Made by a program: the position numbers and the translations under genes | Notes under the pieces: generated by a model | Database searches by the model: none | The model's input: the letters and a program-made list of their open reading frames with translations, nothing else | What the model was told of the DNA's origin: nothing | Assembly: GCA_002269645.1 (NCBI GenBank) | Contig: NIVC01000063.1 | Location: 1 to 64,000 of the forward strand | Source of the DNA: Macrostomum lignano | Taxonomy: Eukaryota | Direction: 5' to 3' | DNA: 64,000 bases | In this document: positions 1-64,000 of the stretch, piece by piece | How the letters are laid out: every line of letters begins with the position of its first letter | How positions within the stretch are numbered: position 1 is the stretch's first letter

Positions 1-282
1 CACATACTCGTAGGGCGCTTTGTGCGAGCACAAATCCCAAAAAGTTAAGCCTTGTCCAGTGTCCATGACTCATTTTTCGATCCTCAATCTTTTTTTCAAA
101 AATATACCGAGGCAAATTTCAATCGCCTGCTCGAAGGTAAAAAAGTTTCAAAGTTTCCCATCTTCTCAGACAGAAGATCAGAATACTGAACGTCTTTATG
201 TTTAAATCGGCAAGTACAGTGCAAAAACTGTCTCTGCATTGATGCTTCCAGAGACGCTCGTTAATTAGTCGCAGTCGTTTCG

Positions 283-733
283 TCAACGGCCGTTCCAATC
301 ATGGAGGCGTTGTAGTTCTTTACCAGATCGGCCCGGTTGAAACACCACGGCGTAGACCTTGGGCAGGAACAGGATGCTCACCGCGAACAGGTTGGTGAAC
401 AGCAGAACGAAGACCAGCAGAGCGCCTGCTGACGTCAGCGAGGCCATCGTGACGAGGCTGGGAATGAAGGCGATCCACACGAAGGTGGCGCACGCCGTGA
501 AGGCCAGGATGCACTTGCTGTCGTGGAAATTGTCCGCAGGCTGCGAACTCGCACGGCCAGCGAGCACGTGACCAGCATGAGCAGCAGGTTGAGCGCGTAG
601 GGAATCCACAGGCTGCTGGAGAAGTAGTCGCACTGGAACTCCACGACGGTCTGGCGTCGGATCGGAGGCCGTTGAGCAGCAGCTTGATGGGGCGGATCGG
701 ACGCGTACTGAGAACGCTGCACAGGAGCACCAC
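283..733 (-). pseudogene. Class C GPCR copy A, exon 2 (TM4-TM7 and short C-tail), with two 1-bp deletions
   Basis: Near-identical to exon 2 of copies B and C. Acceptor CTCAG|GTGGTG at 734/733; TGA at 283-285. Single-base losses versus B and C at ~648 and ~536 split the frame across ORFs 320..733, 435..722 and 283..633. Confidence 0.85.
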
Positions 734-1456
734 CTGAGGTTTAGAGAAGAAAGCTACATCAATGTTTTAGAGCAGCTCGATTCATTCCGATCTCAGCACA
801 CACACTCAGCAACATGTTAGAGAATTCCCGCTCCAAAACCAGCGATTAAACTTCTCTCAGATCTCAGCCCCAAGTGACGCAATTCACGCCACTCCGCGGC
901 TCTCGACTCAACTGTGGATGAGGCAATTTGCGCCACAATTGGCCCCAGCTTCCGCTGTTGAGGAGAGAATGGAGAGTTATGGCTAAGAGGTTGGATTAAT
1001 GCCCGTCTCATCTTTGCATTAGCGTGAACTAGGTGTAGTATAATGGCATCTGTGCTGGGCAAACTGCAAATGCAATGCACTTGTTTAGTCTTTTGTGTTT
1101 GCCTCCATTTCTCTTAGGCTCTTTTGTGAGCCTGGAGTGGAATGGGTGTTAGCCATCCACCCCTCGCGCGGTACATTGTGCCGCCTTTGTGCTCCGTCCT
1201 CTCTACCCCCCGTGGGGTGGGGGGGGGGGTTGCTCACCCGCTTATTTATTTGCACGCCGCCCTCTGTGCCCGTCGCTCGCTTTGGCTTTGCAGCTTAAGA
1301 TGTATTTCAGAATTAGTTCAACTAGATTTTGAAGTTCTCGTGAAAACTACATTGTGCTGAAACATTGGCCGCTCTCCTACTATAAATTCAACCGAGACCA
1401 CAGAATACTGTCACCCAGACCGTCTCAGTGACCCGGGAAATGTAGGTAGTTCTGCA

Positions 1457-1730
1457 CAGGGGCGTACAGGGGGGACAGGCAGGACATGTCCCCCTAGTAA
1501 AAGCAGTCTTTTGACCTGTTGTGAAAATAAATATTGCAATAATAGTGTTTCAGGGTGCTAAAATATACGAGTAGCACATGCGGCACCAAAATAAGTGCCT
1601 GCGGCGCTAAAATGAGTTCCTGTGTCGCCAAAATGAGCGCTGACAACACCGATTTTATTTAGTCATGTGCATCTACATGTAAAATTTTTGTTTTTTTTGC
1701 CCCCAATATGAAATCAATTGCAACCCCCTG
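1457..1730. mobile_element. hAT-like MITE in the intron of GPCR copy A
   Basis: CAGGGG...CCCCTG termini; flanks GTTCTGCA / GTTCTTTA match at 6 of 8 positions (degenerate TSD); internal GCGGCAC/GCGGCGC subrepeats. Confidence 0.55.
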
Positions 1731-2164
1731 GTTCTTTAATAACCGTTAGTTGGAAATAAAGCTGCAATGATAAAAAAGTAACTATTGTCTATCCCTCAGC
1801 GATCTCGTGGGCTAGACTTTCAATTTCGTATCACTAGTAGAGATGCTATACTGCAGAGCTGCATATATCGAGTCATTACATATAAAGCCAAGATCTAAGC
1901 CTAAACTATCGTATAACAATCGAGATGTAAAAAGTCCAAATGTTTTCTGACTGATCATTACTCCGCGCAGCCGATTGAATTCCTAATTGCAACTGGATCC
2001 CACTGACAAAAAATTGAACGGCACAACGGGTAGACAGATTATTGCAGAAAGAAAGGAGAGTTTTTCATGTACTCTAATATACCATCAATATTGATACTGT
2101 CGAAGTCTGTGGACAAAAAACTAGATAAGCATTTGGATCGATGCTTTAGCAGAAAAAAACTCAC

Positions 2165-4213
2165 CTGCAACAGGCAAACTACGATTGTCATCACAACCAC
2201 AGCTTTACGCCCGGTAAAGCTGAGTCCAGATGCGCCGCGCATGGAGCCCACGAACACGCGGTAGATCCGAGCGCTCTTGGTCAGCAGAGCCGCGTACACC
2301 ATCGTGAGGCTGAAGTGGTACAGAAACGCCTGCACGTTGCACACGGTGAGCGACGGCTCGCCGAAGAACAGCGCCACGTCGACGAGTCCGAGCTGGATGC
2401 CGACCTGTTGGAACACGCTCAGCTCTAGCGAGGACGCCTTCAGCAGCGGCACGTTCGACCTGGCCAAGAAGAACACTCCGGTCGCCATGGTGACCGCAGA
2501 GCGAGCGCCGACACGCCGATGAACACGATGCCGCTAGTGTCGCTCGGTCGGAGGACGGTCAGCGCGAGCGGCTCGCAGCGAGAGTAGTTCGAGCTCGGCC
2601 AGGTAAGCGAGGCGCACTTCTCGCACAACGTACCGTTCGACCCTACGATCTCGTCGGAGCTGCACGGTCTGCACACCCAGCAGCACTTGCTCACCTGCAC
2701 TCGGTACTCGCGATTGCCGCACGGTAGAGAGCACACACTCGTTGGTACGAGCGTTGGTAAGTCGCGTCTCCAAGCCACGAGATCAGGCTTCGATTCATGC
2801 TGAGACCGTGCTCAGAGCTCCACACACCGACAGTCACTCTCGAGCTCACCTGTTTGCTGCTCTGGTAGAGCACAACATAGGAAGCGGGACCGTTTCCGTT
2901 GCTGTCGAGCTTCACCTCTCCCGTGTAGCCGGTGAAGTTCGTTCGGTACAGCTGCCTCAGCAGCAGCGGTCCGGTCACGCACTGCAGCAGCGCCGACTTG
3001 TTCAGCCTCGGCTCCAGGCTGGTCGCGCACTCCGACCTGGCCACCGCGTCGATCGCGTGGCGAACAAGAGAAACGCGTCCAGCATCCGAGCGACTGGAGC
3101 GACAATGCTGGACGGGGTGAAGCTGCTCGACTCGGACACTCGACGAGACGAGTTCGTAGTGCAACAAGCACACGTTGAGCAGTTCATCAGCTGATCAAAC
3201 ATGATTGCACCGTTGTACATCTTAGAGAGGTCAGAGTAGGTAAGGTTCAGGTACCACTGCATCAAGTCGGGTGTTGGGAACAGGCTGAAGTAGACAGTAA
3301 AAGATGCGTTCGCATAGGCATTGGTGTTATAACCCGTATCGCTAAAGATCAGAATAATGCCAGCCTTGCCAAGAACACTAAAAATATTCTCCGAGGTTCT
3401 GCTGACCGAGTTGAGCCACACCACAGCTTTCATATTCTGCTGAGACTCCACTGTTTCCAGGATCTCGCTGTCCTGTGTTGCGCCAGTGATTGGTATGATG
3501 AAGGCCAAGCAGGCCTCTGGAAATCTAATTGGCAGGCTTGACGAAAACTGTAGGGCTATGTTGGTGAAGTATAAGTTGCTGGCGTCATACACTACGCCGA
3601 TGTAGGTCCAGTCGAACTCGCGAGCCAGGTCTATCATGACGACGGCCTGGTAGGAGTCCGGACTCACCAGCCTGACCACATTGGGAAATCGTGTGCGGTC
3701 GCTAAGCGAGTCGCTGCTGCACTCCGTGCCGACCATGGGCACTTTGAATGGCTGCAAAGCGAACGAAAGAACCTGCGTCTCCGCGCTTGACCAGCCTCCT
3801 ACAACTCCGTGCAAAGGCCTCTTCGAGCTGCTGGCAGGCCATGAGGTGCCGTTGCAGCCGCTAGGAATGCCGGTATCAGGCGAGTGACTTTTCCAGGCCG
3901 GGGATACTCGATTGGCGGCCTCAATGGCCACCGTCTCCTTGTAGCAGGTCTCCAGAAAGGCCAAGCCCAGACTAATGTTGTTTGCACCGAACAGCAGATC
4001 CGGCCGAGTTTGAATTTTCTCCCGAATGAACCAGGGTAGAATCTGTCTCAGTAAGGCTGCTTCAGTGAGGCTGCTCGGACACTGGCCGGTGCCGTGCAGA
4101 AGGCCGATTGTGATGTCACCGGGCATGCAGTATCCATCGACAGCCTGGCAAACTGGTGTACGCTGTAGTCCCAGCAGTAGAAGTGACAGGATAATCACAC
4201 CTTTTGATCGCAT
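2165..4213 (-). pseudogene. Class C GPCR copy A, exon 1 (signal peptide, Venus flytrap, Cys-rich domain, TM1-TM4), frameshifted or mis-sequenced
   Basis: ORF 3002..4213 has a signal peptide and VFT motifs (GGWSS, LSDRTRFPNVVRLVSPDSYQA, WTYIG). Continuation in shifted frames gives CSLPC...CCWVC...CEKC...C and TM1-4. 1-bp deletions versus B and C at ~3060, ~2748 and ~2502. Donor CAG|GTGA at 2165/2164. Confidence 0.9.
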
Positions 4214-5889
4214 GCTTTTACCTGTTTTTTTGAGCGGTTAGTTTTTACACTTAGTTATGACGAAGATAAATGCGCCATGAGAAAGCCCCGGCTCAAAGTC
4301 AAGGCGTCACGTTTTATATCTAGAGCGTTTTATCCACTTTGTCACGCGAATCACCTTTTTATTAAGCGCAATAATCACTGCCATAATCCGCTCCTTTTTC
4401 TCGATGGGAACTCATTCTTCGCAAAGAAAGACTGGTAGCGCCACTTTCTATTGTGATTGTTTCGTCCCCGTCCAAAAGGGTGGAGTCTTGAGCCAAAATC
4501 GGGGTGCAGGGTCTGCATCTGCTCAATTTTTTGTGTAGATTGCGGTATACACGAGAGGATAGATTACAATGGATACTCGTATGGCTATTTATATTCGAAG
4601 ATATCATACGTGATTACATTGAATTTAAAAAAGGCTTGTTACTCATGCAAAAACTGTCAGGCAAAAAGCAAGGCTGTCTGCCACAGAGAGACTTACCGAT
4701 TGTTGTTAGCAAAAAAAACGCAGCGGACTGCATGACTCGAACCCAGGCGAATCCCTCACTGGTTGGGAAATCCTGTGGGATTTAGTGTTATACCTGACTA
4801 ATCTCTTGTTCGGGAGATGGAGGCAGCAAATGGGCCTTGCCCCACTCACTTGCCGGGTGAACTCATTGGCTGGCGAAGGAATGTGTAATGACGTCTCAAA
4901 GTCTGTTTCGAGACTAACAGTTTATCATTTTACCTTCTCAGATTTTAATCCGCTCTTGGCCAGAAAAAACCCATGTTCAGATTATTGAAATCTTTTCGAA
5001 TACCTTTAAGCCAGATTTAATATATATATATTACAGTCTTCTAGCTTTGCTTTCTTTAAAAAATCTGAATTTAATTGAAAAACATTTGAGCAGCTGATGG
5101 GTGCATCACTTGGACTTGGATAATTGCCATCCAAGTCTACATTGTACGAGCGTCTATTGTCTAGTGTATCTCACTTCTCGTAGAATGTATCGATTTCTTT
5201 GAGTTTTTGCTTGTTACAGTTATTTCCAAGCCGGAAAAGTAACTAAATCGTAGTAAGCATTTGCTCTTTACTCTTGAGGGTTGGGAGAGCAGATTAAGCA
5301 AACAGAAAAACCTGCCTAAACTGAACTCTCAAATGCCATGCGGAGTCGTGAAAGCTGAGCTCTGAAACATCCGATGAAATCGTTAGCATACGGCCTGCAT
5401 GTATGCAAGTCTTCACCTCGGGTATTGAGATGCGAATTTGATACAACTTGGTGTCGTTAATCTCTCAAAAGTCGATGTCTATCGAATGCATCGATTCCAT
5501 TCGCAGAGAGATTGCTTTCAAACACAAGGATATCATTGAGTAAATGAGCGCTCTTTACGATCGAACGCTAAGACTAATCAAACTAATGATGCTTGAGTCT
5601 CGAATTCGCAAGATAAGGATTCGAGCTCAAGAGCTCTCTTTAACTTTCGTAAGCTAGCTGGCGGTAGCCTTAGCAAGGTTGGGCTTAGCGCGTATTGATT
5701 TGTATACTTGTCAACATTACGCAATCGGCCATCAAAGTAGAAGGACTCTGCAGATTTCCTTGGAGGAGTCGGTTTTCGGCTGACAAAATATGCATTAACA
5801 AGATTTCTTATTTCAACTTTGGCAGTCAATAGGCAGTTTATGGACTTCCGAATTGCATATGGAGGTGTGGCCAAAAAATAACCAGAATT

Positions 5890-6250
5890 TTACTTCTGAT
5901 GTCAGTTTTAAATGCACTCCTGGAAGCCCTCCGTCGATATGTCTCCTAATACGCGTACCAGTCTTACCAGTCTTAGGAAATGATGTTTCAGCCTAACATT
6001 GCGGCATTGAACGTGCTTCGTGCGCTGGTGCATTGTCGTGATGCAGCAACCAGGGCATTGTGCTCCTACTGTTAACGTCAAACCCGCCGCATGCTCAACA
6101 TCAACCTCTCGAGGACTTCGCGATAAAAGTGCCGATTCATTGTGACACAAACTCTTGATGTGATCTCGTTTCGCTTTTCCATGATGTGATATACATGTAG
6201 GGCTTCATTGACAAACTGTTTCTAGATCTGTCTAGAAGCATTATACTAAA
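5890..6250 (-). mobile_element. Degenerate mariner-family transposase remnant
   Basis: Minus-strand fragments read HQEFV, TMNRHFYREVLER, WLLHHDNAPAH (6015-6052) and GDISTEGFQEC, the order expected in mariner DD34D transposases. Broken by stops, frameshifts and deletions. Confidence 0.75.
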
Positions 6251-6960
6251 GTGATACCAAATTTTGTTTGCAAACGTTGTTTGCTTCCTGCTCCCCGGTA
6301 GAATTTCATAAAAATTAGTTCGGCAAACATGCGATGCAATCATTGATACGCTCGTACCTCACCCAGCTCGTGTGAATTTAAGATTGGTACAGGCTTGTAA
6401 ACTGACTAGGGGATTTGCCGTACAATCCACAGCCATATCATGAGGGCCAGCCTCCAGAGTGCACATGCCTGACGATCATGGCATGTGTACACCCCGTGTG
6501 AGCGTGCGTGCCTGCGTGTTGGAGTATTGGCGCGCTTGCGTGTGCTCAGGAGTCAGAGGAATGGGGCAGAATTGTTTGCAGCTCTGGCTGTGGGTCGTTG
6601 CGCGAGGGTGTCCGCAGCCCTCCTGGGAATATTATTTGCTATTAAACGTACTATTTCGCTCCAATTGCAGTCCAGAAGTCCAGGATGCGACAAATCGACA
6701 AATAAAGCGATGGGTTTTCAGTGAAGATCGCACAGTGCAAGAGTGTAGCTAATGCAGCCTTCTGCTTTACTTGTCAATGGTTGATGTAGTAGCTGGCATT
6801 CCTCTCTTTTTGAATCTGTTGGTAGTAATAGGTATAGCATTTTTACATTTATTTTTGCATGATTTTACTGATTGGATGAGAACTCACACGAGATATCAGA
6901 AGAGCTTTGAACTCACATTACTCTCGTAGCTACAGTTAGTGTACTTTTAGTGTTGCTTAA

Positions 6961-7187
6961 GGGGTTGTAAGCCTAGTGGTTAGAGTGTCGGACTCACGAC
7001 TGAGAGCTTCAGTTCACCCATCTGTAAACTGAGTGCCAGCATTAGCTGGGGTAGTCGAGGGTGTGTGTGGCGACCCCCCAGTCCTTGGACTGAACAGCCG
7101 TACGCAGCCTTCAGATGCGCCGCGCAATAGCTGCGGCTGAGCTGTCGGTTGCACATCTGCCCACTAGGGCAGGTATAATAATAAAAG
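6961..7187 (+). mobile_element. tRNA-derived SINE copy (B-box region deleted)
   Basis: A-box-like CCTAGTGGTTAGAG head; body shared with the copy at 36613-36874; ends in ATAATAATAAAA. Confidence 0.75.
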
Positions 7188-7708
7188 TTTACTTCAAAAA
7201 ATCTCAGAGATCCGACGGTGAGATCTCATCCTACTCTCTTATATAACCGATATGGATATCCGGCGCCACGGATTGGGCCGGCCGCGTGGCGTTCATTCGC
7301 GAACTGGCCTTGAGGTGTGCCCTGTGACGCTGAACGCGTATTCTATTGTTGTAGTTGTTATAATCGATATCGATTTTCAAACCAAGCTCGGTGCCTTTCT
7401 TTCTATGTACTTTTACTGTACATTTGTGTTTTGCACAATGATCTTTATTTGTTTAAATTCTTGTTCATTACTGTATTTCTTCGGTAGCATACCATAGTAA
7501 TACAATAATGTACACTAAGAAACCTTGACGAGATCTCAACGAAAATTAGCATAAGTACATTATCGAGTTAATGGCACTCTCGGAATGATTAAATCTATAA
7601 TCTCCTTTCAGATCTCAACAGAGATCTCATAACCTCCACCCTCTCAGCCTAAATCAAAGATTAGGAATTGACTCTGGCTACTAAACAATAATTTGTCTTG
7701 ATATCCTT

Positions 7709-7928
7709 GAAATCCCCATGACTGAAATCCCCGTGACTGAACTCCCCGTGACTGGAATCCCGTGACTGAAATCCCCGTGACTGAACTCCCCGTGACTGAA
7801 CTCCCCGTGACTGAAATCCCCGTGACTGAACTCCCCGTGACTGAAATCCCCGTGACTGAAATCCCATCATTGAAATCCTGGTGATTGAAATCCCAAAGAC
7901 TCAAATCCCTGTGACTGAAAAGCCCCGG
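7709..7928. repeat. 15-bp minisatellite (TGACTGAA[A/C]TCCCCG)n, ~14 units
   Basis: Tandem units seen directly; the array decays at its 3' end. Confidence 0.9.
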
Positions 7929-8323
7929 CTAAGGAACGCTGTGTATGGCCATTGCTCAACCAATCAGGTAAATGTCGAGACCGCACTAGCAAACACGCAC
8001 TAGCATGCATACAATTAAAATGGACCTGCTGATGTCGCATCAGATTGAAGCTAATTGCTGGATGAGGACGCTTACTAGGCCACACGATAACTGCGTAAGT
8101 GAACTGTCAATCTGGAGTAATTACTTCGCTCCTAAATCGTTGCTAAAATTATAGTCCAATTTTTCAGACACGTACTACAGTGATTCTCGTAGGAACTCTA
8201 CCGTGACTTTTACTTAGAAAGTGGATTTGTATGAAACTTAACATGAAAAGGTTTTACCAAGGTTATAGATTGCGTAACCTTGGCTTCTGCTACATAGGTC
8301 TGTTTCTAAAAGCAATTCAGAGA

Positions 8324-9226
8324 TAGCTTGCGTCCCCCCTTTAGCTGGCGCCCCCTCTGTAGCTGGCGCCCCCTTTGTAGCTGGCGCCCCCTCTGTAGCT
8401 TGCGCCCCCTCTGTAGCTGGCGCCCCCTCTGTAGCTGGCGCCCCCTTTGTAGCTTGCGCCCCCTCTGTAGCTGGCGCCCCCTCTGTAGCTGGCACCCCCT
8501 CTGTAGCTGGCGCCCCCTCTGTAGCTGGCGCCCCCTTTGTAGCTGGCACCCCCTCTGTAGCTGGCGCCCCCTCTGTAGCTGGCACCCCCTCTGTAGCTGG
8601 CACCCCCTCTGTAGCTGGCACCCCCTCTGTAGCTGGCGCCCCCTCTGTAGCTGGCGCCCCCTTTGTAGCTGGCACCCCCTCTGTAGCTGGCGCCCCCTCT
8701 GTAGCTGGCACCCCCTCTGTAGCTGGCACCCCCTCTGTAGCTGGCACCCCCTCTGTAGCTGGCGCCCCCTGTAGCTGGCGTCCCCCCTTTAGCTTGCGCC
8801 CCCTCTGTAGCTGGCGCCCCCTCTGTAGCTGGCGCCCCTCTGTAGCTGGCGTCCCCTCTGTAGCTGGCGCCCCCTCTGTAGCTGGCGCCCCCTTTGTAGC
8901 TGGCACCCCCTCTGTAGGTGGCACCCCCTCTGTAGCTGGCGTCCCCCCTTTAGCTTGCGTCCCCTCTGTAGCTGGCGTCCCCTCTGTAGCTGGCACCCCC
9001 TCTGTAACTGGCACCCTTTCTGTAGCTGGCACCCCCTCTGTAGCTGGCACCCCCTCTGTAGCTGGCACCCCCTCTGTAGCTGGCACCCCCTTTGTAGCTG
9101 GCGCCCCCTCTGTAGCTGGCACCCCCTTTGTAGCTGGCGCCCCCTCTGTAGCTGGCACCCCCTCTGTAGCTGGCACCCCCTTTGTAGCTGGCGCCCCCTC
9201 TGTAGCTGGCACCCCCACTGTAGCTG
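8324..9226. repeat. 18-bp minisatellite (TGTAGCTGGC[G/A]CCCCCTC)n, ~50 units
   Basis: Tandem units seen directly; lies between the divergently oriented GPCR copies A and B. Confidence 0.95.
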
Positions 9227-9995
9227 ACGGATTCGACCTTGTGATCCAGATGGAAATATCATATTTTTGTCATGAAATGAAGAATTTTTAATTGCTCAAG
9301 TAATATAATCTTCGTGCCATGTCGATTAAAATTCACCGGGGCAGCTGAAGATGCCACAGGCAATTTGAGGATGAAATGAAACGAAAGATTTTGCAATTAG
9401 CACCCAGCATTTTGGCACAGGCAATTAAATGGATGCCTTGATTTTAGGGCTAATTAGCTTTTAGCCCGGAGGAAACTGCTGCGCATGGCTGCTGTCTCTG
9501 GATGCCTCTGGCTAACAAATAACTTCAAAATGGAACTGAGATTTTGATGGAAGCTAAAAAATGATCGATGAAATGGAACAGCGAGAAAGCAGGACATGGT
9601 GGTCCCTGCTAACAAGGCAAATTTGTCTGTCAATGCTTATTACACTTGTTCAATATTTCATGACAACTAGCTGCCTTAAGCGTCATACTCCTCGACACTA
9701 TTAAGATTTAAGTCAGATATGAAACACTCGTACATACTTTAGCTATCGTCGAAAGAAAACTAAGTCCAAAGTTTATAATTAGCATAAATAAAAAATCTGA
9801 GTGAAAATTTATGCCCGCTTGAATTCGCTTTAAGATCTGGCACTATGATGAGGAAGGAGTCTCACTAATTACGGTTTTCTTACTTTCCTCCCCATTACAA
9901 AGGCAAAGAAATTGGACTTCTGAAACTTCAACGGTCGAATAGGTTACCACCATTAATCAGGCAACTTCAAAGCGTCAAAAATACCAACGACTCGG

Positions 9996-12050
9996 ATGCT
10001 TTCCTCTGTCCTATGGGTGCTGCTAATTTGGTTCTCAGTAGCGACGGCAGACGACACGCCGAAAGCAGACGGCTACTGCCAAGCAGGAGACTTCATGCTG
10101 GTCGGACTGCACGGATCGAGCTATTGCACTGGCCACCCAACGGAGTCCGAGTACCTGCGTCAGGTTGCGCCCCATTTCTTACGAAGAAAGTTGGCAGAGA
10201 AGCCGGGCACAATATTCAGCCAGAGTGAAAACCTCACTTTAGGAGTCGTTTTTCTCGACACCTGCTACTCCGAGGCTAAAGGTGCCGCTGTTGCGAGTCG
10301 AGTTCGAGCTGCTTGGAGACGTCCAGCTCTGTTGGAAACTGGAGACCGGTGCAGTATGCTCAATGGCATCGATCCCGACCCGGTGTATTTAGTGCACGGC
10401 GTGATCGGCGGCTGGTCCAGCGCTGTCACACAGACGATGCTGTTCCCGTTGCAGAATGAAGCTCTGCCCACAGTCGGAACCGAGTGCAGCAGCGACTCGC
10501 TCAGCGATCGAGTTCGGTTTCCCAACTTTGTACGACTGGTGAGTCCGGACTCATATCAAGCGATGGTGATCATTGACCTGCTCCGCGAGTTCAACTGGAC
10601 GTACATCGGTCTGCTCTACGATCCAGGAAGTGTCTACAATACAAACATCGCTCTTCAGTTGTCATCCAGTCTTCCAGGCCGATTTCCTAGCGCCTGTTTT
10701 GCGTTCATTATTCCGATGACTAGCAACACAGAACCAATGGAATTAAAAGAGGCTATAAAACAGAAGCCAAACTTGCGAGCTCTGATTTGGCTGAAGGACG
10801 TTAATGACAACTTGAAAAGCGTCGACTTACTACAAGCAGTTGAAAGGACTGGAGTGTTTGTCATAATGGCGGATGAGAACTACAATCAAAATATCTATAC
10901 AAACAACTCATTCACCGTCTACTTCAATATGTTCCCAACACCCGACTTGATGCAGTGGTACCTGAACCTTACCTACTCTGACCTCTCTAAGATGTACAAC
11001 GGTGCAATCATGTTTGATCAGCTGATGAACTGCTCAACGTGTGCCTGTTGCACTACGAACTCGTCTCGTCGAGTGTCCGAGTCGAGCAGCTTCACCCCGT
11101 CCAGCATTGTCGCTCCAGTCGCTCGGATGCTGGACGCGTTTCTCTTATTCGCCCACGCGATCGACGCGGTGGCCAGGTCGGAGTGCGCGACCAGCCTGGA
11201 GCCGAGGCTGAACAAGTCGGCGCTGCTGCAGTGCGTGACCGGACCGCTGCTGCTGAGGCAGCTGTACCGAACGAACTTCACCGGCTACACGGGAGAGGTG
11301 AAACTCGACAGCAATGGAAACGGTCCCGCTTCCTATGTTGTGCTCTACCAGAGCAGCAAACAGGTGAGCTCGAGAGTGACTGTCGGTGTGTGGAGCTCTG
11401 AGCACGGTCTCAGCATGAATCGAAGCCTGATCTCGTGGCCTGGAGACGCGAGCGACCAACGCTCGGTACCAACGAGTGTGTGCTCTCTACCGTGCGGCAA
11501 TCGCGAGTACCGAGTGCAGGTGAGCAAGTGCTGCTGGGTGTGCAGACCGTGCAGCTCCGACGAGATCGTAGGGTCGAACGGTACGTTGTGCGAGAAGTGC
11601 GCCTCGCTTACCTGGCCGAGCTCGAACTACTCTCGCTGCGAGCCGCTCGCGCTGACCGTCCTCCGACCGAGTGACACTAGCGGCGTCGTGTTCATCGGCG
11701 TGTCGGCGCTCGGCTCTGCGGTCACCATGGCGACCGGAGTGTTCTTCTTGGCCAGGTCGAACGTGCCGCTGCTGAAGGCGTCCTCGCTAGAGCTGAGCGT
11801 GTTCCAACAGGTCGGCATCCAGCTCGGACTCGTCGACGTGGCGCTGTTCTTCGGCGAGCCGTCGCTCACCGTGTGCAACGTGCAGGCGTTTCTGTACCAC
11901 TTCAGCCTCACGATGGTGTACGCGGCTCTGCTGACCAAGAGCGCTCGGATCTACCGCGTGTTCGTGGGCTCCATGCGCGGCACATCTGGACTGAAATTCA
12001 CAGGGCGAAGGGCCGTAATAGTCTTGACAATTGCAGTTTGTATGTTGCAG
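9996..12050 (+). CDS. Class C GPCR copy B, exon 1 (mGluR/CaSR-like; 837 aa when spliced)
   Basis: ATG at 9996 with signal peptide, VFT, 9-Cys domain (PTSVCSLPC...CCWVCRPC...CEKC...C) and TM1-4. Phase-0 donor CAG|GTGAGA at 12050/12051. Confidence 0.95.
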
Positions 12051-13118
12051 GTGAGACATTTATGAAACGCAATTCTATTTTGAAAAATATTTTTTTTTAA
12101 ATTGAATAGTCTTTTTCAAGTTACGTCAACAGTGGTATGATACAGACACAGAAGCCGTCTGAAGGCAAACTTCCGTTCTCTGCTTGGTTGCAAGGGAGCG
12201 TTAATATCTTTGTAATCGGCAAATCTTGGATGAAGTCGCTGACAAGATTACTATTGACTGAGTATACAAATGAAAAAGGAGCTGCTGCTGCTGCTGCTGT
12301 TTTTTATCGATCGAATTGAGCAATCACATTAGGCAGTTCGTGGCAGTTTTTTCAAAGCTGACAAAGTCCGAGTCTTCAAGCAATTGCCGACTACAAGCAG
12401 CTCAAACGTGTCATATCGCCTTCCAATGCATAACGATAAAGTACGTTTTCGGTTGAAAGTTTTGCTAGAAAGCTCAATACTCAATTAGAACTGCCTAAAT
12501 TCAGTCTTTGCTCGTACTTCCTAATAAGTATCCTAACTTCTTCCTCCTTTTTCGTTTGTTTTGCTGCTCAATACGGTTGTAAATTTAAGAAGTTCCATAT
12601 TGAGTAGGGAAAGGCTTCGTCAGCCAAAGAGTCTGCTAGGTGAACCCGGGAGCAAACTTGGCAGCTTACTTATCGAGGTGCGGGGTCCATGGTTCACTTT
12701 TTGGAGGTTGGAAACGTGATACGAGCTAAGTAGTGCTTTGGGATTAAGGGATTAATAAAGCAGAGGATAATGACTCCGTGCTACTTTACTAGGCAAGAGT
12801 TTAGGCCTTGTCCTAGCTCCAAATTGAGTGGCAAAGGATGCTGTTTCAGCCTCCTAATTTAACCGGATAAACCAGAACCTGATCGTCAAAAACCTGGACG
12901 ATGAAAAATTTTACAACCTTTTTAAGCCGGAACTTGTTCTTTAAGAATCTATTTCCAGGAGTACAACGTCGTTTGCTTAAGCCTTATTTTTAAAATTGCA
13001 AAAAAGTATTTTCCAAGTGCTTCTGTCTCATAATCCAACACAGCACTGTGCGATCATACTGAACGCACTGCATAACACATCACTCTGTAGCATCTACCTG
13101 AACCTTCACGACACTCAG

Positions 13119-13577
13119 GTGGTGCTTCTGTGCAGCGTTCTCAGTACGCGTCCAATCCGCCCCGTCAAGCAGCTGCTCAACGGCCTCCGATCCGACGCCA
13201 GACCCGTCGTGGAGTTCCAGTGCGACTACTTCTCCAGCAGCCTGTGGATTCCCTACGCGCTCAACCTGCTGCTCATGCTGGTCACGTGCTCGCTGGCCGT
13301 GCGAGTTCGCAGCCTGCCGGACAATTTCCACGACAGCAAGTGCATCCTGGCCTTCACGGCGTGCGCCACCTTCGTGTGGATCGCCTTCATTCCCAGCCTC
13401 GTCACGATGGCCTCGCTGACGTCAGCAGGCGCTCTGCTGATCTTCGTTCTGCTGTTCACCAACCTGTTCGCGGTGAGCATCCTGTTCCTGCCCAAGGTCT
13501 ACGCCGTTGTGTTCGATAAGTCCGACAACGCCAAGCACTACAACAACAGTGTATTGGACGCCACAGGGACACAGTAG
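13119..13577 (+). CDS. Class C GPCR copy B, exon 2 (TM4-TM7, C-tail)
   Basis: Acceptor CTCAG|GTG at 13118/13119. Class C 7TM motifs (QC in ECL2, PYxxxL, RSLPDNFHDSKCI, FLPKVY). TAG at 13575-13577. Confidence 0.93.
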   Translation: MVLLCSVLSTRPIRPVKQLLNGLRSDARPVVEFQCDYFSSSLWIPYALNLLLMLVTCSLAVRVRSLPDNFHDSKCILAFTACATFVWIAFIPSLVTMASLTSAGALLIFVLLFTNLFAVSILFLPKVYAVVFDKSDNAKHYNNSVLDATGTQ

Positions 13578-14786
13578 AAGAAACGCTGGATTGCAATTAA
13601 TGGCTTTGATCTTGCACACTATAGTTATCATATTAACACTTTTAGTTGTCCTTATTATTATTTACTGTTTAAACACTTGAAAGATTAGGTGCGTATTACG
13701 TTAACTGGCGAGTGAAGACTACACTGACATTGCCGTGATGCCAAGATGGTATCAGACGGCTGAATCGAAAGTACTTCTATAGAAACAAGACTCGATGGTT
13801 AGATTCTACTTGTATAATTTGGTGCAGAGTGCCTGTTTAACACAGAAAGTTAACCAGAGAAATGGAAATTTGGATTTCGACACCGAAACCACGCTAACGC
13901 AACCCCATTATATCATTACAAAATCTGCAAGTCACAATCTCTTGGATTATAAGAAAACTATTTTCCGTTATTAGACCCCATATTTAAGGAGACACCACCA
14001 AGGACACACCCTACCCTTTAGTCTCACGCACTTTTGAATTTTCCAGTTAAGTCCTAAATTGTCTGCCCAAAGAGCCTTAAAAACGTCTGGTCCATATACG
14101 ACGTATTGTATGCCTAATAATTTGACATATTATTTAGAGTATTGTATAATCTAAACGACCTAAAAAGCATAAACATAACCGTAATCTAAATCCTAATTCA
14201 TTATCCCTAACATAAACCGTAGGCTAAAACCCAATCTAAACCTTAACCCTAACCTAAATCGTCGGCAGTCAATTGTCGTGCTCCCAATCTACCATTTGCT
14301 ACAAGTGCACAATTTGGTTTGAAAAAACCCGACAGCATATTGGAGCATGCGTTTGCGCACACACACACATGCACAGGATCGAAATGGAAAGTAAATTTCA
14401 TCTTTGTTAAACGCACGAAATTTAGGCATGCACAAGTTGTTAACTGTTCCAAGAATTTTTTTCCTGTTCGATAAGCTTCGAAGTTGATACCGATGCACTT
14501 TAACGCACAAGAACTTTAGCTGACGTCTTTAAATATAAAATGCATCCCCAAGAAGGCATTTCCCGTCGCTAATTCTTTGACTTGGCTGCTTCATTCTCCA
14601 ATATAGTGTTCATTAAGGCAAACTTTTATAGCACATTCAGATCTTTTTTGAGCAATCGAAGCGAATTTATTTCAATGTCAATGTACGTCTTAAAATTTGA
14701 TGGATTGAAATTCGTATGAAATGTAAATTTTGTTATTGCAATTTTAAATTTGAACGTTTCGACAGACACTGTCAGATAATTGTAGG

Positions 14787-16808
14787 TGTTGTAAATGCTG
14801 CGTCGCTCTCTTTCCCCTTGGCTCTGGTTGGCCGATGGGCCAGGCTGGGGTTTAGGGGCGCACGTCTCACCCCGGCCTGACCTACGTTCTGTTCAGTTTT
14901 CTTCTCTGCCCTGTGCCGCGGCGGCTTGTGATTGGCTGTCTGGTGGGGTGGGATTGTGGGAGTGGCTGTCCGCTTGCTGCCCGTCCCCCTGGCCCCTCCC
15001 CCTCTGCTATTTAAAGAGCGCGCCTTGACCCAACCCGTGTTCCAAGGGTCTACGACGTTTGCCTGCGGGACGTTTGCCAGCCGACGTTTGCCAGCCGACG
15101 TTTGCCAGCCGACGTTTGCCTGCCGAAAGTTTACCAGCTAAAATTTGCTAGCCAATTCACGTATAAAGCCAGTCAGTGAAAAATTTGATACTGAAATATT
15201 CGCAGTTTAGCGGTTTGACAAAAACCGTTTTTACTCCAACTTTTTGACGGTTATTTGCATATATACAAGTTCGAAAGCAAAATCTATATAAATTATGCAA
15301 TTTATTAGTCTAACATCTAATATCTAGTTTAATAACGATTTTCTTTGAATGTGAAAATATAGTTTACTTAATTTTTGACAATTGTGTATCCTTTTTTCTA
15401 GTTTGAGATGTTTGATTTTTGATGTGCGAAAGAAGACGCGCAGATTAAAACGGGAATCTCCAGCGATTTAAGATATGAAGCAAACAAAAAGAGCTGCTGA
15501 GCGGTAATTCTGGCTCATATATTTCTCAGTTCATTGGGAGATCTAAAAGTAAGCAAATTGATTCCAATTCTGTTGTATTACTACGCAAGTAAGCCAGGAA
15601 ACCGCGATCTCAACGTTCATGTGTCAGACGAGTCGAATGCGGTACGTTTTTATAGTAAGCTAGCTGAATAGCCAGACAAGCCGCCAGTTGCAAGCTAGTA
15701 GGATAGCAAGCGCTAGACACTTCGTATACAAAGCTTAGTCACGCCAAGGACTACTAAAGTAGAAGGACGCGCAGCACTCGAAATCTATGGAAAATGTTTT
15801 GAAGGCCATAGGGAGATAGGAAGTTTTCATCTTTTCAGCACAACAATTGTTATTGCTTTCATACGAGGCAAACTCATGAATGTTCATCTTTTGATATGTT
15901 TTGCCAAAATCGTTGTTAAACTAGGTATTGCGTTAGACTAATGAACTGCATAGTTTATATAGATTTTGCTTTCGAACTTGTATATATGCAAATAACCGTC
16001 AAAAAGTTTGAGCAAAAACGGTTTTTGTCAAACCGCTAAACTGCGAATATTTCAGTATCAAATTTTTCACTGACTGGCTTTATATTGGCTAGCAAATTAC
16101 AGCTGGCAAACTTCCAGCAGGCAAACATCGGCTGGCAAATGTCGGCTGGCAAACGTCCCGCAGGCAAACGTCGGCTGGCAAACGTCGGCTGGCAAATGTC
16201 GGCTGGCAAACTTCGGCTGGCAAACGTCCCGCAGGCAAACGTCGGCTGGCAAACGTCGGCTGGCAAACGTCCCGCAGGCAAACGTCGGCTGGCAAACGTC
16301 CCGCCGGCAAACGTCGGCTGGCAAACTTCGGCTGGCAAACGTCCCGCAGGCAAACGTCGGCTGGCAAACGTCGGCTGGCAAACGTCGGCTGGCAAACGTC
16401 CCGCAGGCAAACGTCGGCTGGCAAACGTCCCGCAGGCAAACGTCGGCTGGCAAACGTCCCGCAGGCAAACGTCGCTATCCCTGTTCCAAACCACCTGCTC
16501 TCGTGTGGCCGTGCGAAAACAGTGCAACTCAGTTTAATACTTCACACATCGTGGCCAGTAGACCGCGGTCTGTTGCGCACTTCTGTTGTGACCAAAGTTT
16601 TGTGTGCAAATAGTACGAGTTCTCTTTCTCTTTGGGGCACCTGTGAACTCTCGCAGTAGTGGTACCAGCCCGTTGCGGCGGTGCTAGGCTCGGGAAGCGC
16701 TGCGAACTTGAATAGCATCGAGCGTTTCCTCTTCGGCGGCGCTTAGGCCCCTATACCCCACGCAGCTGCTTGCGTGTCTCTCTGGGCCGTTACCTGGGGG
16801 ATACAACA
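14787..16808 (+). mobile_element. Probable solo LTR (~580 bp) interrupted by a foldback element
   Basis: TGTTGTA...TACAACA termini, reverse CCAAT at 14930, TATTTAAA at 15008. Flanking 5-mers GTAGG/ATAGT match only 3 of 5. Confidence 0.55.
15046..16481. mobile_element. Non-autonomous foldback/MULE-like DNA transposon
   Basis: GGG...CCC ends; perfect 8-bp TSD TGTTCCAA (15038-15045 and 16482-16489); ~290-bp inverted arms carrying tandem CCAGCCGACGTTTG subrepeats, expanded on the right arm. Confidence 0.85.
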
Positions 16809-16944
16809 ATAGTTCTATGGCAGAGATACTATTAGATGCTTGAATCTATTGGATACTCGCATCTACTGTAGATAGCTAAATCTTTAGACGTCAGTCAATT
16901 GGATTGCATGGGTTGTGCATCGCTTCCGACATTACTGGCCCTAT

Positions 16945-17743
16945 CAGGGACAACTAAAACCCTCGGGACGCGAAACGAGCCAATTCATGGCAAAAAATCT
17001 GAGGGGCTCGCTTAAAAGTATTGTTCTATGGCTTTTTCAAGTCTTCTCTGCTATCAAGCAAATTAAAATTGCTTTAGTTGCGGCCAGCAGTGAAGCTAAG
17101 CTGAACTAAATCAAGAGAAGCATTTTTTATTCACTTGATGAAATGCCAAGAAAGTGCAGCGTATTTCCGTGCTCGTCAAATTACAACTCTGAAGCCGTTC
17201 GAAGCAGGTACAGGAGAAGTTGGCACAGAAACCGACGCAGCCGATGTGATCCAGTCAGTTTTTGCTAGTCTATCAGGAGCTCAGCGAAACTGCGTAATTA
17301 TGTTTGACGAAATGTACATACAACCGTCCGTTCGATATCGATGCCGTCACCTTCTGGGTCGAGCCGTCGACGATCCGGACCAGGTTCCTTTATGTACGAG
17401 CTACTGACTGTTTGTGTCGTCTTGTCCTTGGAGTTCCGTATTTGCTTCTATCTCCTTGCCGTTGGAGTTTCATCTTCGCTTTCATCCTTTATCTTCTTGC
17501 CGTTGGAGTTTTTTTGTTGATATGGCGGTTACTTTATTGTAGATACATTGTAATTATATCACTGGTTCCTATTCTTTAAATTAAATACTCGACATTGCCT
17601 CGCTTTACTATTTAATCTAACCGTTAATGCCTGATAGCAGAGAAGACTTAAAAAAGCCATAGAACAATACTTTTAAGCGAGCCCCTAAGATTTTTTGCCA
17701 TGAATTGGCTCGTTTCGCGTCCCGAGGGTTTTAGTTGTCCCTG
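16945..17743 (+). mobile_element. Internally deleted P-element/THAP9-like transposon
   Basis: ~115-bp near-perfect TIRs (CAGGGACAACTAAAACCC...); direct repeat TGGCCCTAT on both flanks; THAP start MPRKCSVFPCSSNY at 17143; catalytic-region motif CVIMFDEMYIQPSVRY in ORF 17135..17407. Confidence 0.85.
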
Positions 17744-18227
17744 TGGCCCTATACTTTTATGAGACTTTCACGAAAAGACGCGTAATTTCCTCTATTTCCC
17801 TTACATATATTGTAATTAATTAAATAAGCTGTTTACACCATGGGTTACTGCGAGGAGCTTTATTTATTTGTAAGAAAAATTTACAGTGTACTTGCGATAA
17901 CTGTATGAGAAACTGCAGGGACCTTTGCTTGACACAGATATACCTATATAACGACATGTGGGTTAATGATAATGTAATTGACAGATCCAGATAAAGGCTT
18001 TTCTGGTGTTAAGAAATTATTTTATTGCCCAAACACTTCAGTGAAAATACTGATGTTTGCAACAATAAGTACAAGCGGCTGTAAGCGATAGCTTACTGAT
18101 AGTAAAGCTATTTGAGCATGGCGCGAATTCCTCACATGGTGGACTAGAAAATGTCGCCATGTGCAAGGGCGCATAAATAGCAGTTCCACTCAGCTGGCTA
18201 GAGGTGGAGCCGACCTCGTGTGGCTAT

Positions 18228-18270
18228 GACTGACTGACGAGGGCAAAAAAGCCCGAAACCGGTCTCAGTC
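18228..18270 (+). ncRNA. Minimal type I hammerhead ribozyme
   Basis: Stem I GACTGA/TCAGTC, core CTGACGA, stem II GGGC-AAAAAA-GCCC, GAAA, palindromic ACCGGT stem III, GTC cleavage triplet (cut after 18264). All conserved core nucleotides are present. Confidence 0.85.
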
Positions 18271-19939
18271 TGCCCCGCATGGTTCGATTCCCACTTTTAG
18301 CCGCTGATAGCGGCATTTCAGTAAACGGTTCTGAATATTCAGATTCAGTTGCATTGTTCTACTCTTAGTAGTCAGGTCAATTCACTACTGGAGACTACCA
18401 GACGTGAAAGAAAATCATAGTTGAATAAATCAGTGACATTGAATCAGTGCCCCAACATGGATTTAAGTTCAAAGTTTGATTTTCTCTTTTTTCGTGTCTA
18501 ACAACGAAATTACATTTATTAGTCTGTCGTGGATCTGAACTGAAAAGCAAGCAGATCGAGAATTGGCATCGAGTGTAGCTTCAATAGCATTTTTAATCCT
18601 GACAGCCCAAGAAATCCGATGTCTCTAAGAAGGTTTTCGCATAGCAAATAGCAATTAGTGAATCGCTCTTTGATGCAATTCTGTTTCTAAGTCAAACTTA
18701 TGCATGTTATGGAGGTCGCTGCGTTTACCTGGCTTCAAGTTAAAGAAAGCCAAACAAGTTTCAGAAGTGTCAAACAATCAATTTATCGCTCAGCAAATTC
18801 CTATTCAGATTTTCAAAGCTTTTCTCTTGCTGCTTTTCCAATAAAATCGTAGATAAAATCGTAAAATCTACGATTTTATTCTTTGTGCTTGGCCAAATGG
18901 AAGGTGCACTAGTGCACAGCGTTTGGTTCGTCAGTAGCTTTTGGGGGCTTAGTCAATGGAATGGAGCCCGAATTACTAGACTCCATCTTCAAGATTTGAA
19001 GCTTCGAGTTGAGTTTTGTCGAGCAGTTAGTTAAGTAATACCGAAAAATGCGAAATTTCACTTCAAAGTAATCAATTTCGCTTTACAATAGCACTTTTTA
19101 TCATTAAAATATAATTTAGACTCTAGTAATACCTACCTACCTACCTACAAACCATTTTTAGTATATGGATCATTCCTGAAATCATCAATTTAACACATTC
19201 ATTTACCGTTCCGCTTCGTTTTTGCTTTTAGAAATTCGAGAGTCTTCTTAACATTTTTCTAAGAAAATGAAGGAACTTATCAGAACGAGTTAAAATATGT
19301 TACGTTAATGCATTGCCTTGCAAAATATAGAATGCATAGCTACAGACAACCATACATTTGCACAATAAATTGTATAGTAAATTTAAATAAATACGCAAGT
19401 TACGGAATGACATCGTAATCACCGGCTTTGAATAAAAACTGACGTGAATTGCGCTGCTCTAAAAAGCTTCGACATGACTAAAAACTGACTCCACCCTCTC
19501 TAAACAGCATAGTGCTTAATGGAGAAAACAGCAGCAAATATATGCTTCTGCTGTCTGAATCATAAATGTAACAAGTCGACTCAGGTCGGGACAAGGCTCC
19601 ACTATCTCAGATTAACTCGACTCGAAACTCGTCAAGTATACGATTAGCAATGCCGCGACCCCCTTTTCCAGGTCACTTCCTGGAGCTCCTATTGCTTCTA
19701 GTTCACTTCTCTGGCTCCATTTAGTAGCTTAAATTGACATCCATTTGCTAGTTTAAAGGTCTCTTCAGTAGCTTATCAAGCATAACGCATGCTTGCTGAT
19801 CCTTTGCTATTGGTCTAATGTTGTGGATACCATGCAACCTCTAATATTTAATAGTTATTGAGGGCTTTTTGCAAATGAAATATGCAGAAAGGGGAAATAG
19901 GGGAACCCCATCCTCGTCCCCGTAGACGCATTCTGGTGC

Positions 19940-20660
19940 CAGACAAGACGGCCAGCAGAACGACACTTCAAATTCTACGATCGATCTTTTCAAGACAAGG
20001 CGTGCCCAGAACCCATGGTGTCAGACAACGCATCGGAGTTCTGCGACGGCGAGCTTCAGCAGCGGCTACGGGGCATTGAGTGTAACCTGGGGCACTGTTC
20101 ATCGTACCATCCTCAGTTCAACGGCTGCTCAGAGTGCATGGTCAGACTACTTCTCAAAGTGCATGGTGCACCGCGGCTCCTTAGAGGCCAACCTGGCCAA
20201 GTTGCTGCTCAACTACCGGTCGATGGCACGGTGGGACGGCCGAGGCAGTCCATCAGCGCTAAAAATGGGCCGACAGCTGAGGAGCCCTCTGACCATGACA
20301 TTCGAGACCGACGCACCGATAATTTACGCTCGTATCAGCCTGTCTCCGGTGCATCTACCGAGATAGCCATGTTTCGGCGTTCAGGCAGGCAGTAACACGG
20401 CTGCAGTGGTCATTCGAGACAACAACCGGTCGGTGCTCGCCCATCGAGACCAAAGCTTCCAGCGGACACGGCGTCCACGCCCCTCCAGCAGCAAGGGACC
20501 GGAGGCGAAATGGAGCAGGCGGCTGGAGAGACTGCTGATGAGTCCGAGTCCGAGAGCTCGACCGCAAGAACTCAGGAGACCAACGCACCTTCCGAGACGT
20601 TGCGAGCGCTGCAACAAAAGAGTCCATCCCCAGCGGCTTACGCCTCAGTGGTGAGGCGGA
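19940..20660 (+). mobile_element. Ty3/Gypsy integrase remnant ending in a polypurine tract
   Basis: Fragments TTLQILRSIFSRQGVP, MVSDNASEF, YHPQFNGCSECMV and LLNYRS...SPSALKMGRQLRSPL; purine-rich GGTGAGGCGGA directly before TGT at 20661. Confidence 0.8.
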
Positions 20661-20888
20661 TGTGGCGCCGCTGGGTTGCGTCACTTTTGATGAGCTAACG
20701 ATCTACGCATTTCTATTACTGACTGGCTCTATGAGTTTAATGTACAAGTACTGTACTCAGCATGGAGGCCTGCCACGAATGCCGCCTATTGCACTTAAAT
20801 AAGATTTTGTTTTGTTACAATATAAATGCATGTTTATGAGACTTGACGGTTAACAAGTCGTGAATATTAACCGAACTACGGCACGACA
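20661..20888 (+). mobile_element. Possible 3' LTR of the Gypsy remnant
   Basis: Starts TGTGGCG right after the PPT-like tract and ends CACGACA. The right boundary is uncertain. Confidence 0.4.
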
Positions 20889-21494
20889 CTATCAATTGCA
20901 GCATCTACAGATTCTCAAACAGGCTCTTTATGCCTACTGTCAATCGCTATAGGCCCCTAAACTGTGAGCTTAAAATATATTTTTTTAAGTTATGCACAGT
21001 GCAAACTAAGCTTAATTTGGTTTAGCCAACTAAAACGTTCGGGTAAAGCCTCAGGTAAATCTAGACGTAGCTACGAGCGAATGTTTCACCAACGTACCGA
21101 CCTACAACTTTGTCGGTCATTCGTAAAATATTTACCTCTGTCTCGGTGCCTCGGCGGAGAATATCACAGTCAAGTGGCTTTCTGAAGATCACTAGCATCT
21201 CCAAAAAATGCACTTTTATCAAAAACATTTTTATCGATAGCTAATTCGTAGCTGGATGTGAAAAAATGTTTTTAGCGCCGATTGGTTAAGCAATCAAGCT
21301 TCTCTATGCCACTCATGGCCAATTGAATTCACAAAACCAAATTGGCTGGAGCCCCTTTTACTCAGGATGAAAACTTCGTTTTGATTCTGCTTAGAAGCTG
21401 TCAGCATTTGTCATTCTGAAGAAAAAAATTGAAAACAGAAGCTCACATAATATTTGACGAGCTGAGAGTCAATTTCGATCGGATAGTTATAACT

Positions 21495-23567
21495 ATGCAA
21501 GTACAACAGATAATTGCAATTGTTCTAATGACTCAGACTCCAGCATCATCGTTTATTAAAGTCGCAGCTGCACAGCCAAGGACAAATAGCTACTGTGTGG
21601 CTGGAGACTTCACACTAGCAATGCTGCACAGTACCAGCTACTGTAGAAATAGTCTCAAAGAGGAGGAATTCCTGCGACAGTTGGTGCCTCGCTTCGTGCT
21701 CGAGAAAGTGGCAGCGAAGCCGGGCACAATATTCAGCCAGAGTGAAAACTTCACTTTAGGAGTCGTTTTTCTCGACACCTGCTACTCCGAGGCTAAAGGT
21801 GCCGCTGCTGCGAGTCGAGTTCGAGCTGCTTGGAGACGTCCGGCTCTGTTGGAAACTGGAGACCGGTGCAGTATGCTCAATGGCATCGATCCCGACCCGG
21901 TGTATTTGGTGCACGGTGTCGTTGGCGGCTGGTCCAGCACCGTCACTCAGACTTTGTTATTCCCATTGCAGAACGAAGCTCTGCCCACAGTCGGAACCGA
22001 GTGCAGCAGCGACTCGCTCAGCGATCGAGTTCGGTTTCCCAACTTTGTACGACTGGTGAGTCCGGACTCATATCAAGCGATGGTGATCATCGACCTGCTC
22101 CGCGAGTTCAACTGGACGTACATCGGTCTGCTCTACGATCCAGGAAGTGTCTACAACACAAACATAGTAACGCAGCTAACCTCAATTCTGCCAACTCGAT
22201 TCCCCCTTGCCTGTCTAGCCTTTCTAATGCCACTGACAAGTGCAAATGTAGCAGCAGCTATAATAGAACAATATCAAACCCAACCAAATTTACGAGCACT
22301 GATTTGGCTAAAAAGTATCGACAATAATTTGGAGACTATTCAACTTCTTCAAGCATTGGGAAAAGCTGGCGTGTATCTCATTATGGTTGATGGGAACTAC
22401 AATAAAAATATCTATACAAACAACTCATTAACCGTCTACTTCAATATGTTCCCAACACCCGACTTGATGCAGTGGTACCTGAACCTTACCTACTCTGACC
22501 TCTCTAAGATGTACAACGGTGCAATCATGTTTGATCAGCTGATGAACTGCTCAACGTGTGCCTGTTGCACTACGAACTCGTCTCGTCGAGTGTCCGAGTC
22601 GAGCAGCTTCACCCCGTCCAGCATTGTCGCTCCAGTCGCTCGGATGCTGGACGCGTTTCTCTTGTTCGCCCACGCGATCGACGCGGTGGCCAGGTCGGAG
22701 TGCGCGACCAGCCTGGAGCCGAGGCTGAACAAGTCGGCGCTGCTGCAGTGCGTGACCGGACCGCTGCTGCTGAGGCAGCTGTACCGAACGAACTTCACCG
22801 GCTACACGGGAGAGGTGAAACTCGACAGCAATGGAAACGGTCCCGCTTCCTATGTTGTGCTCTACCAGAGCAGCAAACAGGTGAGCTCGAGAGTGACTGT
22901 CGGTGTGTGGAGCTCTGAGCACGGTCTCAGCATGAATCGAAGCCTGATCTCGTGGCCTGGAGACGCGACTGACCAACGCTCGGTACCAACAAGTGTGTGC
23001 TCTCTACCGTGCGGCAATCGCGAGTACCGAGTGCAGGTGAGCAAGTGCTGCTGGGTGTGCAGACCGTGCAGCTCCGACGAGATCGTAGGGTCGAACGGTA
23101 CGTTGTGCGAGAAGTGCGCCTCGCTTACCTGGCCGAGCTCGAACTACTCTCGCTGCGAGCCGCTCGCGCTGACCGTCCTCCGACCGAGTGACACTAGCGG
23201 CGTCGTGTTCATCGGCGTGTCGGCGCTCGGCTCTGCGGTCACCATGGCGACCGGAGTGTTCTTCTTGGCCAGGTCGAACGTGCCGCTGCTGAAGGCGTCC
23301 TCGCTAGAGCTGAGCGTGTTCCAACAGGTCGGCATCCAGCTCGGACTCGTCGACGTGGCGCTGTTCTTCGGCGAGCCGTCGCTCACCGTGTGCAACGTGC
23401 AGGCGTTTCTGTACCACTTCAGCCTCACGATGGTGTACGCGGCTCTGCTGACCAAGAGCGCTCGGATCTACCGCGTGTTCGTGGGCTCCATGCGCGGCAC
23501 ATCTGGACTGAAATTCACAGGGCGGAGGGCCGTAATAGTCATGACAATTGCAGTTTGTATGTTGCAG
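21495..23567 (+). CDS. Class C GPCR copy C, exon 1 (842 aa when spliced)
   Basis: First ATG in ORF 21429..23675 is at 21495; same domain order as copy B; phase-0 donor CAG|GTAACT at 23567/23568. Confidence 0.93.
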
Positions 23568-23720
23568 GTAACTCGTTCTTGGTTTTTTTGCTTCAGAAGA
23601 ACTCCCGCATTTTTTCGTATTTTACTTTTCCTATGTTACTCTAAAGCTGAAGTTTACCTAGAAAATATATTGTAAATAAGGGTTATTTAATATTCAATAT
23701 TGGACGATCCATCTCTTCAG

Positions 23721-24176
23721 GTGTTGCTACTGTGCAGCGTTCTCAGCGCGCGTCCGATCCGCCCCGTCAAGCTGCTGCTCAACGGCCTCCGATCCGACGC
23801 CAGACCCGTCGTGGAGTTCCAGTGCGACTACTTCTCCAGCAGCCTGTGGATTCCCTACGCGCTCAACCTGATGCTCATGCTGGTCACGTGCTCGCTGGCC
23901 GTGCGAGTTCGCAGCCTACCGGACAATTTCCACGACAGCAAGTGCATCCTGGCCTTCACCGCGTGCGCCACCTTCGTGTGGATCGCCTTCATTCCCAGCC
24001 TCGTCACGATGGCCTCGCTGACGTCAGCAGCCGCTTTGCTGATCTTTGTTCTGCTTTTCACCAACCTGTTCGCGGTGAGCATCCTGTTCCTGCCCAAGGT
24101 CTACGCCGTTGTGTTCAATAAGTCCGACGATGCCAAGCACTACAACAATGGCGTCATATGTGCCACTGTGGCTTAA
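23721..24176 (+). CDS. Class C GPCR copy C, exon 2
   Basis: Acceptor TCTTCAG|GTG at 23720/23721 after a 153-bp intron; TM4-TM7; TAA at 24174-24176. Confidence 0.93.
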   Translation: MLLLCSVLSARPIRPVKLLLNGLRSDARPVVEFQCDYFSSSLWIPYALNLMLMLVTCSLAVRVRSLPDNFHDSKCILAFTACATFVWIAFIPSLVTMASLTSAAALLIFVLLFTNLFAVSILFLPKVYAVVFNKSDDAKHYNNGVICATVA

Positions 24177-24585
24177 CAAACGTATTATGGCTTTAAGAAA
24201 GGCAACAGTGAATCTTGATTTATTTTACTCTATTGATAATAAATTTTGTGTAAAGGATCAAATACTAAGGTAATTTTTAAAAAAAATCTTCACTTGTATT
24301 GTATGTCGAAAGTTTATTTTACATGACATTGTAAGTGTAAATCTGCTTGGGTTTATTGCTGATTTGTTCTACTAAGCAATGTCTCGCTTAGTCTGATTCA
24401 TCATAGTCTTGTCACGTACTTGTGTCACGTGCTTGTCACGTAGTCTTGTCTTGTCGGACTTACACTTCATGTGTAAACGAATGTAGCTGAATTAATCAAG
24501 ATTGCAGTTTTTTGTCGTCATAATTGTTTAGTGTAATTTTTGCGTCTTCTCTTGAGTCTCGCACTGTCGTTAATCTCCATTTTAA

Positions 24586-25758
24586 TAGTCGAGTATAGTA
24601 AAATCGTAATGGGTTGAGGTTTAAAGTACATGTATGTGCGCTGGTGCAGCCAAACGAACATTATAATTTTGTTAGATCCGCGTAATTCTTTGGCCTACAG
24701 AATACGGTCGGGTGTACAAGGTACTGAATACGCTCGTATGACCTAATTAACCCCACTACGGTATAAATAGTCCCTAGCTGCATTTTTCTCCAAGTTATCT
24801 GTACTACTTGTACGTGTAACATTTACACATCATAAGAGGACATTCTGTTTCTCAAACTTAGCAGATCTTGTCTCTGTGCCATTCTTAGCAGATCTTCTCA
24901 ATCTGCTCGGTTCTTGCAGGAACTTCTAAGAAGGGATGTACATTTGTTTTGTCATTTATTTGACCAAAGTGTTCTAGCTTCATTATTTTTCATTTTGTGA
25001 CAAAATGGGACAATAAATTCAATAAAATATGCGATTCGAAGCTATAAAAAGATATAATTAAAAGTTAAGATCTTGTTCGATGTAGCAAGTCGACCAGATC
25101 TAGTACGTTTACCTAAGTATTATCATAGCGAAGATCTTGCACGTTCTTGCAAGTACTTGCGCAGCAACTCAAGAAGATAGATAAGATCTGTTAAGAATCA
25201 ACACGTCAATGTCTTCTAGGGATGTATGGGCCGGCCTCTTTAACTCCAAAGAGATTGCCAAGCCCGGCAAGGCGCAAGCACAAATTTTAGATCCAAATAC
25301 ATGTATTAACCTGAAAGACGCTTAAAGTTGTATTGTTTCTGCACTTTCGACCCGATTCATCGATGAGCGGTCAGTTTTGTAATTGTAAATTAGCTTACTG
25401 ACGTTACTTATGGCTTACGCCAATTGGTACATTGGCAGACAATAAATTAAATATTGGTTATAATTTGATATTTAAAATCGAGTAAAAAAGCTAAATGATA
25501 GAGATGGATTAGACAACAACATGCCACACCCTACTCTATTAAACCTTAGTAGTCGAGTATAGTAAAATCGTAATGAGTTGAGGTTTAAAGTACATGTATG
25601 TACGCATGTGCAGCCAAACGAAACATTATAATTTTGTTAGATCCGTAACTCTTTGGCCTACAGAATACGGTCGGGTGTACAAGGTACTGAATATGACCAA
25701 ATTAACCCCACTACTAAATAAAACAGTCCTTAGCTGCATTTTTCTCCAAGTTATCTGT
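24586..25758. repeat. Pair of ~210-bp diverged direct repeats (24586-24802 and 25550-25758)
   Basis: Both start TAGTCGAGTATAGTAAAATCG and end CCAAGTTATCTGT, with small indels between them. Confidence 0.85.
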
Positions 25759-26133
25759 CACTCAAGTCACGTGTTTCCAGAGTGATAACAGAAAAACAAA
25801 TTATCAAATCTTTTTTCTCTTAGTAAATACAGTTATGAAAATAGCCTTCAGAAAAGTATCAAGTATAGTTGATTATTTAAAAGCTTTTATGAGTGTCTCA
25901 AGTGTTGATTTTTTAAGTTGTTTTTTCCTTACTTTTAATTGATATTTTACGCCTAATATTAAATTTGCCGCTATTAAATAAGGGTCATTGTGTCAAGTAG
26001 CAAGCGCAATTGTTGTGCATATATTCTCGCTCTATTCACTTTATTATATATACGAAAACATCAGAATTATTTGTCCATGTTTTCCGTTCTCGTTATTGGT
26101 GCCAGATAAAACGATCTGCTTCAGTCGAATTGA

Positions 26134-26244
26134 ATGCAACTGCGTGTGCTGCGTTGGATTTTAAACAGATTACGGCGCATTTATATTATCTTTCCAATTT
26201 TGCTTCTTTTTGGATTGATTTTTGTCTTCTATCGCAACCCAGAG
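26134..26244 (+). CDS. SPRING1: SPRING1/C12orf49 (UPF0454) exon 1: basic N-terminus and signal anchor
   Basis: MQLRVLRWILNRLRRIYIIFPILLLFGLIFVFYRNPE followed by a phase-0 GTAAGT donor; matches the type II membrane topology of the family. Confidence 0.75.
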
Positions 26245-26633
26245 GTAAGTGGTGTACCTACGCCTTGACTGAATTTGTGCTAAATTTTAAATTGTGCTAA
26301 AATGCAAATGATGTACTTTTACTTGTTATTTTGCTTTTGACAAGTTTTAAAATGCTTTCAGTGCCTAGGCCTATTTTAATTTTTTATGAGAATGACTAGT
26401 TATAGTAACTTAAACAGGTTAGATAGATATAAAATTAATTTATAGACCATACTTTGGTTTGGGTGCAAGAAAGGTCTTTCTGTTTTGGTTTGCTATGTGA
26501 CATTTTTGCTAATCACAATGTAATTTTTCAGCAAATTATTGTATCATTTCACACAGAGATTGTGATTAGAGGTTGGATGGGATCCCGATCCCAAAATCTC
26601 GGGATCCCGAGGAAAATTAACTTCTTGCGGGAT

Positions 26634-27406
26634 CCCTATTGGAATAAATGTTAAAAACCCGCAGACATGCATTTTAGAAAAGAGTCAAACTATTTTACCA
26701 CGCTTTAGGATTATTAGAGACGTTCCAAAAGATCTGCAGTTTTGTCGAAATCAAAATTCGCTAACTTTCCAAAATCAAAATTGAAATTTCCCAAAATCAT
26801 AATTCAGAAAAACAAAGTTTAGTATGATCAACACTCACTACTTTACTTTTAATTTACTGCTTAAGCAAAAAGTAATACATGTATATGTATAGACATGCGC
26901 AACCTTGGGAATCACTTGGCCGTTTCTATTGGCAACACACACATGTAAGTCGCTATTGGCTGAGAGCAGTCATGTGACTTATATTCCATCCAATAGCGAC
27001 AAGTTTACATGTGTGTGTTGCCAATAAAAATGGCCAGGTGAATCCCTAGGTTGCGCCCAAGCATGTATATGTAGTAGAAAGTAGTTTATTTTTAGCAACT
27101 TTTTAGACACTACCAAAATTTTCATTTCTAAATTTTTTGAAATTGAAATTCCCTCTAAAAAATTTCAAATTTTGGAAAATTGAAATTGAATTTTCGGAAC
27201 ATCTCTAAGCTTAATAAATTACAAGTGTATAAGCCCTTTCAACAGAGGTATTATACCCATTTCCATGTATATGTATTTGCTAGAGCAGCAGCCAGTAAGA
27301 AAGGGCAGCGCGCGCAGGCAATGCGCCTGTGCGCGCACTGTGCTTTAGAAAAATTTCAAAAGTGCGCCGGACACCGTCTGCGGTTTTACAACTTTTTCCT
27401 ATAGGA
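26634..27406. mobile_element. CCCTA-terminal MITE, copy 1 (middle layer)
   Basis: Homologous end to end with 28186-28779; flanks TGCGGGAT / CGCGGGAC match 6 of 8. Confidence 0.8.
26890..27061. mobile_element. 172-bp hairpin insertion (inner layer)
   Basis: ~65-bp imperfect inverted arms; flanked by duplicated CATGTATATGTA; absent from the sister MITE at 28430-28441. Confidence 0.8.
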
Positions 27407-28185
27407 CGCGGGACCAGAATCCTGACCCTAAAAAATTCTAGATTCGGCAACAGGTCTTTTGATTAAAAATTGATAGAATTAGTTATTACTTGAAGGTATT
27501 TTGCTTTAACTTGTACTCATTACATTATTTACTTTGTTGGTTATAAAACTTCATATCAATTTTGTTGCATTTTACTTCTTGATCTTGACAATCTTTTCTC
27601 AATTTTGTTTAACTTTACATGGACAATACACTAAAAGACCTGATCCCGATTCCTGAATCCCAATCCCAATCCTGATCCCGAGAAAAAAATTATTTTCAAT
27701 CCCGATCCTGCCTGAAGATTTCAATCCTGTCCGACCTCTAATTGTGATTATATTTGAACAAAGTATTAAAAGTAAAACAAAATAAGAGGTCAAATAACAA
27801 ATAGGAAACAAGCTTCTACCTTACCTTACAAATCATTACTAGGGCCTAGCCATTACTTTATAAATAAATAAAATAGTTACAAATAAAAAATGTTAAAAGT
27901 AATGAGATATAAGTAAACAAAAGGGTGACAAGCTTTTGCCTTAAAAATTTAAAAGAGATGGTAAAAGTTAAAAGTAACAATCCCCTCATGCCTACTTGTG
28001 TCTGGGTCCAAACTTGTTGAGGACTGGTTGTATCATGTGGGCTGCAGGCATAACCCCACTCCAGAATCTTACATATATGCTAGAGGTCCTTTATTGTTGC
28101 AACATCTTTCTGATAATATCTAGCCGTTAATATCACAAGTAAATTTGTTTTTCTGGCATAAACTTGAATTTATGATATAGGGGGT

Positions 28186-28779
28186 CCCTATTGGAATAAA
28201 TGTTAAAAACCCGCGGACGCGAGCTTTAGAAAAGAGTCAAACTATTATACCGCGCTTTAGGATTATTAGAGATGTTCCGAAAGATCTGCAGTTTCGTCGA
28301 AATCAAAATTCGCTAACTTTCCAAAATCAAAATTGAAATTTCCTGAAATCATAATTTAGAAAAACAAAGTTTAGTATGATCAACACTCACTTTTCTACTT
28401 TCAATTTACTGCTTAAGCAAGAAGTAATACATGTATATGTAGTAGAAAGTAGTTTATTTTTAGCGACTTTTTAGACACTACCAAAATTTTCACTTTTTAA
28501 ATTTTTTTCGAAATTGAAATTCGCTCTAAAAAAATTCAAATTTTGGAAAATTGAAATTGAATTTTCGGAATATCTCTAAGCTTAATAAATTACGAGTGTA
28601 TAAGCCCCTTCAACAGAGGTATTATACCCATTTCCATGTATATGTATTTGCTAGAGCAGCAGCCAGTAAGAAAGGGCAGCGCGCGCGCAGGCGATGCGCC
28701 TGTGCGCGCGCTGCGCTTTAGAAAAATTTCAAAAGTGCGCCGGACACCGTCCGCGGTTTTACAACTTTTTCCTATAGGG
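28186..28779. mobile_element. CCCTA-terminal MITE, copy 2 (uninterrupted, 594 bp)
   Basis: TIR CCCTATTGGAATAAATG / ACAACTTTTTCCTATAGGG; perfect 8-bp TSD TAGGGGGT (28178-28185 and 28780-28787). Confidence 0.85.
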
Positions 28780-29101
28780 TAGGGGGTCACTTTGTCTGGC
28801 ATTCTGTATAACAGATTTGAATGTGGCATAGGCATTGATTGTATGCATGTGATAAAAAGTTTTGTCCTCTTTCCTCCACTGTTTTTCTTTCCAAGAAATT
28901 ACACAATCTCAAGGTTAAATTTGAGATTTATGTTTGATTTAAAAATCAAACATTTTTTTGTTTAATTGTTTTTGTATAGAGTTTGGAAAGAATTCCAAAA
29001 ACATTTATAAGTTTTTTTACAATAGAAATTAGGATAAATTTGATCGACTTGGTCAATGGATTGCAGGCTCGTCACTTCGCCTTTTCACTCATTTATAACA
29101 G

Positions 29102-29274
29102 AGTTTTAGCAGCGGCTCGCAAGACAGCACCGAACAACTGCTCGCCTTCAAGTGGCAGTCGCGGCATCCGCTCGATCTCGATCAGGTGGGCTCTGGGACC
29201 GGCAACACTTCCAGTGCTGCGGATTCCTCCGCTGCTGCCAGCAAAAACTTCTCTTCACCGCAGCTGAGGCTCAG
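29102..29274 (+). CDS. SPRING1: SPRING1 exon 2 (low-complexity stem)
   Basis: Acceptor ATAACAG at 29101 (phase 0); open frame SFSSGSQDSTEQLLAFKWQSRHP...QLRL; phase-2 donor AG|GTTGGT matches the phase of exon 3. Confidence 0.65.
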
Positions 29275-29519
29275 GTTGGTTTTGTTTGAATCTTCCGTAG
29301 AGTTGGCACTAACTATGAAATAATGCAGCCAGATATGTGTCTGCCAGCCAGACACACTGCCAGACACACTGCCAGACACACTGAACTTCATGGGCGGACA
29401 GGCAGTCAAATTGGTACAGTACAGACGAACGCTGAAAACCACGGCAAGGCAGACACAGAGACGGGCAGCCGGCCACTGCACTGTTGGAGGCTACCTTCAG
29501 GCAGTCAGAGATTTCCACA

Positions 29520-29953
29520 CAGAAGGGCGGACAGACAGACACACTGGTACAGACAGATATACAGGCACAGGAACAGACACAGGAGGCAGAGACGCACAAA
29601 GAGATAGACAGACTGACAGACAGACATACACAGAAAGACAGACAGACACATACACAGATAGACAGACAGACATACACAGAAAGACAGACAGACACATACA
29701 CAGACAGACATACACAGAAAGACAGACAGACAGACACATACACAGATAGACAGACAGACAGACATACACAGAAAGACAGACAGACAGACAGACAGACATA
29801 CACAGAAAGACAGACAGACAGACATACACAGATAGACAGACAGACATACACAGAAAGACAGACAGACAGACACATACACAGACAGACAGACAGACAGACA
29901 TACACAGATAGACAGACAGACATACACAGAAAGACAGACAGACAGACACATAC

Positions 29954-29992
<39 letters not shown>

Positions 29993-30197
29993 GTCAGACA
30001 GCCAGACAGACAGTCAGACAGACAGACAGACAGACACAGACAGACACATACACAGAGAGACAGACAGACAGACACATACACAGATAGACAGACAGACAGA
30101 CAGACATACACAGAAAGACAGACAGACAGACAGACATACACAGACAGACAGACAGACACATACACAGAGAGACAGACAGACAGACAGACAGACATAC

Positions 30198-30232
<35 letters not shown>

Positions 30233-30455
30233 CAGACAGACACATACACAGAGAGACAGACAGACAGACAGACATACACAGAAAGACAGACAGACAGACA
30301 CATACACAGTCAGACAGACAGACAGACAGACACATACAGACAGACAGTCAGACAGACAGACAGACAGACACAGACAGACACATACACAGAGAGACAGACA
30401 GACAGACAGACAGACATACACAGAAAGACAGACAGACAGACAGACAGACATACAC

Positions 30456-30496
<41 letters not shown>

Positions 30497-30827
30497 CATA
30501 CAGACAGACAGACAGACAGTCAGACAGACAGACAGACACAGACAGACACATACACAGAGAGACAGACAGACATACACAGAAAGACAGACAGACAGACACA
30601 TACACAGACAGACAGACAGACAGACAGACACAGACAGACATATACACAGAGAGACAGACAGACAGACGCATACACAGACAGACAGACAGACAGACAGACA
30701 CATACAGACAGACAGACAGACAGTCAGACAGACAGACATACACAGACAGACAGACAGACACATACACAGAGAGACAGACAGACAGACAGACAGACATACA
30801 CAGAAAGACAGACAGACAGACACATAC

Positions 30828-30858
<31 letters not shown>

Positions 30859-31033
30859 CAGACAGACACATACACAGAGAGACAGACAGACAGACAGACA
30901 TACACAGAAAGACAGACAGACAGACACATACACAGACAGACAGACAGACAGACAGACACATACAGACAGACAGACAGACAGACAGACACAGACAGACACA
31001 TACACAGAGAGACAGACAGACAGACACATACAC

Positions 31034-31074
<41 letters not shown>

Positions 31075-31113
31075 TACACAGAAAGACAGACAGACAGACA
31101 GACACACATACAC

Positions 31114-31158
<45 letters not shown>

Positions 31159-31217
31159 CATACAGACAGACAGACAGACAGTCAGACAGACAGACAGACA
31201 CAGACAGACACATACAC

Positions 31218-31250
<33 letters not shown>

Positions 31251-31575
31251 TACACAGAAAGACAGACAGACAGACACATACACAGACAGACAGACAGACA
31301 GACACAGACAGACATATACACAGAGAGACAGACAGACAGACACATACACAGACAGACAGACAGACAGACACATACAGACAGACAGTCAGACAGACAGACA
31401 GACAGACACAGACAGACACATACACAGAGAGACAGACAGACAGACACATACACAGATAGACAGACAGACAGACAGACAGACATACACAGAAAGACAGACA
31501 GACAGACAGACAGACATACACAGAGAGACAGACAGACAGACACATACACAGAAAGACAGACAGACAGACATACAC

Positions 31576-31616
<41 letters not shown>

Positions 31617-31943
31617 CATACAGACAGACAGACAGACAGTCAGACAGACAGACAGACACAGACAGACACATACACAGAGAGACAGACAGACATACACAGA
31701 AAGACAGACAGACAGACACATACACAGACAGACAGACAGACAGACAGACACAGACAGACATATACACAGAGAGACAGACAGACAGACACATACACAGACA
31801 GACAGACAGACAGACACATACAGACAGACAGACAGACAGTCAGACAGACAGACATACACAGACAGACAGACAGACACATACACAGAGAGACAGACAGACA
31901 GACAGACAGACATACACAGAAAGACAGACAGACAGACACATAC

Positions 31944-31974
<31 letters not shown>

Positions 31975-32145
31975 CAGACAGACACATACACAGAGAGACA
32001 GACAGACAGACAGACATACACAGAAAGACAGACAGACAGACACATACACAGACAGACAGACAGACAGACACATACAGACAGACAGACAGACAGACAGACA
32101 CAGACAGACACATACACAGAGAGACAGACAGACAGACACATACAC

Positions 32146-32178
<33 letters not shown>

Positions 32179-32217
32179 TACACAGAAAGACAGACAGACA
32201 GACAGACAGACATACAC

Positions 32218-32262
<45 letters not shown>

Positions 32263-32321
32263 CATACAGACAGACAGACAGACAGTCAGACAGACAGACA
32301 GACACAGACAGACACATACAC

Positions 32322-32354
<33 letters not shown>

Positions 32355-32687
32355 TACACAGAAAGACAGACAGACAGACACATACACAGACAGACAGACA
32401 GACAGACACAGACAGACATATACACAGAGAGACAGACAGACAGACACATACACAGACAGACAGACAGACAGACACATACAGACAGACAGACAGACAGTCA
32501 GACAGACAGACAGACAGACACAGACAGACACATACACAGAGAGACAGACAGACAGACACATACACAGATAGACAGACAGACAGACAGACAGACATACACA
32601 GAAAGACAGACAGACAGACAGACAGACATGCACAGAGAGACAGACAGACAGACACATACACAGAAAGACAGACAGACAGACACATAC

Positions 32688-32722
<35 letters not shown>

Positions 32723-32793
32723 CATACAGACAGACAGACAGACAGACACAGACAGACAGACACATACACAGACAGACAGACACACAGACAGAC
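29520..32793. repeat. Compound (GACA)n satellite with CATACACA/GAAA/GAGA variants, ~3.3 kb, in SPRING1 intron 2
   Basis: Seen directly; higher-order blocks recur within it. Confidence 0.95.
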
Positions 32794-32823
32794 ATCCTCA
32801 GCCGATCGCTCGCTGCTCCGCAG

Positions 32824-33174
32824 GCAATACACGTGCCGCAATTCAGTCGGCGGCCGAGACTCCCTAGTCGACGAGCGAGGCGTGGTCTGTTCTCGCGCGG
32901 ATCTCCTGACCGGCGGCTGCTGCCCCTACCCCAGCAAGCGGTCTGTGAGGTACCACTGCTCCGCTTGTAATCAGTTTAGTCTGTGCTGCAAAAGCTTCGA
33001 ATTCTGCGTCTCGTGCTGTCTGCAGCCGAATCAGCGACCGATCCTAGAGGCGGTGCTTCTCAGAGCGCGAGCACTCGGTGACAAAGTTTTACTGCGGGTG
33101 GCCGATCCGTTTCAGTTGTGCCTGGCCCGCTGCCGGACCAGCTCTGAGAGCGTGCAGCACGAGAACGCTTATAG
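32824..33174 (+). CDS. SPRING1: SPRING1 exon 3 (Cys-rich UPF0454 domain)
   Basis: CRNSVGG...DERGVVC...GGCC...CC...[10 protein letters not shown]...[22 protein letters not shown] matches the SPRING1/C12orf49 signature CVSCCLQP...CRTSSQSVQHENTYR. Confidence 0.92.
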
Positions 33175-33213
33175 GTTGGCTTGATTATATACTGCAGCGT
33201 ACACTTTCGGCTC

Positions 33214-34600
33214 TGGGATCTGGGGATCTGAGGATATGACATCTGAGGACCTGGGGTCTTAGGATCTGAGGATCTGGATCTGAGGATCTGGGATCTGAAG
33301 ATCTGGGATCTGAAGATCTGGGATCTGAGGATCTGTATCTGAGGATCTGGATCTGAGGATCTGGAATCTGAAGATCTAAGGATCTGGAATCTGAAGATCT
33401 GGGATCTGAGGATCTGAAATCTGAAGATCTGGGATCTGAGGATCTAGATCTGAGGATCTGAATCTGAGGATCTGGGATCTGAGGATATGAGGATCTGGGA
33501 TCTGAAGATCTGGGATCTGAGGATCTGAAGATCTGGGATCTGAAGATCTGGGATCTGAAGATCTGGGATCTGAAGATCTGGGATCTGAAGATCTGGGATC
33601 TGAAGATCTGGGATCTGAAGATCTGGGATCTGAAGATCTGGGATCTGAAGATCTGGGATCTGAAGATCTGGGATCTGAAGATCTGGGATCTGAAGATCTG
33701 GGATCTGAAGATCTGGGATCTGAAGATCTGGGATCTGAAGATCTGGGATCTGAAGATCTGGGATCTGAAGATCTGGGATCTGAAGATCTGGGATCTGAAG
33801 ATCTGGGATCTGAAGATCTGGGATCTGAAGATCTGGGATCTGAAGATCTGGGATCTGAAGATCTGGGATCTGAAGATCTGGGATCTGAAGATCTGGGATC
33901 TGAAGATCTGGGATCTGAAGATCTGGGATCTGAGGATCTAGATCTGAGGATCTGAATCTGAGGATCTGGGATCTGAGGATATGAGGATCTGGGATCTGAA
34001 GATCTGGGATCTGAGGATCTGAAGATCTGGGATCTGAAGATCTGGGATCTGAAGATCTGGGATCTGAAGATCTGGGATCTGAAGATCTGGGATCTGAAGA
34101 TCTGGGATCTGAAGATCTGGGATCTGGGATCTGAAGATCTGGGATCTGGGATCTGAAGATCTGGGATCTGAGGATCTGAGGATCAGGATCTGAGGATCTG
34201 AGGATCAGGATCTGGGATCTGAGAATCTGGGATCTGAAGATCTGGATTTGAAAATCTGGGATCTGAGGATCTGGATATGAGGATCTGGATATGAGAATCT
34301 GGGATCTGAGGATCTGAGAATCTGGGATCTGAGGATCTGAGAATCTGGGATCTGAGGATCTGAGAATCTGGGATCTGAGGATTTGAGGATCTGAGGGTCT
34401 AAGGATCTGAATCTGGGATATGAGGATCTGGATATGAGAATCTGGGATCTGAGGATCTGAGAATCTGGGATCTGAGGATCTGAGGATCTAGATTTGAGGA
34501 TCTGAGGGTCTAAGGATCTGGATCTGAGGATCTGAGTATCTGGGATCTAAAAAATCAAAGAATCTGGGATCTGAAGATCGGAGATCTGATATCTGAGGAT
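33214..34600. repeat. GATCT-based satellite with a homogeneous 15-bp core (GATCTGGGATCTGAA)n, in SPRING1 intron 3
   Basis: Seen directly; perfect core at ~33530-33930 with degenerate flanks. Confidence 0.95.
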
Positions 34601-34896
34601 TTGGCGTTTTAGAATCCGAAATTCAAGGATTTGAGGATTTAGGTTTATATAGCTCCAATATTTTTAAAGCGAATATTAAATCTAGAATTGACAATCTATA
34701 ATTAATCAATAATTTGGGGATCTGTTTTCTGGGTATGAAAAGCTGTCAGTGGATCGGAGGGTCTGCGATCTGGCGTAGTAATTATCTAGGATCTCAATTC
34801 AACAGAAAATGTTGCATATTAGATCTCGTGCATTAAAGCTGCTGAGCTGATGTTAGATAGACAAAATTTCAATCGTTTCCCTGTCTCAACCCGCAG

Positions 34897-34960
34897 AGAC
34901 CCGGTGAACAAGCACTGCTTTGGTCTGCAGCCGCCAACTCTGAGATTAGCCAATCGTTAA
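34897..34960 (+). CDS. SPRING1: SPRING1 exon 4 (C-terminus; total CDS 699 nt, 232 aa)
   Basis: Acceptor CCCGCAG at 34896; splicing gives YR|DPVNKHCFGLQPP, matching the family C-terminus YRDPxxKxCYG; TAA at 34958-34960. Confidence 0.88.
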
Positions 34961-35170
34961 TCGCTAATCGCTAACAAAACACTCACACACAGCTGCAACA
35001 TTGCAACACCCGGCGAGCATGTCTGAGAAGCCGTTCGCCCAGCGTTGGTTAAACAACGCCTATCAGGACAGCCTGCAGCCAACCAGCCAATGGCAGCGCG
35101 CCTCTCACCTATTGGCTGAGCGGCTAGCCAATAGCATCGAAGCTGAGCCAGCGTTCAGCCAATCGGATCG
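34945..35170 (+). promoter_or_regulatory. Cluster of CCAAT boxes upstream of the unrecognised gene
   Basis: CCAAT/ATTGG near 34950, 35087, 35111, 35128 and 35159, i.e. five within ~215 bp. Confidence 0.45.
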
Positions 35171-35180
35171 GTTCAAACAG

Positions 35181-42528
<7,348 letters not shown>

Positions 42529-43109
42529 CGAGTGTCGTTGGGTCCAGCTATGCAAATGGCGCAGAATCTGCAATAACAGCAATATAGTAGAAAGCCATAA
42601 TTTCCTAACGCAAAGTTTTTATTGCTCCGTACTGGTTGAAATGTCTGCAAATAATGGGACCGACCGGAGCGTTTGATATTAAATTTTTATCGGAAATTCC
42701 AATTCTGGATTAACACGAATTAATGCTCTGAACTATAAACTATGGTTTATTGTTGCCTTTCTGGTCTGAGGTTAGCTTCAGTTCGGGTCAGGCATGCGTT
42801 TGGTTTGCATGGCTGCTAAAGTCCCGAAATTCTGGCTACTAAATGCAAGCCGTTGAGATGAAGAATGAGAGGGCCTGTGAAGCAATGTTTTTTGAAGGTT
42901 CGTTTTGTTTAAAGGGGAAAGCATTTCGAATCGAAGTGTGACAAATTGCCTCTTTGCCGGCTGTAAAATTGTGGTCTATGGCTGGCTGCCAACTGTTTGG
43001 GGATGTGGGGGATTTTGTTGGGAGCTGGGACATAGGAGAGGATGAGGTCACGGCACGGGAGAGCTGGCTTTTGGGGCGATAGAGATCCGCTTGGAAACTG
43101 AGATAACAT

Positions 43110-43800
<691 letters not shown>

Positions 43801-45864
43801 ACGAGCTCGTTCTTAGAAAGTTTTAAGAAGAATTCTCTCCTCTCAGTCTTGTTAGAACCTGTCCGGCTACTAAGCAAATAGACATTCGGAATCTTATCTG
43901 TTGAGCTTTGAAGTTGAGCGCTAAGTCTGTTTGGTCAAGTTGAGCACAGACGTAGACAGTGTGCTCGGAGTGATGTATGCTGATCGAGTGGAAGAAGATG
44001 CAAATTTGTCTTAACTTTTTGCCGGCGGATAGAATGGCAAAAGGAGCCCCGTGCATTCGCCGTGACTCGAGCGCACCGATAGAAAATTCTCTTTAAACGC
44101 CAAGCCGTCTTCCCACTTTGAGCTTCCCTTGCGCGGGACCCTCTCGGCGCTTTTCAAGAAATTCCAACGCAAAAGCAGAGAAAAAACAAGTTCAGCCTTG
44201 GGTGCAGCAGAATTACTGTCTGCTCTCCGTGTTCTCTGTGAAATAATGGTCAGGAATTTCTTCTTCAACTCAGAGCGTGAGGAAATGCGCGCTCTCTCAG
44301 CTAGCTGTGCAGTGACGATTTTAAGTGTGGCTCTGGGTGCAACACTTTTCTTTCTTAGAAAGAAGAAATTGACTATTTTTCTTTAACTGAAAGGAAGAAA
44401 GCGAGAAGCGAGCATCAAGATCTTCCCAACTACGAGTATAGGCGATGCGAAAATCAATGAATTCCTCCAATTCTTCCTAATCGTTCGTATTTCGGAAGGG
44501 CATTTCGATGCGTGGAGAATTTTCCCCTCGAGTTGGCGCAGGCTTAACGTACCCGACGAACGAGATAAGCGGAGCCGGTGAAAGATTATTTCTGACTGAT
44601 ATTAGCAACAAGGTGCAGTCTTTTTTTCGCTAGACCATATTGGACTTGCCAGTAGTGAAAGCCTCTCTTCTCTGGATTGCGACACGGTTTACACTGAAAA
44701 CAGCTGGGCCTCGAATGGAATTCTTGGATTTTCGATAATAGAGACAGAGAGCGCGGCCGAGCCTCCAAAGAAGATAAGGATGTTGAGGGTTGGGGGCTTA
44801 TTTTCGATGGGTCAGTGTGGTGCACTTCCCCCGGAAGATTTGGCTTATGCTGCAGGCTGTTAGCAACCCAGTCTCGCTGATAGAAATAGTTCAACCTATT
44901 TTTAACTGTATAAGCTAAATAAGGTTCCCTGAACTTTATATTGACTTGTGTACTTTAAAATATTAAATTTCCCTATCTGCTGCTATGCTATCAGGTTGAG
45001 AGGCTTTTCTTGTTGCTTCGGGCAGAATCAACCCAAGCAGAAATCGACATTCTTGATCGCATTATCTCTAGCCTATATTTAGCTGTTCAAAGATATTTGG
45101 CATCCGGGATGATTGTGTATTGCATTGTGCAGCGCGCAACTGAGGGGAAAAACAAAATTATACGAGAAAATTTTTTATCCCAACACGACCAACAGTCAAA
45201 TAGGCTATAGCTGCAGCCATTAGTCTTTGATAGTGAAAGAAGTCTGCTTCTAAAAGCTGCACCAGCATAGAGGCTGGGAGACAAACACATACACTCTTCT
45301 TCGTCTCGCCTTCCGACATTCTCCGATTCTGTTCTGGTATAGATTCCCTTTTTTGCTTAGCCGACCATGCAGGGCTTGATCTCCTCTCTGGCTTTCCCTT
45401 CTATACTGACGGAATGTTTATGCCAGGACTATAGGAGAGGCTTCTAAAAGAAGCTTCAGGCAAGCTATGTATATGCAAAGCAGGCTATACCAAAGGCTAT
45501 GATGCCATATATCTAGAGTGTATACATACATACACGCACTGGAGGTCAGCCTGATGTGTGCGTCTCTTATAGCTAATGCACGGCTTTCAACCCTGCAGCG
45601 GCCTGAAATCCGGCAGTGGGGCTTGGCAAGATCGCTCGGCTGTGACGCCTGAGAGAATAAGACTGCATGGGGGAGATTGACTTGGATATTCGGTTTTGTT
45701 GGCATGCAATGATGATTTCTGGGATTCCTCATTCTCTATGCTTGCAGAACAGCATCGAGGGGGTACTTGAATTTTTGCTGGCAGTGCTGGAGTCTTTTAT
45801 TAATTCGAGACGTGACTTTAGGTGTGGCGTAGGCATTTTTAACACGTTGTTTAGACATCTTCCA

Positions 45865-46536
45865 CACGTGACTTGGGCAGCCCTGAACGCGTGACTTAGG
45901 CAATCCTGAACACGTGACTTTGGCAACCCTGAACACGTGACTTAGGCAACCCTGAACGCGTGACTTAGGCAATCCTGAACACGTGACTTGGGCAGCCCTG
46001 AACACGTGGCTTAGGGGAAACCTGAACGCTTGACTTAGGCGACCCTGAACGCGTGACTATGGCAACACTGAACAGGTGAGTTAGGCAACCCTGAACACGT
46101 TACTTAGGCAGCCCTGAACGCGTGACTTAGGCAATCCTGAACACGTGACTTAGGCAGCCCTGAACACGTGGCTTAGGCAAACCTGAACGCGTGACTTAGG
46201 CAACCCTGAACGCGTGACTTTGGCAACCCTGAACACGTGACTTAGGCAACCCTGAACGCGTGACTTAGGCAATCCTGAACACGTGACTTAGGCAACCCTG
46301 AACACGTGACTTTGGCAACCCTGAACGCGTGACTTAGGCAACCCTGAACGCGTGACTTTGGCAACCCTGAACGCGTGACTTTGGCAACCCTGAACACGTG
46401 ACTTAGGCAACCCTGAACGCGTGACTTAGGCAACCCTGAACACGTGACTTTGGCAACCCTGAACGCGTGACTTTGGCAACCCTGAACGCGTGACTTAGGC
46501 AACCCTGAACGCGTGACTTAGGCAACCCTGAACGCG
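45865..46536. repeat. 21-bp minisatellite (CGTGACTTAGGCAACCCTGAA)n, ~32 units
   Basis: Seen directly. Confidence 0.95.
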
Positions 46537-47929
46537 TTGGCTATGCTTAGACAGCTCAAGAACGGGACTTGTAGAAGAAACATCAAAACGGAACTTAGAC
46601 ACCTTGAAACGGGACTGAGACAACTAATTACTAGATCATCAAGCGAGCTCAAAAACTCGACTTTGAATTACCAAAACCTGACTTAAAAGCCCAAGGCAAC
46701 TTGACTTAGCACACGATGATAAAACGTGACGGAGGCACCTCAAAGCCTCTGTTGGGGCGCAATTGGCCACTTCAGCAAAAGAGGCAAAAAGGTTGGAATA
46801 AGATTGAGGATTTCAGTCTTTCTGTAAACCCAAGCAGCAGCAGCAGCCGAGATTTATTTTCGCAAACACCCCCGGTGCACTTGCAGCGTCTCCACCTCTC
46901 GTCCATCGCTTACGTAACCGCATAGTTTGCCAACAAAATCTCCCAAGCCCAGGCAGGCAGCGCGCTACTAAATCTCTCTGCTCCTATCTGCTTTTGCGCC
47001 TCTCTTTCCAAACATTGGCTATGAAGGCAGCTTTAGGGTGGCTGCAGCAGCAGCAGCAGCATTAGCTTAGGCCACCAGCTGTGAAGTCAAGCCCCAGTCG
47101 CGGCCACTGCTTGCGAACCCAGCTGCTAGAGAGCTTAGAAAGCTTAAAGGCCCCCCTCTGGCCCTGATGAGGTCAATCGCCCCCCTCCCCTCCTAGTGAC
47201 TCCTGCACCGCCCCCTGTCCCAGCCCAGCCCGGAAGATTTGCAAACAATTTCCGAGAAAGCAAGCGAGGCCGGAACGAATGTGAAAATCTTCAAAAGATT
47301 ATCCTGAAGTTAATCGCTTCGTTTCTGCAAGCCTAATCTGATGGTTGGCGCGATTTTTTACTATATGCGAGCTAATTCCTTGGGACGTGTTTTTGTTCAT
47401 TTTCTGCTTTTGCTAGTTGCCTGATGAATTTTATCGAACAAATTTTCCCGAGAGAAACAAACCAAGATATGTCGAATGTGGAAATTAATGGCTTCAGACA
47501 AAATAAGAAAACTGGGTCGGGGAGAAGAGCTCCAGGAGAGTATAAAGAAGAGGAGAGTAGAGTCAAGTAGTGAATTCTAATTTAAACCACTTTAAAGCTC
47601 ACTTTCCTGAAGGGAGGCTATTGACATAGATTTTATATTTTGCGCGATTTAATCGATCACTTTCCCGGACATATTGCAAGGATTATTGTATGTACGAGCT
47701 ATCTAAATAAGCGAGCTTCTCGGAAACTCGAAAAAACTCGAGAAACTCGGAAAATTTCTTAATGAAATTTTGTCTATGGTAAGAATAGACAACCTCGGCT
47801 CTCGGGATTTAACCACATACCGACCTCAAACCCATAGAATATATTATTCTTAACTATGTTTGGGCCATAGACAATCAAAATAAGGCAACAAAGAATAAAC
47901 AGCGAAACAAGTTCATGCCCATTTCCACA

Positions 47930-48260
47930 CTGTGTACGTGTCTAAAGCACAGTCAGTAACAGGTACAGATAGCAACCACGAGCATCCAACAGACCGCTCA
48001 CTCGTCGAGGCATTCCCGAACAAGGCGCCGCAGAAAGTCTTGTGGAAGCTGTTGCCACGCGACTGAAAGCGCATTGCGCAGCTGGACCATGTTCTGGGGG
48101 CATAGAGATTGTTGCACCGAATCGTGCGCTTCAGGAAATCCCACACGTGCTCAATCGAGTTCAAATCCGGTGATCTGGATGGCCAACGCAGAGTGCGCCA
48201 ATCAGTCATTTAGCGGATTATCGTTGTCACCTGCGTCCAGATGCCTCCAGTAAACCCCTG
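47930..48260 (-). mobile_element. Tc1-family transposase remnant
   Basis: WPSRSPDLNSIEHVWDFLKR matches the Tc1 DD34E motif WPxxSPDLNPIEHxW; the surrounding sequence is degenerate. Confidence 0.8.
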
Positions 48261-49361
48261 AACACTCGTTACTGTAACGCTTTTCCCTGTGACACCAGAT
48301 ATCGGTCTTTACACTTTCCTGCCCTTTTTTGCTCTTTTGTCTATGGCCCAAAGCCAATTGGCGAAACCATTGATCGTGCTGCCCATGGACCCTTGGGGCA
48401 AGGGTGAACACTTTTAAATGTTGCTGAGTGTTTTGGCTAAGGGTTTGGGTCACAGACACCGGGCTGCTGCTGCTAATGCCTGAGAGTAGTGGAAGCTACA
48501 GTCTATGGTCTGAACCCTGGGGTTTTCGCGCTGTTTGCGCAAAACTATAATTTGACTGCATCGAAGCCATAATGTCTAAGAAGGGCATAACCGATATAAA
48601 TGCAACAATCGTGTGTAGCATCCTTCTTCACCTATCTATGAGCGTAAATCTGTGTTTTATGTATGTTTACTGAGAAGCCTGGAATCCATGCATCAATCTT
48701 TTATCAAACAATTAATTATTGCTAAAATTGGTGTTTATACCTCGGTATTTTCACCTCAATATTATTGGCGATGGTTTCAATCTCGGATATCCAAAACATT
48801 GATAATTAGGAGGCATCAGCTTAAAAACACATTGGATTAGTCCGCTGTCGATTATTAGCAACCAATTATTTATTTCTCTTCTCATTCATTGTCCTTCCTT
48901 TCTGGCTATCAGCACGCCTCTTCTCACTTCTCTCTTTTCTTACATTGGCTATTTTCTGTTTCGCAGAAACTTGGTATAGGTTTGAATTGAAGAACAAGAG
49001 ACAACAAGAAGCGAGAGAAATAGATGGACAGGCAGGTTAGGTATGCTAAATTATAAACACCCATCTATATATATGGACTTGCAGGCTGTAAATATAGGGA
49101 GATGTAAACACGGGAAGGTACGGAAGGAGAAGGAGTTAGAATCGAAGTGGAGAGAGAAGGAATTGGGGAGGGAGAGATAAAGGAGAGGCAAGAGAAAAAA
49201 TAGTAGATAGGTGAGGGGGTTAGTTGGGGGAAGACAGGGGAGGGGAGATAGGGGAGGGGAGATAGGGAAGGAGAGATAGGGGAGGGGAGATAGGAGGGGA
49301 GATAGGAGGGGAGATAGGAGGGGAGATAGGGGAGGGGAGGTAGGTGGGATAGAGAGGGGAG

Positions 49362-49669
49362 CAGGGGCGGATTTAGGGGGGAGGGCGTCAAATAGCTTGA
49401 CAGAACATAACATATTGCGCCCCCCAAAAACCTGAGTTTGCGCCCCCTAAACTTGATTTTTCGCCCCAACCAATGCCTTCCTTTTTAGCGCCCCTAAGTT
49501 TGGCTTTTCGCCCTTTAAACGCATTTTTAGCGCCCCTAAGCTTGATTTTTCGCCCCATACACGCATTTTTTGCGCCCCCTAGCTTAAAAATTGGCGCCCT
49601 TATACTCGTGTTGGCGCCCTAAACTTGGACCGCCCCCGCCCCCAAAATGAAACTCTAGATCCACCTCTG
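49362..49669. mobile_element. hAT-like MITE with GCGCCCC subrepeats
   Basis: CAGGGGCGGATTTAG / CTAGATCCACCTCTG TIRs (12 of 15 match); perfect 8-bp TSD GAGGGGAG (49354-49361 and 49670-49677). Confidence 0.8.
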
Positions 49670-51820
49670 GAGGGGAGGTAGGTGAAAAGGAGATCAGACG
49701 AGGTGTTTTAAGCTCCTCAAGAGATTATATTTCAAGATGAGAGGGAGGCGACCAACCTGAGGGAGACAGGCGCAGTACAATGAGACAGACGGGGCGCCAC
49801 TTTCTTTCATAGATCGATATTCTTGGCGCCACCGCTTGCGGCCACCCCCAAGCCCCAAGCGTCGCCTCCTGTGACTCCTGAGTCGCCCAATTCGCATGCA
49901 CAGCCTAGCAACTATACTTTCTCGCTGTCTCTCTTCCCTTCTCTCGCACGTTCTATTCTCCCATCTACCCAATCCCCATCCACTCCCGTCCCAATCCGCC
50001 CAGAGAGTTTTTTCTTGCATTTGAGTCAAGAGTGGCTGCAGTGGGGGAGGGGGCTGGGGACCTTCTCTAAGTCCTTCAGCCTGTATACGGGGACCCCAAG
50101 GCCCGGCCCCGGCCCTGAGACCGGCACTCCAGACTCCAGCGTCCCTCTCGTCCCTTTTCTCCTCCCCCCCCCCAGGGGACAGAGTTGGGCGTTGGGGTGG
50201 GGGGTTTAGCTGCATTCGGATCCCGTCGTCGTCGGTCCCAGGAGCGAAAGCGACCGTAATTGGGATTTGGGGTGTCGGCTTCGGCAGACGGGCAGTTGAG
50301 GGGTGGGAGGTGCGAGAGTTTGTGGGATGTGAGAGTGGGAGAATTATGAGAACGCCTCAACTTCGAACCTGCGGAGACCAATTTTTTTTCTATGTGAGAC
50401 AGCGAGTCACCATGGCGGCAGTCAGGCAGGCAAACGTGAGGTTCCGTTGCTCAGAAATTCAGATATTTGCCCTGCTCAGCGGCTCTGAGAAGCGTCGAGA
50501 ATCGAGAATAAGATTTGATTGGACACGAAGTGACAGGGGGGTGGGTGAGCAATATTACTTGAATCTAGGCCTGCTTATCAATCCGTGATTTAATCAGACG
50601 CAGCCACTTCTTTCGACTTTATGGCTATAATAATCATAACGGAGCATTTTCGCGCTCAAATAAAAAAGTGCATTCATAACCGACTAAGCAAGAAAAAAAT
50701 TAGGGACGGAAACCCAGTCTGAAGATTCTTCATCTTTGCTTTTGTTAGATTGGGGCGTTTTTTGAAACTTTTCAAAGTTTTCCTTGAATTCTTACAGAAT
50801 TGAAAGTTTACTTCGGAAAAAATTAGAATACTTCTCAACCAGTTCCACTGGAAATAGTTTTCTATGCTCAGCCTCAGTGTCTGCGACGTTTTTCGCCGGC
50901 GCGGAAGTGCTTGCCCATCTGTCTCGTAATTCTCCTAATTCGAATACTGTCCCGTTTCATTCTTTCTTATATCTTTCAGATCTTTTTCTTCCTTCTAATC
51001 TGCGCTTTTTCTTGCTCATTTTTCTGCATCGATTCCTTCCATCTGCGCTACTTCGCTACAAATGCGCCCCTTGCATGCGCAGTTTTCTCATAGCTAGTTC
51101 AAACTCAAGCATTCATATGCGTGCGTATTAATGACCGCTCACCCGTGAAACGCTCTGCATGTCAACAGCTCCTTTCCTGTACGCCGCTGGACAACCCCCC
51201 CCCCGTTATTTCCTTCACAACCTGCAGTCGTGCAGCACTTGCCCATACCTGGCCTGCAATGCACTTGGGCTAACTGCCGGTCATGCTTAATCCGCCTTCG
51301 CCCACGTCAAGCATGTCTCTCTCTGCCCTCGCACTGTACAATTGATGTACTTTCAAACTATAGAGTCACTCTATTTGCTTCACACAAACTTCTGATTATT
51401 CTGTTCCATTATCGTCCACTTCAACTCAAGCGGATGGATTTGCAGAATGTTTTTGGGTTTTTGGGAATATATGAGATTGAAATTGAATGTATAGGCGCAT
51501 TCATAAATAAAATATTAATTCCAGTCAGAAAGAAATATTATTAATTTCTTTGTCATAGTTTTGCGGGTAGGCATTTTTCTATGAAAAAACTGACTGTATG
51601 ACTCAAGCCATGCTGCTGGTCACCCTGTATAGATTTACTAACTTGCAATTTGAGCATATACTAGTATTTTTGAATACTCAATTTTCTAGAACAGACACCT
51701 ATAGATGAGCAACAAGGTTACACTTTAAATTTCCCAACAGAGTTTAATAGTTAATACATGTACACATATGTTCTCAGATTGTGAAACCAGATGCTCGTTT
51801 ACTCAAGATTTACCAAGTTT

Positions 51821-52792
51821 GCTCAAGATTTGCAGCCAGGTACAGTGTACATGTATGCTCAAGATTTGCAACCAGGTACAGTGTACATGCATGCTCAAGA
51901 TTTGCAGCCAGGTACAGTGTACATGTATGCTCAAGATTTGCAACCAGGTACAGTGTACATGCATGCTCAAGATTTGCAACAAGGTACAGTGTACATGTAT
52001 GCTCAAGATTTGCAACCAGGCACAGTGTACATGCATGCTCAATATTTGCAGCCAGGTACAGTGTACATGCATGCTCAAGATTTGCAAACAGGTACAGTGT
52101 ACATGTATTCTCAAGATTTGCAACAAGGTACAGTGTACATGCATGCTCAAGATTTGCAGCCCGGTACAGTGTACATGCATGCTCAAGATTTGCAACCAGG
52201 TACAGTGTACATGCATGCTCAAGATTTGCAACAAGGTACAGTGTACATGCATGCTCAAGATTTGCAGCCCGGTACAGTGTACATGCATGCTCAAGATTTG
52301 CAGCCCGGTACAGTGTACATGCATGCTCAAGATTTGCAGCCCGGTACAGTGTACATGCATGCTCAAGATTTGCAACCAGGTACAGTGTACATGCATGCTC
52401 AAGATTTGCAGCCCGGTACAGTGTACATGCATGCTCAAGATTTGCAGCCCGGTACAGTGTACATGCATGCTCAAGATTTGCAGCCCGGTACAGTGTACAT
52501 GCATGCTCAAGATTTGTAGCCCGGTACAGTGTACATGCATGCTCAAGATTTGCAGCCCGGTACAGTGTACATGCATGCTCAAGATTTGCAACCAGGTACA
52601 GTGTACATGTATGCTCAAGATTTGCAGCCCGGTACAGTGTACATGCATGCTCAAGATTTGTAGCCCGGTACAGTGTACATGCATGCTCAAGATTTGCAAC
52701 CAGGTACAGTGTACATGTATGCTCAAGATTTGCAGCCAGGTACAGTGTACATGCATGCTCAAGATTTGCAGCCAGGTACAGTGTACATGTAT
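51821..52792. repeat. 36-bp minisatellite (GCTCAAGATTTGCAGCCAGGTACAGTGTACATGCAT)n, ~27 units
   Basis: Seen directly. Confidence 0.95.
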
Positions 52793-55700
52793 TCTTAAGA
52801 TTTTCAGTTCCGGGAATTAAAAAACAGACAAAAAAGAAGCCACGCGATTTAAATTTTACAATGCGATCAGCGTGCGACTTTCTCTAAAAGTTCAGCCAAA
52901 ATCTGTAACTAGGGTGTGCTGGACAATGCTTACTGTTTCTGTTTTACTTTCGGACTTTGTACACCGGAAAGTTTCACACTGAGGACGATTACACAACTTT
53001 TTTGACTGACGACAGCTTTTGAAGTTCGGGTTATAAAAGTACACTGCGCCGTATTTACAAGGAATACAATAGAAGCTAGCAAGCTTGGGTTTTAAATTAT
53101 AACTAGAAAAAATCTGACACAACAAACGTTATTGCACTGATTAAACGTGTATGAAAAAGCATAATAGAAGCATTTTTTAAACGCGCGTCAGCTATATAGT
53201 TACGTAAATAGATTTTTAACCATGAAAATGAGGGCATAATCTCTTTCTTGATGGGCGCCAATTTAGTCAATATCGTTCTCAAATCATGATTGCAAAAAAT
53301 ATACTTGACTAAAAGTAACTACCCCACAAAATTATTAATAAGCAAGCGAAAACGGGTCAATTGTAGGCGCTGGTAGAGCGAGAGAAAACACTAGAGCATC
53401 AAAGCTTAAGGAACAGTCTTAAAATATTTAGTATATACCGGTATTACACGAAGTACTGCAATATAGAGATCGAAAATTTAAGCAATTCACCTACGTAGAA
53501 AAGTACTATCGAAACCGATATGTATGGAAAATAACTTTACCAACAGTTGATGGTATTGCTCACGCCAACACGCAGCGAATAGTGTGTGAGTCACCCCTGT
53601 CCGTAAGACGCTAGCTGTGTGTTTGTGGGTGAAACTGCGCAACACGAAACAGGTCTGGGTCTTTCTGCTCGATTCTAGTTACAATGACAATGACTATTGT
53701 ATCTAATAAGAAAGGTATTAAGACGCGCGCCCAAAAATATGAATCCGGTTTCTCTGGCCATGCGTATAAACTAGACAAAGAAGAAAAGGTGGACTGAATG
53801 AATTCGGTTTTTTAGTTCCTGTGAGCGCGTGCGTGTGTGGGCGCTTCGTCGTTCATGCTTTTAGCAGCTGTTGTCGGTTTTAGGCTATAGCTCTGAAGTT
53901 TGAAGTTCCTGCTTGCGTATTACAAAGCAAGGCCGGCTCGTGCCATTGCTTGGCCCGTTGGGCTTGGGTTTAGGTCGCCCCCTTCCCCCTATTGGCAGTG
54001 GATCGACTGACTGGATGGCTCTGATTGCGTAATCTAGTATTAAGGTGGTAATTTTCCTGTCAATCGAGGGGGACAGGCGCACCCCAGGCCTCTCTCTTTC
54101 TCTCTTTGCCAGATTGGTTAATTCTCCCCATCCCTCTCTCTCCGTCCTCTCCACTCCTCGCCAGCTTCCCAATTTTAATATTGAAGGCAGAAGCGGGCGC
54201 TTGTTAAGGCAATGAGATTTTCAGGGGGACAATGGGAACGGGGGAAGCCTATAGAAGCGAAAGAGAGTGGGGGAGAACAGTAAAGGAAAAAAATAGGGGG
54301 AATAGAGTAGACCAGAAAGGAAATGTCTCGGATGACTCATTTCTTCCCTCTCTGGCAGTTGTCTTCTCCTGCCTAAACTTGTCTCCCCAGTCCCCATTTA
54401 TACCAACGACGAACCCCAAAATCAGCTTTTCCCTCTGTCTTCTTTCTTTCTCTGGCCAAATGCAAGCACACAGATGTTGACTTCTTTCGAGATTCGAGGC
54501 CTGACTTTTCCTTGGGTTCCCGTGTCTTTAGTGATTGGGCGAAAAAATCACCTTTATTTATTCGGAATCCAGCAACGATGGAAACTGAAGAGGCATGCAG
54601 GTGACAGAGGAACAGAACCGCGCATGGGACACAAACTTTCTGTACATAGCGCAGATGCAGATCTGGATTCGTCATCGCTGTGTAATATGACTCTTCCCGT
54701 CCCCAAATCACCTGGAATTATCCCGAAATCTGGGGGGGGGGCATAAAAATTCCTATACGATTGGGGTTCCCTCTAGCAAGTCAGAGGCCTGCCTTTTCAA
54801 CAGTCATAACTTTTTTACTACTCTTATTAATAAGATGGTGCCGCATTTTCCTGCAAAACTTGCGCGACACGATCGTTTGATGCGCAGTTTTTGGGACAGT
54901 TTAAACAAATCAAGATTCTTTTTTCAGCCCGAAATCTCCCACCAAACGTCTGTCTGCTTCTTCCGCCGCTCAAGAAGCTTAAACCTATGCTGCAGAAGCA
55001 AAACAGAGGCAAAGTCTGCTCTCTACTTCAATCTTGATTCTTGATCCTTAATTTTATTCCGAATGCCAATTGCTTTGCTACTCAAGTGGGAGCTGAGAGG
55101 AGAGGAGAGTTCAACTAAGGACAAACTGGACCTGGACTTAAATTAGGAAAAGTTTTGATCGTGCAAGGGGTGTGGGAAATGTGGAAATGGAAAAGCTACA
55201 TTATCATGACAGGCTCATAAGTATCTTTTTATGCGATTTTTCAAACCATCCCGGTGCAGTAGAAACCCTTAAACACCTGGGTTCGGGTTTTTTGTCTTCC
55301 TTCAAGCTCCAGTGGTCTCTTCCAAGGTTCCTGGCTATCTCTGGACTGGATCCAGCAGAAAAAACTAAAACCGTTCAGAACCTGACTCAAGCAGCTTCAG
55401 GGCTTCTGCTCCTAGGTGACTCACTCACCTCATTCTGCCACACCAAAGTTTAGCCTGCATGGGGGTCCCTTCCAATAGCCCAAAAACTGGAGCACAAAGC
55501 CGGTCCCTGTTTAGTAGTTATTAGTTAATATAGAACAATACTGTCTGTACTGCTGTACTGTGAGAATGCTTGTAGAGTAAGTGAACTGACTCAGACAAAG
55601 ATGAGTTTCTGTCCTGCATAAAAAACTCAGAAAAGCCCCTCGCGGGCCGCGGCCCTCCTACACATACAGCTACTGGCTACATGCATCCAAATTCATGAGA

Positions 55701-56120
55701 AACACGCAGAAACATGAAATTATCAGCATGACTTGGTCGTTGGCGGCTCTTGCTGCTGCAATTGCTTAGTCACAAGGAAAAACTGGAATTTTAAACTTGT
55801 TAAAACGGTACATAAAGTTGTTTATGCACAAAAAATAATTTTCAAATGCTCAATCATCCATCCAAAGACCATTTCTGCTGATAGATGATTTGTATAAACA
55901 AAGACAATAAGCTCTCATGCTCATATTAAACTCTAAGGAGGTCGGAAGTGGCAAAGCTCGAGCAGGCATTGCTGACAAGAAAATATAATAGGACTTACAA
56001 AATCAACCTATTAAACAGCAGGAACTGTGAATTCATATAGATTCACAAACGATGGTCAACGAGCAAACGATGGGTCTAAATTCACCGAGTTAGGCGTCTC
56101 TCTCTAGTCGAGCTCGACAA

Positions 56121-57269
56121 TCACCGATGCTGGTAGTCGCTCCTGGCGATGCTGTGATTCGGGCTAGGCGGCTCCGACAGGCCCAGATCCCTCGGTCCCG
56201 GATGGTGCATCAGCTCGCGCTGCTTCCGCGCCTGTATGCTGCCCAATGTCAGGTAGCCATTGGTGTGCACTTGGCCGTGGTGGATCACTCGAGGACGTCG
56301 GGGCATTGTTGCCTGAGCGGCCAGAGAGTGCGCCTTCTCCTGCATGTGATAGTGATGCTGACCGCCTGGGAAGTCCATCAACGAGGAGGCCGTTCGCGGA
56401 ATGCTGTTGCCGTTCTTGCCAACTCCGGTGGCTACGCCGCCGACGTCGCCGTGAACTTCTTCCATGGCTGCTGCGCGGGCGGCGGCTTCGTCGGCGCGTC
56501 GTCTCTTAGTTCGACAGACGATGAGCAAAGCGGTGGCCAAGCTGAGGCAGAGCACGCCGAGGAAAGCAACGGCAGCGAGCGGCCAGGCGAAGTCCAAGCC
56601 GCTGCCGCCGCCAGCCTGACTCACGCCGCCAGAGCCGCAGGCGCATGGTACATTTGACGAGGACGAAGATGGAGCTACAGGCGCCGGAGGCTTCGGCGGC
56701 GGCGGTGGCGGCGGGCGAGGCAGGTAGCGCTCCTTGACGCACATGATAATGGTTGGCTGTTTACTCTGGCCGACAATGTCCATGCTATCGGAGTTTTGCA
56801 TCGCAAGTATCATTTTGTCGTCGCCAAGTTCAATTAGCTGCTTCTGTCTGGACTGTTGCTTGCTGGCAAGGAAGAACTGACCAGTCTCCACCGACCACTG
56901 TCGAATCTTTTGGAAAGCGTTATCACCGGATCTAATCACCTCCTTTGTGACGCCGACCTTTCTGAAGTCGGGATTTTTTAATATGAACTGTTGAAATAGT
57001 TCGCCTGCCAGGTCCTCCAAGCGAGGTAGGCGTGTTTGCGTGCTGGCGCATTTTTCCTCGGCCTCGTTGTATTGTTCGTTGATCTGCACCAGACGTACAG
57101 GATCGAATGCCTTGTATCGGAAGGTGTACTGCGTATAATTATCAAATGACGAGGTGGCCCACTGGCCCAGACTAGACCAGGTGGCCAGTACAGAGCCTGT
57201 TGTTGTTGTAGGGCGCCACATCAATAATAGAGCCACTATCGACCAGCAGTGGCTCCGTAGATACAGCAT
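56121..57269 (-). CDS. Intronless type I membrane protein with a degenerate C-type-lectin-like domain (~382 aa)
   Basis: Within ORF 56121..57356. Signal-like MLYLRSHCWSIVALLLM at 57269; YNEAEEKC...RLPRL and IIMCVKE; poly-Pro/Ser stalk; TM WPLAAVAFLGVLCLSLATALLIVC followed by RTKRRR; cytoplasmic YLTL. Confidence 0.75.
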   Translation of the reverse strand: MLYLRSHCWSIVALLLMWRPTTTTGSVLATWSSLGQWATSSFDNYTQYTFRYKAFDPVRLVQINEQYNEAEEKCASTQTRLPRLEDLAGELFQQFILKNPDFRKVGVTKEVIRSGDNAFQKIRQWSVETGQFFLASKQQSRQKQLIELGDDKMILAMQNSDSMDIVGQSKQPTIIMCVKERYLPRPPPPPPPKPPAPVAPSSSSSNVPCACGSGGVSQAGGGSGLDFAWPLAAVAFLGVLCLSLATALLIVCRTKRRRADEAAARAAAMEEVHGDVGGVATGVGKNGNSIPRTASSLMDFPGGQHHYHMQEKAHSLAAQATMPRRPRVIHHGQVHTNGYLTLGSIQARKQRELMHHPGPRDLGLSEPPSPNHSIARSDYQHR

Positions 57270-59213
57270 GTTAGTTTTTCTCTTGTTGAATCGGAAGTCT
57301 AAACACAGGACTGATACAGTGATAGCTCTGGGTGTTAAACTAATGGCCTGTGCCACTCGCCCTGCTTGCAGTTTGTTGTTTTAACGGCTCACACGCGGAA
57401 TGAGTCAGTATAAGGGAGGCAGTAGCCGTTGGCTAACAAGGGCAATATAGGAGGGTTGAGTTAGTTTCCTTTGAATGCTTTTGATGGATAGATGAGGAAT
57501 AGAATGGGAAGGCCCTCCTCTAAATGCACGCAAGGAAAAGAGGAGGGGAACCAAGCAGCAACCCCTTCCGCTCCGTTCACCTCCCTCTGAAATGGGCCTT
57601 CTCCCTGTCCTCTCTGTCCCCTTTTTTCTCAAGTCTGTGTTTCATTCGCTGGGGCCTTCCGCCAATCCAAGCTAAATTGCGCAGTGGCAGTTCAGTTCAG
57701 TGGGAGGGGTTGCTTTGTTATGCCCCCACCCACCCTACCCTCGACCGGGCGGGCGTCAAAACCACCCACCACCCCAATCTGGGGCGCCGCTCAGTTTCTC
57801 TCTCCCGCGCAGTCCCCGATTAGTCACGTGGTTTTCACTTTGTGAAACGAAGGCTTAAAGGATTAAGAGACCCTCAATTTGCCCCAATTTTCCTTGTTAT
57901 GTGGTATGTGGACTCAGCTAGGCGGTGTACAGTAGTCTGTAAAGGCCAACCCAACCACCTATATCTTGAATCTAGATTCTAGTATCTAGATCGTTTCTTT
58001 CCTCTTCTGAGCAAATCGTTCAGCTACCCTGCCAGAAATTATTCCCACTCTCATTCTCACACAAAGAATCCAGTTATACGTGCCCGTGCTTGTGCTTGTG
58101 GCTCACTATTTTTACAACCAACACATTTTATTATATGATGTAATGTCGACATTTTTACACATTTAACGGTGCCTTTAGGCTGCGCTATACTCGTATCAGT
58201 CCAACTACGAGCTAATTATCGACTTGGAAGTTTAGCGCTAAGATCCTAAGCTGCGCTCTCGTACAACATTAGTCAAAAGTCTCAAGCGCTAATTGCCTAA
58301 ATACGAGCTAAGGCTAATTATCATCACGATAATTGAGCTTAGAAATTCAGAAGCCCCTTTCTCTTGGACTAATTTCACTGATTAAACAATTACAAGAACA
58401 AATTAAATTTATTTGTAGCTCGCGCCCAGTGTGCGAAAGGCAAGGCTGAAGGCTGCCTGCCCCCTCTTTGTACGCCCCTCGTGTGCCCTCCTTTCTCTCA
58501 GCTCAGCCTATTTTGCCGAATATTGAATGTCACGCAAACTTCTGCCAATTTTCTCACGACGAGACCTCAAAGAAGGCCGGGTTTTTCAAGAAGATAGTCA
58601 CAGAACGTCAGAAGTGACGGTTAGTTCAAAGCCCACTGAGGCTTGGGAAGAAGATGCTGTTCAAATTTCACATGCCTGACTAAGACTTACATGCGGATTG
58701 TTCAGTTCACGCACTTTCTGCTTCTGCTGCCTTTCATCTAAATGAATGAAGCCCTAAAACTAAAATAGCAAACAGGCACAGTTGTTATAAACTTTGCGTG
58801 CATTAGTAGTACCTTGCGAATACTGCTGCTTTAATTAAATTAGGATGACTAATTAGTCTAGTTCAAGCGCGAAATTCGCATTTATAGTGTTTTTTTAATT
58901 TCCAACTACATGTAAGCACATCTATGATGCTAGCTAACATAGTTAAAGTGAATACTCCAGTTTATATGATCGCAGTTTCTCCCCTAAACTCATTGGCTAA
59001 GATTTGAGTAGGGAGGAAGCCAGCAGGGGAGGGGTTTTGGCTCTCCATCCCTATTTCCCGTCTCCTATGACCAAGCAAGAAATCGAATTCATCATTCATT
59101 TCGAGCTTTCGAAGACCAATTGGATTACAGTTTATACAGTATCGCCCGTGGTTTCTATATACTCTCCTTTCATTTTCTATTCATTGTTTTTGTGGGAGTT
59201 CTGACTCTCCCTG

Positions 59214-59908
59214 CAGACACCCATTGCCTCTCCCTGACACCCATTGCCTCTCCCTGACACCCATGGCCTCTCCCTGACACCCATTTGCCTCTCCCCAACA
59301 CCCATGGCCTCTCCCTAACACCCATTGCATCTCCCTGACACTCATTTGCCTCTCCCCGACACCCATTTGCCTCTCCCCGACACCCATTTGCCTCTCCCTG
59401 ACACCCATTGCCTCTCCCTGACACCCATTTGCCTCTCCCTGACACCCATTTGCCTCTCCCTGACACCCATTGCCTCTCCCTGACACCCATTTGCCTCTCC
59501 CTGACACCCATTTGCCTCTCCCGGACACCCATTTGCCTCTCCCTGACACCCATTTGCCTCTCCCTGACACCCATTGCCTCTCTCTGACACCCATTTGCCT
59601 CTCCCTGACACACATTGCCTCTCCCTGACACCCATTGCCTCTCCCTGACACCCATTTGCCTCTCCCCGACACCCATTTGCCTCTCCCTGACACCCATTTG
59701 CCTCTCCCTGACACCCATTTGCCTCTCCCTGACACCCATTTGCCTCTCCCTGACACTCATTTGCCTCTCCCTGACACCCATTTGCCTCTCCCTGACACTC
59801 ATTTGCCTCTCCCCGACACCCATTTGCCTCTCCCTGACACCCATTTGCCTCTCCCTGACACCCATTTGCCTCTCCCTGACACCCATTTGCCTCTCCCTGA
59901 CACCCATT
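59214..59908. repeat. 20-21-bp minisatellite (CTGACACCCATTTGCCTCTCC)n, ~33 units
   Basis: Seen directly. Confidence 0.95.
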
Positions 59909-62900
59909 CCCTCCTTTAACATCATTCTCCTACCTGATACTCACCGTGACCTCCCCCCTGACAACCTCTAAGGCTCTTTTTCTGATACGACCAATCCAAT
60001 AATGCCAGCCTAGTATTAAGATGTCTGGTAGGAATTTCGTGATTAAAATGGTGTTTAAATAGGGTACAAAGTTGCATGTGGGTTTGCTTGTTTTCCAAAT
60101 AAACTTTCTAGAACCTTAAAATCTGAAACTGCATAAATTGTATTATTCCGACGTATGGATTTATTAACCCCGGTTAGCACACTCCTGTATTTGAAATTGT
60201 AGGCGTAGCTATAGTTAAATGATTCATTTTAGACACCGACATGCTTCTTTTGACTTCTGCGCAGGAAGGCATTTCGCGTGTACAAATTATTGCGAATGAT
60301 TAAAAAATGAATTTGTCACAGCTGTTGCACAAATCAGTGCTTAAAGTTTGGCCGCACTTTTAAACGATTTCGTGGGAAAAATAACATTCAGCTCTCTGCT
60401 CGACAGTTAAATTTCACCATACGACATCATTTGTCTCCTTCATTTGTGTCCCCGTTAGATAAATATTTTCATTGGGTATAGTGTACATGTAATTCATAAT
60501 TAATCCCCCAGCTTCAAAATCTCTAGACTTTCCTATCCCGAACTTCCCAAGGGGATTCAGGATTGTGAAAGCAACCCACAACATTCTATAAACTTCCCGT
60601 GTGTTTCAAAGCAACCTTCCGATGCACGCCGACACAAAGTTCAATTCGTGTTAAAGTAAAAAAATTCGCCCAGCGATTCTATGCAGGGCCGGGGCGCTTT
60701 CACATTTGTCAGCCAACAAGCATGATTCCGAAGAATCGGATTCGGAATCCTTGATCTTTCCTTGGCGTTGTATGTGTGGCTTCTCAAGCGATTTCTCTTA
60801 TTTTGCTCCTCGGCTCAGCTTTGACCCCGGGGGGGAATTCGCGGGGGCAGATCGAGAAGCTAGCTGACTCAACGATATTCACGCAGATCTAGCGGTGGGC
60901 ATCTCTGATCAAATTAGTCCGTTCGACTTCTCTTGCACCCGCCTTCCCCCGAAAAATCCAGAAATGAGAATGAGTATTCTCAGATACTTTCAGTTGCGAC
61001 TTGCGAGCTATGCCGCTTGAGTTGCTTCACTCGTTGTTGGCCTGTCTTTGCATTTACATGTAAGGCCTTTTGCTGCTTTTTGTCTCTTCAATCTTTTTTC
61101 TGATCCAAGCCATGCATCAGATACGATCTATCTATTCCTATTTAACCCGCAGTACGAACCAGACAGGGGCACTTTAAGGACCACTACGGAAGTAATAGAA
61201 TGGCACATTTCTTTTTTTTCGAAAAAATCGATGATGCTCATTATCGGAACAGAAATTCTAACTACTAGCGGCACATGTTCATGTGCATGATATCGTGTAA
61301 CAGCGCATCTGCTTGTGGCTCCTTGCACAAAAATTGGCCTTGTTGGACTTGTCGTGCAATTCCCCATTTTCGCTCATAAGGGCCAATCGCTGTACACTCG
61401 TAGACCAGCATACGGCTCATACGTGCAGGTCCGAACGCTATTAAAGTCAGCGAAAGTAAATGTTTGAAAACAGAGCCAATATAAACATTATCTTTTAAAT
61501 TAACGCTATAGTATAATATTTGAACTGCTAAAATATGCCAATACATTTACTATTTTCCTTTTTAGTTCTACAACAAATGTAACTGACAAAGATAGCTAAT
61601 TAAAAGTGATTTTTTGCTCTTCAGTACTGGCAAAAATGTATAGTGAAAATGGCACGCCAAAAAGGTGACAAAAGTAGTATAACAAGTATAGCACGTTGGT
61701 GTTTTAAAAATAGCACATAATTGACACCGTTTAGCCGCAGTAATTCAGGGGTGGTTAAGTCAGTCCCTATAGTCCAATACAGGTCCATATTACTCATCAT
61801 ATTTAATATCGAAGTATACATTATAAATACATTGCACACTAAATCCGTGCATTTGCTGAGAACTTAAAAGAGATTGACAAAAAATTAGAGAGGAGGCTAG
61901 TGATGGAAAATCCAGAGTAGGTGTACTTAGTGAACTGGAAGCTATCAGCTGTAATAGCTGCTGTTTCAGGCATTCATTTGTTAAAAACAAACAAAGCGAA
62001 TCGTTCACATTTGAAAATTGCACTTGGGGTAAAGGTGGTGAATTTTACACAATTGAGCCCTAATTTACATATGCATATGTAGGACATCGCAATCAGTTTG
62101 GTACAAAGGACGCATGACAGAGAAGTACGAAAGTTGTGTTCAAATTCACAAACCAAATTCTAGGCGGCAATATCAATGCATTATAATTGGAAACGATAAG
62201 TTTGTTTTACTCAAAGCCGAAAAGAATCGCGGGAAACGCTAAGTACAAACGTATTTTGCGCACTTCTAACTGTTTGGAGATAACTAGAGAGTTTACAACA
62301 GGAAAGCAGAGCAAAAACGATTGGCTAACAGTTGTAAATTTTCAAGTCAATAAAGTTGAAGGGGAAGTACTCGTACTGATGGGAAAGTGTGCTACTTATA
62401 GCGAGTGCAATAATGTACAGAATTGGGTAGTTGATATAAACGAGAATAGAATATAATCATAAGCACATGGTGTTTTAAATTGCTGGTTTTTGGCTCTCTT
62501 GCCTTTGGCGCCTATTGGTTTAAGGGGAAGTTTTTTCACAGCTTCTTATTCTGTAGGGAAAAGAAGTTATACGAAGGGAAGTTCATTTAAACAAAACAAA
62601 TCAATCAATCGACTGGAGCAACGAAACGGCTCCTGTTGGGAAATTTTACAGAACCAATGACACGAGCGAATATTGTATGACAAAGGCAAACTACTTTCGA
62701 CAAAAATGGTACATTACGTTTACGTTATGATGCGGATTCGAATTAAAAGACGGTTCATTTTATGGATTGAAACTAGAAATACGTTTTTATGTATGGTTTT
62801 AACTGAGTAAGAGGGACAAACGTATTCTCAATAACACTGAAAGGTGAGGATTGTACCTTTAGTAAGGTTGGTTTTCTAGTATACTACGAGTAATTTATCT

Positions 62901-63017
62901 GAGATTCTTGAACTTCCTGTTTCCAGACCTAATGATCGTACAAAACAAAGGCCTAGTCTTCCTCTCACTGATTATTTTTAACACAATCTATGATAGTCTC
63001 GGCCAGGTAAAGGACAG

Positions 63018-64000
63018 TCACACCAACTGCAGATGGTCGTAGCTCGCCCCCCGTTTCTCATCAATGAACGGCAGAGTGAAGCCCTCGCCGTAGGATGAAC
63101 TGCAACGGAAGGTGCCAATCTCGCCGCCGCGCATTTGCAATTCGATTGAGCGTCGGCGACGCCTAACAACGCCGGAGCCGCCGCTGCTAGTAACAGCGCC
63201 GCTGTCTAGCACTGAGAACTGATGCTGCTGAGCCTTGTTCCGACGAACTATGCACACTAGGCCGATGATAATGGCGACAAACAGCAGGGAGGAAAGCAGG
63301 ATGACGCTCATTAAAACTAGGTCTTCCCTAGTTAGCTTCATGCCTCCAGCCTGAGCCAGGCCGTCGACTCCTTCTGTTGGCGCTGTGGCGTTAAAATCGA
63401 CAGTTGATGAATTACCTGGTTCGATCGCTTCAGGTACTGCCTTGGTGGTGGCTGCAGTAGTTGTAATCTTTATTGTTGCTGGACCTGCCCTCCCTGAACC
63501 GCCGGCTCTTACAGGCTTTGTTGTAGCCTGAACTCCGACTGTTGTTAGCTTCTCAGTAGCTGTAGTAGACTGAGTTGTTGATGCCGGTTTAAGTTTGGTG
63601 GTGGTCGCGGCTGGTGATTCTGTTGTACGAATTTTCACTTCCAACGTTGTTGTTGCTTCAAGAGAAGTTTTTATAGATGTTGTTGATTGAATCTTCGTTG
63701 CAGGTATCTCAGTTGTCTTTGATGCCATTTTTGATGCCTCGGTTGTTGTTTTACCTTCTGTTGTAATCAATGCGGCCTTTGTTGTTGTTAGCGTCTCAGT
63801 TACTGTTGTTGGTGCCGCAGTTGTTGGTGCTTCAGTTGTTGTAGTTTTTGGTGCCTCAGTTGTTTTTGTTGTTGTTTCTGTAGGTGCCTCGGTAGTAGTA
63901 ATTGTTGTAGTTGTTGGTTTTTCAGTTGCTACAGTTGTTGGCGCCTCGGTAGTAGTTGTTGTTTTGGTTGTTGGTTCCTCAGTTGTCTTTGTAGTGGTTT
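63018..64000 (-). CDS. Mucin-like single-pass membrane protein, 3' part (5' end lies outside the window)
   Basis: The frame stays open to the window edge (TTEEPTTKTTTTTEAP...). Thr-rich ectodomain, TM LVLMSVILLSSLLFVAIIIGLVCIV, RRNK stop-transfer, tail ending SYDHLQLV. Confidence 0.8.
   Translation of the reverse strand, partial: TTTKTTEEPTTKTTTTTEAPTTVATEKPTTTTITTTEAPTETTTKTTEAPKTTTTEAPTTAAPTTVTETLTTTKAALITTEGKTTTEASKMASKTTEIPATKIQSTTSIKTSLEATTTLEVKIRTTESPAATTTKLKPASTTQSTTATEKLTTVGVQATTKPVRAGGSGRAGPATIKITTTAATTKAVPEAIEPGNSSTVDFNATAPTEGVDGLAQAGGMKLTREDLVLMSVILLSSLLFVAIIIGLVCIVRRNKAQQHQFSVLDSGAVTSSGGSGVVRRRRRSIELQMRGGEIGTFRCSSSYGEGFTLPFIDEKRGASYDHLQLV

Follow-up and report, generated by a model that had tools for sequence, protein, structure and literature searches.

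Mosaic of near-identical and diverged tracts in three linked class C GPCR genes of Macrostomum lignano and its probable origin in repeated gene conversion

Three clustered class C GPCR genes of Macrostomum lignano, referred to here as A, B and C, raise the question of how paralogues can be almost identical in some blocks and strongly diverged in neighbouring blocks of the same coding sequence. An initial annotation of the locus had described the three copies as block mosaics and had ascribed the pattern to repeated gene conversion. The evidence bearing on this proposal comes from the window, i.e. the whole 64-kb stretch of DNA that was analyzed, and from comparisons with relatives elsewhere.

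Gene organization and receptor family

All three are two-exon class C GPCR genes, A on the minus strand (4213-261) and B (9996-13577) and C (21495-24176) on the plus strand, with one phase-0 intron at a position common to the three copies; A and B lie head to head with 5.8 kb between them, and B and C are arranged in tandem, 7.9 kb apart. Exon 1 of A (2165..4213, minus strand) encodes the signal peptide, the Venus-flytrap domain, the cysteine-rich domain and the segment from TM1 to the start of TM4, and ends at the donor CAG|GTGAGT, while exon 2 (261..733, minus strand) encodes TM4-7 and a short tail. The 685 codons of B exon 1 (9996..12050, plus strand) are intact and carry the Pfam domains ANF_receptor, NCD3G and 7tm_3; this exon is followed by a GT..AG intron in phase 0 (12051..13118, plus strand) and by exon 2 (13119..13577, plus strand) with TM4-7, the tail and the stop codon. 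In C, likewise intact in exon 1 (21495..23567, plus strand), the start codon ATG at 21495 is the first Met of an ORF opening at 21429, and the intron (23568-23720, plus strand) separates it from exon 2 (23721..24176, plus strand). The introns are 1431, 1068 and 153 bp long in A, B and C, respectively. No further copy or fragment of the family was found in the 64-kb window, which contains no N letters (0) and gave no match in an Rfam scan.

The domain order Venus-flytrap, cysteine-rich domain, 7TM is that of metabotropic glutamate receptors and other class C GPCRs. In B, the flytrap (ANF_receptor PF01094) spans residues 78-450 (E 6.8e-30) and 7tm_3 (PF00003) spans residues 558-811 and covers the full profile (E 8.3e-41), whereas the NCD3G (PF07562) match of 36.3 bits falls slightly below the gathering score of 38.9 bits; the NCD3G region nevertheless aligns with the cysteine-rich domain of mGlu4, including the Cys pattern. 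The best matches among solved structures are mGlu4/6 (E 3e-66). The Ser/Thr residues of the motifs that bind the amino acid backbone are present as in mGlu4, with GGWSS and TECSS aligning with the mGlu4 stretches 'GASGSS' and 'YAST'. Arg78 and Lys409 (mGluR1 numbering) are important side-chain-binding residues in glutamate-binding mGluRs of classes I-III (PMC6307864). In the HMMER alignment to mGlu4, in which the equivalent of Arg78 has no reliable placement, the Pro of 'APVARML' stands opposite the Lys of 'KVQFVIDA'; all three copies thus differ from mGluRs in having Pro opposite the Lys responsible for binding the side chain of glutamate (K405 in mGlu4, K409 in mGluR1). Because of this replacement, glutamate is predicted to be an unlikely ligand of the A/B/C receptors. 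They also differ from known class C GPCRs in their two-exon structure and in an identity to named proteins of merely 25-34%.

An exhaustive HMMER search with a cutoff of E<=1e-10 recovered 2036 relatives; among the full-length matches, the best are 28-34% identical and come from the gastropods Bulinus and Nucella, the nemertean Lineus and Priapulus, a distribution that suggests a protostome source and probably a lophotrochozoan one. A word-indexed protein search, which overlooked even a 78%-identical fragment, returned matches of 21-29% identity alone, and a metagenome scan with a shared-tract peptide gave no match. The word-indexed, metagenome and exact-ORF searches brought up neither a sister-species cluster orthologous to A/B/C nor additional members of the family in this genome. 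A closer relative is a fragment from the Logan assembly of SRR31628425 (L001), which has the same intron position and served as the unconverted comparator. A second relative locus, L002, holds one gene alone and hence was of no use for a conversion test elsewhere. Vertebrate V2R/OlfC receptors are class C chemoreceptor expansions; as in these and in other class C GPCRs, the paralogues described here are clustered.

Block structure of the three copies

The mosaic was reproduced by a three-way MAFFT alignment and a two-state HMM on the codon alignment, and the block coordinates of the initial annotation proved right within ~15 bp. Between B and C, 54% of sites differ in the private 5' segment (B 9996-10191), which is followed by a shared tract (10192..10399, C 21709-21916, plus strand) with 5/208 differences, where A is ~52% different. 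A second B/C-only tract (10449..10648, C 21966-22165, plus strand; 3/200 differences) lies beyond a patch over the GGWSS loop, and leads into a private tract in flytrap lobe 2 (10649..10876, C 22166-22393, plus strand), in which 98 of 228 sites differ (43%; pS 0.80, pN 0.29). From there B and C are again shared up to the intron (10877..12050, C 22394-23567, plus strand), and in total 24 of the 1602 sites of 10877-12050 plus 13119-13546 differ. In the private patches of B and C, A is 41-47% different from both.

The GGWSS patch itself (10400..10448, C 21917-21965, plus strand) differs at 12 of 49 nucleotides, in agreement with the local divergence noted initially. Its protein sequence, on the other hand, is conserved: over the wider block (B 10386-10460) 11 synonymous differences stand against 3 non-synonymous ones (pN/pS 0.08). 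Judged from these substitutions, the patch is apparently an unconverted, protein-conserved segment rather than a diversified one.

For copy A, the first ~310 codons (3283..4213, minus strand) are private, being 46% different from B and C with saturated synonymous sites. The adjoining core (2223..3282, minus strand) matches B 10930-11992 and C 22447-23509 at ~99% identity, with 9-11 differences in 1060 sites and a dS of 0.02; this three-way tract starts midway through the Venus-flytrap domain, at residue ~312 of ~490, where there is no domain border. At the 3' end of exon 1, a private patch of A (2173..2222, minus strand) differs from B and C at 34-36% of sites, whereas opposite it B and C are nearly the same. 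The shared state resumes in exon 2 (339..733, minus strand; 98.4% identity to B and 96.4% to C), and A 2172-2165 together with 733-339 shows 6-14 differences from B and C in about 400 sites. The earlier statement that the C-tails are unrelated thus holds for the last ~10-25 codons only, as nearly all of exon 2 (TM4-7) is 96-98% identical in the three copies. That introns and flanks are unrelated was confirmed: the introns and 2-kb flanks of A, B and C gave no mutual blastn match (word size 7, E<=0.01).

Six 1-bp indels, all within shared tracts, shift the frame of copy A compared with B and C; the initial annotation does not mention them. The reading frame of A opens with the ATG at 4213, remains intact as far as 3061 and is then broken (ORF 3002-4213, with frame jumps in tblastn) by a 1-bp deletion at 3061 (minus strand) that turns GCCCAC into GCCAC; 1-bp deletions also adjoin four further positions (2749, 2503, 650 and 537), and one base is inserted at 342 (all minus strand). 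In every deletion, the base is lost from a run of C or G that adjoins a CpG. Only after correction of the indels does the reading arrive at the stop codon at 263-261, and it is then free of nonsense codons. On this evidence, copy A would be either a pseudogene or mis-assembled.

Evidence for gene conversion and alternative explanations

Within the same genes, the shared tracts have a pS of 0.012-0.08, compared with 0.6-0.8, i.e. saturation, in the private ones; the outcome that the initial annotation had named as contrary to its proposal, synonymous sites of shared tracts as diverged as those elsewhere, was checked and is not what was found. The B/C comparison of four-fold degenerate sites gives 9/354 differing positions in shared tracts and 23/41 in private tracts. 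The tract boundaries are sharp: the longest identical runs measure 532 bp for B/C and 295 bp for both A/B and A/C, compared with at most 116 bp (B/C) and 67 bp (A/B, A/C) in site permutations (p<5e-4). A condensed Sawyer-type test gave p=1e-4 for B/C and was weak for the pairs with A, in which the core has few polymorphic sites; the synonymous-site contrast was relied on instead. Nucleotide-level constraint does not appear to be the cause of the tract identity, since over the matching region the dS between L001 and B is 1.0 and 0.69.

The unalignable introns and flanks and the unequal intron lengths indicate that the duplication is old and that the identity is secondary. In addition, the blocks conflict in their trees, the core pairing B with C and exon 2 pairing A with B, and copy-specific substitutions are distributed accordingly (A8/B3/C1 in the core, A3/B2/C10 in exon 2; Fisher p=0.005). 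Simple duplication is thus insufficient, as had been argued initially, given a tract dS of 0.01-0.08 against saturation elsewhere, unrelated introns and flanks, and conflicting trees. Several separate interlocus gene conversions between the old paralogues A, B and C are probably the best explanation of these patterns, and at least three or four events would be implied.

A recent duplication, after which the 5' blocks diverged fast by hypermutation or strong positive selection while the shared tracts kept the original sequence, would agree with the high amino acid divergence of the private tracts (dN 0.37-0.8). It is, however, extremely unlikely, because private synonymous sites are saturated, introns and flanks are unalignable and very different in length, and hypermutation would be needed nearly everywhere outside the shared exonic tracts; the GGWSS patch, diverged at synonymous sites and conserved in protein, and the conflicting block trees also speak against it.

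Another possibility is that the tract identity is an assembly artefact of repeat collapse or cross-polishing, the true copies being more different. The shared tracts are indeed 96-100% identical, the six 1-bp indels of A in short C/G runs resemble consensus errors, and four ORFs of the window, including the frameshifted 403-aa ORF of A, have no exact record in other assemblies. Nevertheless, the gap-free window spans kilobase-long microsatellite arrays, which implies that read lengths far exceeded the tract lengths of 0.2-1.2 kb, and unique introns and flanks anchor every tract. Furthermore, 28 copy-specific, block-patterned substitutions and the indels of A survive within the shared tracts; collapse or cross-polishing would erase them, and A, B and C are therefore not collapsed copies. 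Polishing may turn 97% identity into 100% but cannot create identity beside sequence that is 45% different, and an artefact is accordingly very unlikely.

The polarity could also be reversed, with B and C homogenised over ~10192-12050 and their private patches, at 10400-10448, at 10649-10876 and possibly at the N-terminus, imported later into one of the two from family members outside the window, in which case conversion would diversify as well. The 49-bp GGWSS patch, mainly synonymous and set between two ~200-bp identical tracts, looks as if pasted from a functional paralogue, and close family relatives such as L001 exist elsewhere. But no donor is present in the 64-kb window, A being 41-47% different from B and C in the patches, and the pattern is equally well explained by two or three flanking tracts that arose independently, so that this order of events seems unlikely.

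Under the preferred explanation of several conversions among old copies, non-allelic (interlocus) conversion would have replaced coding parts of the linked duplicates on several occasions, with homologous recombination repairing a break in one gene from the template of another. Tract ends would be possible solely where copies still resemble one another, and the tracts would consequently halt at the unrelated introns and at the diverged 5' part. The region of B 10930-11992 and exon 2, which encodes the flytrap from its midpoint onwards together with the cysteine-rich and 7TM domains, may have undergone long-term homogenisation across all three copies, while the 5' tracts of 200-210 bp and the final ~60 bp of exon 1 would represent separate B/C-only exchanges. 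Unequal crossing-over was rejected as a mechanism because introns and flanks would travel along, and cDNA-templated conversion because the intron would be lost. What the analysis shows directly is the block structure, the synonymous-site contrast, the conflicting block trees and the GC3 contrast, whereas how and in which direction recombination acted, and whether it serves a function (for example, a common G-protein or dimer interface with differing ligand parts), are inferences. Homology loss alone would halt conversion, and selection would not be needed.

Base composition, selection and known cases

The initial annotation had also judged the shared tracts to be GC-rich and the conversion possibly GC-biased. 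This applies to third codon positions of the tracts common to all three copies, where GC3 is 0.82-0.83 compared with a private-tract range of 0.45-0.60 (Fisher p 1e-9 to 1e-20), but not to the B/C-only tracts, whose GC3 of 0.57-0.59 is no excess and in B does not differ from private sequence (p=0.59). Identity and GC3 rise together over windows of 20 codons (Spearman rho 0.76). The high GC3 of the long-homogenised region may be a product of GC-biased repair of heteroduplex mismatches, and GC-biased conversion would fit only where homogenisation appears long-standing. As L001 has a GC3 of 0.73-0.77, the signal could partly be a regional property of this half of the gene. The initial annotation also proposed that the cleft-lining segments are kept distinct, as in a diversifying chemoreceptor family; this finds no support from dN/dS, as omega is undefined in the private tracts due to the saturation of dS, and the family has three copies in the window.

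Mosaic concerted evolution has been described in the linked paralogues BMP8A/B, DDX19A/B and TUBG1/2, and TLR1/TLR6 and the adhesion GPCRs EMR2/CD97/EMR3 are also cited as cases (PMC2720389). As in A/B/C, those pairs combine homogenised and divergent segments in one gene, raised GC3 in the homogenised parts and close linkage in direct or inverted orientation, and the role proposed for them is that a common structural or signalling part is kept while ligand-binding parts differ. Unlike the present locus, where introns are unrelated and tracts are confined to exons, intervening introns are homogenised in those pairs (a criterion of that study), and persistence across species was shown for the mammalian pairs, whereas here one genome is concerned. 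Other conversion-prone pairs and families likewise retain diverged segments; among A/B/C, a possibly dead copy, A, is ~99% identical to the live copies over part of its length.

It is conceivable, albeit doubtful, that selection permits or favours continual conversion of the 3' 1.5 kb, giving the family constant and variable regions: a common dimerisation, G-protein and trafficking interface would be maintained, convertants overwriting the N-terminal ligand-specificity segments would be purged, and the frameshifted A would persist as a participant and sequence reservoir. If so, recombination would do for an invertebrate chemoreceptor-like family what shared constant exons do for clustered protocadherins.

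The locus is a clean yet ordinary case of mosaic concerted evolution, as conversion with raised GC3 is already known, and the current understanding of gene conversion is unchanged by it. It is distinguished by a very clean, exon-confined mosaic, with about 1% versus saturated synonymous divergence inside single exons, by homogenised exons flanking unalignable introns, and by its occurrence in a cluster of invertebrate class C GPCRs for which close annotated relatives are lacking. Before copy A is annotated as a gene or a pseudogene its frameshifts should be checked, and caution is needed in short-read mapping and polishing over the shared tracts. Whole-gene trees or dN/dS for this family would mislead, and the blocks need separate analysis.

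Gene structure and predicted ligand specificity

The three linked class C GPCR paralogues, designated A, B and C, each comprise two exons, located at 4213-2165 and 733-261 on the minus strand for A, and on the plus strand at 9996-12050 and 13119-13577 for B and at 21495-23567 and 23721-24176 for C; no further copy or fragment of the family was detected in the 64-kb window. The 837-residue product of B contains a Venus-flytrap domain (ANF_receptor, E 6.8e-30) and a 7tm_3 domain (E 8.3e-41), together with an NCD3G domain scoring slightly below cutoff (36.3 bits). All three genes are interrupted by one GT..AG phase-0 intron at an identical codon position in TM4, with lengths of 1431 bp in A, 1068 bp in B and 153 bp in C.

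The nearest named proteins, from gastropods, a nemertean and a priapulid, are 28-34% identical to the family, and mGlu4 and mGlu6 score highest among relatives with a solved structure (E about 3e-66). These receptors retain GGWSS and TECSS, the Ser/Thr motifs for backbone binding. A proline in A, B and C (B residue ~373, window ~11110-11120) aligns with K405 of mGlu4, equivalent to K409 of mGluR1, a lysine that binds the glutamate side chain (PMC6307864). This alignment makes it unlikely that the family represents glutamate receptors.

Block structure and synonymous divergence

The initial annotation described these genes as mosaics in which near-identical (shared) tracts alternate with strongly diverged (private) ones, and this observation is confirmed: blocks defined by three-way alignment, codon alignment and a two-state HMM were the same, with coordinates within about 15 bp. 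In B coordinates, B and C are private at 9996-10191 (54% differences), shared at 10192-10399 (5/208), private at 10400-10448 (12/49), shared at 10449-10648 (3/200), private at 10649-10876 (98/228), and then shared from 10877 to the intron and through exon 2 to 13546 (24 differences in 1602 positions). Copy A is private relative to both B and C at 4213-3283 (46% differences), shared at 3282-2223 (9-11 of 1060 positions differing), private at 2222-2173 (34-36%), and shared again at 2172-2165 and 733-339 (6-14 of ~400). The longest identical runs reach 532 bp for B/C and 295 bp for A/B and A/C, against maxima of 116 and 67 bp, respectively, in 2000 site permutations. Introns and 2-kb flanks, reported earlier as unrelated, gave no blastn match even at word size 7.

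Several details of the earlier description require modification. The C-terminal tails are unrelated only over their last 10-25 codons, whereas the remainder of exon 2 (TM4-7) is 96-98% identical in the three copies. The short patch over the GGWSS loop (wider block, B 10386-10460) does differ between B and C at the DNA level, but its protein sequence is conserved (11 synonymous and 3 non-synonymous differences, pN/pS 0.08), and it is an old patch, not a diversified loop. The proposed division into a homogenised signalling half and private ligand lobes does not follow the domain boundary either, as the three-way shared tract begins inside the flytrap domain at residue ~312, so that the "constant" part takes in about 180 flytrap residues, including the proline aligned with the mGlu4 lysine.

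The proposed gene conversion implies that synonymous sites are less diverged in shared tracts than elsewhere, and this was found: pS (Nei-Gojobori method) is 0.012-0.08 in shared tracts versus a saturated 0.6-0.8 in private tracts, and four-fold degenerate sites differ between B and C at 9 of 354 versus 23 of 41 positions. A related locus from another assembly (L001; Logan SRR31628425), the sole close relative found, served as an unconverted comparator. It is 1671 bp long, with exon 1 ending at 1070, exon 2 starting at 1145 and a 74-bp intron at the same phase-0 position, and its amino-acid identity is 69% in the 3' portion of exon 1 and 77% in exon 2. Since dS between this locus and B amounts to 1.0 and 0.69 over the same two parts, the homogenised region is free of constraint at the nucleotide level.

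Probable gene conversion, its alternatives and base composition

Saturated versus low synonymous divergence, unrelated introns and incongruent blocks together bear out the earlier view that simple duplication is insufficient and support gene conversion; repeated interlocus conversion between old, closely linked paralogues is, with good confidence, the best explanation. The same saturated synonymous sites, unrelated introns and incongruent blocks make a recent duplication followed by local hypermutation extremely improbable. That the shared tracts were created by assembly collapse or cross-polishing is also very unlikely, as a contig that crosses 3-kb microsatellites without a gap implies reads much longer than these tracts, every copy is anchored by sequence of its own, and copy-specific substitutions and indels survive within the tracts. 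Somewhat less improbable, though still doubtful, is the import of some private patches in B or C from paralogues elsewhere; A is excluded as the donor. Two further mechanisms were rejected: unequal crossing-over would have moved introns and flanks along, and cDNA-templated conversion would have removed the intron.

Copy-specific substitutions number 8, 3 and 1 for A, B and C in the three-way shared core of exon 1 (A 3282-2223, B 10930-11992, C 22447-23509) versus 3, 2 and 10 in exon 2 (Fisher p=0.005), so that B groups with C in the core but with A in exon 2. Tract dS is lowest for the B/C core (0.012), intermediate for the A core and A/B exon 2 (0.02-0.03), and highest for B/C 10461-10648 and C exon 2 (0.07-0.08), and two tracts of ~200 bp in the 5' part are confined to B and C. 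This requires a minimum of three or four separate exchanges. The final ~50 bp of A exon 1 are unconverted and C exon 2 carries 4 differences within its first ~30 bp; such fading beside unrelated introns is predicted for DNA-templated repair that needs homology on both sides.

Interlocus conversion would overwrite exon sequence only, ending at the introns and the diverged 5' blocks because homology stops there. Once a segment had diverged, conversion would cease for want of homology, and selection would therefore be dispensable for the private tracts; the chemoreceptor reading, in which selection holds the ligand-binding segments apart, is unproven. Published models, cited in PMC3924837, reportedly include conversion opposed by selection and the preservation of pseudogenes by conversion.

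The suggested GC bias of conversion is partly supported. GC3 is 0.82-0.83 in tracts common to all three copies versus 0.45-0.60 in private tracts (Fisher p 1e-9 to 1e-20), GC at codon positions 1 and 2 barely changes between tract classes, and GC3 correlates positively with mean identity across 20-codon windows (rho 0.76). However, the B/C-only tracts have a GC3 of only 0.57-0.59 in B and C, indistinguishable from private sequence in B (p=0.59). This pattern fits GC-biased conversion that has long acted on the 3' region common to all copies, the B/C-only tracts being recent single events. As GC3 of the corresponding region in L001 is also 0.73-0.77, high GC3 may instead be a family-wide regional feature.

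The mosaic is a further case of an already known phenomenon. Mosaic concerted evolution, with homogenised and divergent segments in one gene and raised GC3 in the homogenised part, has been described for BMP8A/B, DDX19A/B and TUBG1/2 in a paper that also cites TLR1/6 and the adhesion GPCRs EMR2/CD97/EMR3; its suggested role is to let ligand-binding parts diverge while a structural or partner-binding part stays common (PMC2720389). In contrast to those pairs, the introns between the homogenised exons of A, B and C are completely unrelated, blocks contrast extremely, and the genes belong to a group of invertebrate class C GPCRs that lacks annotation and probably does not have glutamate as its ligand. 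In a non-exhaustive literature search, no description of such a mosaic in class C GPCRs came up.

Indels in copy A and features of the surrounding sequence

Six frameshifting indels of 1 bp, which the initial annotation did not mention, distinguish copy A from B and C: deletions beside 3061, 2749, 2503, 650 and 537, and an insertion at 342. All six lie within or at the edge of shared tracts. With the indels corrected, A reads without a nonsense codon to a stop at 263-261, and its private 930 bp are intact. Consensus errors confined to A and real mutations in a young pseudogene appear about equally probable. The former is favored by the unusually high ratio of 6 indels to 11 A-specific substitutions and by the fact that each of the five deletions shortens a run of C or G adjoining CpG, the latter by the matching sequence in B and C, which holds zero indels across 3.6 kb. 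The A-specific substitutions (6 non-synonymous, 5 synonymous) have a ratio uninformative on pseudogene status, and an exact look-up of the frameshifted ORF of A in other assemblies, which could have borne out the first frameshift, gave no match.

The window contains no gaps and many mini- and microsatellites. An 18-bp minisatellite at 8324-9226 (~50 copies, 91% match), 770 bp upstream of the B start codon, produces long artefactual ORFs on both strands, and a smaller 15-bp array occupies 7708-7920. Between B and C lie a 290-bp inverted repeat pair (15053-15342 and 15906-16187, 90% identical), one arm of which adjoins a 14/29-bp minisatellite (16102-16474), and a weak P-element/THAP9-like TNP RNase H transposase remnant on the plus strand (17105-17404, E 8e-4). 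A Tc1/mariner-type DDE_3 transposase remnant is located at 47916-48209 on the minus strand (E 7e-6), both remnants being below the Pfam gathering threshold. Closely downstream of C is a direct repeat of ~220 bp (24582-24805 and 25546-25762, 89% identical). Very long simple repeats occupy 29602-32794, 33212-34589, 38735-39179, 41868-42252 and 43110-43801: an array of 3.2 kb based on (AGAC)n, a 15-mer array of 1.4 kb, a perfect array of thirty 15-bp units, (GACA)n and (GATA)n. Because of them, the 28-44 kb region is strongly skewed in strand composition. Two long minus-strand ORFs resemble single-pass membrane proteins: that at 56121-57356 (411 aa) contains a poly-Pro stretch, and that at 63018-63770 (250 aa) is rich in Thr and mucin-like. 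Both lack a Pfam match and are probably exons of unrelated genes.

What the first reader, a model, noticed from the sequence alone, without database searches (positions are those of the whole stretch)
18182..18300. Hammerhead ribozyme nested between pol III A- and B-box-like motifs in a tRNA-like scaffold
Seen: a complete type I hammerhead (18228-18270). Its stem III is the palindrome ACCGGT with a 2-nt loop. Stem I extends through an internal loop (GTGTGGC-TAT / T-GCCCCGC). Upstream lies a hairpin GTTCCAC-TCAGCTGGCTAGAG-GTGGAGC whose loop resembles a tRNA D-arm/A box. Downstream lie GGTTCGATTCCC (B box, 18281), TTTT and a GCCGCT-GAT-AGCGGC hairpin. Established: minimal hammerheads with palindromic stem III occur in Penelope-like elements and satellite/retrozyme RNAs and cleave as dimers; Schistosoma SM-alpha joins a tRNA-like head to a hammerhead. 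Inference: here the ribozyme sits where the anticodon loop would be, inside the internal promoter. That suggests a pol III-transcribed, self-cleaving, possibly circularising small retroelement.
Basis: partly seen in the sequence, partly recalled or inferred. Interest (0 to 1): 0.82.

Follow-up and report, generated by a model that had tools for sequence, protein, structure and literature searches.

The report
Hammerhead ribozyme capping a long RNA hairpin
An intact self-cleaving hammerhead RNA of the kind found in newt satellite DNA and animal "retrozymes" sits at the tip of a 118-base hairpin between two receptor genes; it carries fragments that look tRNA-derived, but the claim that it is a tRNA-like, polymerase-III-transcribed mini-gene is not borne out.

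Summary
The hammerhead is real. All core nucleotides are intact, with helix I 18228-33/18265-70, helix II 18241-44/18251-54, a palindromic helix III ACCGGU, and cleavage after C18264. The Rfam HH9 model scores 34.7 bits (E 5.5e-5 for the window), below the gathering score of 52 only because the helix III loop is missing. The new finding is that helix I continues outward into a 118-nt imperfect hairpin, 18190-18307 (-58.3 kcal/mol, z -5.4). It folds better on the + strand because of five G.U pairs. The structured RNA therefore runs through the T-run. No cloverleaf exists: ARAGORN, the Rfam tRNA model and 1332 deletion constructs all fail. The B box (GGTTCGATTCC) and a D-arm-like motif are each unique in the window, so tRNA ancestry is plausible. 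The element is single-copy in 64 kb, with no tandem array, target-site duplication or A-tail. No relatives could be retrieved. Best reading: a solitary copy of a rod-like, dimer-competent hammerhead element (retrozyme or Sm-alpha-like). Polymerase III transcription is unproven, and one unit cannot make a circle.

The parts
18190..18307 (+). Whole structural unit: an imperfect RNA hairpin (rod) with the hammerhead at its tip
   Evidence: Fold of 18186-18312: -58.3 kcal/mol, z -5.41, 0/200 shuffles. Minus strand: -51.7, z -2.78. With the ribozyme replaced by GAAA the arms give z -5.9, 0/1000.
18228..18270 (+). Type I hammerhead proper. Helix I 18228-33/18265-70; core CUGACGA 18234-40; helix II 18241-44/18251-54 with A6 loop; GAA 18255-57; helix III palindrome ACCGGU 18258-63; C17 = 18264; predicted cleavage between 18264 and 18265.
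   Evidence: Direct reading. Only pattern match in the window. Rfam HH9 34.7 bits.
18217..18227 (+). 5' strand of the helix I extension (18217-18223) plus the 5' side of the internal loop, CUAU (18224-18227). This geometry matches the 'extended hammerhead'.
   Evidence: Aligned to the HH9 outer helix and internal loop. MFE pairs listed.
18271..18281 (+). 3' side of the internal loop, UGCC (18271-18274), plus the 3' strand of the helix I extension (18275-18281)
18190..18203 (+). tRNA D-arm / A-box-like motif TCAGCTGGCTAGAG. In the fold it is the 5' strand of the outermost helix.
   Evidence: Unique in the window. Pairs with 18295-18307. The canonical A-box consensus is not met on the + strand.
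18281..18291 (+). B-box consensus GGTTCGATTCC (tRNA T-loop-like). In the fold it is largely paired with 18207-18218.
   Evidence: Only match in the window, 0.2 expected. Pairs listed.
18295..18298 (+). In the fold it pairs with AGAG 18200-18203 through two A-U and two G.U pairs.
18299..18307 (+). AGCC-GCUGA, the 3' strand of the outermost helix beyond the T-run.
   Evidence: outer arms z -5.3.
18183..18189 (+). It is competitive only if the RNA ends at the T-run.
   Evidence: for RNA 18182-18298, -41.3 with this hairpin against -39.7 with the rod. For the longer RNA the rod wins.
18173..18179 (+). TATA-like ATAAATA, preceded 18 bp upstream by a PSE-like stretch at 18132-18154. This is only a lead for an external (type 3) promoter.
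   Evidence: Direct reading. The resemblance to PSE/TATA spacing is recalled from memory, not tested. It is contradicted by the helix that needs 18190-18203 in the RNA.

Best explanation
This is a solitary genomic copy of a small non-coding hammerhead element of the animal 'extended type I' kind, as in newt satellite 2, HH9 and non-LTR retrozymes.

How it is built and works:
- The + strand RNA folds into a 118-nt rod (18190-18307). The distal end of the rod is the ribozyme.
- The 6-bp inner helix I, the 4x4 internal loop and the A-rich loop II give the geometry that stabilises the active fold.
- Helix III is only the palindrome ACCGGU, so efficient cleavage after C18264 is expected when two copies pair through it (double hammerhead).
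- The D-arm-like and B-box motifs in the two arms are most likely remnants of a tRNA-derived (SINE-type) promoter head. This would be comparable to Schistosoma Sm-alpha, but now built into the rod.
- The RNA that shaped the sequence ran through the T4 run. Present transcription is therefore more likely read-through, or leaky pol III, than a cleanly T4-terminated pol III unit.
- From this single unit, cleavage gives a 5' piece with a 2',3'-cyclic phosphate and a 3' piece with a 5'-OH. About 35 base pairs of helix I hold them together. No circle can form.

Shown: the ribozyme motif, the rod, the strand asymmetry, the uniqueness of the motifs, and the absence of a cloverleaf and of further copies in the window.
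Inferred: mobility, tRNA ancestry, the mode of transcription, and activity.
For: - Core and helices are intact, and HH9 aligns end to end.
- The cofold of two copies spontaneously forms the intermolecular ACCGGU helix, about 3 kcal/mol below two monomers.
- Rod: z -5.4 on the + strand against -2.8 on the minus strand, with five G.U pairs.
- The outer arms beyond the HH9 model are still significant: z -5.3, 0/1000.
- The wider 293-nt region is also unusually structured: z -4.8.
- The B box and the D-arm-like motif are each unique in the window and lie in tRNA order.
- Literature: animal retrozyme RNAs are highly self-paired, have a weak helix III and act as dimers. Dispersed solo monomers are common and enriched in intergenic DNA. 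Extended newt hammerheads need an internally looped helix I (PMC7761336, PMC7229834, PMC6155905, bioRxiv 10.64898/2026.07.22.740005).
- Sm-alpha has a pol III promoter, and newt satellite 2 has an snRNA-type promoter (PMC2220036).
Against: - Only one copy could be examined, so there is no covariation, copy-number or expression evidence.
- There is no tandem partner, target-site duplication or A-tail.
- No Penelope-like or other reverse-transcriptase ORF was seen in the ORFs tested.
- The complete integrity of the ribozyme, the B box and the rod could equally reflect host selection on a domesticated RNA.
- In the thermodynamic ensemble only about 0.3% of monomers are in the cleavage-competent fold. 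An alternative pairing, GACUGACUG with CGGUC..CAGU, competes with it.
Confidence: 0.5

Rival explanations
1. One reading: an autonomous pol III transcription unit. An internal tRNA-type promoter (A-like box 18190-18203, B box 18281-18291) starts transcription near 18175-18182 and terminates at T4 18295-18298. The product is a roughly 115-nt self-cleaving RNA, a SINE-like element in the manner of Sm-alpha.
For: - The B box is perfect, unique in the window, and followed 3 nt later by T4.
- A D-arm-like motif lies about 90 nt upstream in the right order.
- Precedent: Sm-alpha combines a pol III promoter with a hammerhead (PMC2220036, PMC2770079).
Against: - The canonical A box is not met on the + strand.
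- There is no cloverleaf by any test.
- The T-run lies inside a significant helix that continues 9 bp beyond it. A T4-terminated RNA would give no reason to maintain that helix.
- The Sm-alpha head is a full tRNA-Gln-like cloverleaf with the ribozyme downstream, which is not the case here.
- There is no second copy, tail or target-site duplication.
Confidence: 0.25
2. A host-exapted cis-acting ribozyme, like the mammalian HH9/HH10 or Clec2 hammerheads. It would lie in a long 3' extension of the upstream class C GPCR gene, in a 5' UTR or intron of the downstream one, or in an lncRNA. Cleavage would regulate that transcript.
For: - It has the same orientation as both flanking GPCR paralogues, which are + strand at 9996-13577 and 21429-24176.
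- It is single-copy in the window.
- The ribozyme is fully intact.
- The best Rfam match is HH9, itself an exapted intronic ribozyme.
Against: - It lies 4.6 kb downstream of one gene and 3.1 kb upstream of the other, with a transposon and tandem repeats in between.
- Neither of the other two paralogues has an equivalent element in the sequence available.
- A helix III that depends on dimerisation is poorly suited to a single-copy cis ribozyme.
Confidence: 0.12
3. A small RNA gene with an external, U6-type (type 3) pol III promoter. PSE-like 18132-18154 and TATA-like 18173-18179 would start transcription near G18203/4, with the end at T4. The product would be a 95-nt RNA whose 5' and 3' ends pair.
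For: - The spacing of 18 bp from PSE-like to TATA-like, and about 25-30 bp from TATA to G18203/4, fits the vertebrate type 3 layout. This is recalled from memory and is only a lead.
- RNA 18203-18298 folds with paired ends and a U-tail, z -3.1.
- Newt satellite 2 uses an snRNA-type promoter (PMC2220036).
Against: - The helix 18190-18203 / 18295-18307 requires sequence upstream of that start and downstream of that stop.
- The PSE match is loose and untested.
- No octamer or DSE was seen.
Confidence: 0.05
4. A chance resemblance: no functional or ancestral ribozyme is present.
For: - It is below the Rfam gathering score.
- The simple core pattern alone is expected 0.39 times per window.
Against: - The covariance-model E-value is 5.5e-5 for the window, with a full-length alignment.
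- All helices are perfectly paired.
- The rod has z -5.4.
Confidence: 0.02

Closest known systems
Extended type I hammerheads of caudate amphibian satellite 2 and vertebrate non-LTR retrozymes (Rfam HH9/Hammerhead_1 clan CL00010)
   Same: - Type I topology and a CUGANGA...GAAA...GUC core.
- A-rich loop II.
- A 6-bp inner helix I followed by an internal loop and an outer helix.
- Helix III reduced to a short palindrome, implying double-hammerhead cleavage.
- A highly self-paired surrounding RNA.
- An intergenic solo copy.
Sources; PMC6155905, PMC7229834, PMC7761336. The string GAAACCGGTC also occurs in the 1986 newt satellite 2 paper, but that text could not be opened.
   Different: - There is no tandem array here.
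- The unit, if it is only the 118-nt rod, is shorter than the roughly 150-400 nt retrozyme repeats.
- It carries tRNA-like D-arm and B-box motifs. The retrozyme literature states that no promoter is present in retrozymes (PMC7761336).
Schistosoma Sm-alpha / Sj-alpha SINE-like elements
   Same: A type I hammerhead combined with tRNA-derived pol III promoter sequence in one short non-coding unit (PMC2770079, PMC2220036).
   Different: - The Sm-alpha head is a complete cloverleaf that tRNAscan calls tRNA-Gln, and its ribozyme lies downstream. Here no cloverleaf exists.
- Here the ribozyme lies between the D-like and T-like motifs.
- Sm-alpha has thousands of copies. Copy number here is unknown, with one copy in 64 kb.
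Minimal hammerheads of Penelope-like elements (pLTR)
   Same: A type I hammerhead with a vestigial or palindromic helix III, thought to act as dimers and dispersed in metazoan genomes (PMC7761336).
   Different: - PLE hammerheads usually lack the loop-loop tertiary elements. This one has the helix I internal loop and the A6 loop II.
- No RT or GIY-YIG ORF and no pLTR repeat were seen in the ORFs tested in the window.
Mammalian exapted hammerheads HH9/HH10
   Same: HH9 is the best-scoring covariance model. Both are single-copy in their locus.
   Different: HH9 has a stable helix III with a loop. The deletion of that loop is why this sequence misses the gathering score.

Membership tests
Hammerhead ribozyme, type I (Rfam clan CL00010) | Conserved core: CUGANGA, GAAA, and a cleavage triplet NUH | tested here: met
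   CUGACGA 18234-40, GAA+A 18255-58, GUC 18262-64. The pattern is unique in the window.
Hammerhead ribozyme, type I (Rfam clan CL00010) | Three helices around the core, with helix I open-ended | tested here: met
   Helix I 6 bp, helix II 4 bp, helix III palindrome. HH9 aligns over model positions 1-77. The constrained fold is 2.9 kcal/mol above the MFE.
Hammerhead ribozyme, type I (Rfam clan CL00010) | Score at or above the family's curated gathering threshold | tested here: not met
   34.7 bits against 52 for RF02275. No hit at gathering. The deficit is the missing helix III loop.
Hammerhead ribozyme, type I (Rfam clan CL00010) | Site-specific self-cleavage giving 2',3'-cyclic phosphate and 5'-OH ends | not testable with these tools
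   Needs in vitro transcription or mapping of RNA ends.
Non-LTR retrozyme / satellite-2-type element | Weak or palindromic helix III that permits a double hammerhead | tested here: met
   ACCGGU 18258-63. The cofold forms the intermolecular helix.
Non-LTR retrozyme / satellite-2-type element | Tandem repeats of about 150-400 bp, each carrying a hammerhead | tested here: not met
   No second copy by blastn, pattern search, TRF or Rfam in the 64 kb. Solo monomers are known for these families.
Non-LTR retrozyme / satellite-2-type element | Highly self-paired unit RNA | tested here: met
   z -5.4 for 18186-18312 and z -4.8 for 18060-18352.
Non-LTR retrozyme / satellite-2-type element | Accumulation as circular RNA | not testable with these tools
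   There are no expression data. A single unit cannot yield a circle.
tRNA gene / tRNA-like structure | Cloverleaf recognised by tRNA finders or by a covariance model | tested here: not met
   ARAGORN finds 0 in the window. Nothing is found with introns allowed unless thresholds are dropped to 80%. 0 of 1332 excision constructs score at default or 95% thresholds. The Rfam tRNA model is silent at E<=10.
Pol III type 2 (tRNA-type) promoter | B box GGTTCGANNCC | tested here: met
   18281-18291 is the only match in the window.
Pol III type 2 (tRNA-type) promoter | A box TRGCNNAGTGG, 30-90 bp upstream of the B box on the same strand | tested here: not met
   No + strand match within one mismatch in the element. 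Only the D-loop half (AGCTGG..TAGAG) is present. A minus-strand match lies at 18186-96.
Pol III type 2 (tRNA-type) promoter | T-run terminator defining the RNA 3' end | tested here: inconclusive
   T4 is present at 18295-98, but it is embedded in a helix that continues to 18307.
tRNA-derived SINE (Sm-alpha-like) | Many dispersed copies with target-site duplications and a 3' tail | tested here: not met
   One copy in the window. No flanking direct repeat of 8 nt or more and no A-rich tail. Genome-wide copy number could not be tested.
Penelope-like element | Adjacent RT plus GIY-YIG ORF, and pLTR repeats | tested here: inconclusive
   No such Pfam domains were found in the ORFs tested near the element or among the large ORFs of the window. 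Not every ORF was scanned.

The most novel reading that the evidence does not exclude
The hammerhead has been built into the body of a tRNA-derived pol III promoter, replacing the anticodon-to-variable region between the D-arm and T-arm segments. The two promoter halves have co-evolved to base-pair with their flanks into a rod. This would be a self-contained, self-transcribed, self-cleaving micro-element. It would supply the promoter that animal retrozymes are said to lack, and it would be a second, independent tRNA-hammerhead fusion besides Sm-alpha.
Probability: 0.2. Interest if true: 0.7.

Novelty: new member of a known kind. Interest (0 to 1): 0.38.

Why it matters
How animal hammerhead elements (retrozymes) are transcribed is an open question. 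The literature states that they carry no promoter. Only Sm-alpha (pol III) and newt satellite 2 (snRNA-type) are known exceptions. A hammerhead rod with a perfect B box inside one arm would be a concrete candidate for a third solution, if copies elsewhere confirm it. If they do not, the locus is one more dispersed solo hammerhead, useful mainly for annotation. Two practical lessons follow. The curated Rfam threshold misses this dimer-type ribozyme. And the apparent promoter and terminator motifs around it are better explained as strands of one long helix.

Tried and rejected
1. Metagenome scan for hammerhead + ACCGGT + B box. It gave 7 loci, all chance matches inside bacterial coding sequence with no helix II. 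The same pattern in viral contigs gave 0.
2. Identifying the organism.
   - The GPCR ORFs found nothing at 1e-30 and only about 25%-identical hits at 1e-5.
   - An exhaustive HMMER search gave best relatives at 28-34% identity, all without names.
   - Their contigs (ENA ERZ26222911, ERZ25767047; NCBI GCA_022702875.1 and GCA_022702835.1) share the gene's exon layout. They contain no hammerhead by pattern or by Rfam.
   - The accession numbers are in no held paper.
3. Exact look-ups gave nothing on record: the window GPCR ORF, the 30-aa minus-strand ORF that overlaps the ribozyme, and a neighbouring 55-aa ORF. A 50-aa pseudo-peptide across the ribozyme also found nothing.
4. tRNA with an insert. 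ARAGORN with introns, relaxed thresholds and 1332 excision constructs gave only a meaningless 66-nt pseudo-cloverleaf at the 90% threshold. It does not use the D-like or T-like motifs as arms.
5. A tRNA-Sec-gene origin (PSE + TATA + B box) was considered from memory. It was rejected because generic tRNAs match the D-arm motif as well or better, and because the TATA-like box would sit at about -3 of such a tRNA.
6. Target-site duplications or a decayed second tandem unit. Only the short similarity TTCCACT / TTCCCACT (18184 / 18288) was seen, with nothing beyond it.
7. The papers on the newt satellite 2 and Sm-alpha sequences (PMC108972, PMC308520, PMC361788; full text of PMC2114352) are not held. 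Direct sequence comparison with those elements was therefore impossible.
Full report
**What is in the sequence**

The region 18182-18315 reads GCAGTTCCAC TCAGCTGGCTAGAG GTGGAGCC GACCTCGTGTGG CTAT GACTGA CTGACGA GGGC AAAAAA GCCC GAA ACCGGT C | TCAGTC TGCC CCGCATGGTTCGATTCCCAC TTTT AGCCGCTGATAGCGGC.

The hammerhead is complete:
- Helix I is 18228-33 / 18265-70.
- The core CUGACGA is at 18234-40.
- Helix II is GGGC/GCCC with an A6 loop.
- GAA is at 18255-57.
- Helix III is the palindrome ACCGGU at 18258-63.
- C17 is at 18264, so cleavage falls between 18264 and 18265.

**Is it more than chance?**

At Rfam's curated thresholds nothing is reported in the window. With E-value reporting, the HH9 model (RF02275) aligns over its full length (1-77) at 18216-18288 with 34.7 bits. 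The E-value is 6e-7 for the 701-nt region and 5.5e-5 for the whole 64 kb, and it is the only hammerhead hit. The shortfall against the gathering score of 52 is the five-column deletion of the helix III loop.

The alignment also places a 4-nt internal loop (CUAU / UGCC) after a 6-bp inner helix I, followed by an outer helix at 18219-23 / 18275-79. This is the geometry of the 'extended' hammerheads.

A crude core pattern alone would occur 0.39 times per window by chance. The covariance score and the perfect helices are therefore what carry the case.

**Dimer behaviour**

A 2-nt hairpin loop cannot form, so the monomer has essentially no helix III. Cofolding two copies, either of the 65-nt core or of the whole rod, spontaneously gives the double hammerhead with a 6-bp intermolecular ACCGGU/ACCGGU helix. 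It lies about 3 kcal/mol below two monomers.

In the monomer an alternative pairing competes, GACUGACUG with CGGUC..CAGU. The cleavage-competent fold is 2.9 kcal/mol above the MFE, about 0.3% of the ensemble.

The literature describes the same behaviour for newt satellite 2 and vertebrate retrozyme hammerheads. There, monomer activity depends on an internally looped helix I and a matching loop II (PMC6155905, PMC7229834).

**The new observation: a 118-nt rod**

Folding 18186-18312 gives one long imperfect hairpin, 18190-18307, at -58.3 kcal/mol with z -5.41 and 0 of 200 shuffles as good.

Outward from the ribozyme the pairs are:
- 18217-23 / 18275-81
- 18211-15 / 18282-86
- 18204-09 / 18288-94
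- AGAG 18200-03 / UUUU 18295-98
- GGCU 18196-99 / AGCC 18299-302
- UCAGC 18190-94 / GCUGA 18303-07

With the ribozyme replaced by a tetraloop, the arms alone give z -5.9 (0/1000). The outermost part, beyond anything the HH9 model covers, still gives z -5.3 (0/1000).

Five pairs are G.U, which would be A-C mismatches on the other strand. Accordingly the minus strand folds 6.6 kcal/mol worse, with z -2.8. The structure is therefore an RNA-level feature of the same strand as the ribozyme. The wider 293 nt (18060-18352) is also unusually structured, at z -4.8.

The 'A box / D-arm' motif (18190-18203) is the 5' strand of the outer helix. The 3' strand of that helix is the 'TTTT terminator' plus the first arm of the 'GCCGCT hairpin'. 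A helix that continues 9 bp past the T-run has no reason to exist if the RNA ends at the T-run. It likewise requires the RNA to start at or before 18190.

This weakens two readings:
- The T4-terminated pol III unit.
- An alternative I considered, a U6-type external promoter (PSE-like 18132-54, TATA-like 18173-79, start near G18203/4). This would give a neat 95-nt RNA with paired ends (z -3.1). Its promoter resemblance rests only on my memory of consensus spacing.

It wins only if the RNA is truncated at the T-run, at -41.3 against -39.7.

**Is it tRNA-like?**

At the level of structure, no:
- ARAGORN finds no tRNA in the window.
- With introns allowed it finds nothing until thresholds are dropped to 80%.
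- The Rfam tRNA model reports nothing at E<=10.
- None of 1332 constructs with the ribozyme excised scores at default or 95% thresholds.
- The one family of hits at 90% is a pseudo-cloverleaf that does not use the D-like or T-like motifs as arms.
- The T stem has 2-3 pairs, and the T-run begins where an acceptor strand should be.

At the level of motifs, yes:
- GGTTCGATTCC is a perfect B box and the only one in the window (0.2 expected).
- TCAGCTGGCTAGAG is a typical D-stem/loop string and is also unique (0.06 expected for a pattern I defined after seeing it).

Both lie within about 50 nt of the ribozyme, on its strand and in tRNA order. By rough arithmetic that is very unlikely to be coincidence, even after a generous post-hoc correction. 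The canonical A-box consensus, however, is not met on the + strand. I conclude that descent of the flanks from a tRNA or SINE head is likely. Present promoter function is open.

**Copies and relatives**

Within the window there is no second copy, tandem unit, target-site duplication or A-tail.

Outside the window I could get nothing useful:
- Viral contigs gave none.
- The source organism and its close relatives are absent from the protein collections.
- The flanking genes are three paralogous class C GPCRs, with ANF_receptor, NCD3G and 7tm_3 in one exon. Their best relatives among 1.8 billion representatives are only 28-34% identical and unnamed.
- Contigs of those relatives share the exon layout but hold no hammerhead.
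- Exact and peptide look-ups across the ribozyme found nothing.

Covariation, copy number and conservation are the decisive tests, and they remain undone.

**Comparison with known systems**

- Newt satellite 2, HH9 and non-LTR retrozymes are the closest in the ribozyme itself. They share the core, the A-rich loop II, the looped helix I, the vestigial palindromic helix III and a self-paired RNA. Solo monomers of such families are common and enriched in intergenic DNA (bioRxiv 10.64898/2026.07.22.740005). The element here differs in lacking a tandem array and in carrying tRNA-like motifs. Reviews state that retrozymes have no promoter (PMC7761336).
- Sm-alpha of Schistosoma is the closest in concept, with tRNA-derived pol III promoter sequence plus a hammerhead. 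Its head is a complete tRNA-Gln-like cloverleaf and its ribozyme lies downstream (PMC2770079, PMC2220036).
- Penelope-like element hammerheads share the minimal helix III. They usually lack the tertiary-contact loops, and no PLE ORF was seen among the ORFs tested.

**Verdict**

Estimated probabilities:
- Solitary copy of a rod-like, dimer-competent hammerhead element with relics of a tRNA-derived promoter, cutting once after C18264: about 0.5.
- Host-exapted cis ribozyme: about 0.12.
- U6-type small RNA gene: about 0.05.
- Chance: about 0.02.

Circularisation from this locus alone is excluded by its anatomy, which has one cleavage site.

The element is a new member of a known kind. The arrangement with the ribozyme between the D-like and T-like segments would be a new variant if other copies confirm it.

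Noticed in passing
window 16945-17743: A short DNA transposon with 116-bp terminal inverted repeats that are 97% complementary. It encloses a remnant ORF starting MPRKCSVFPC (THAP-finger-like by eye) with a weak TNP-like RNase H N-terminal hit (E 6e-4, below cut-off). It looks like an internally deleted P-element/THAP9-type element, about 440 bp upstream of the hammerhead rod.
   Followed up: partly
window 340-4213 (-), 9996-13577 (+), 21429-24176 (+): Three paralogous class C GPCR genes, up to 99% identical in blocks. ANF_receptor, NCD3G and the first half of 7tm_3 lie in a single ORF. Copy B has about 0.9 kb between the two 7TM halves. In copy C the halves are in the same frame, separated by a stop at 23673-23675. 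Distant relatives in ENA and NCBI assemblies have the same break point, so it is probably a conserved intron.
   Followed up: partly
window 15053-15138 and 16102-16474: Arrays of a 14-nt unit (CGACGTTTGCCAGC) in opposite orientation, forming a large inverted repeat of tandem repeats between GPCR copy B and the hammerhead.
   Followed up: no
window ~29500-32900: About 3.4 kb of a degenerate short-period (8-14 nt), strongly A-over-T-skewed repeat (AT skew up to 0.87). It creates long spurious ORFs on both strands.
   Followed up: no
window 26905-27048: A long hairpin in AT-rich DNA that hits several unrelated miRNA precursor models on both strands, far below their gathering scores (mir-249 39.8 bits against 70). 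It is probably just a palindrome or MITE-like foldback.
   Followed up: no
window 18186-18196 (-): On the minus strand, CAGCTGAGTGG matches the A-box consensus TRGCNNAGTGG with one mismatch. This is a by-product of the CAGCTG palindrome in the D-arm-like motif. No B box accompanies it on that strand.
   Followed up: yes
window 8238-9218 (-): An ORF with a marginal Collagen triple-helix repeat hit (E 1.7e-6, 28.1 bits against a cut-off of 27.2) in a GC-rich stretch with several overlapping ORFs. It may be a Gly-X-Y-like low-complexity repeat rather than a gene.
   Followed up: no
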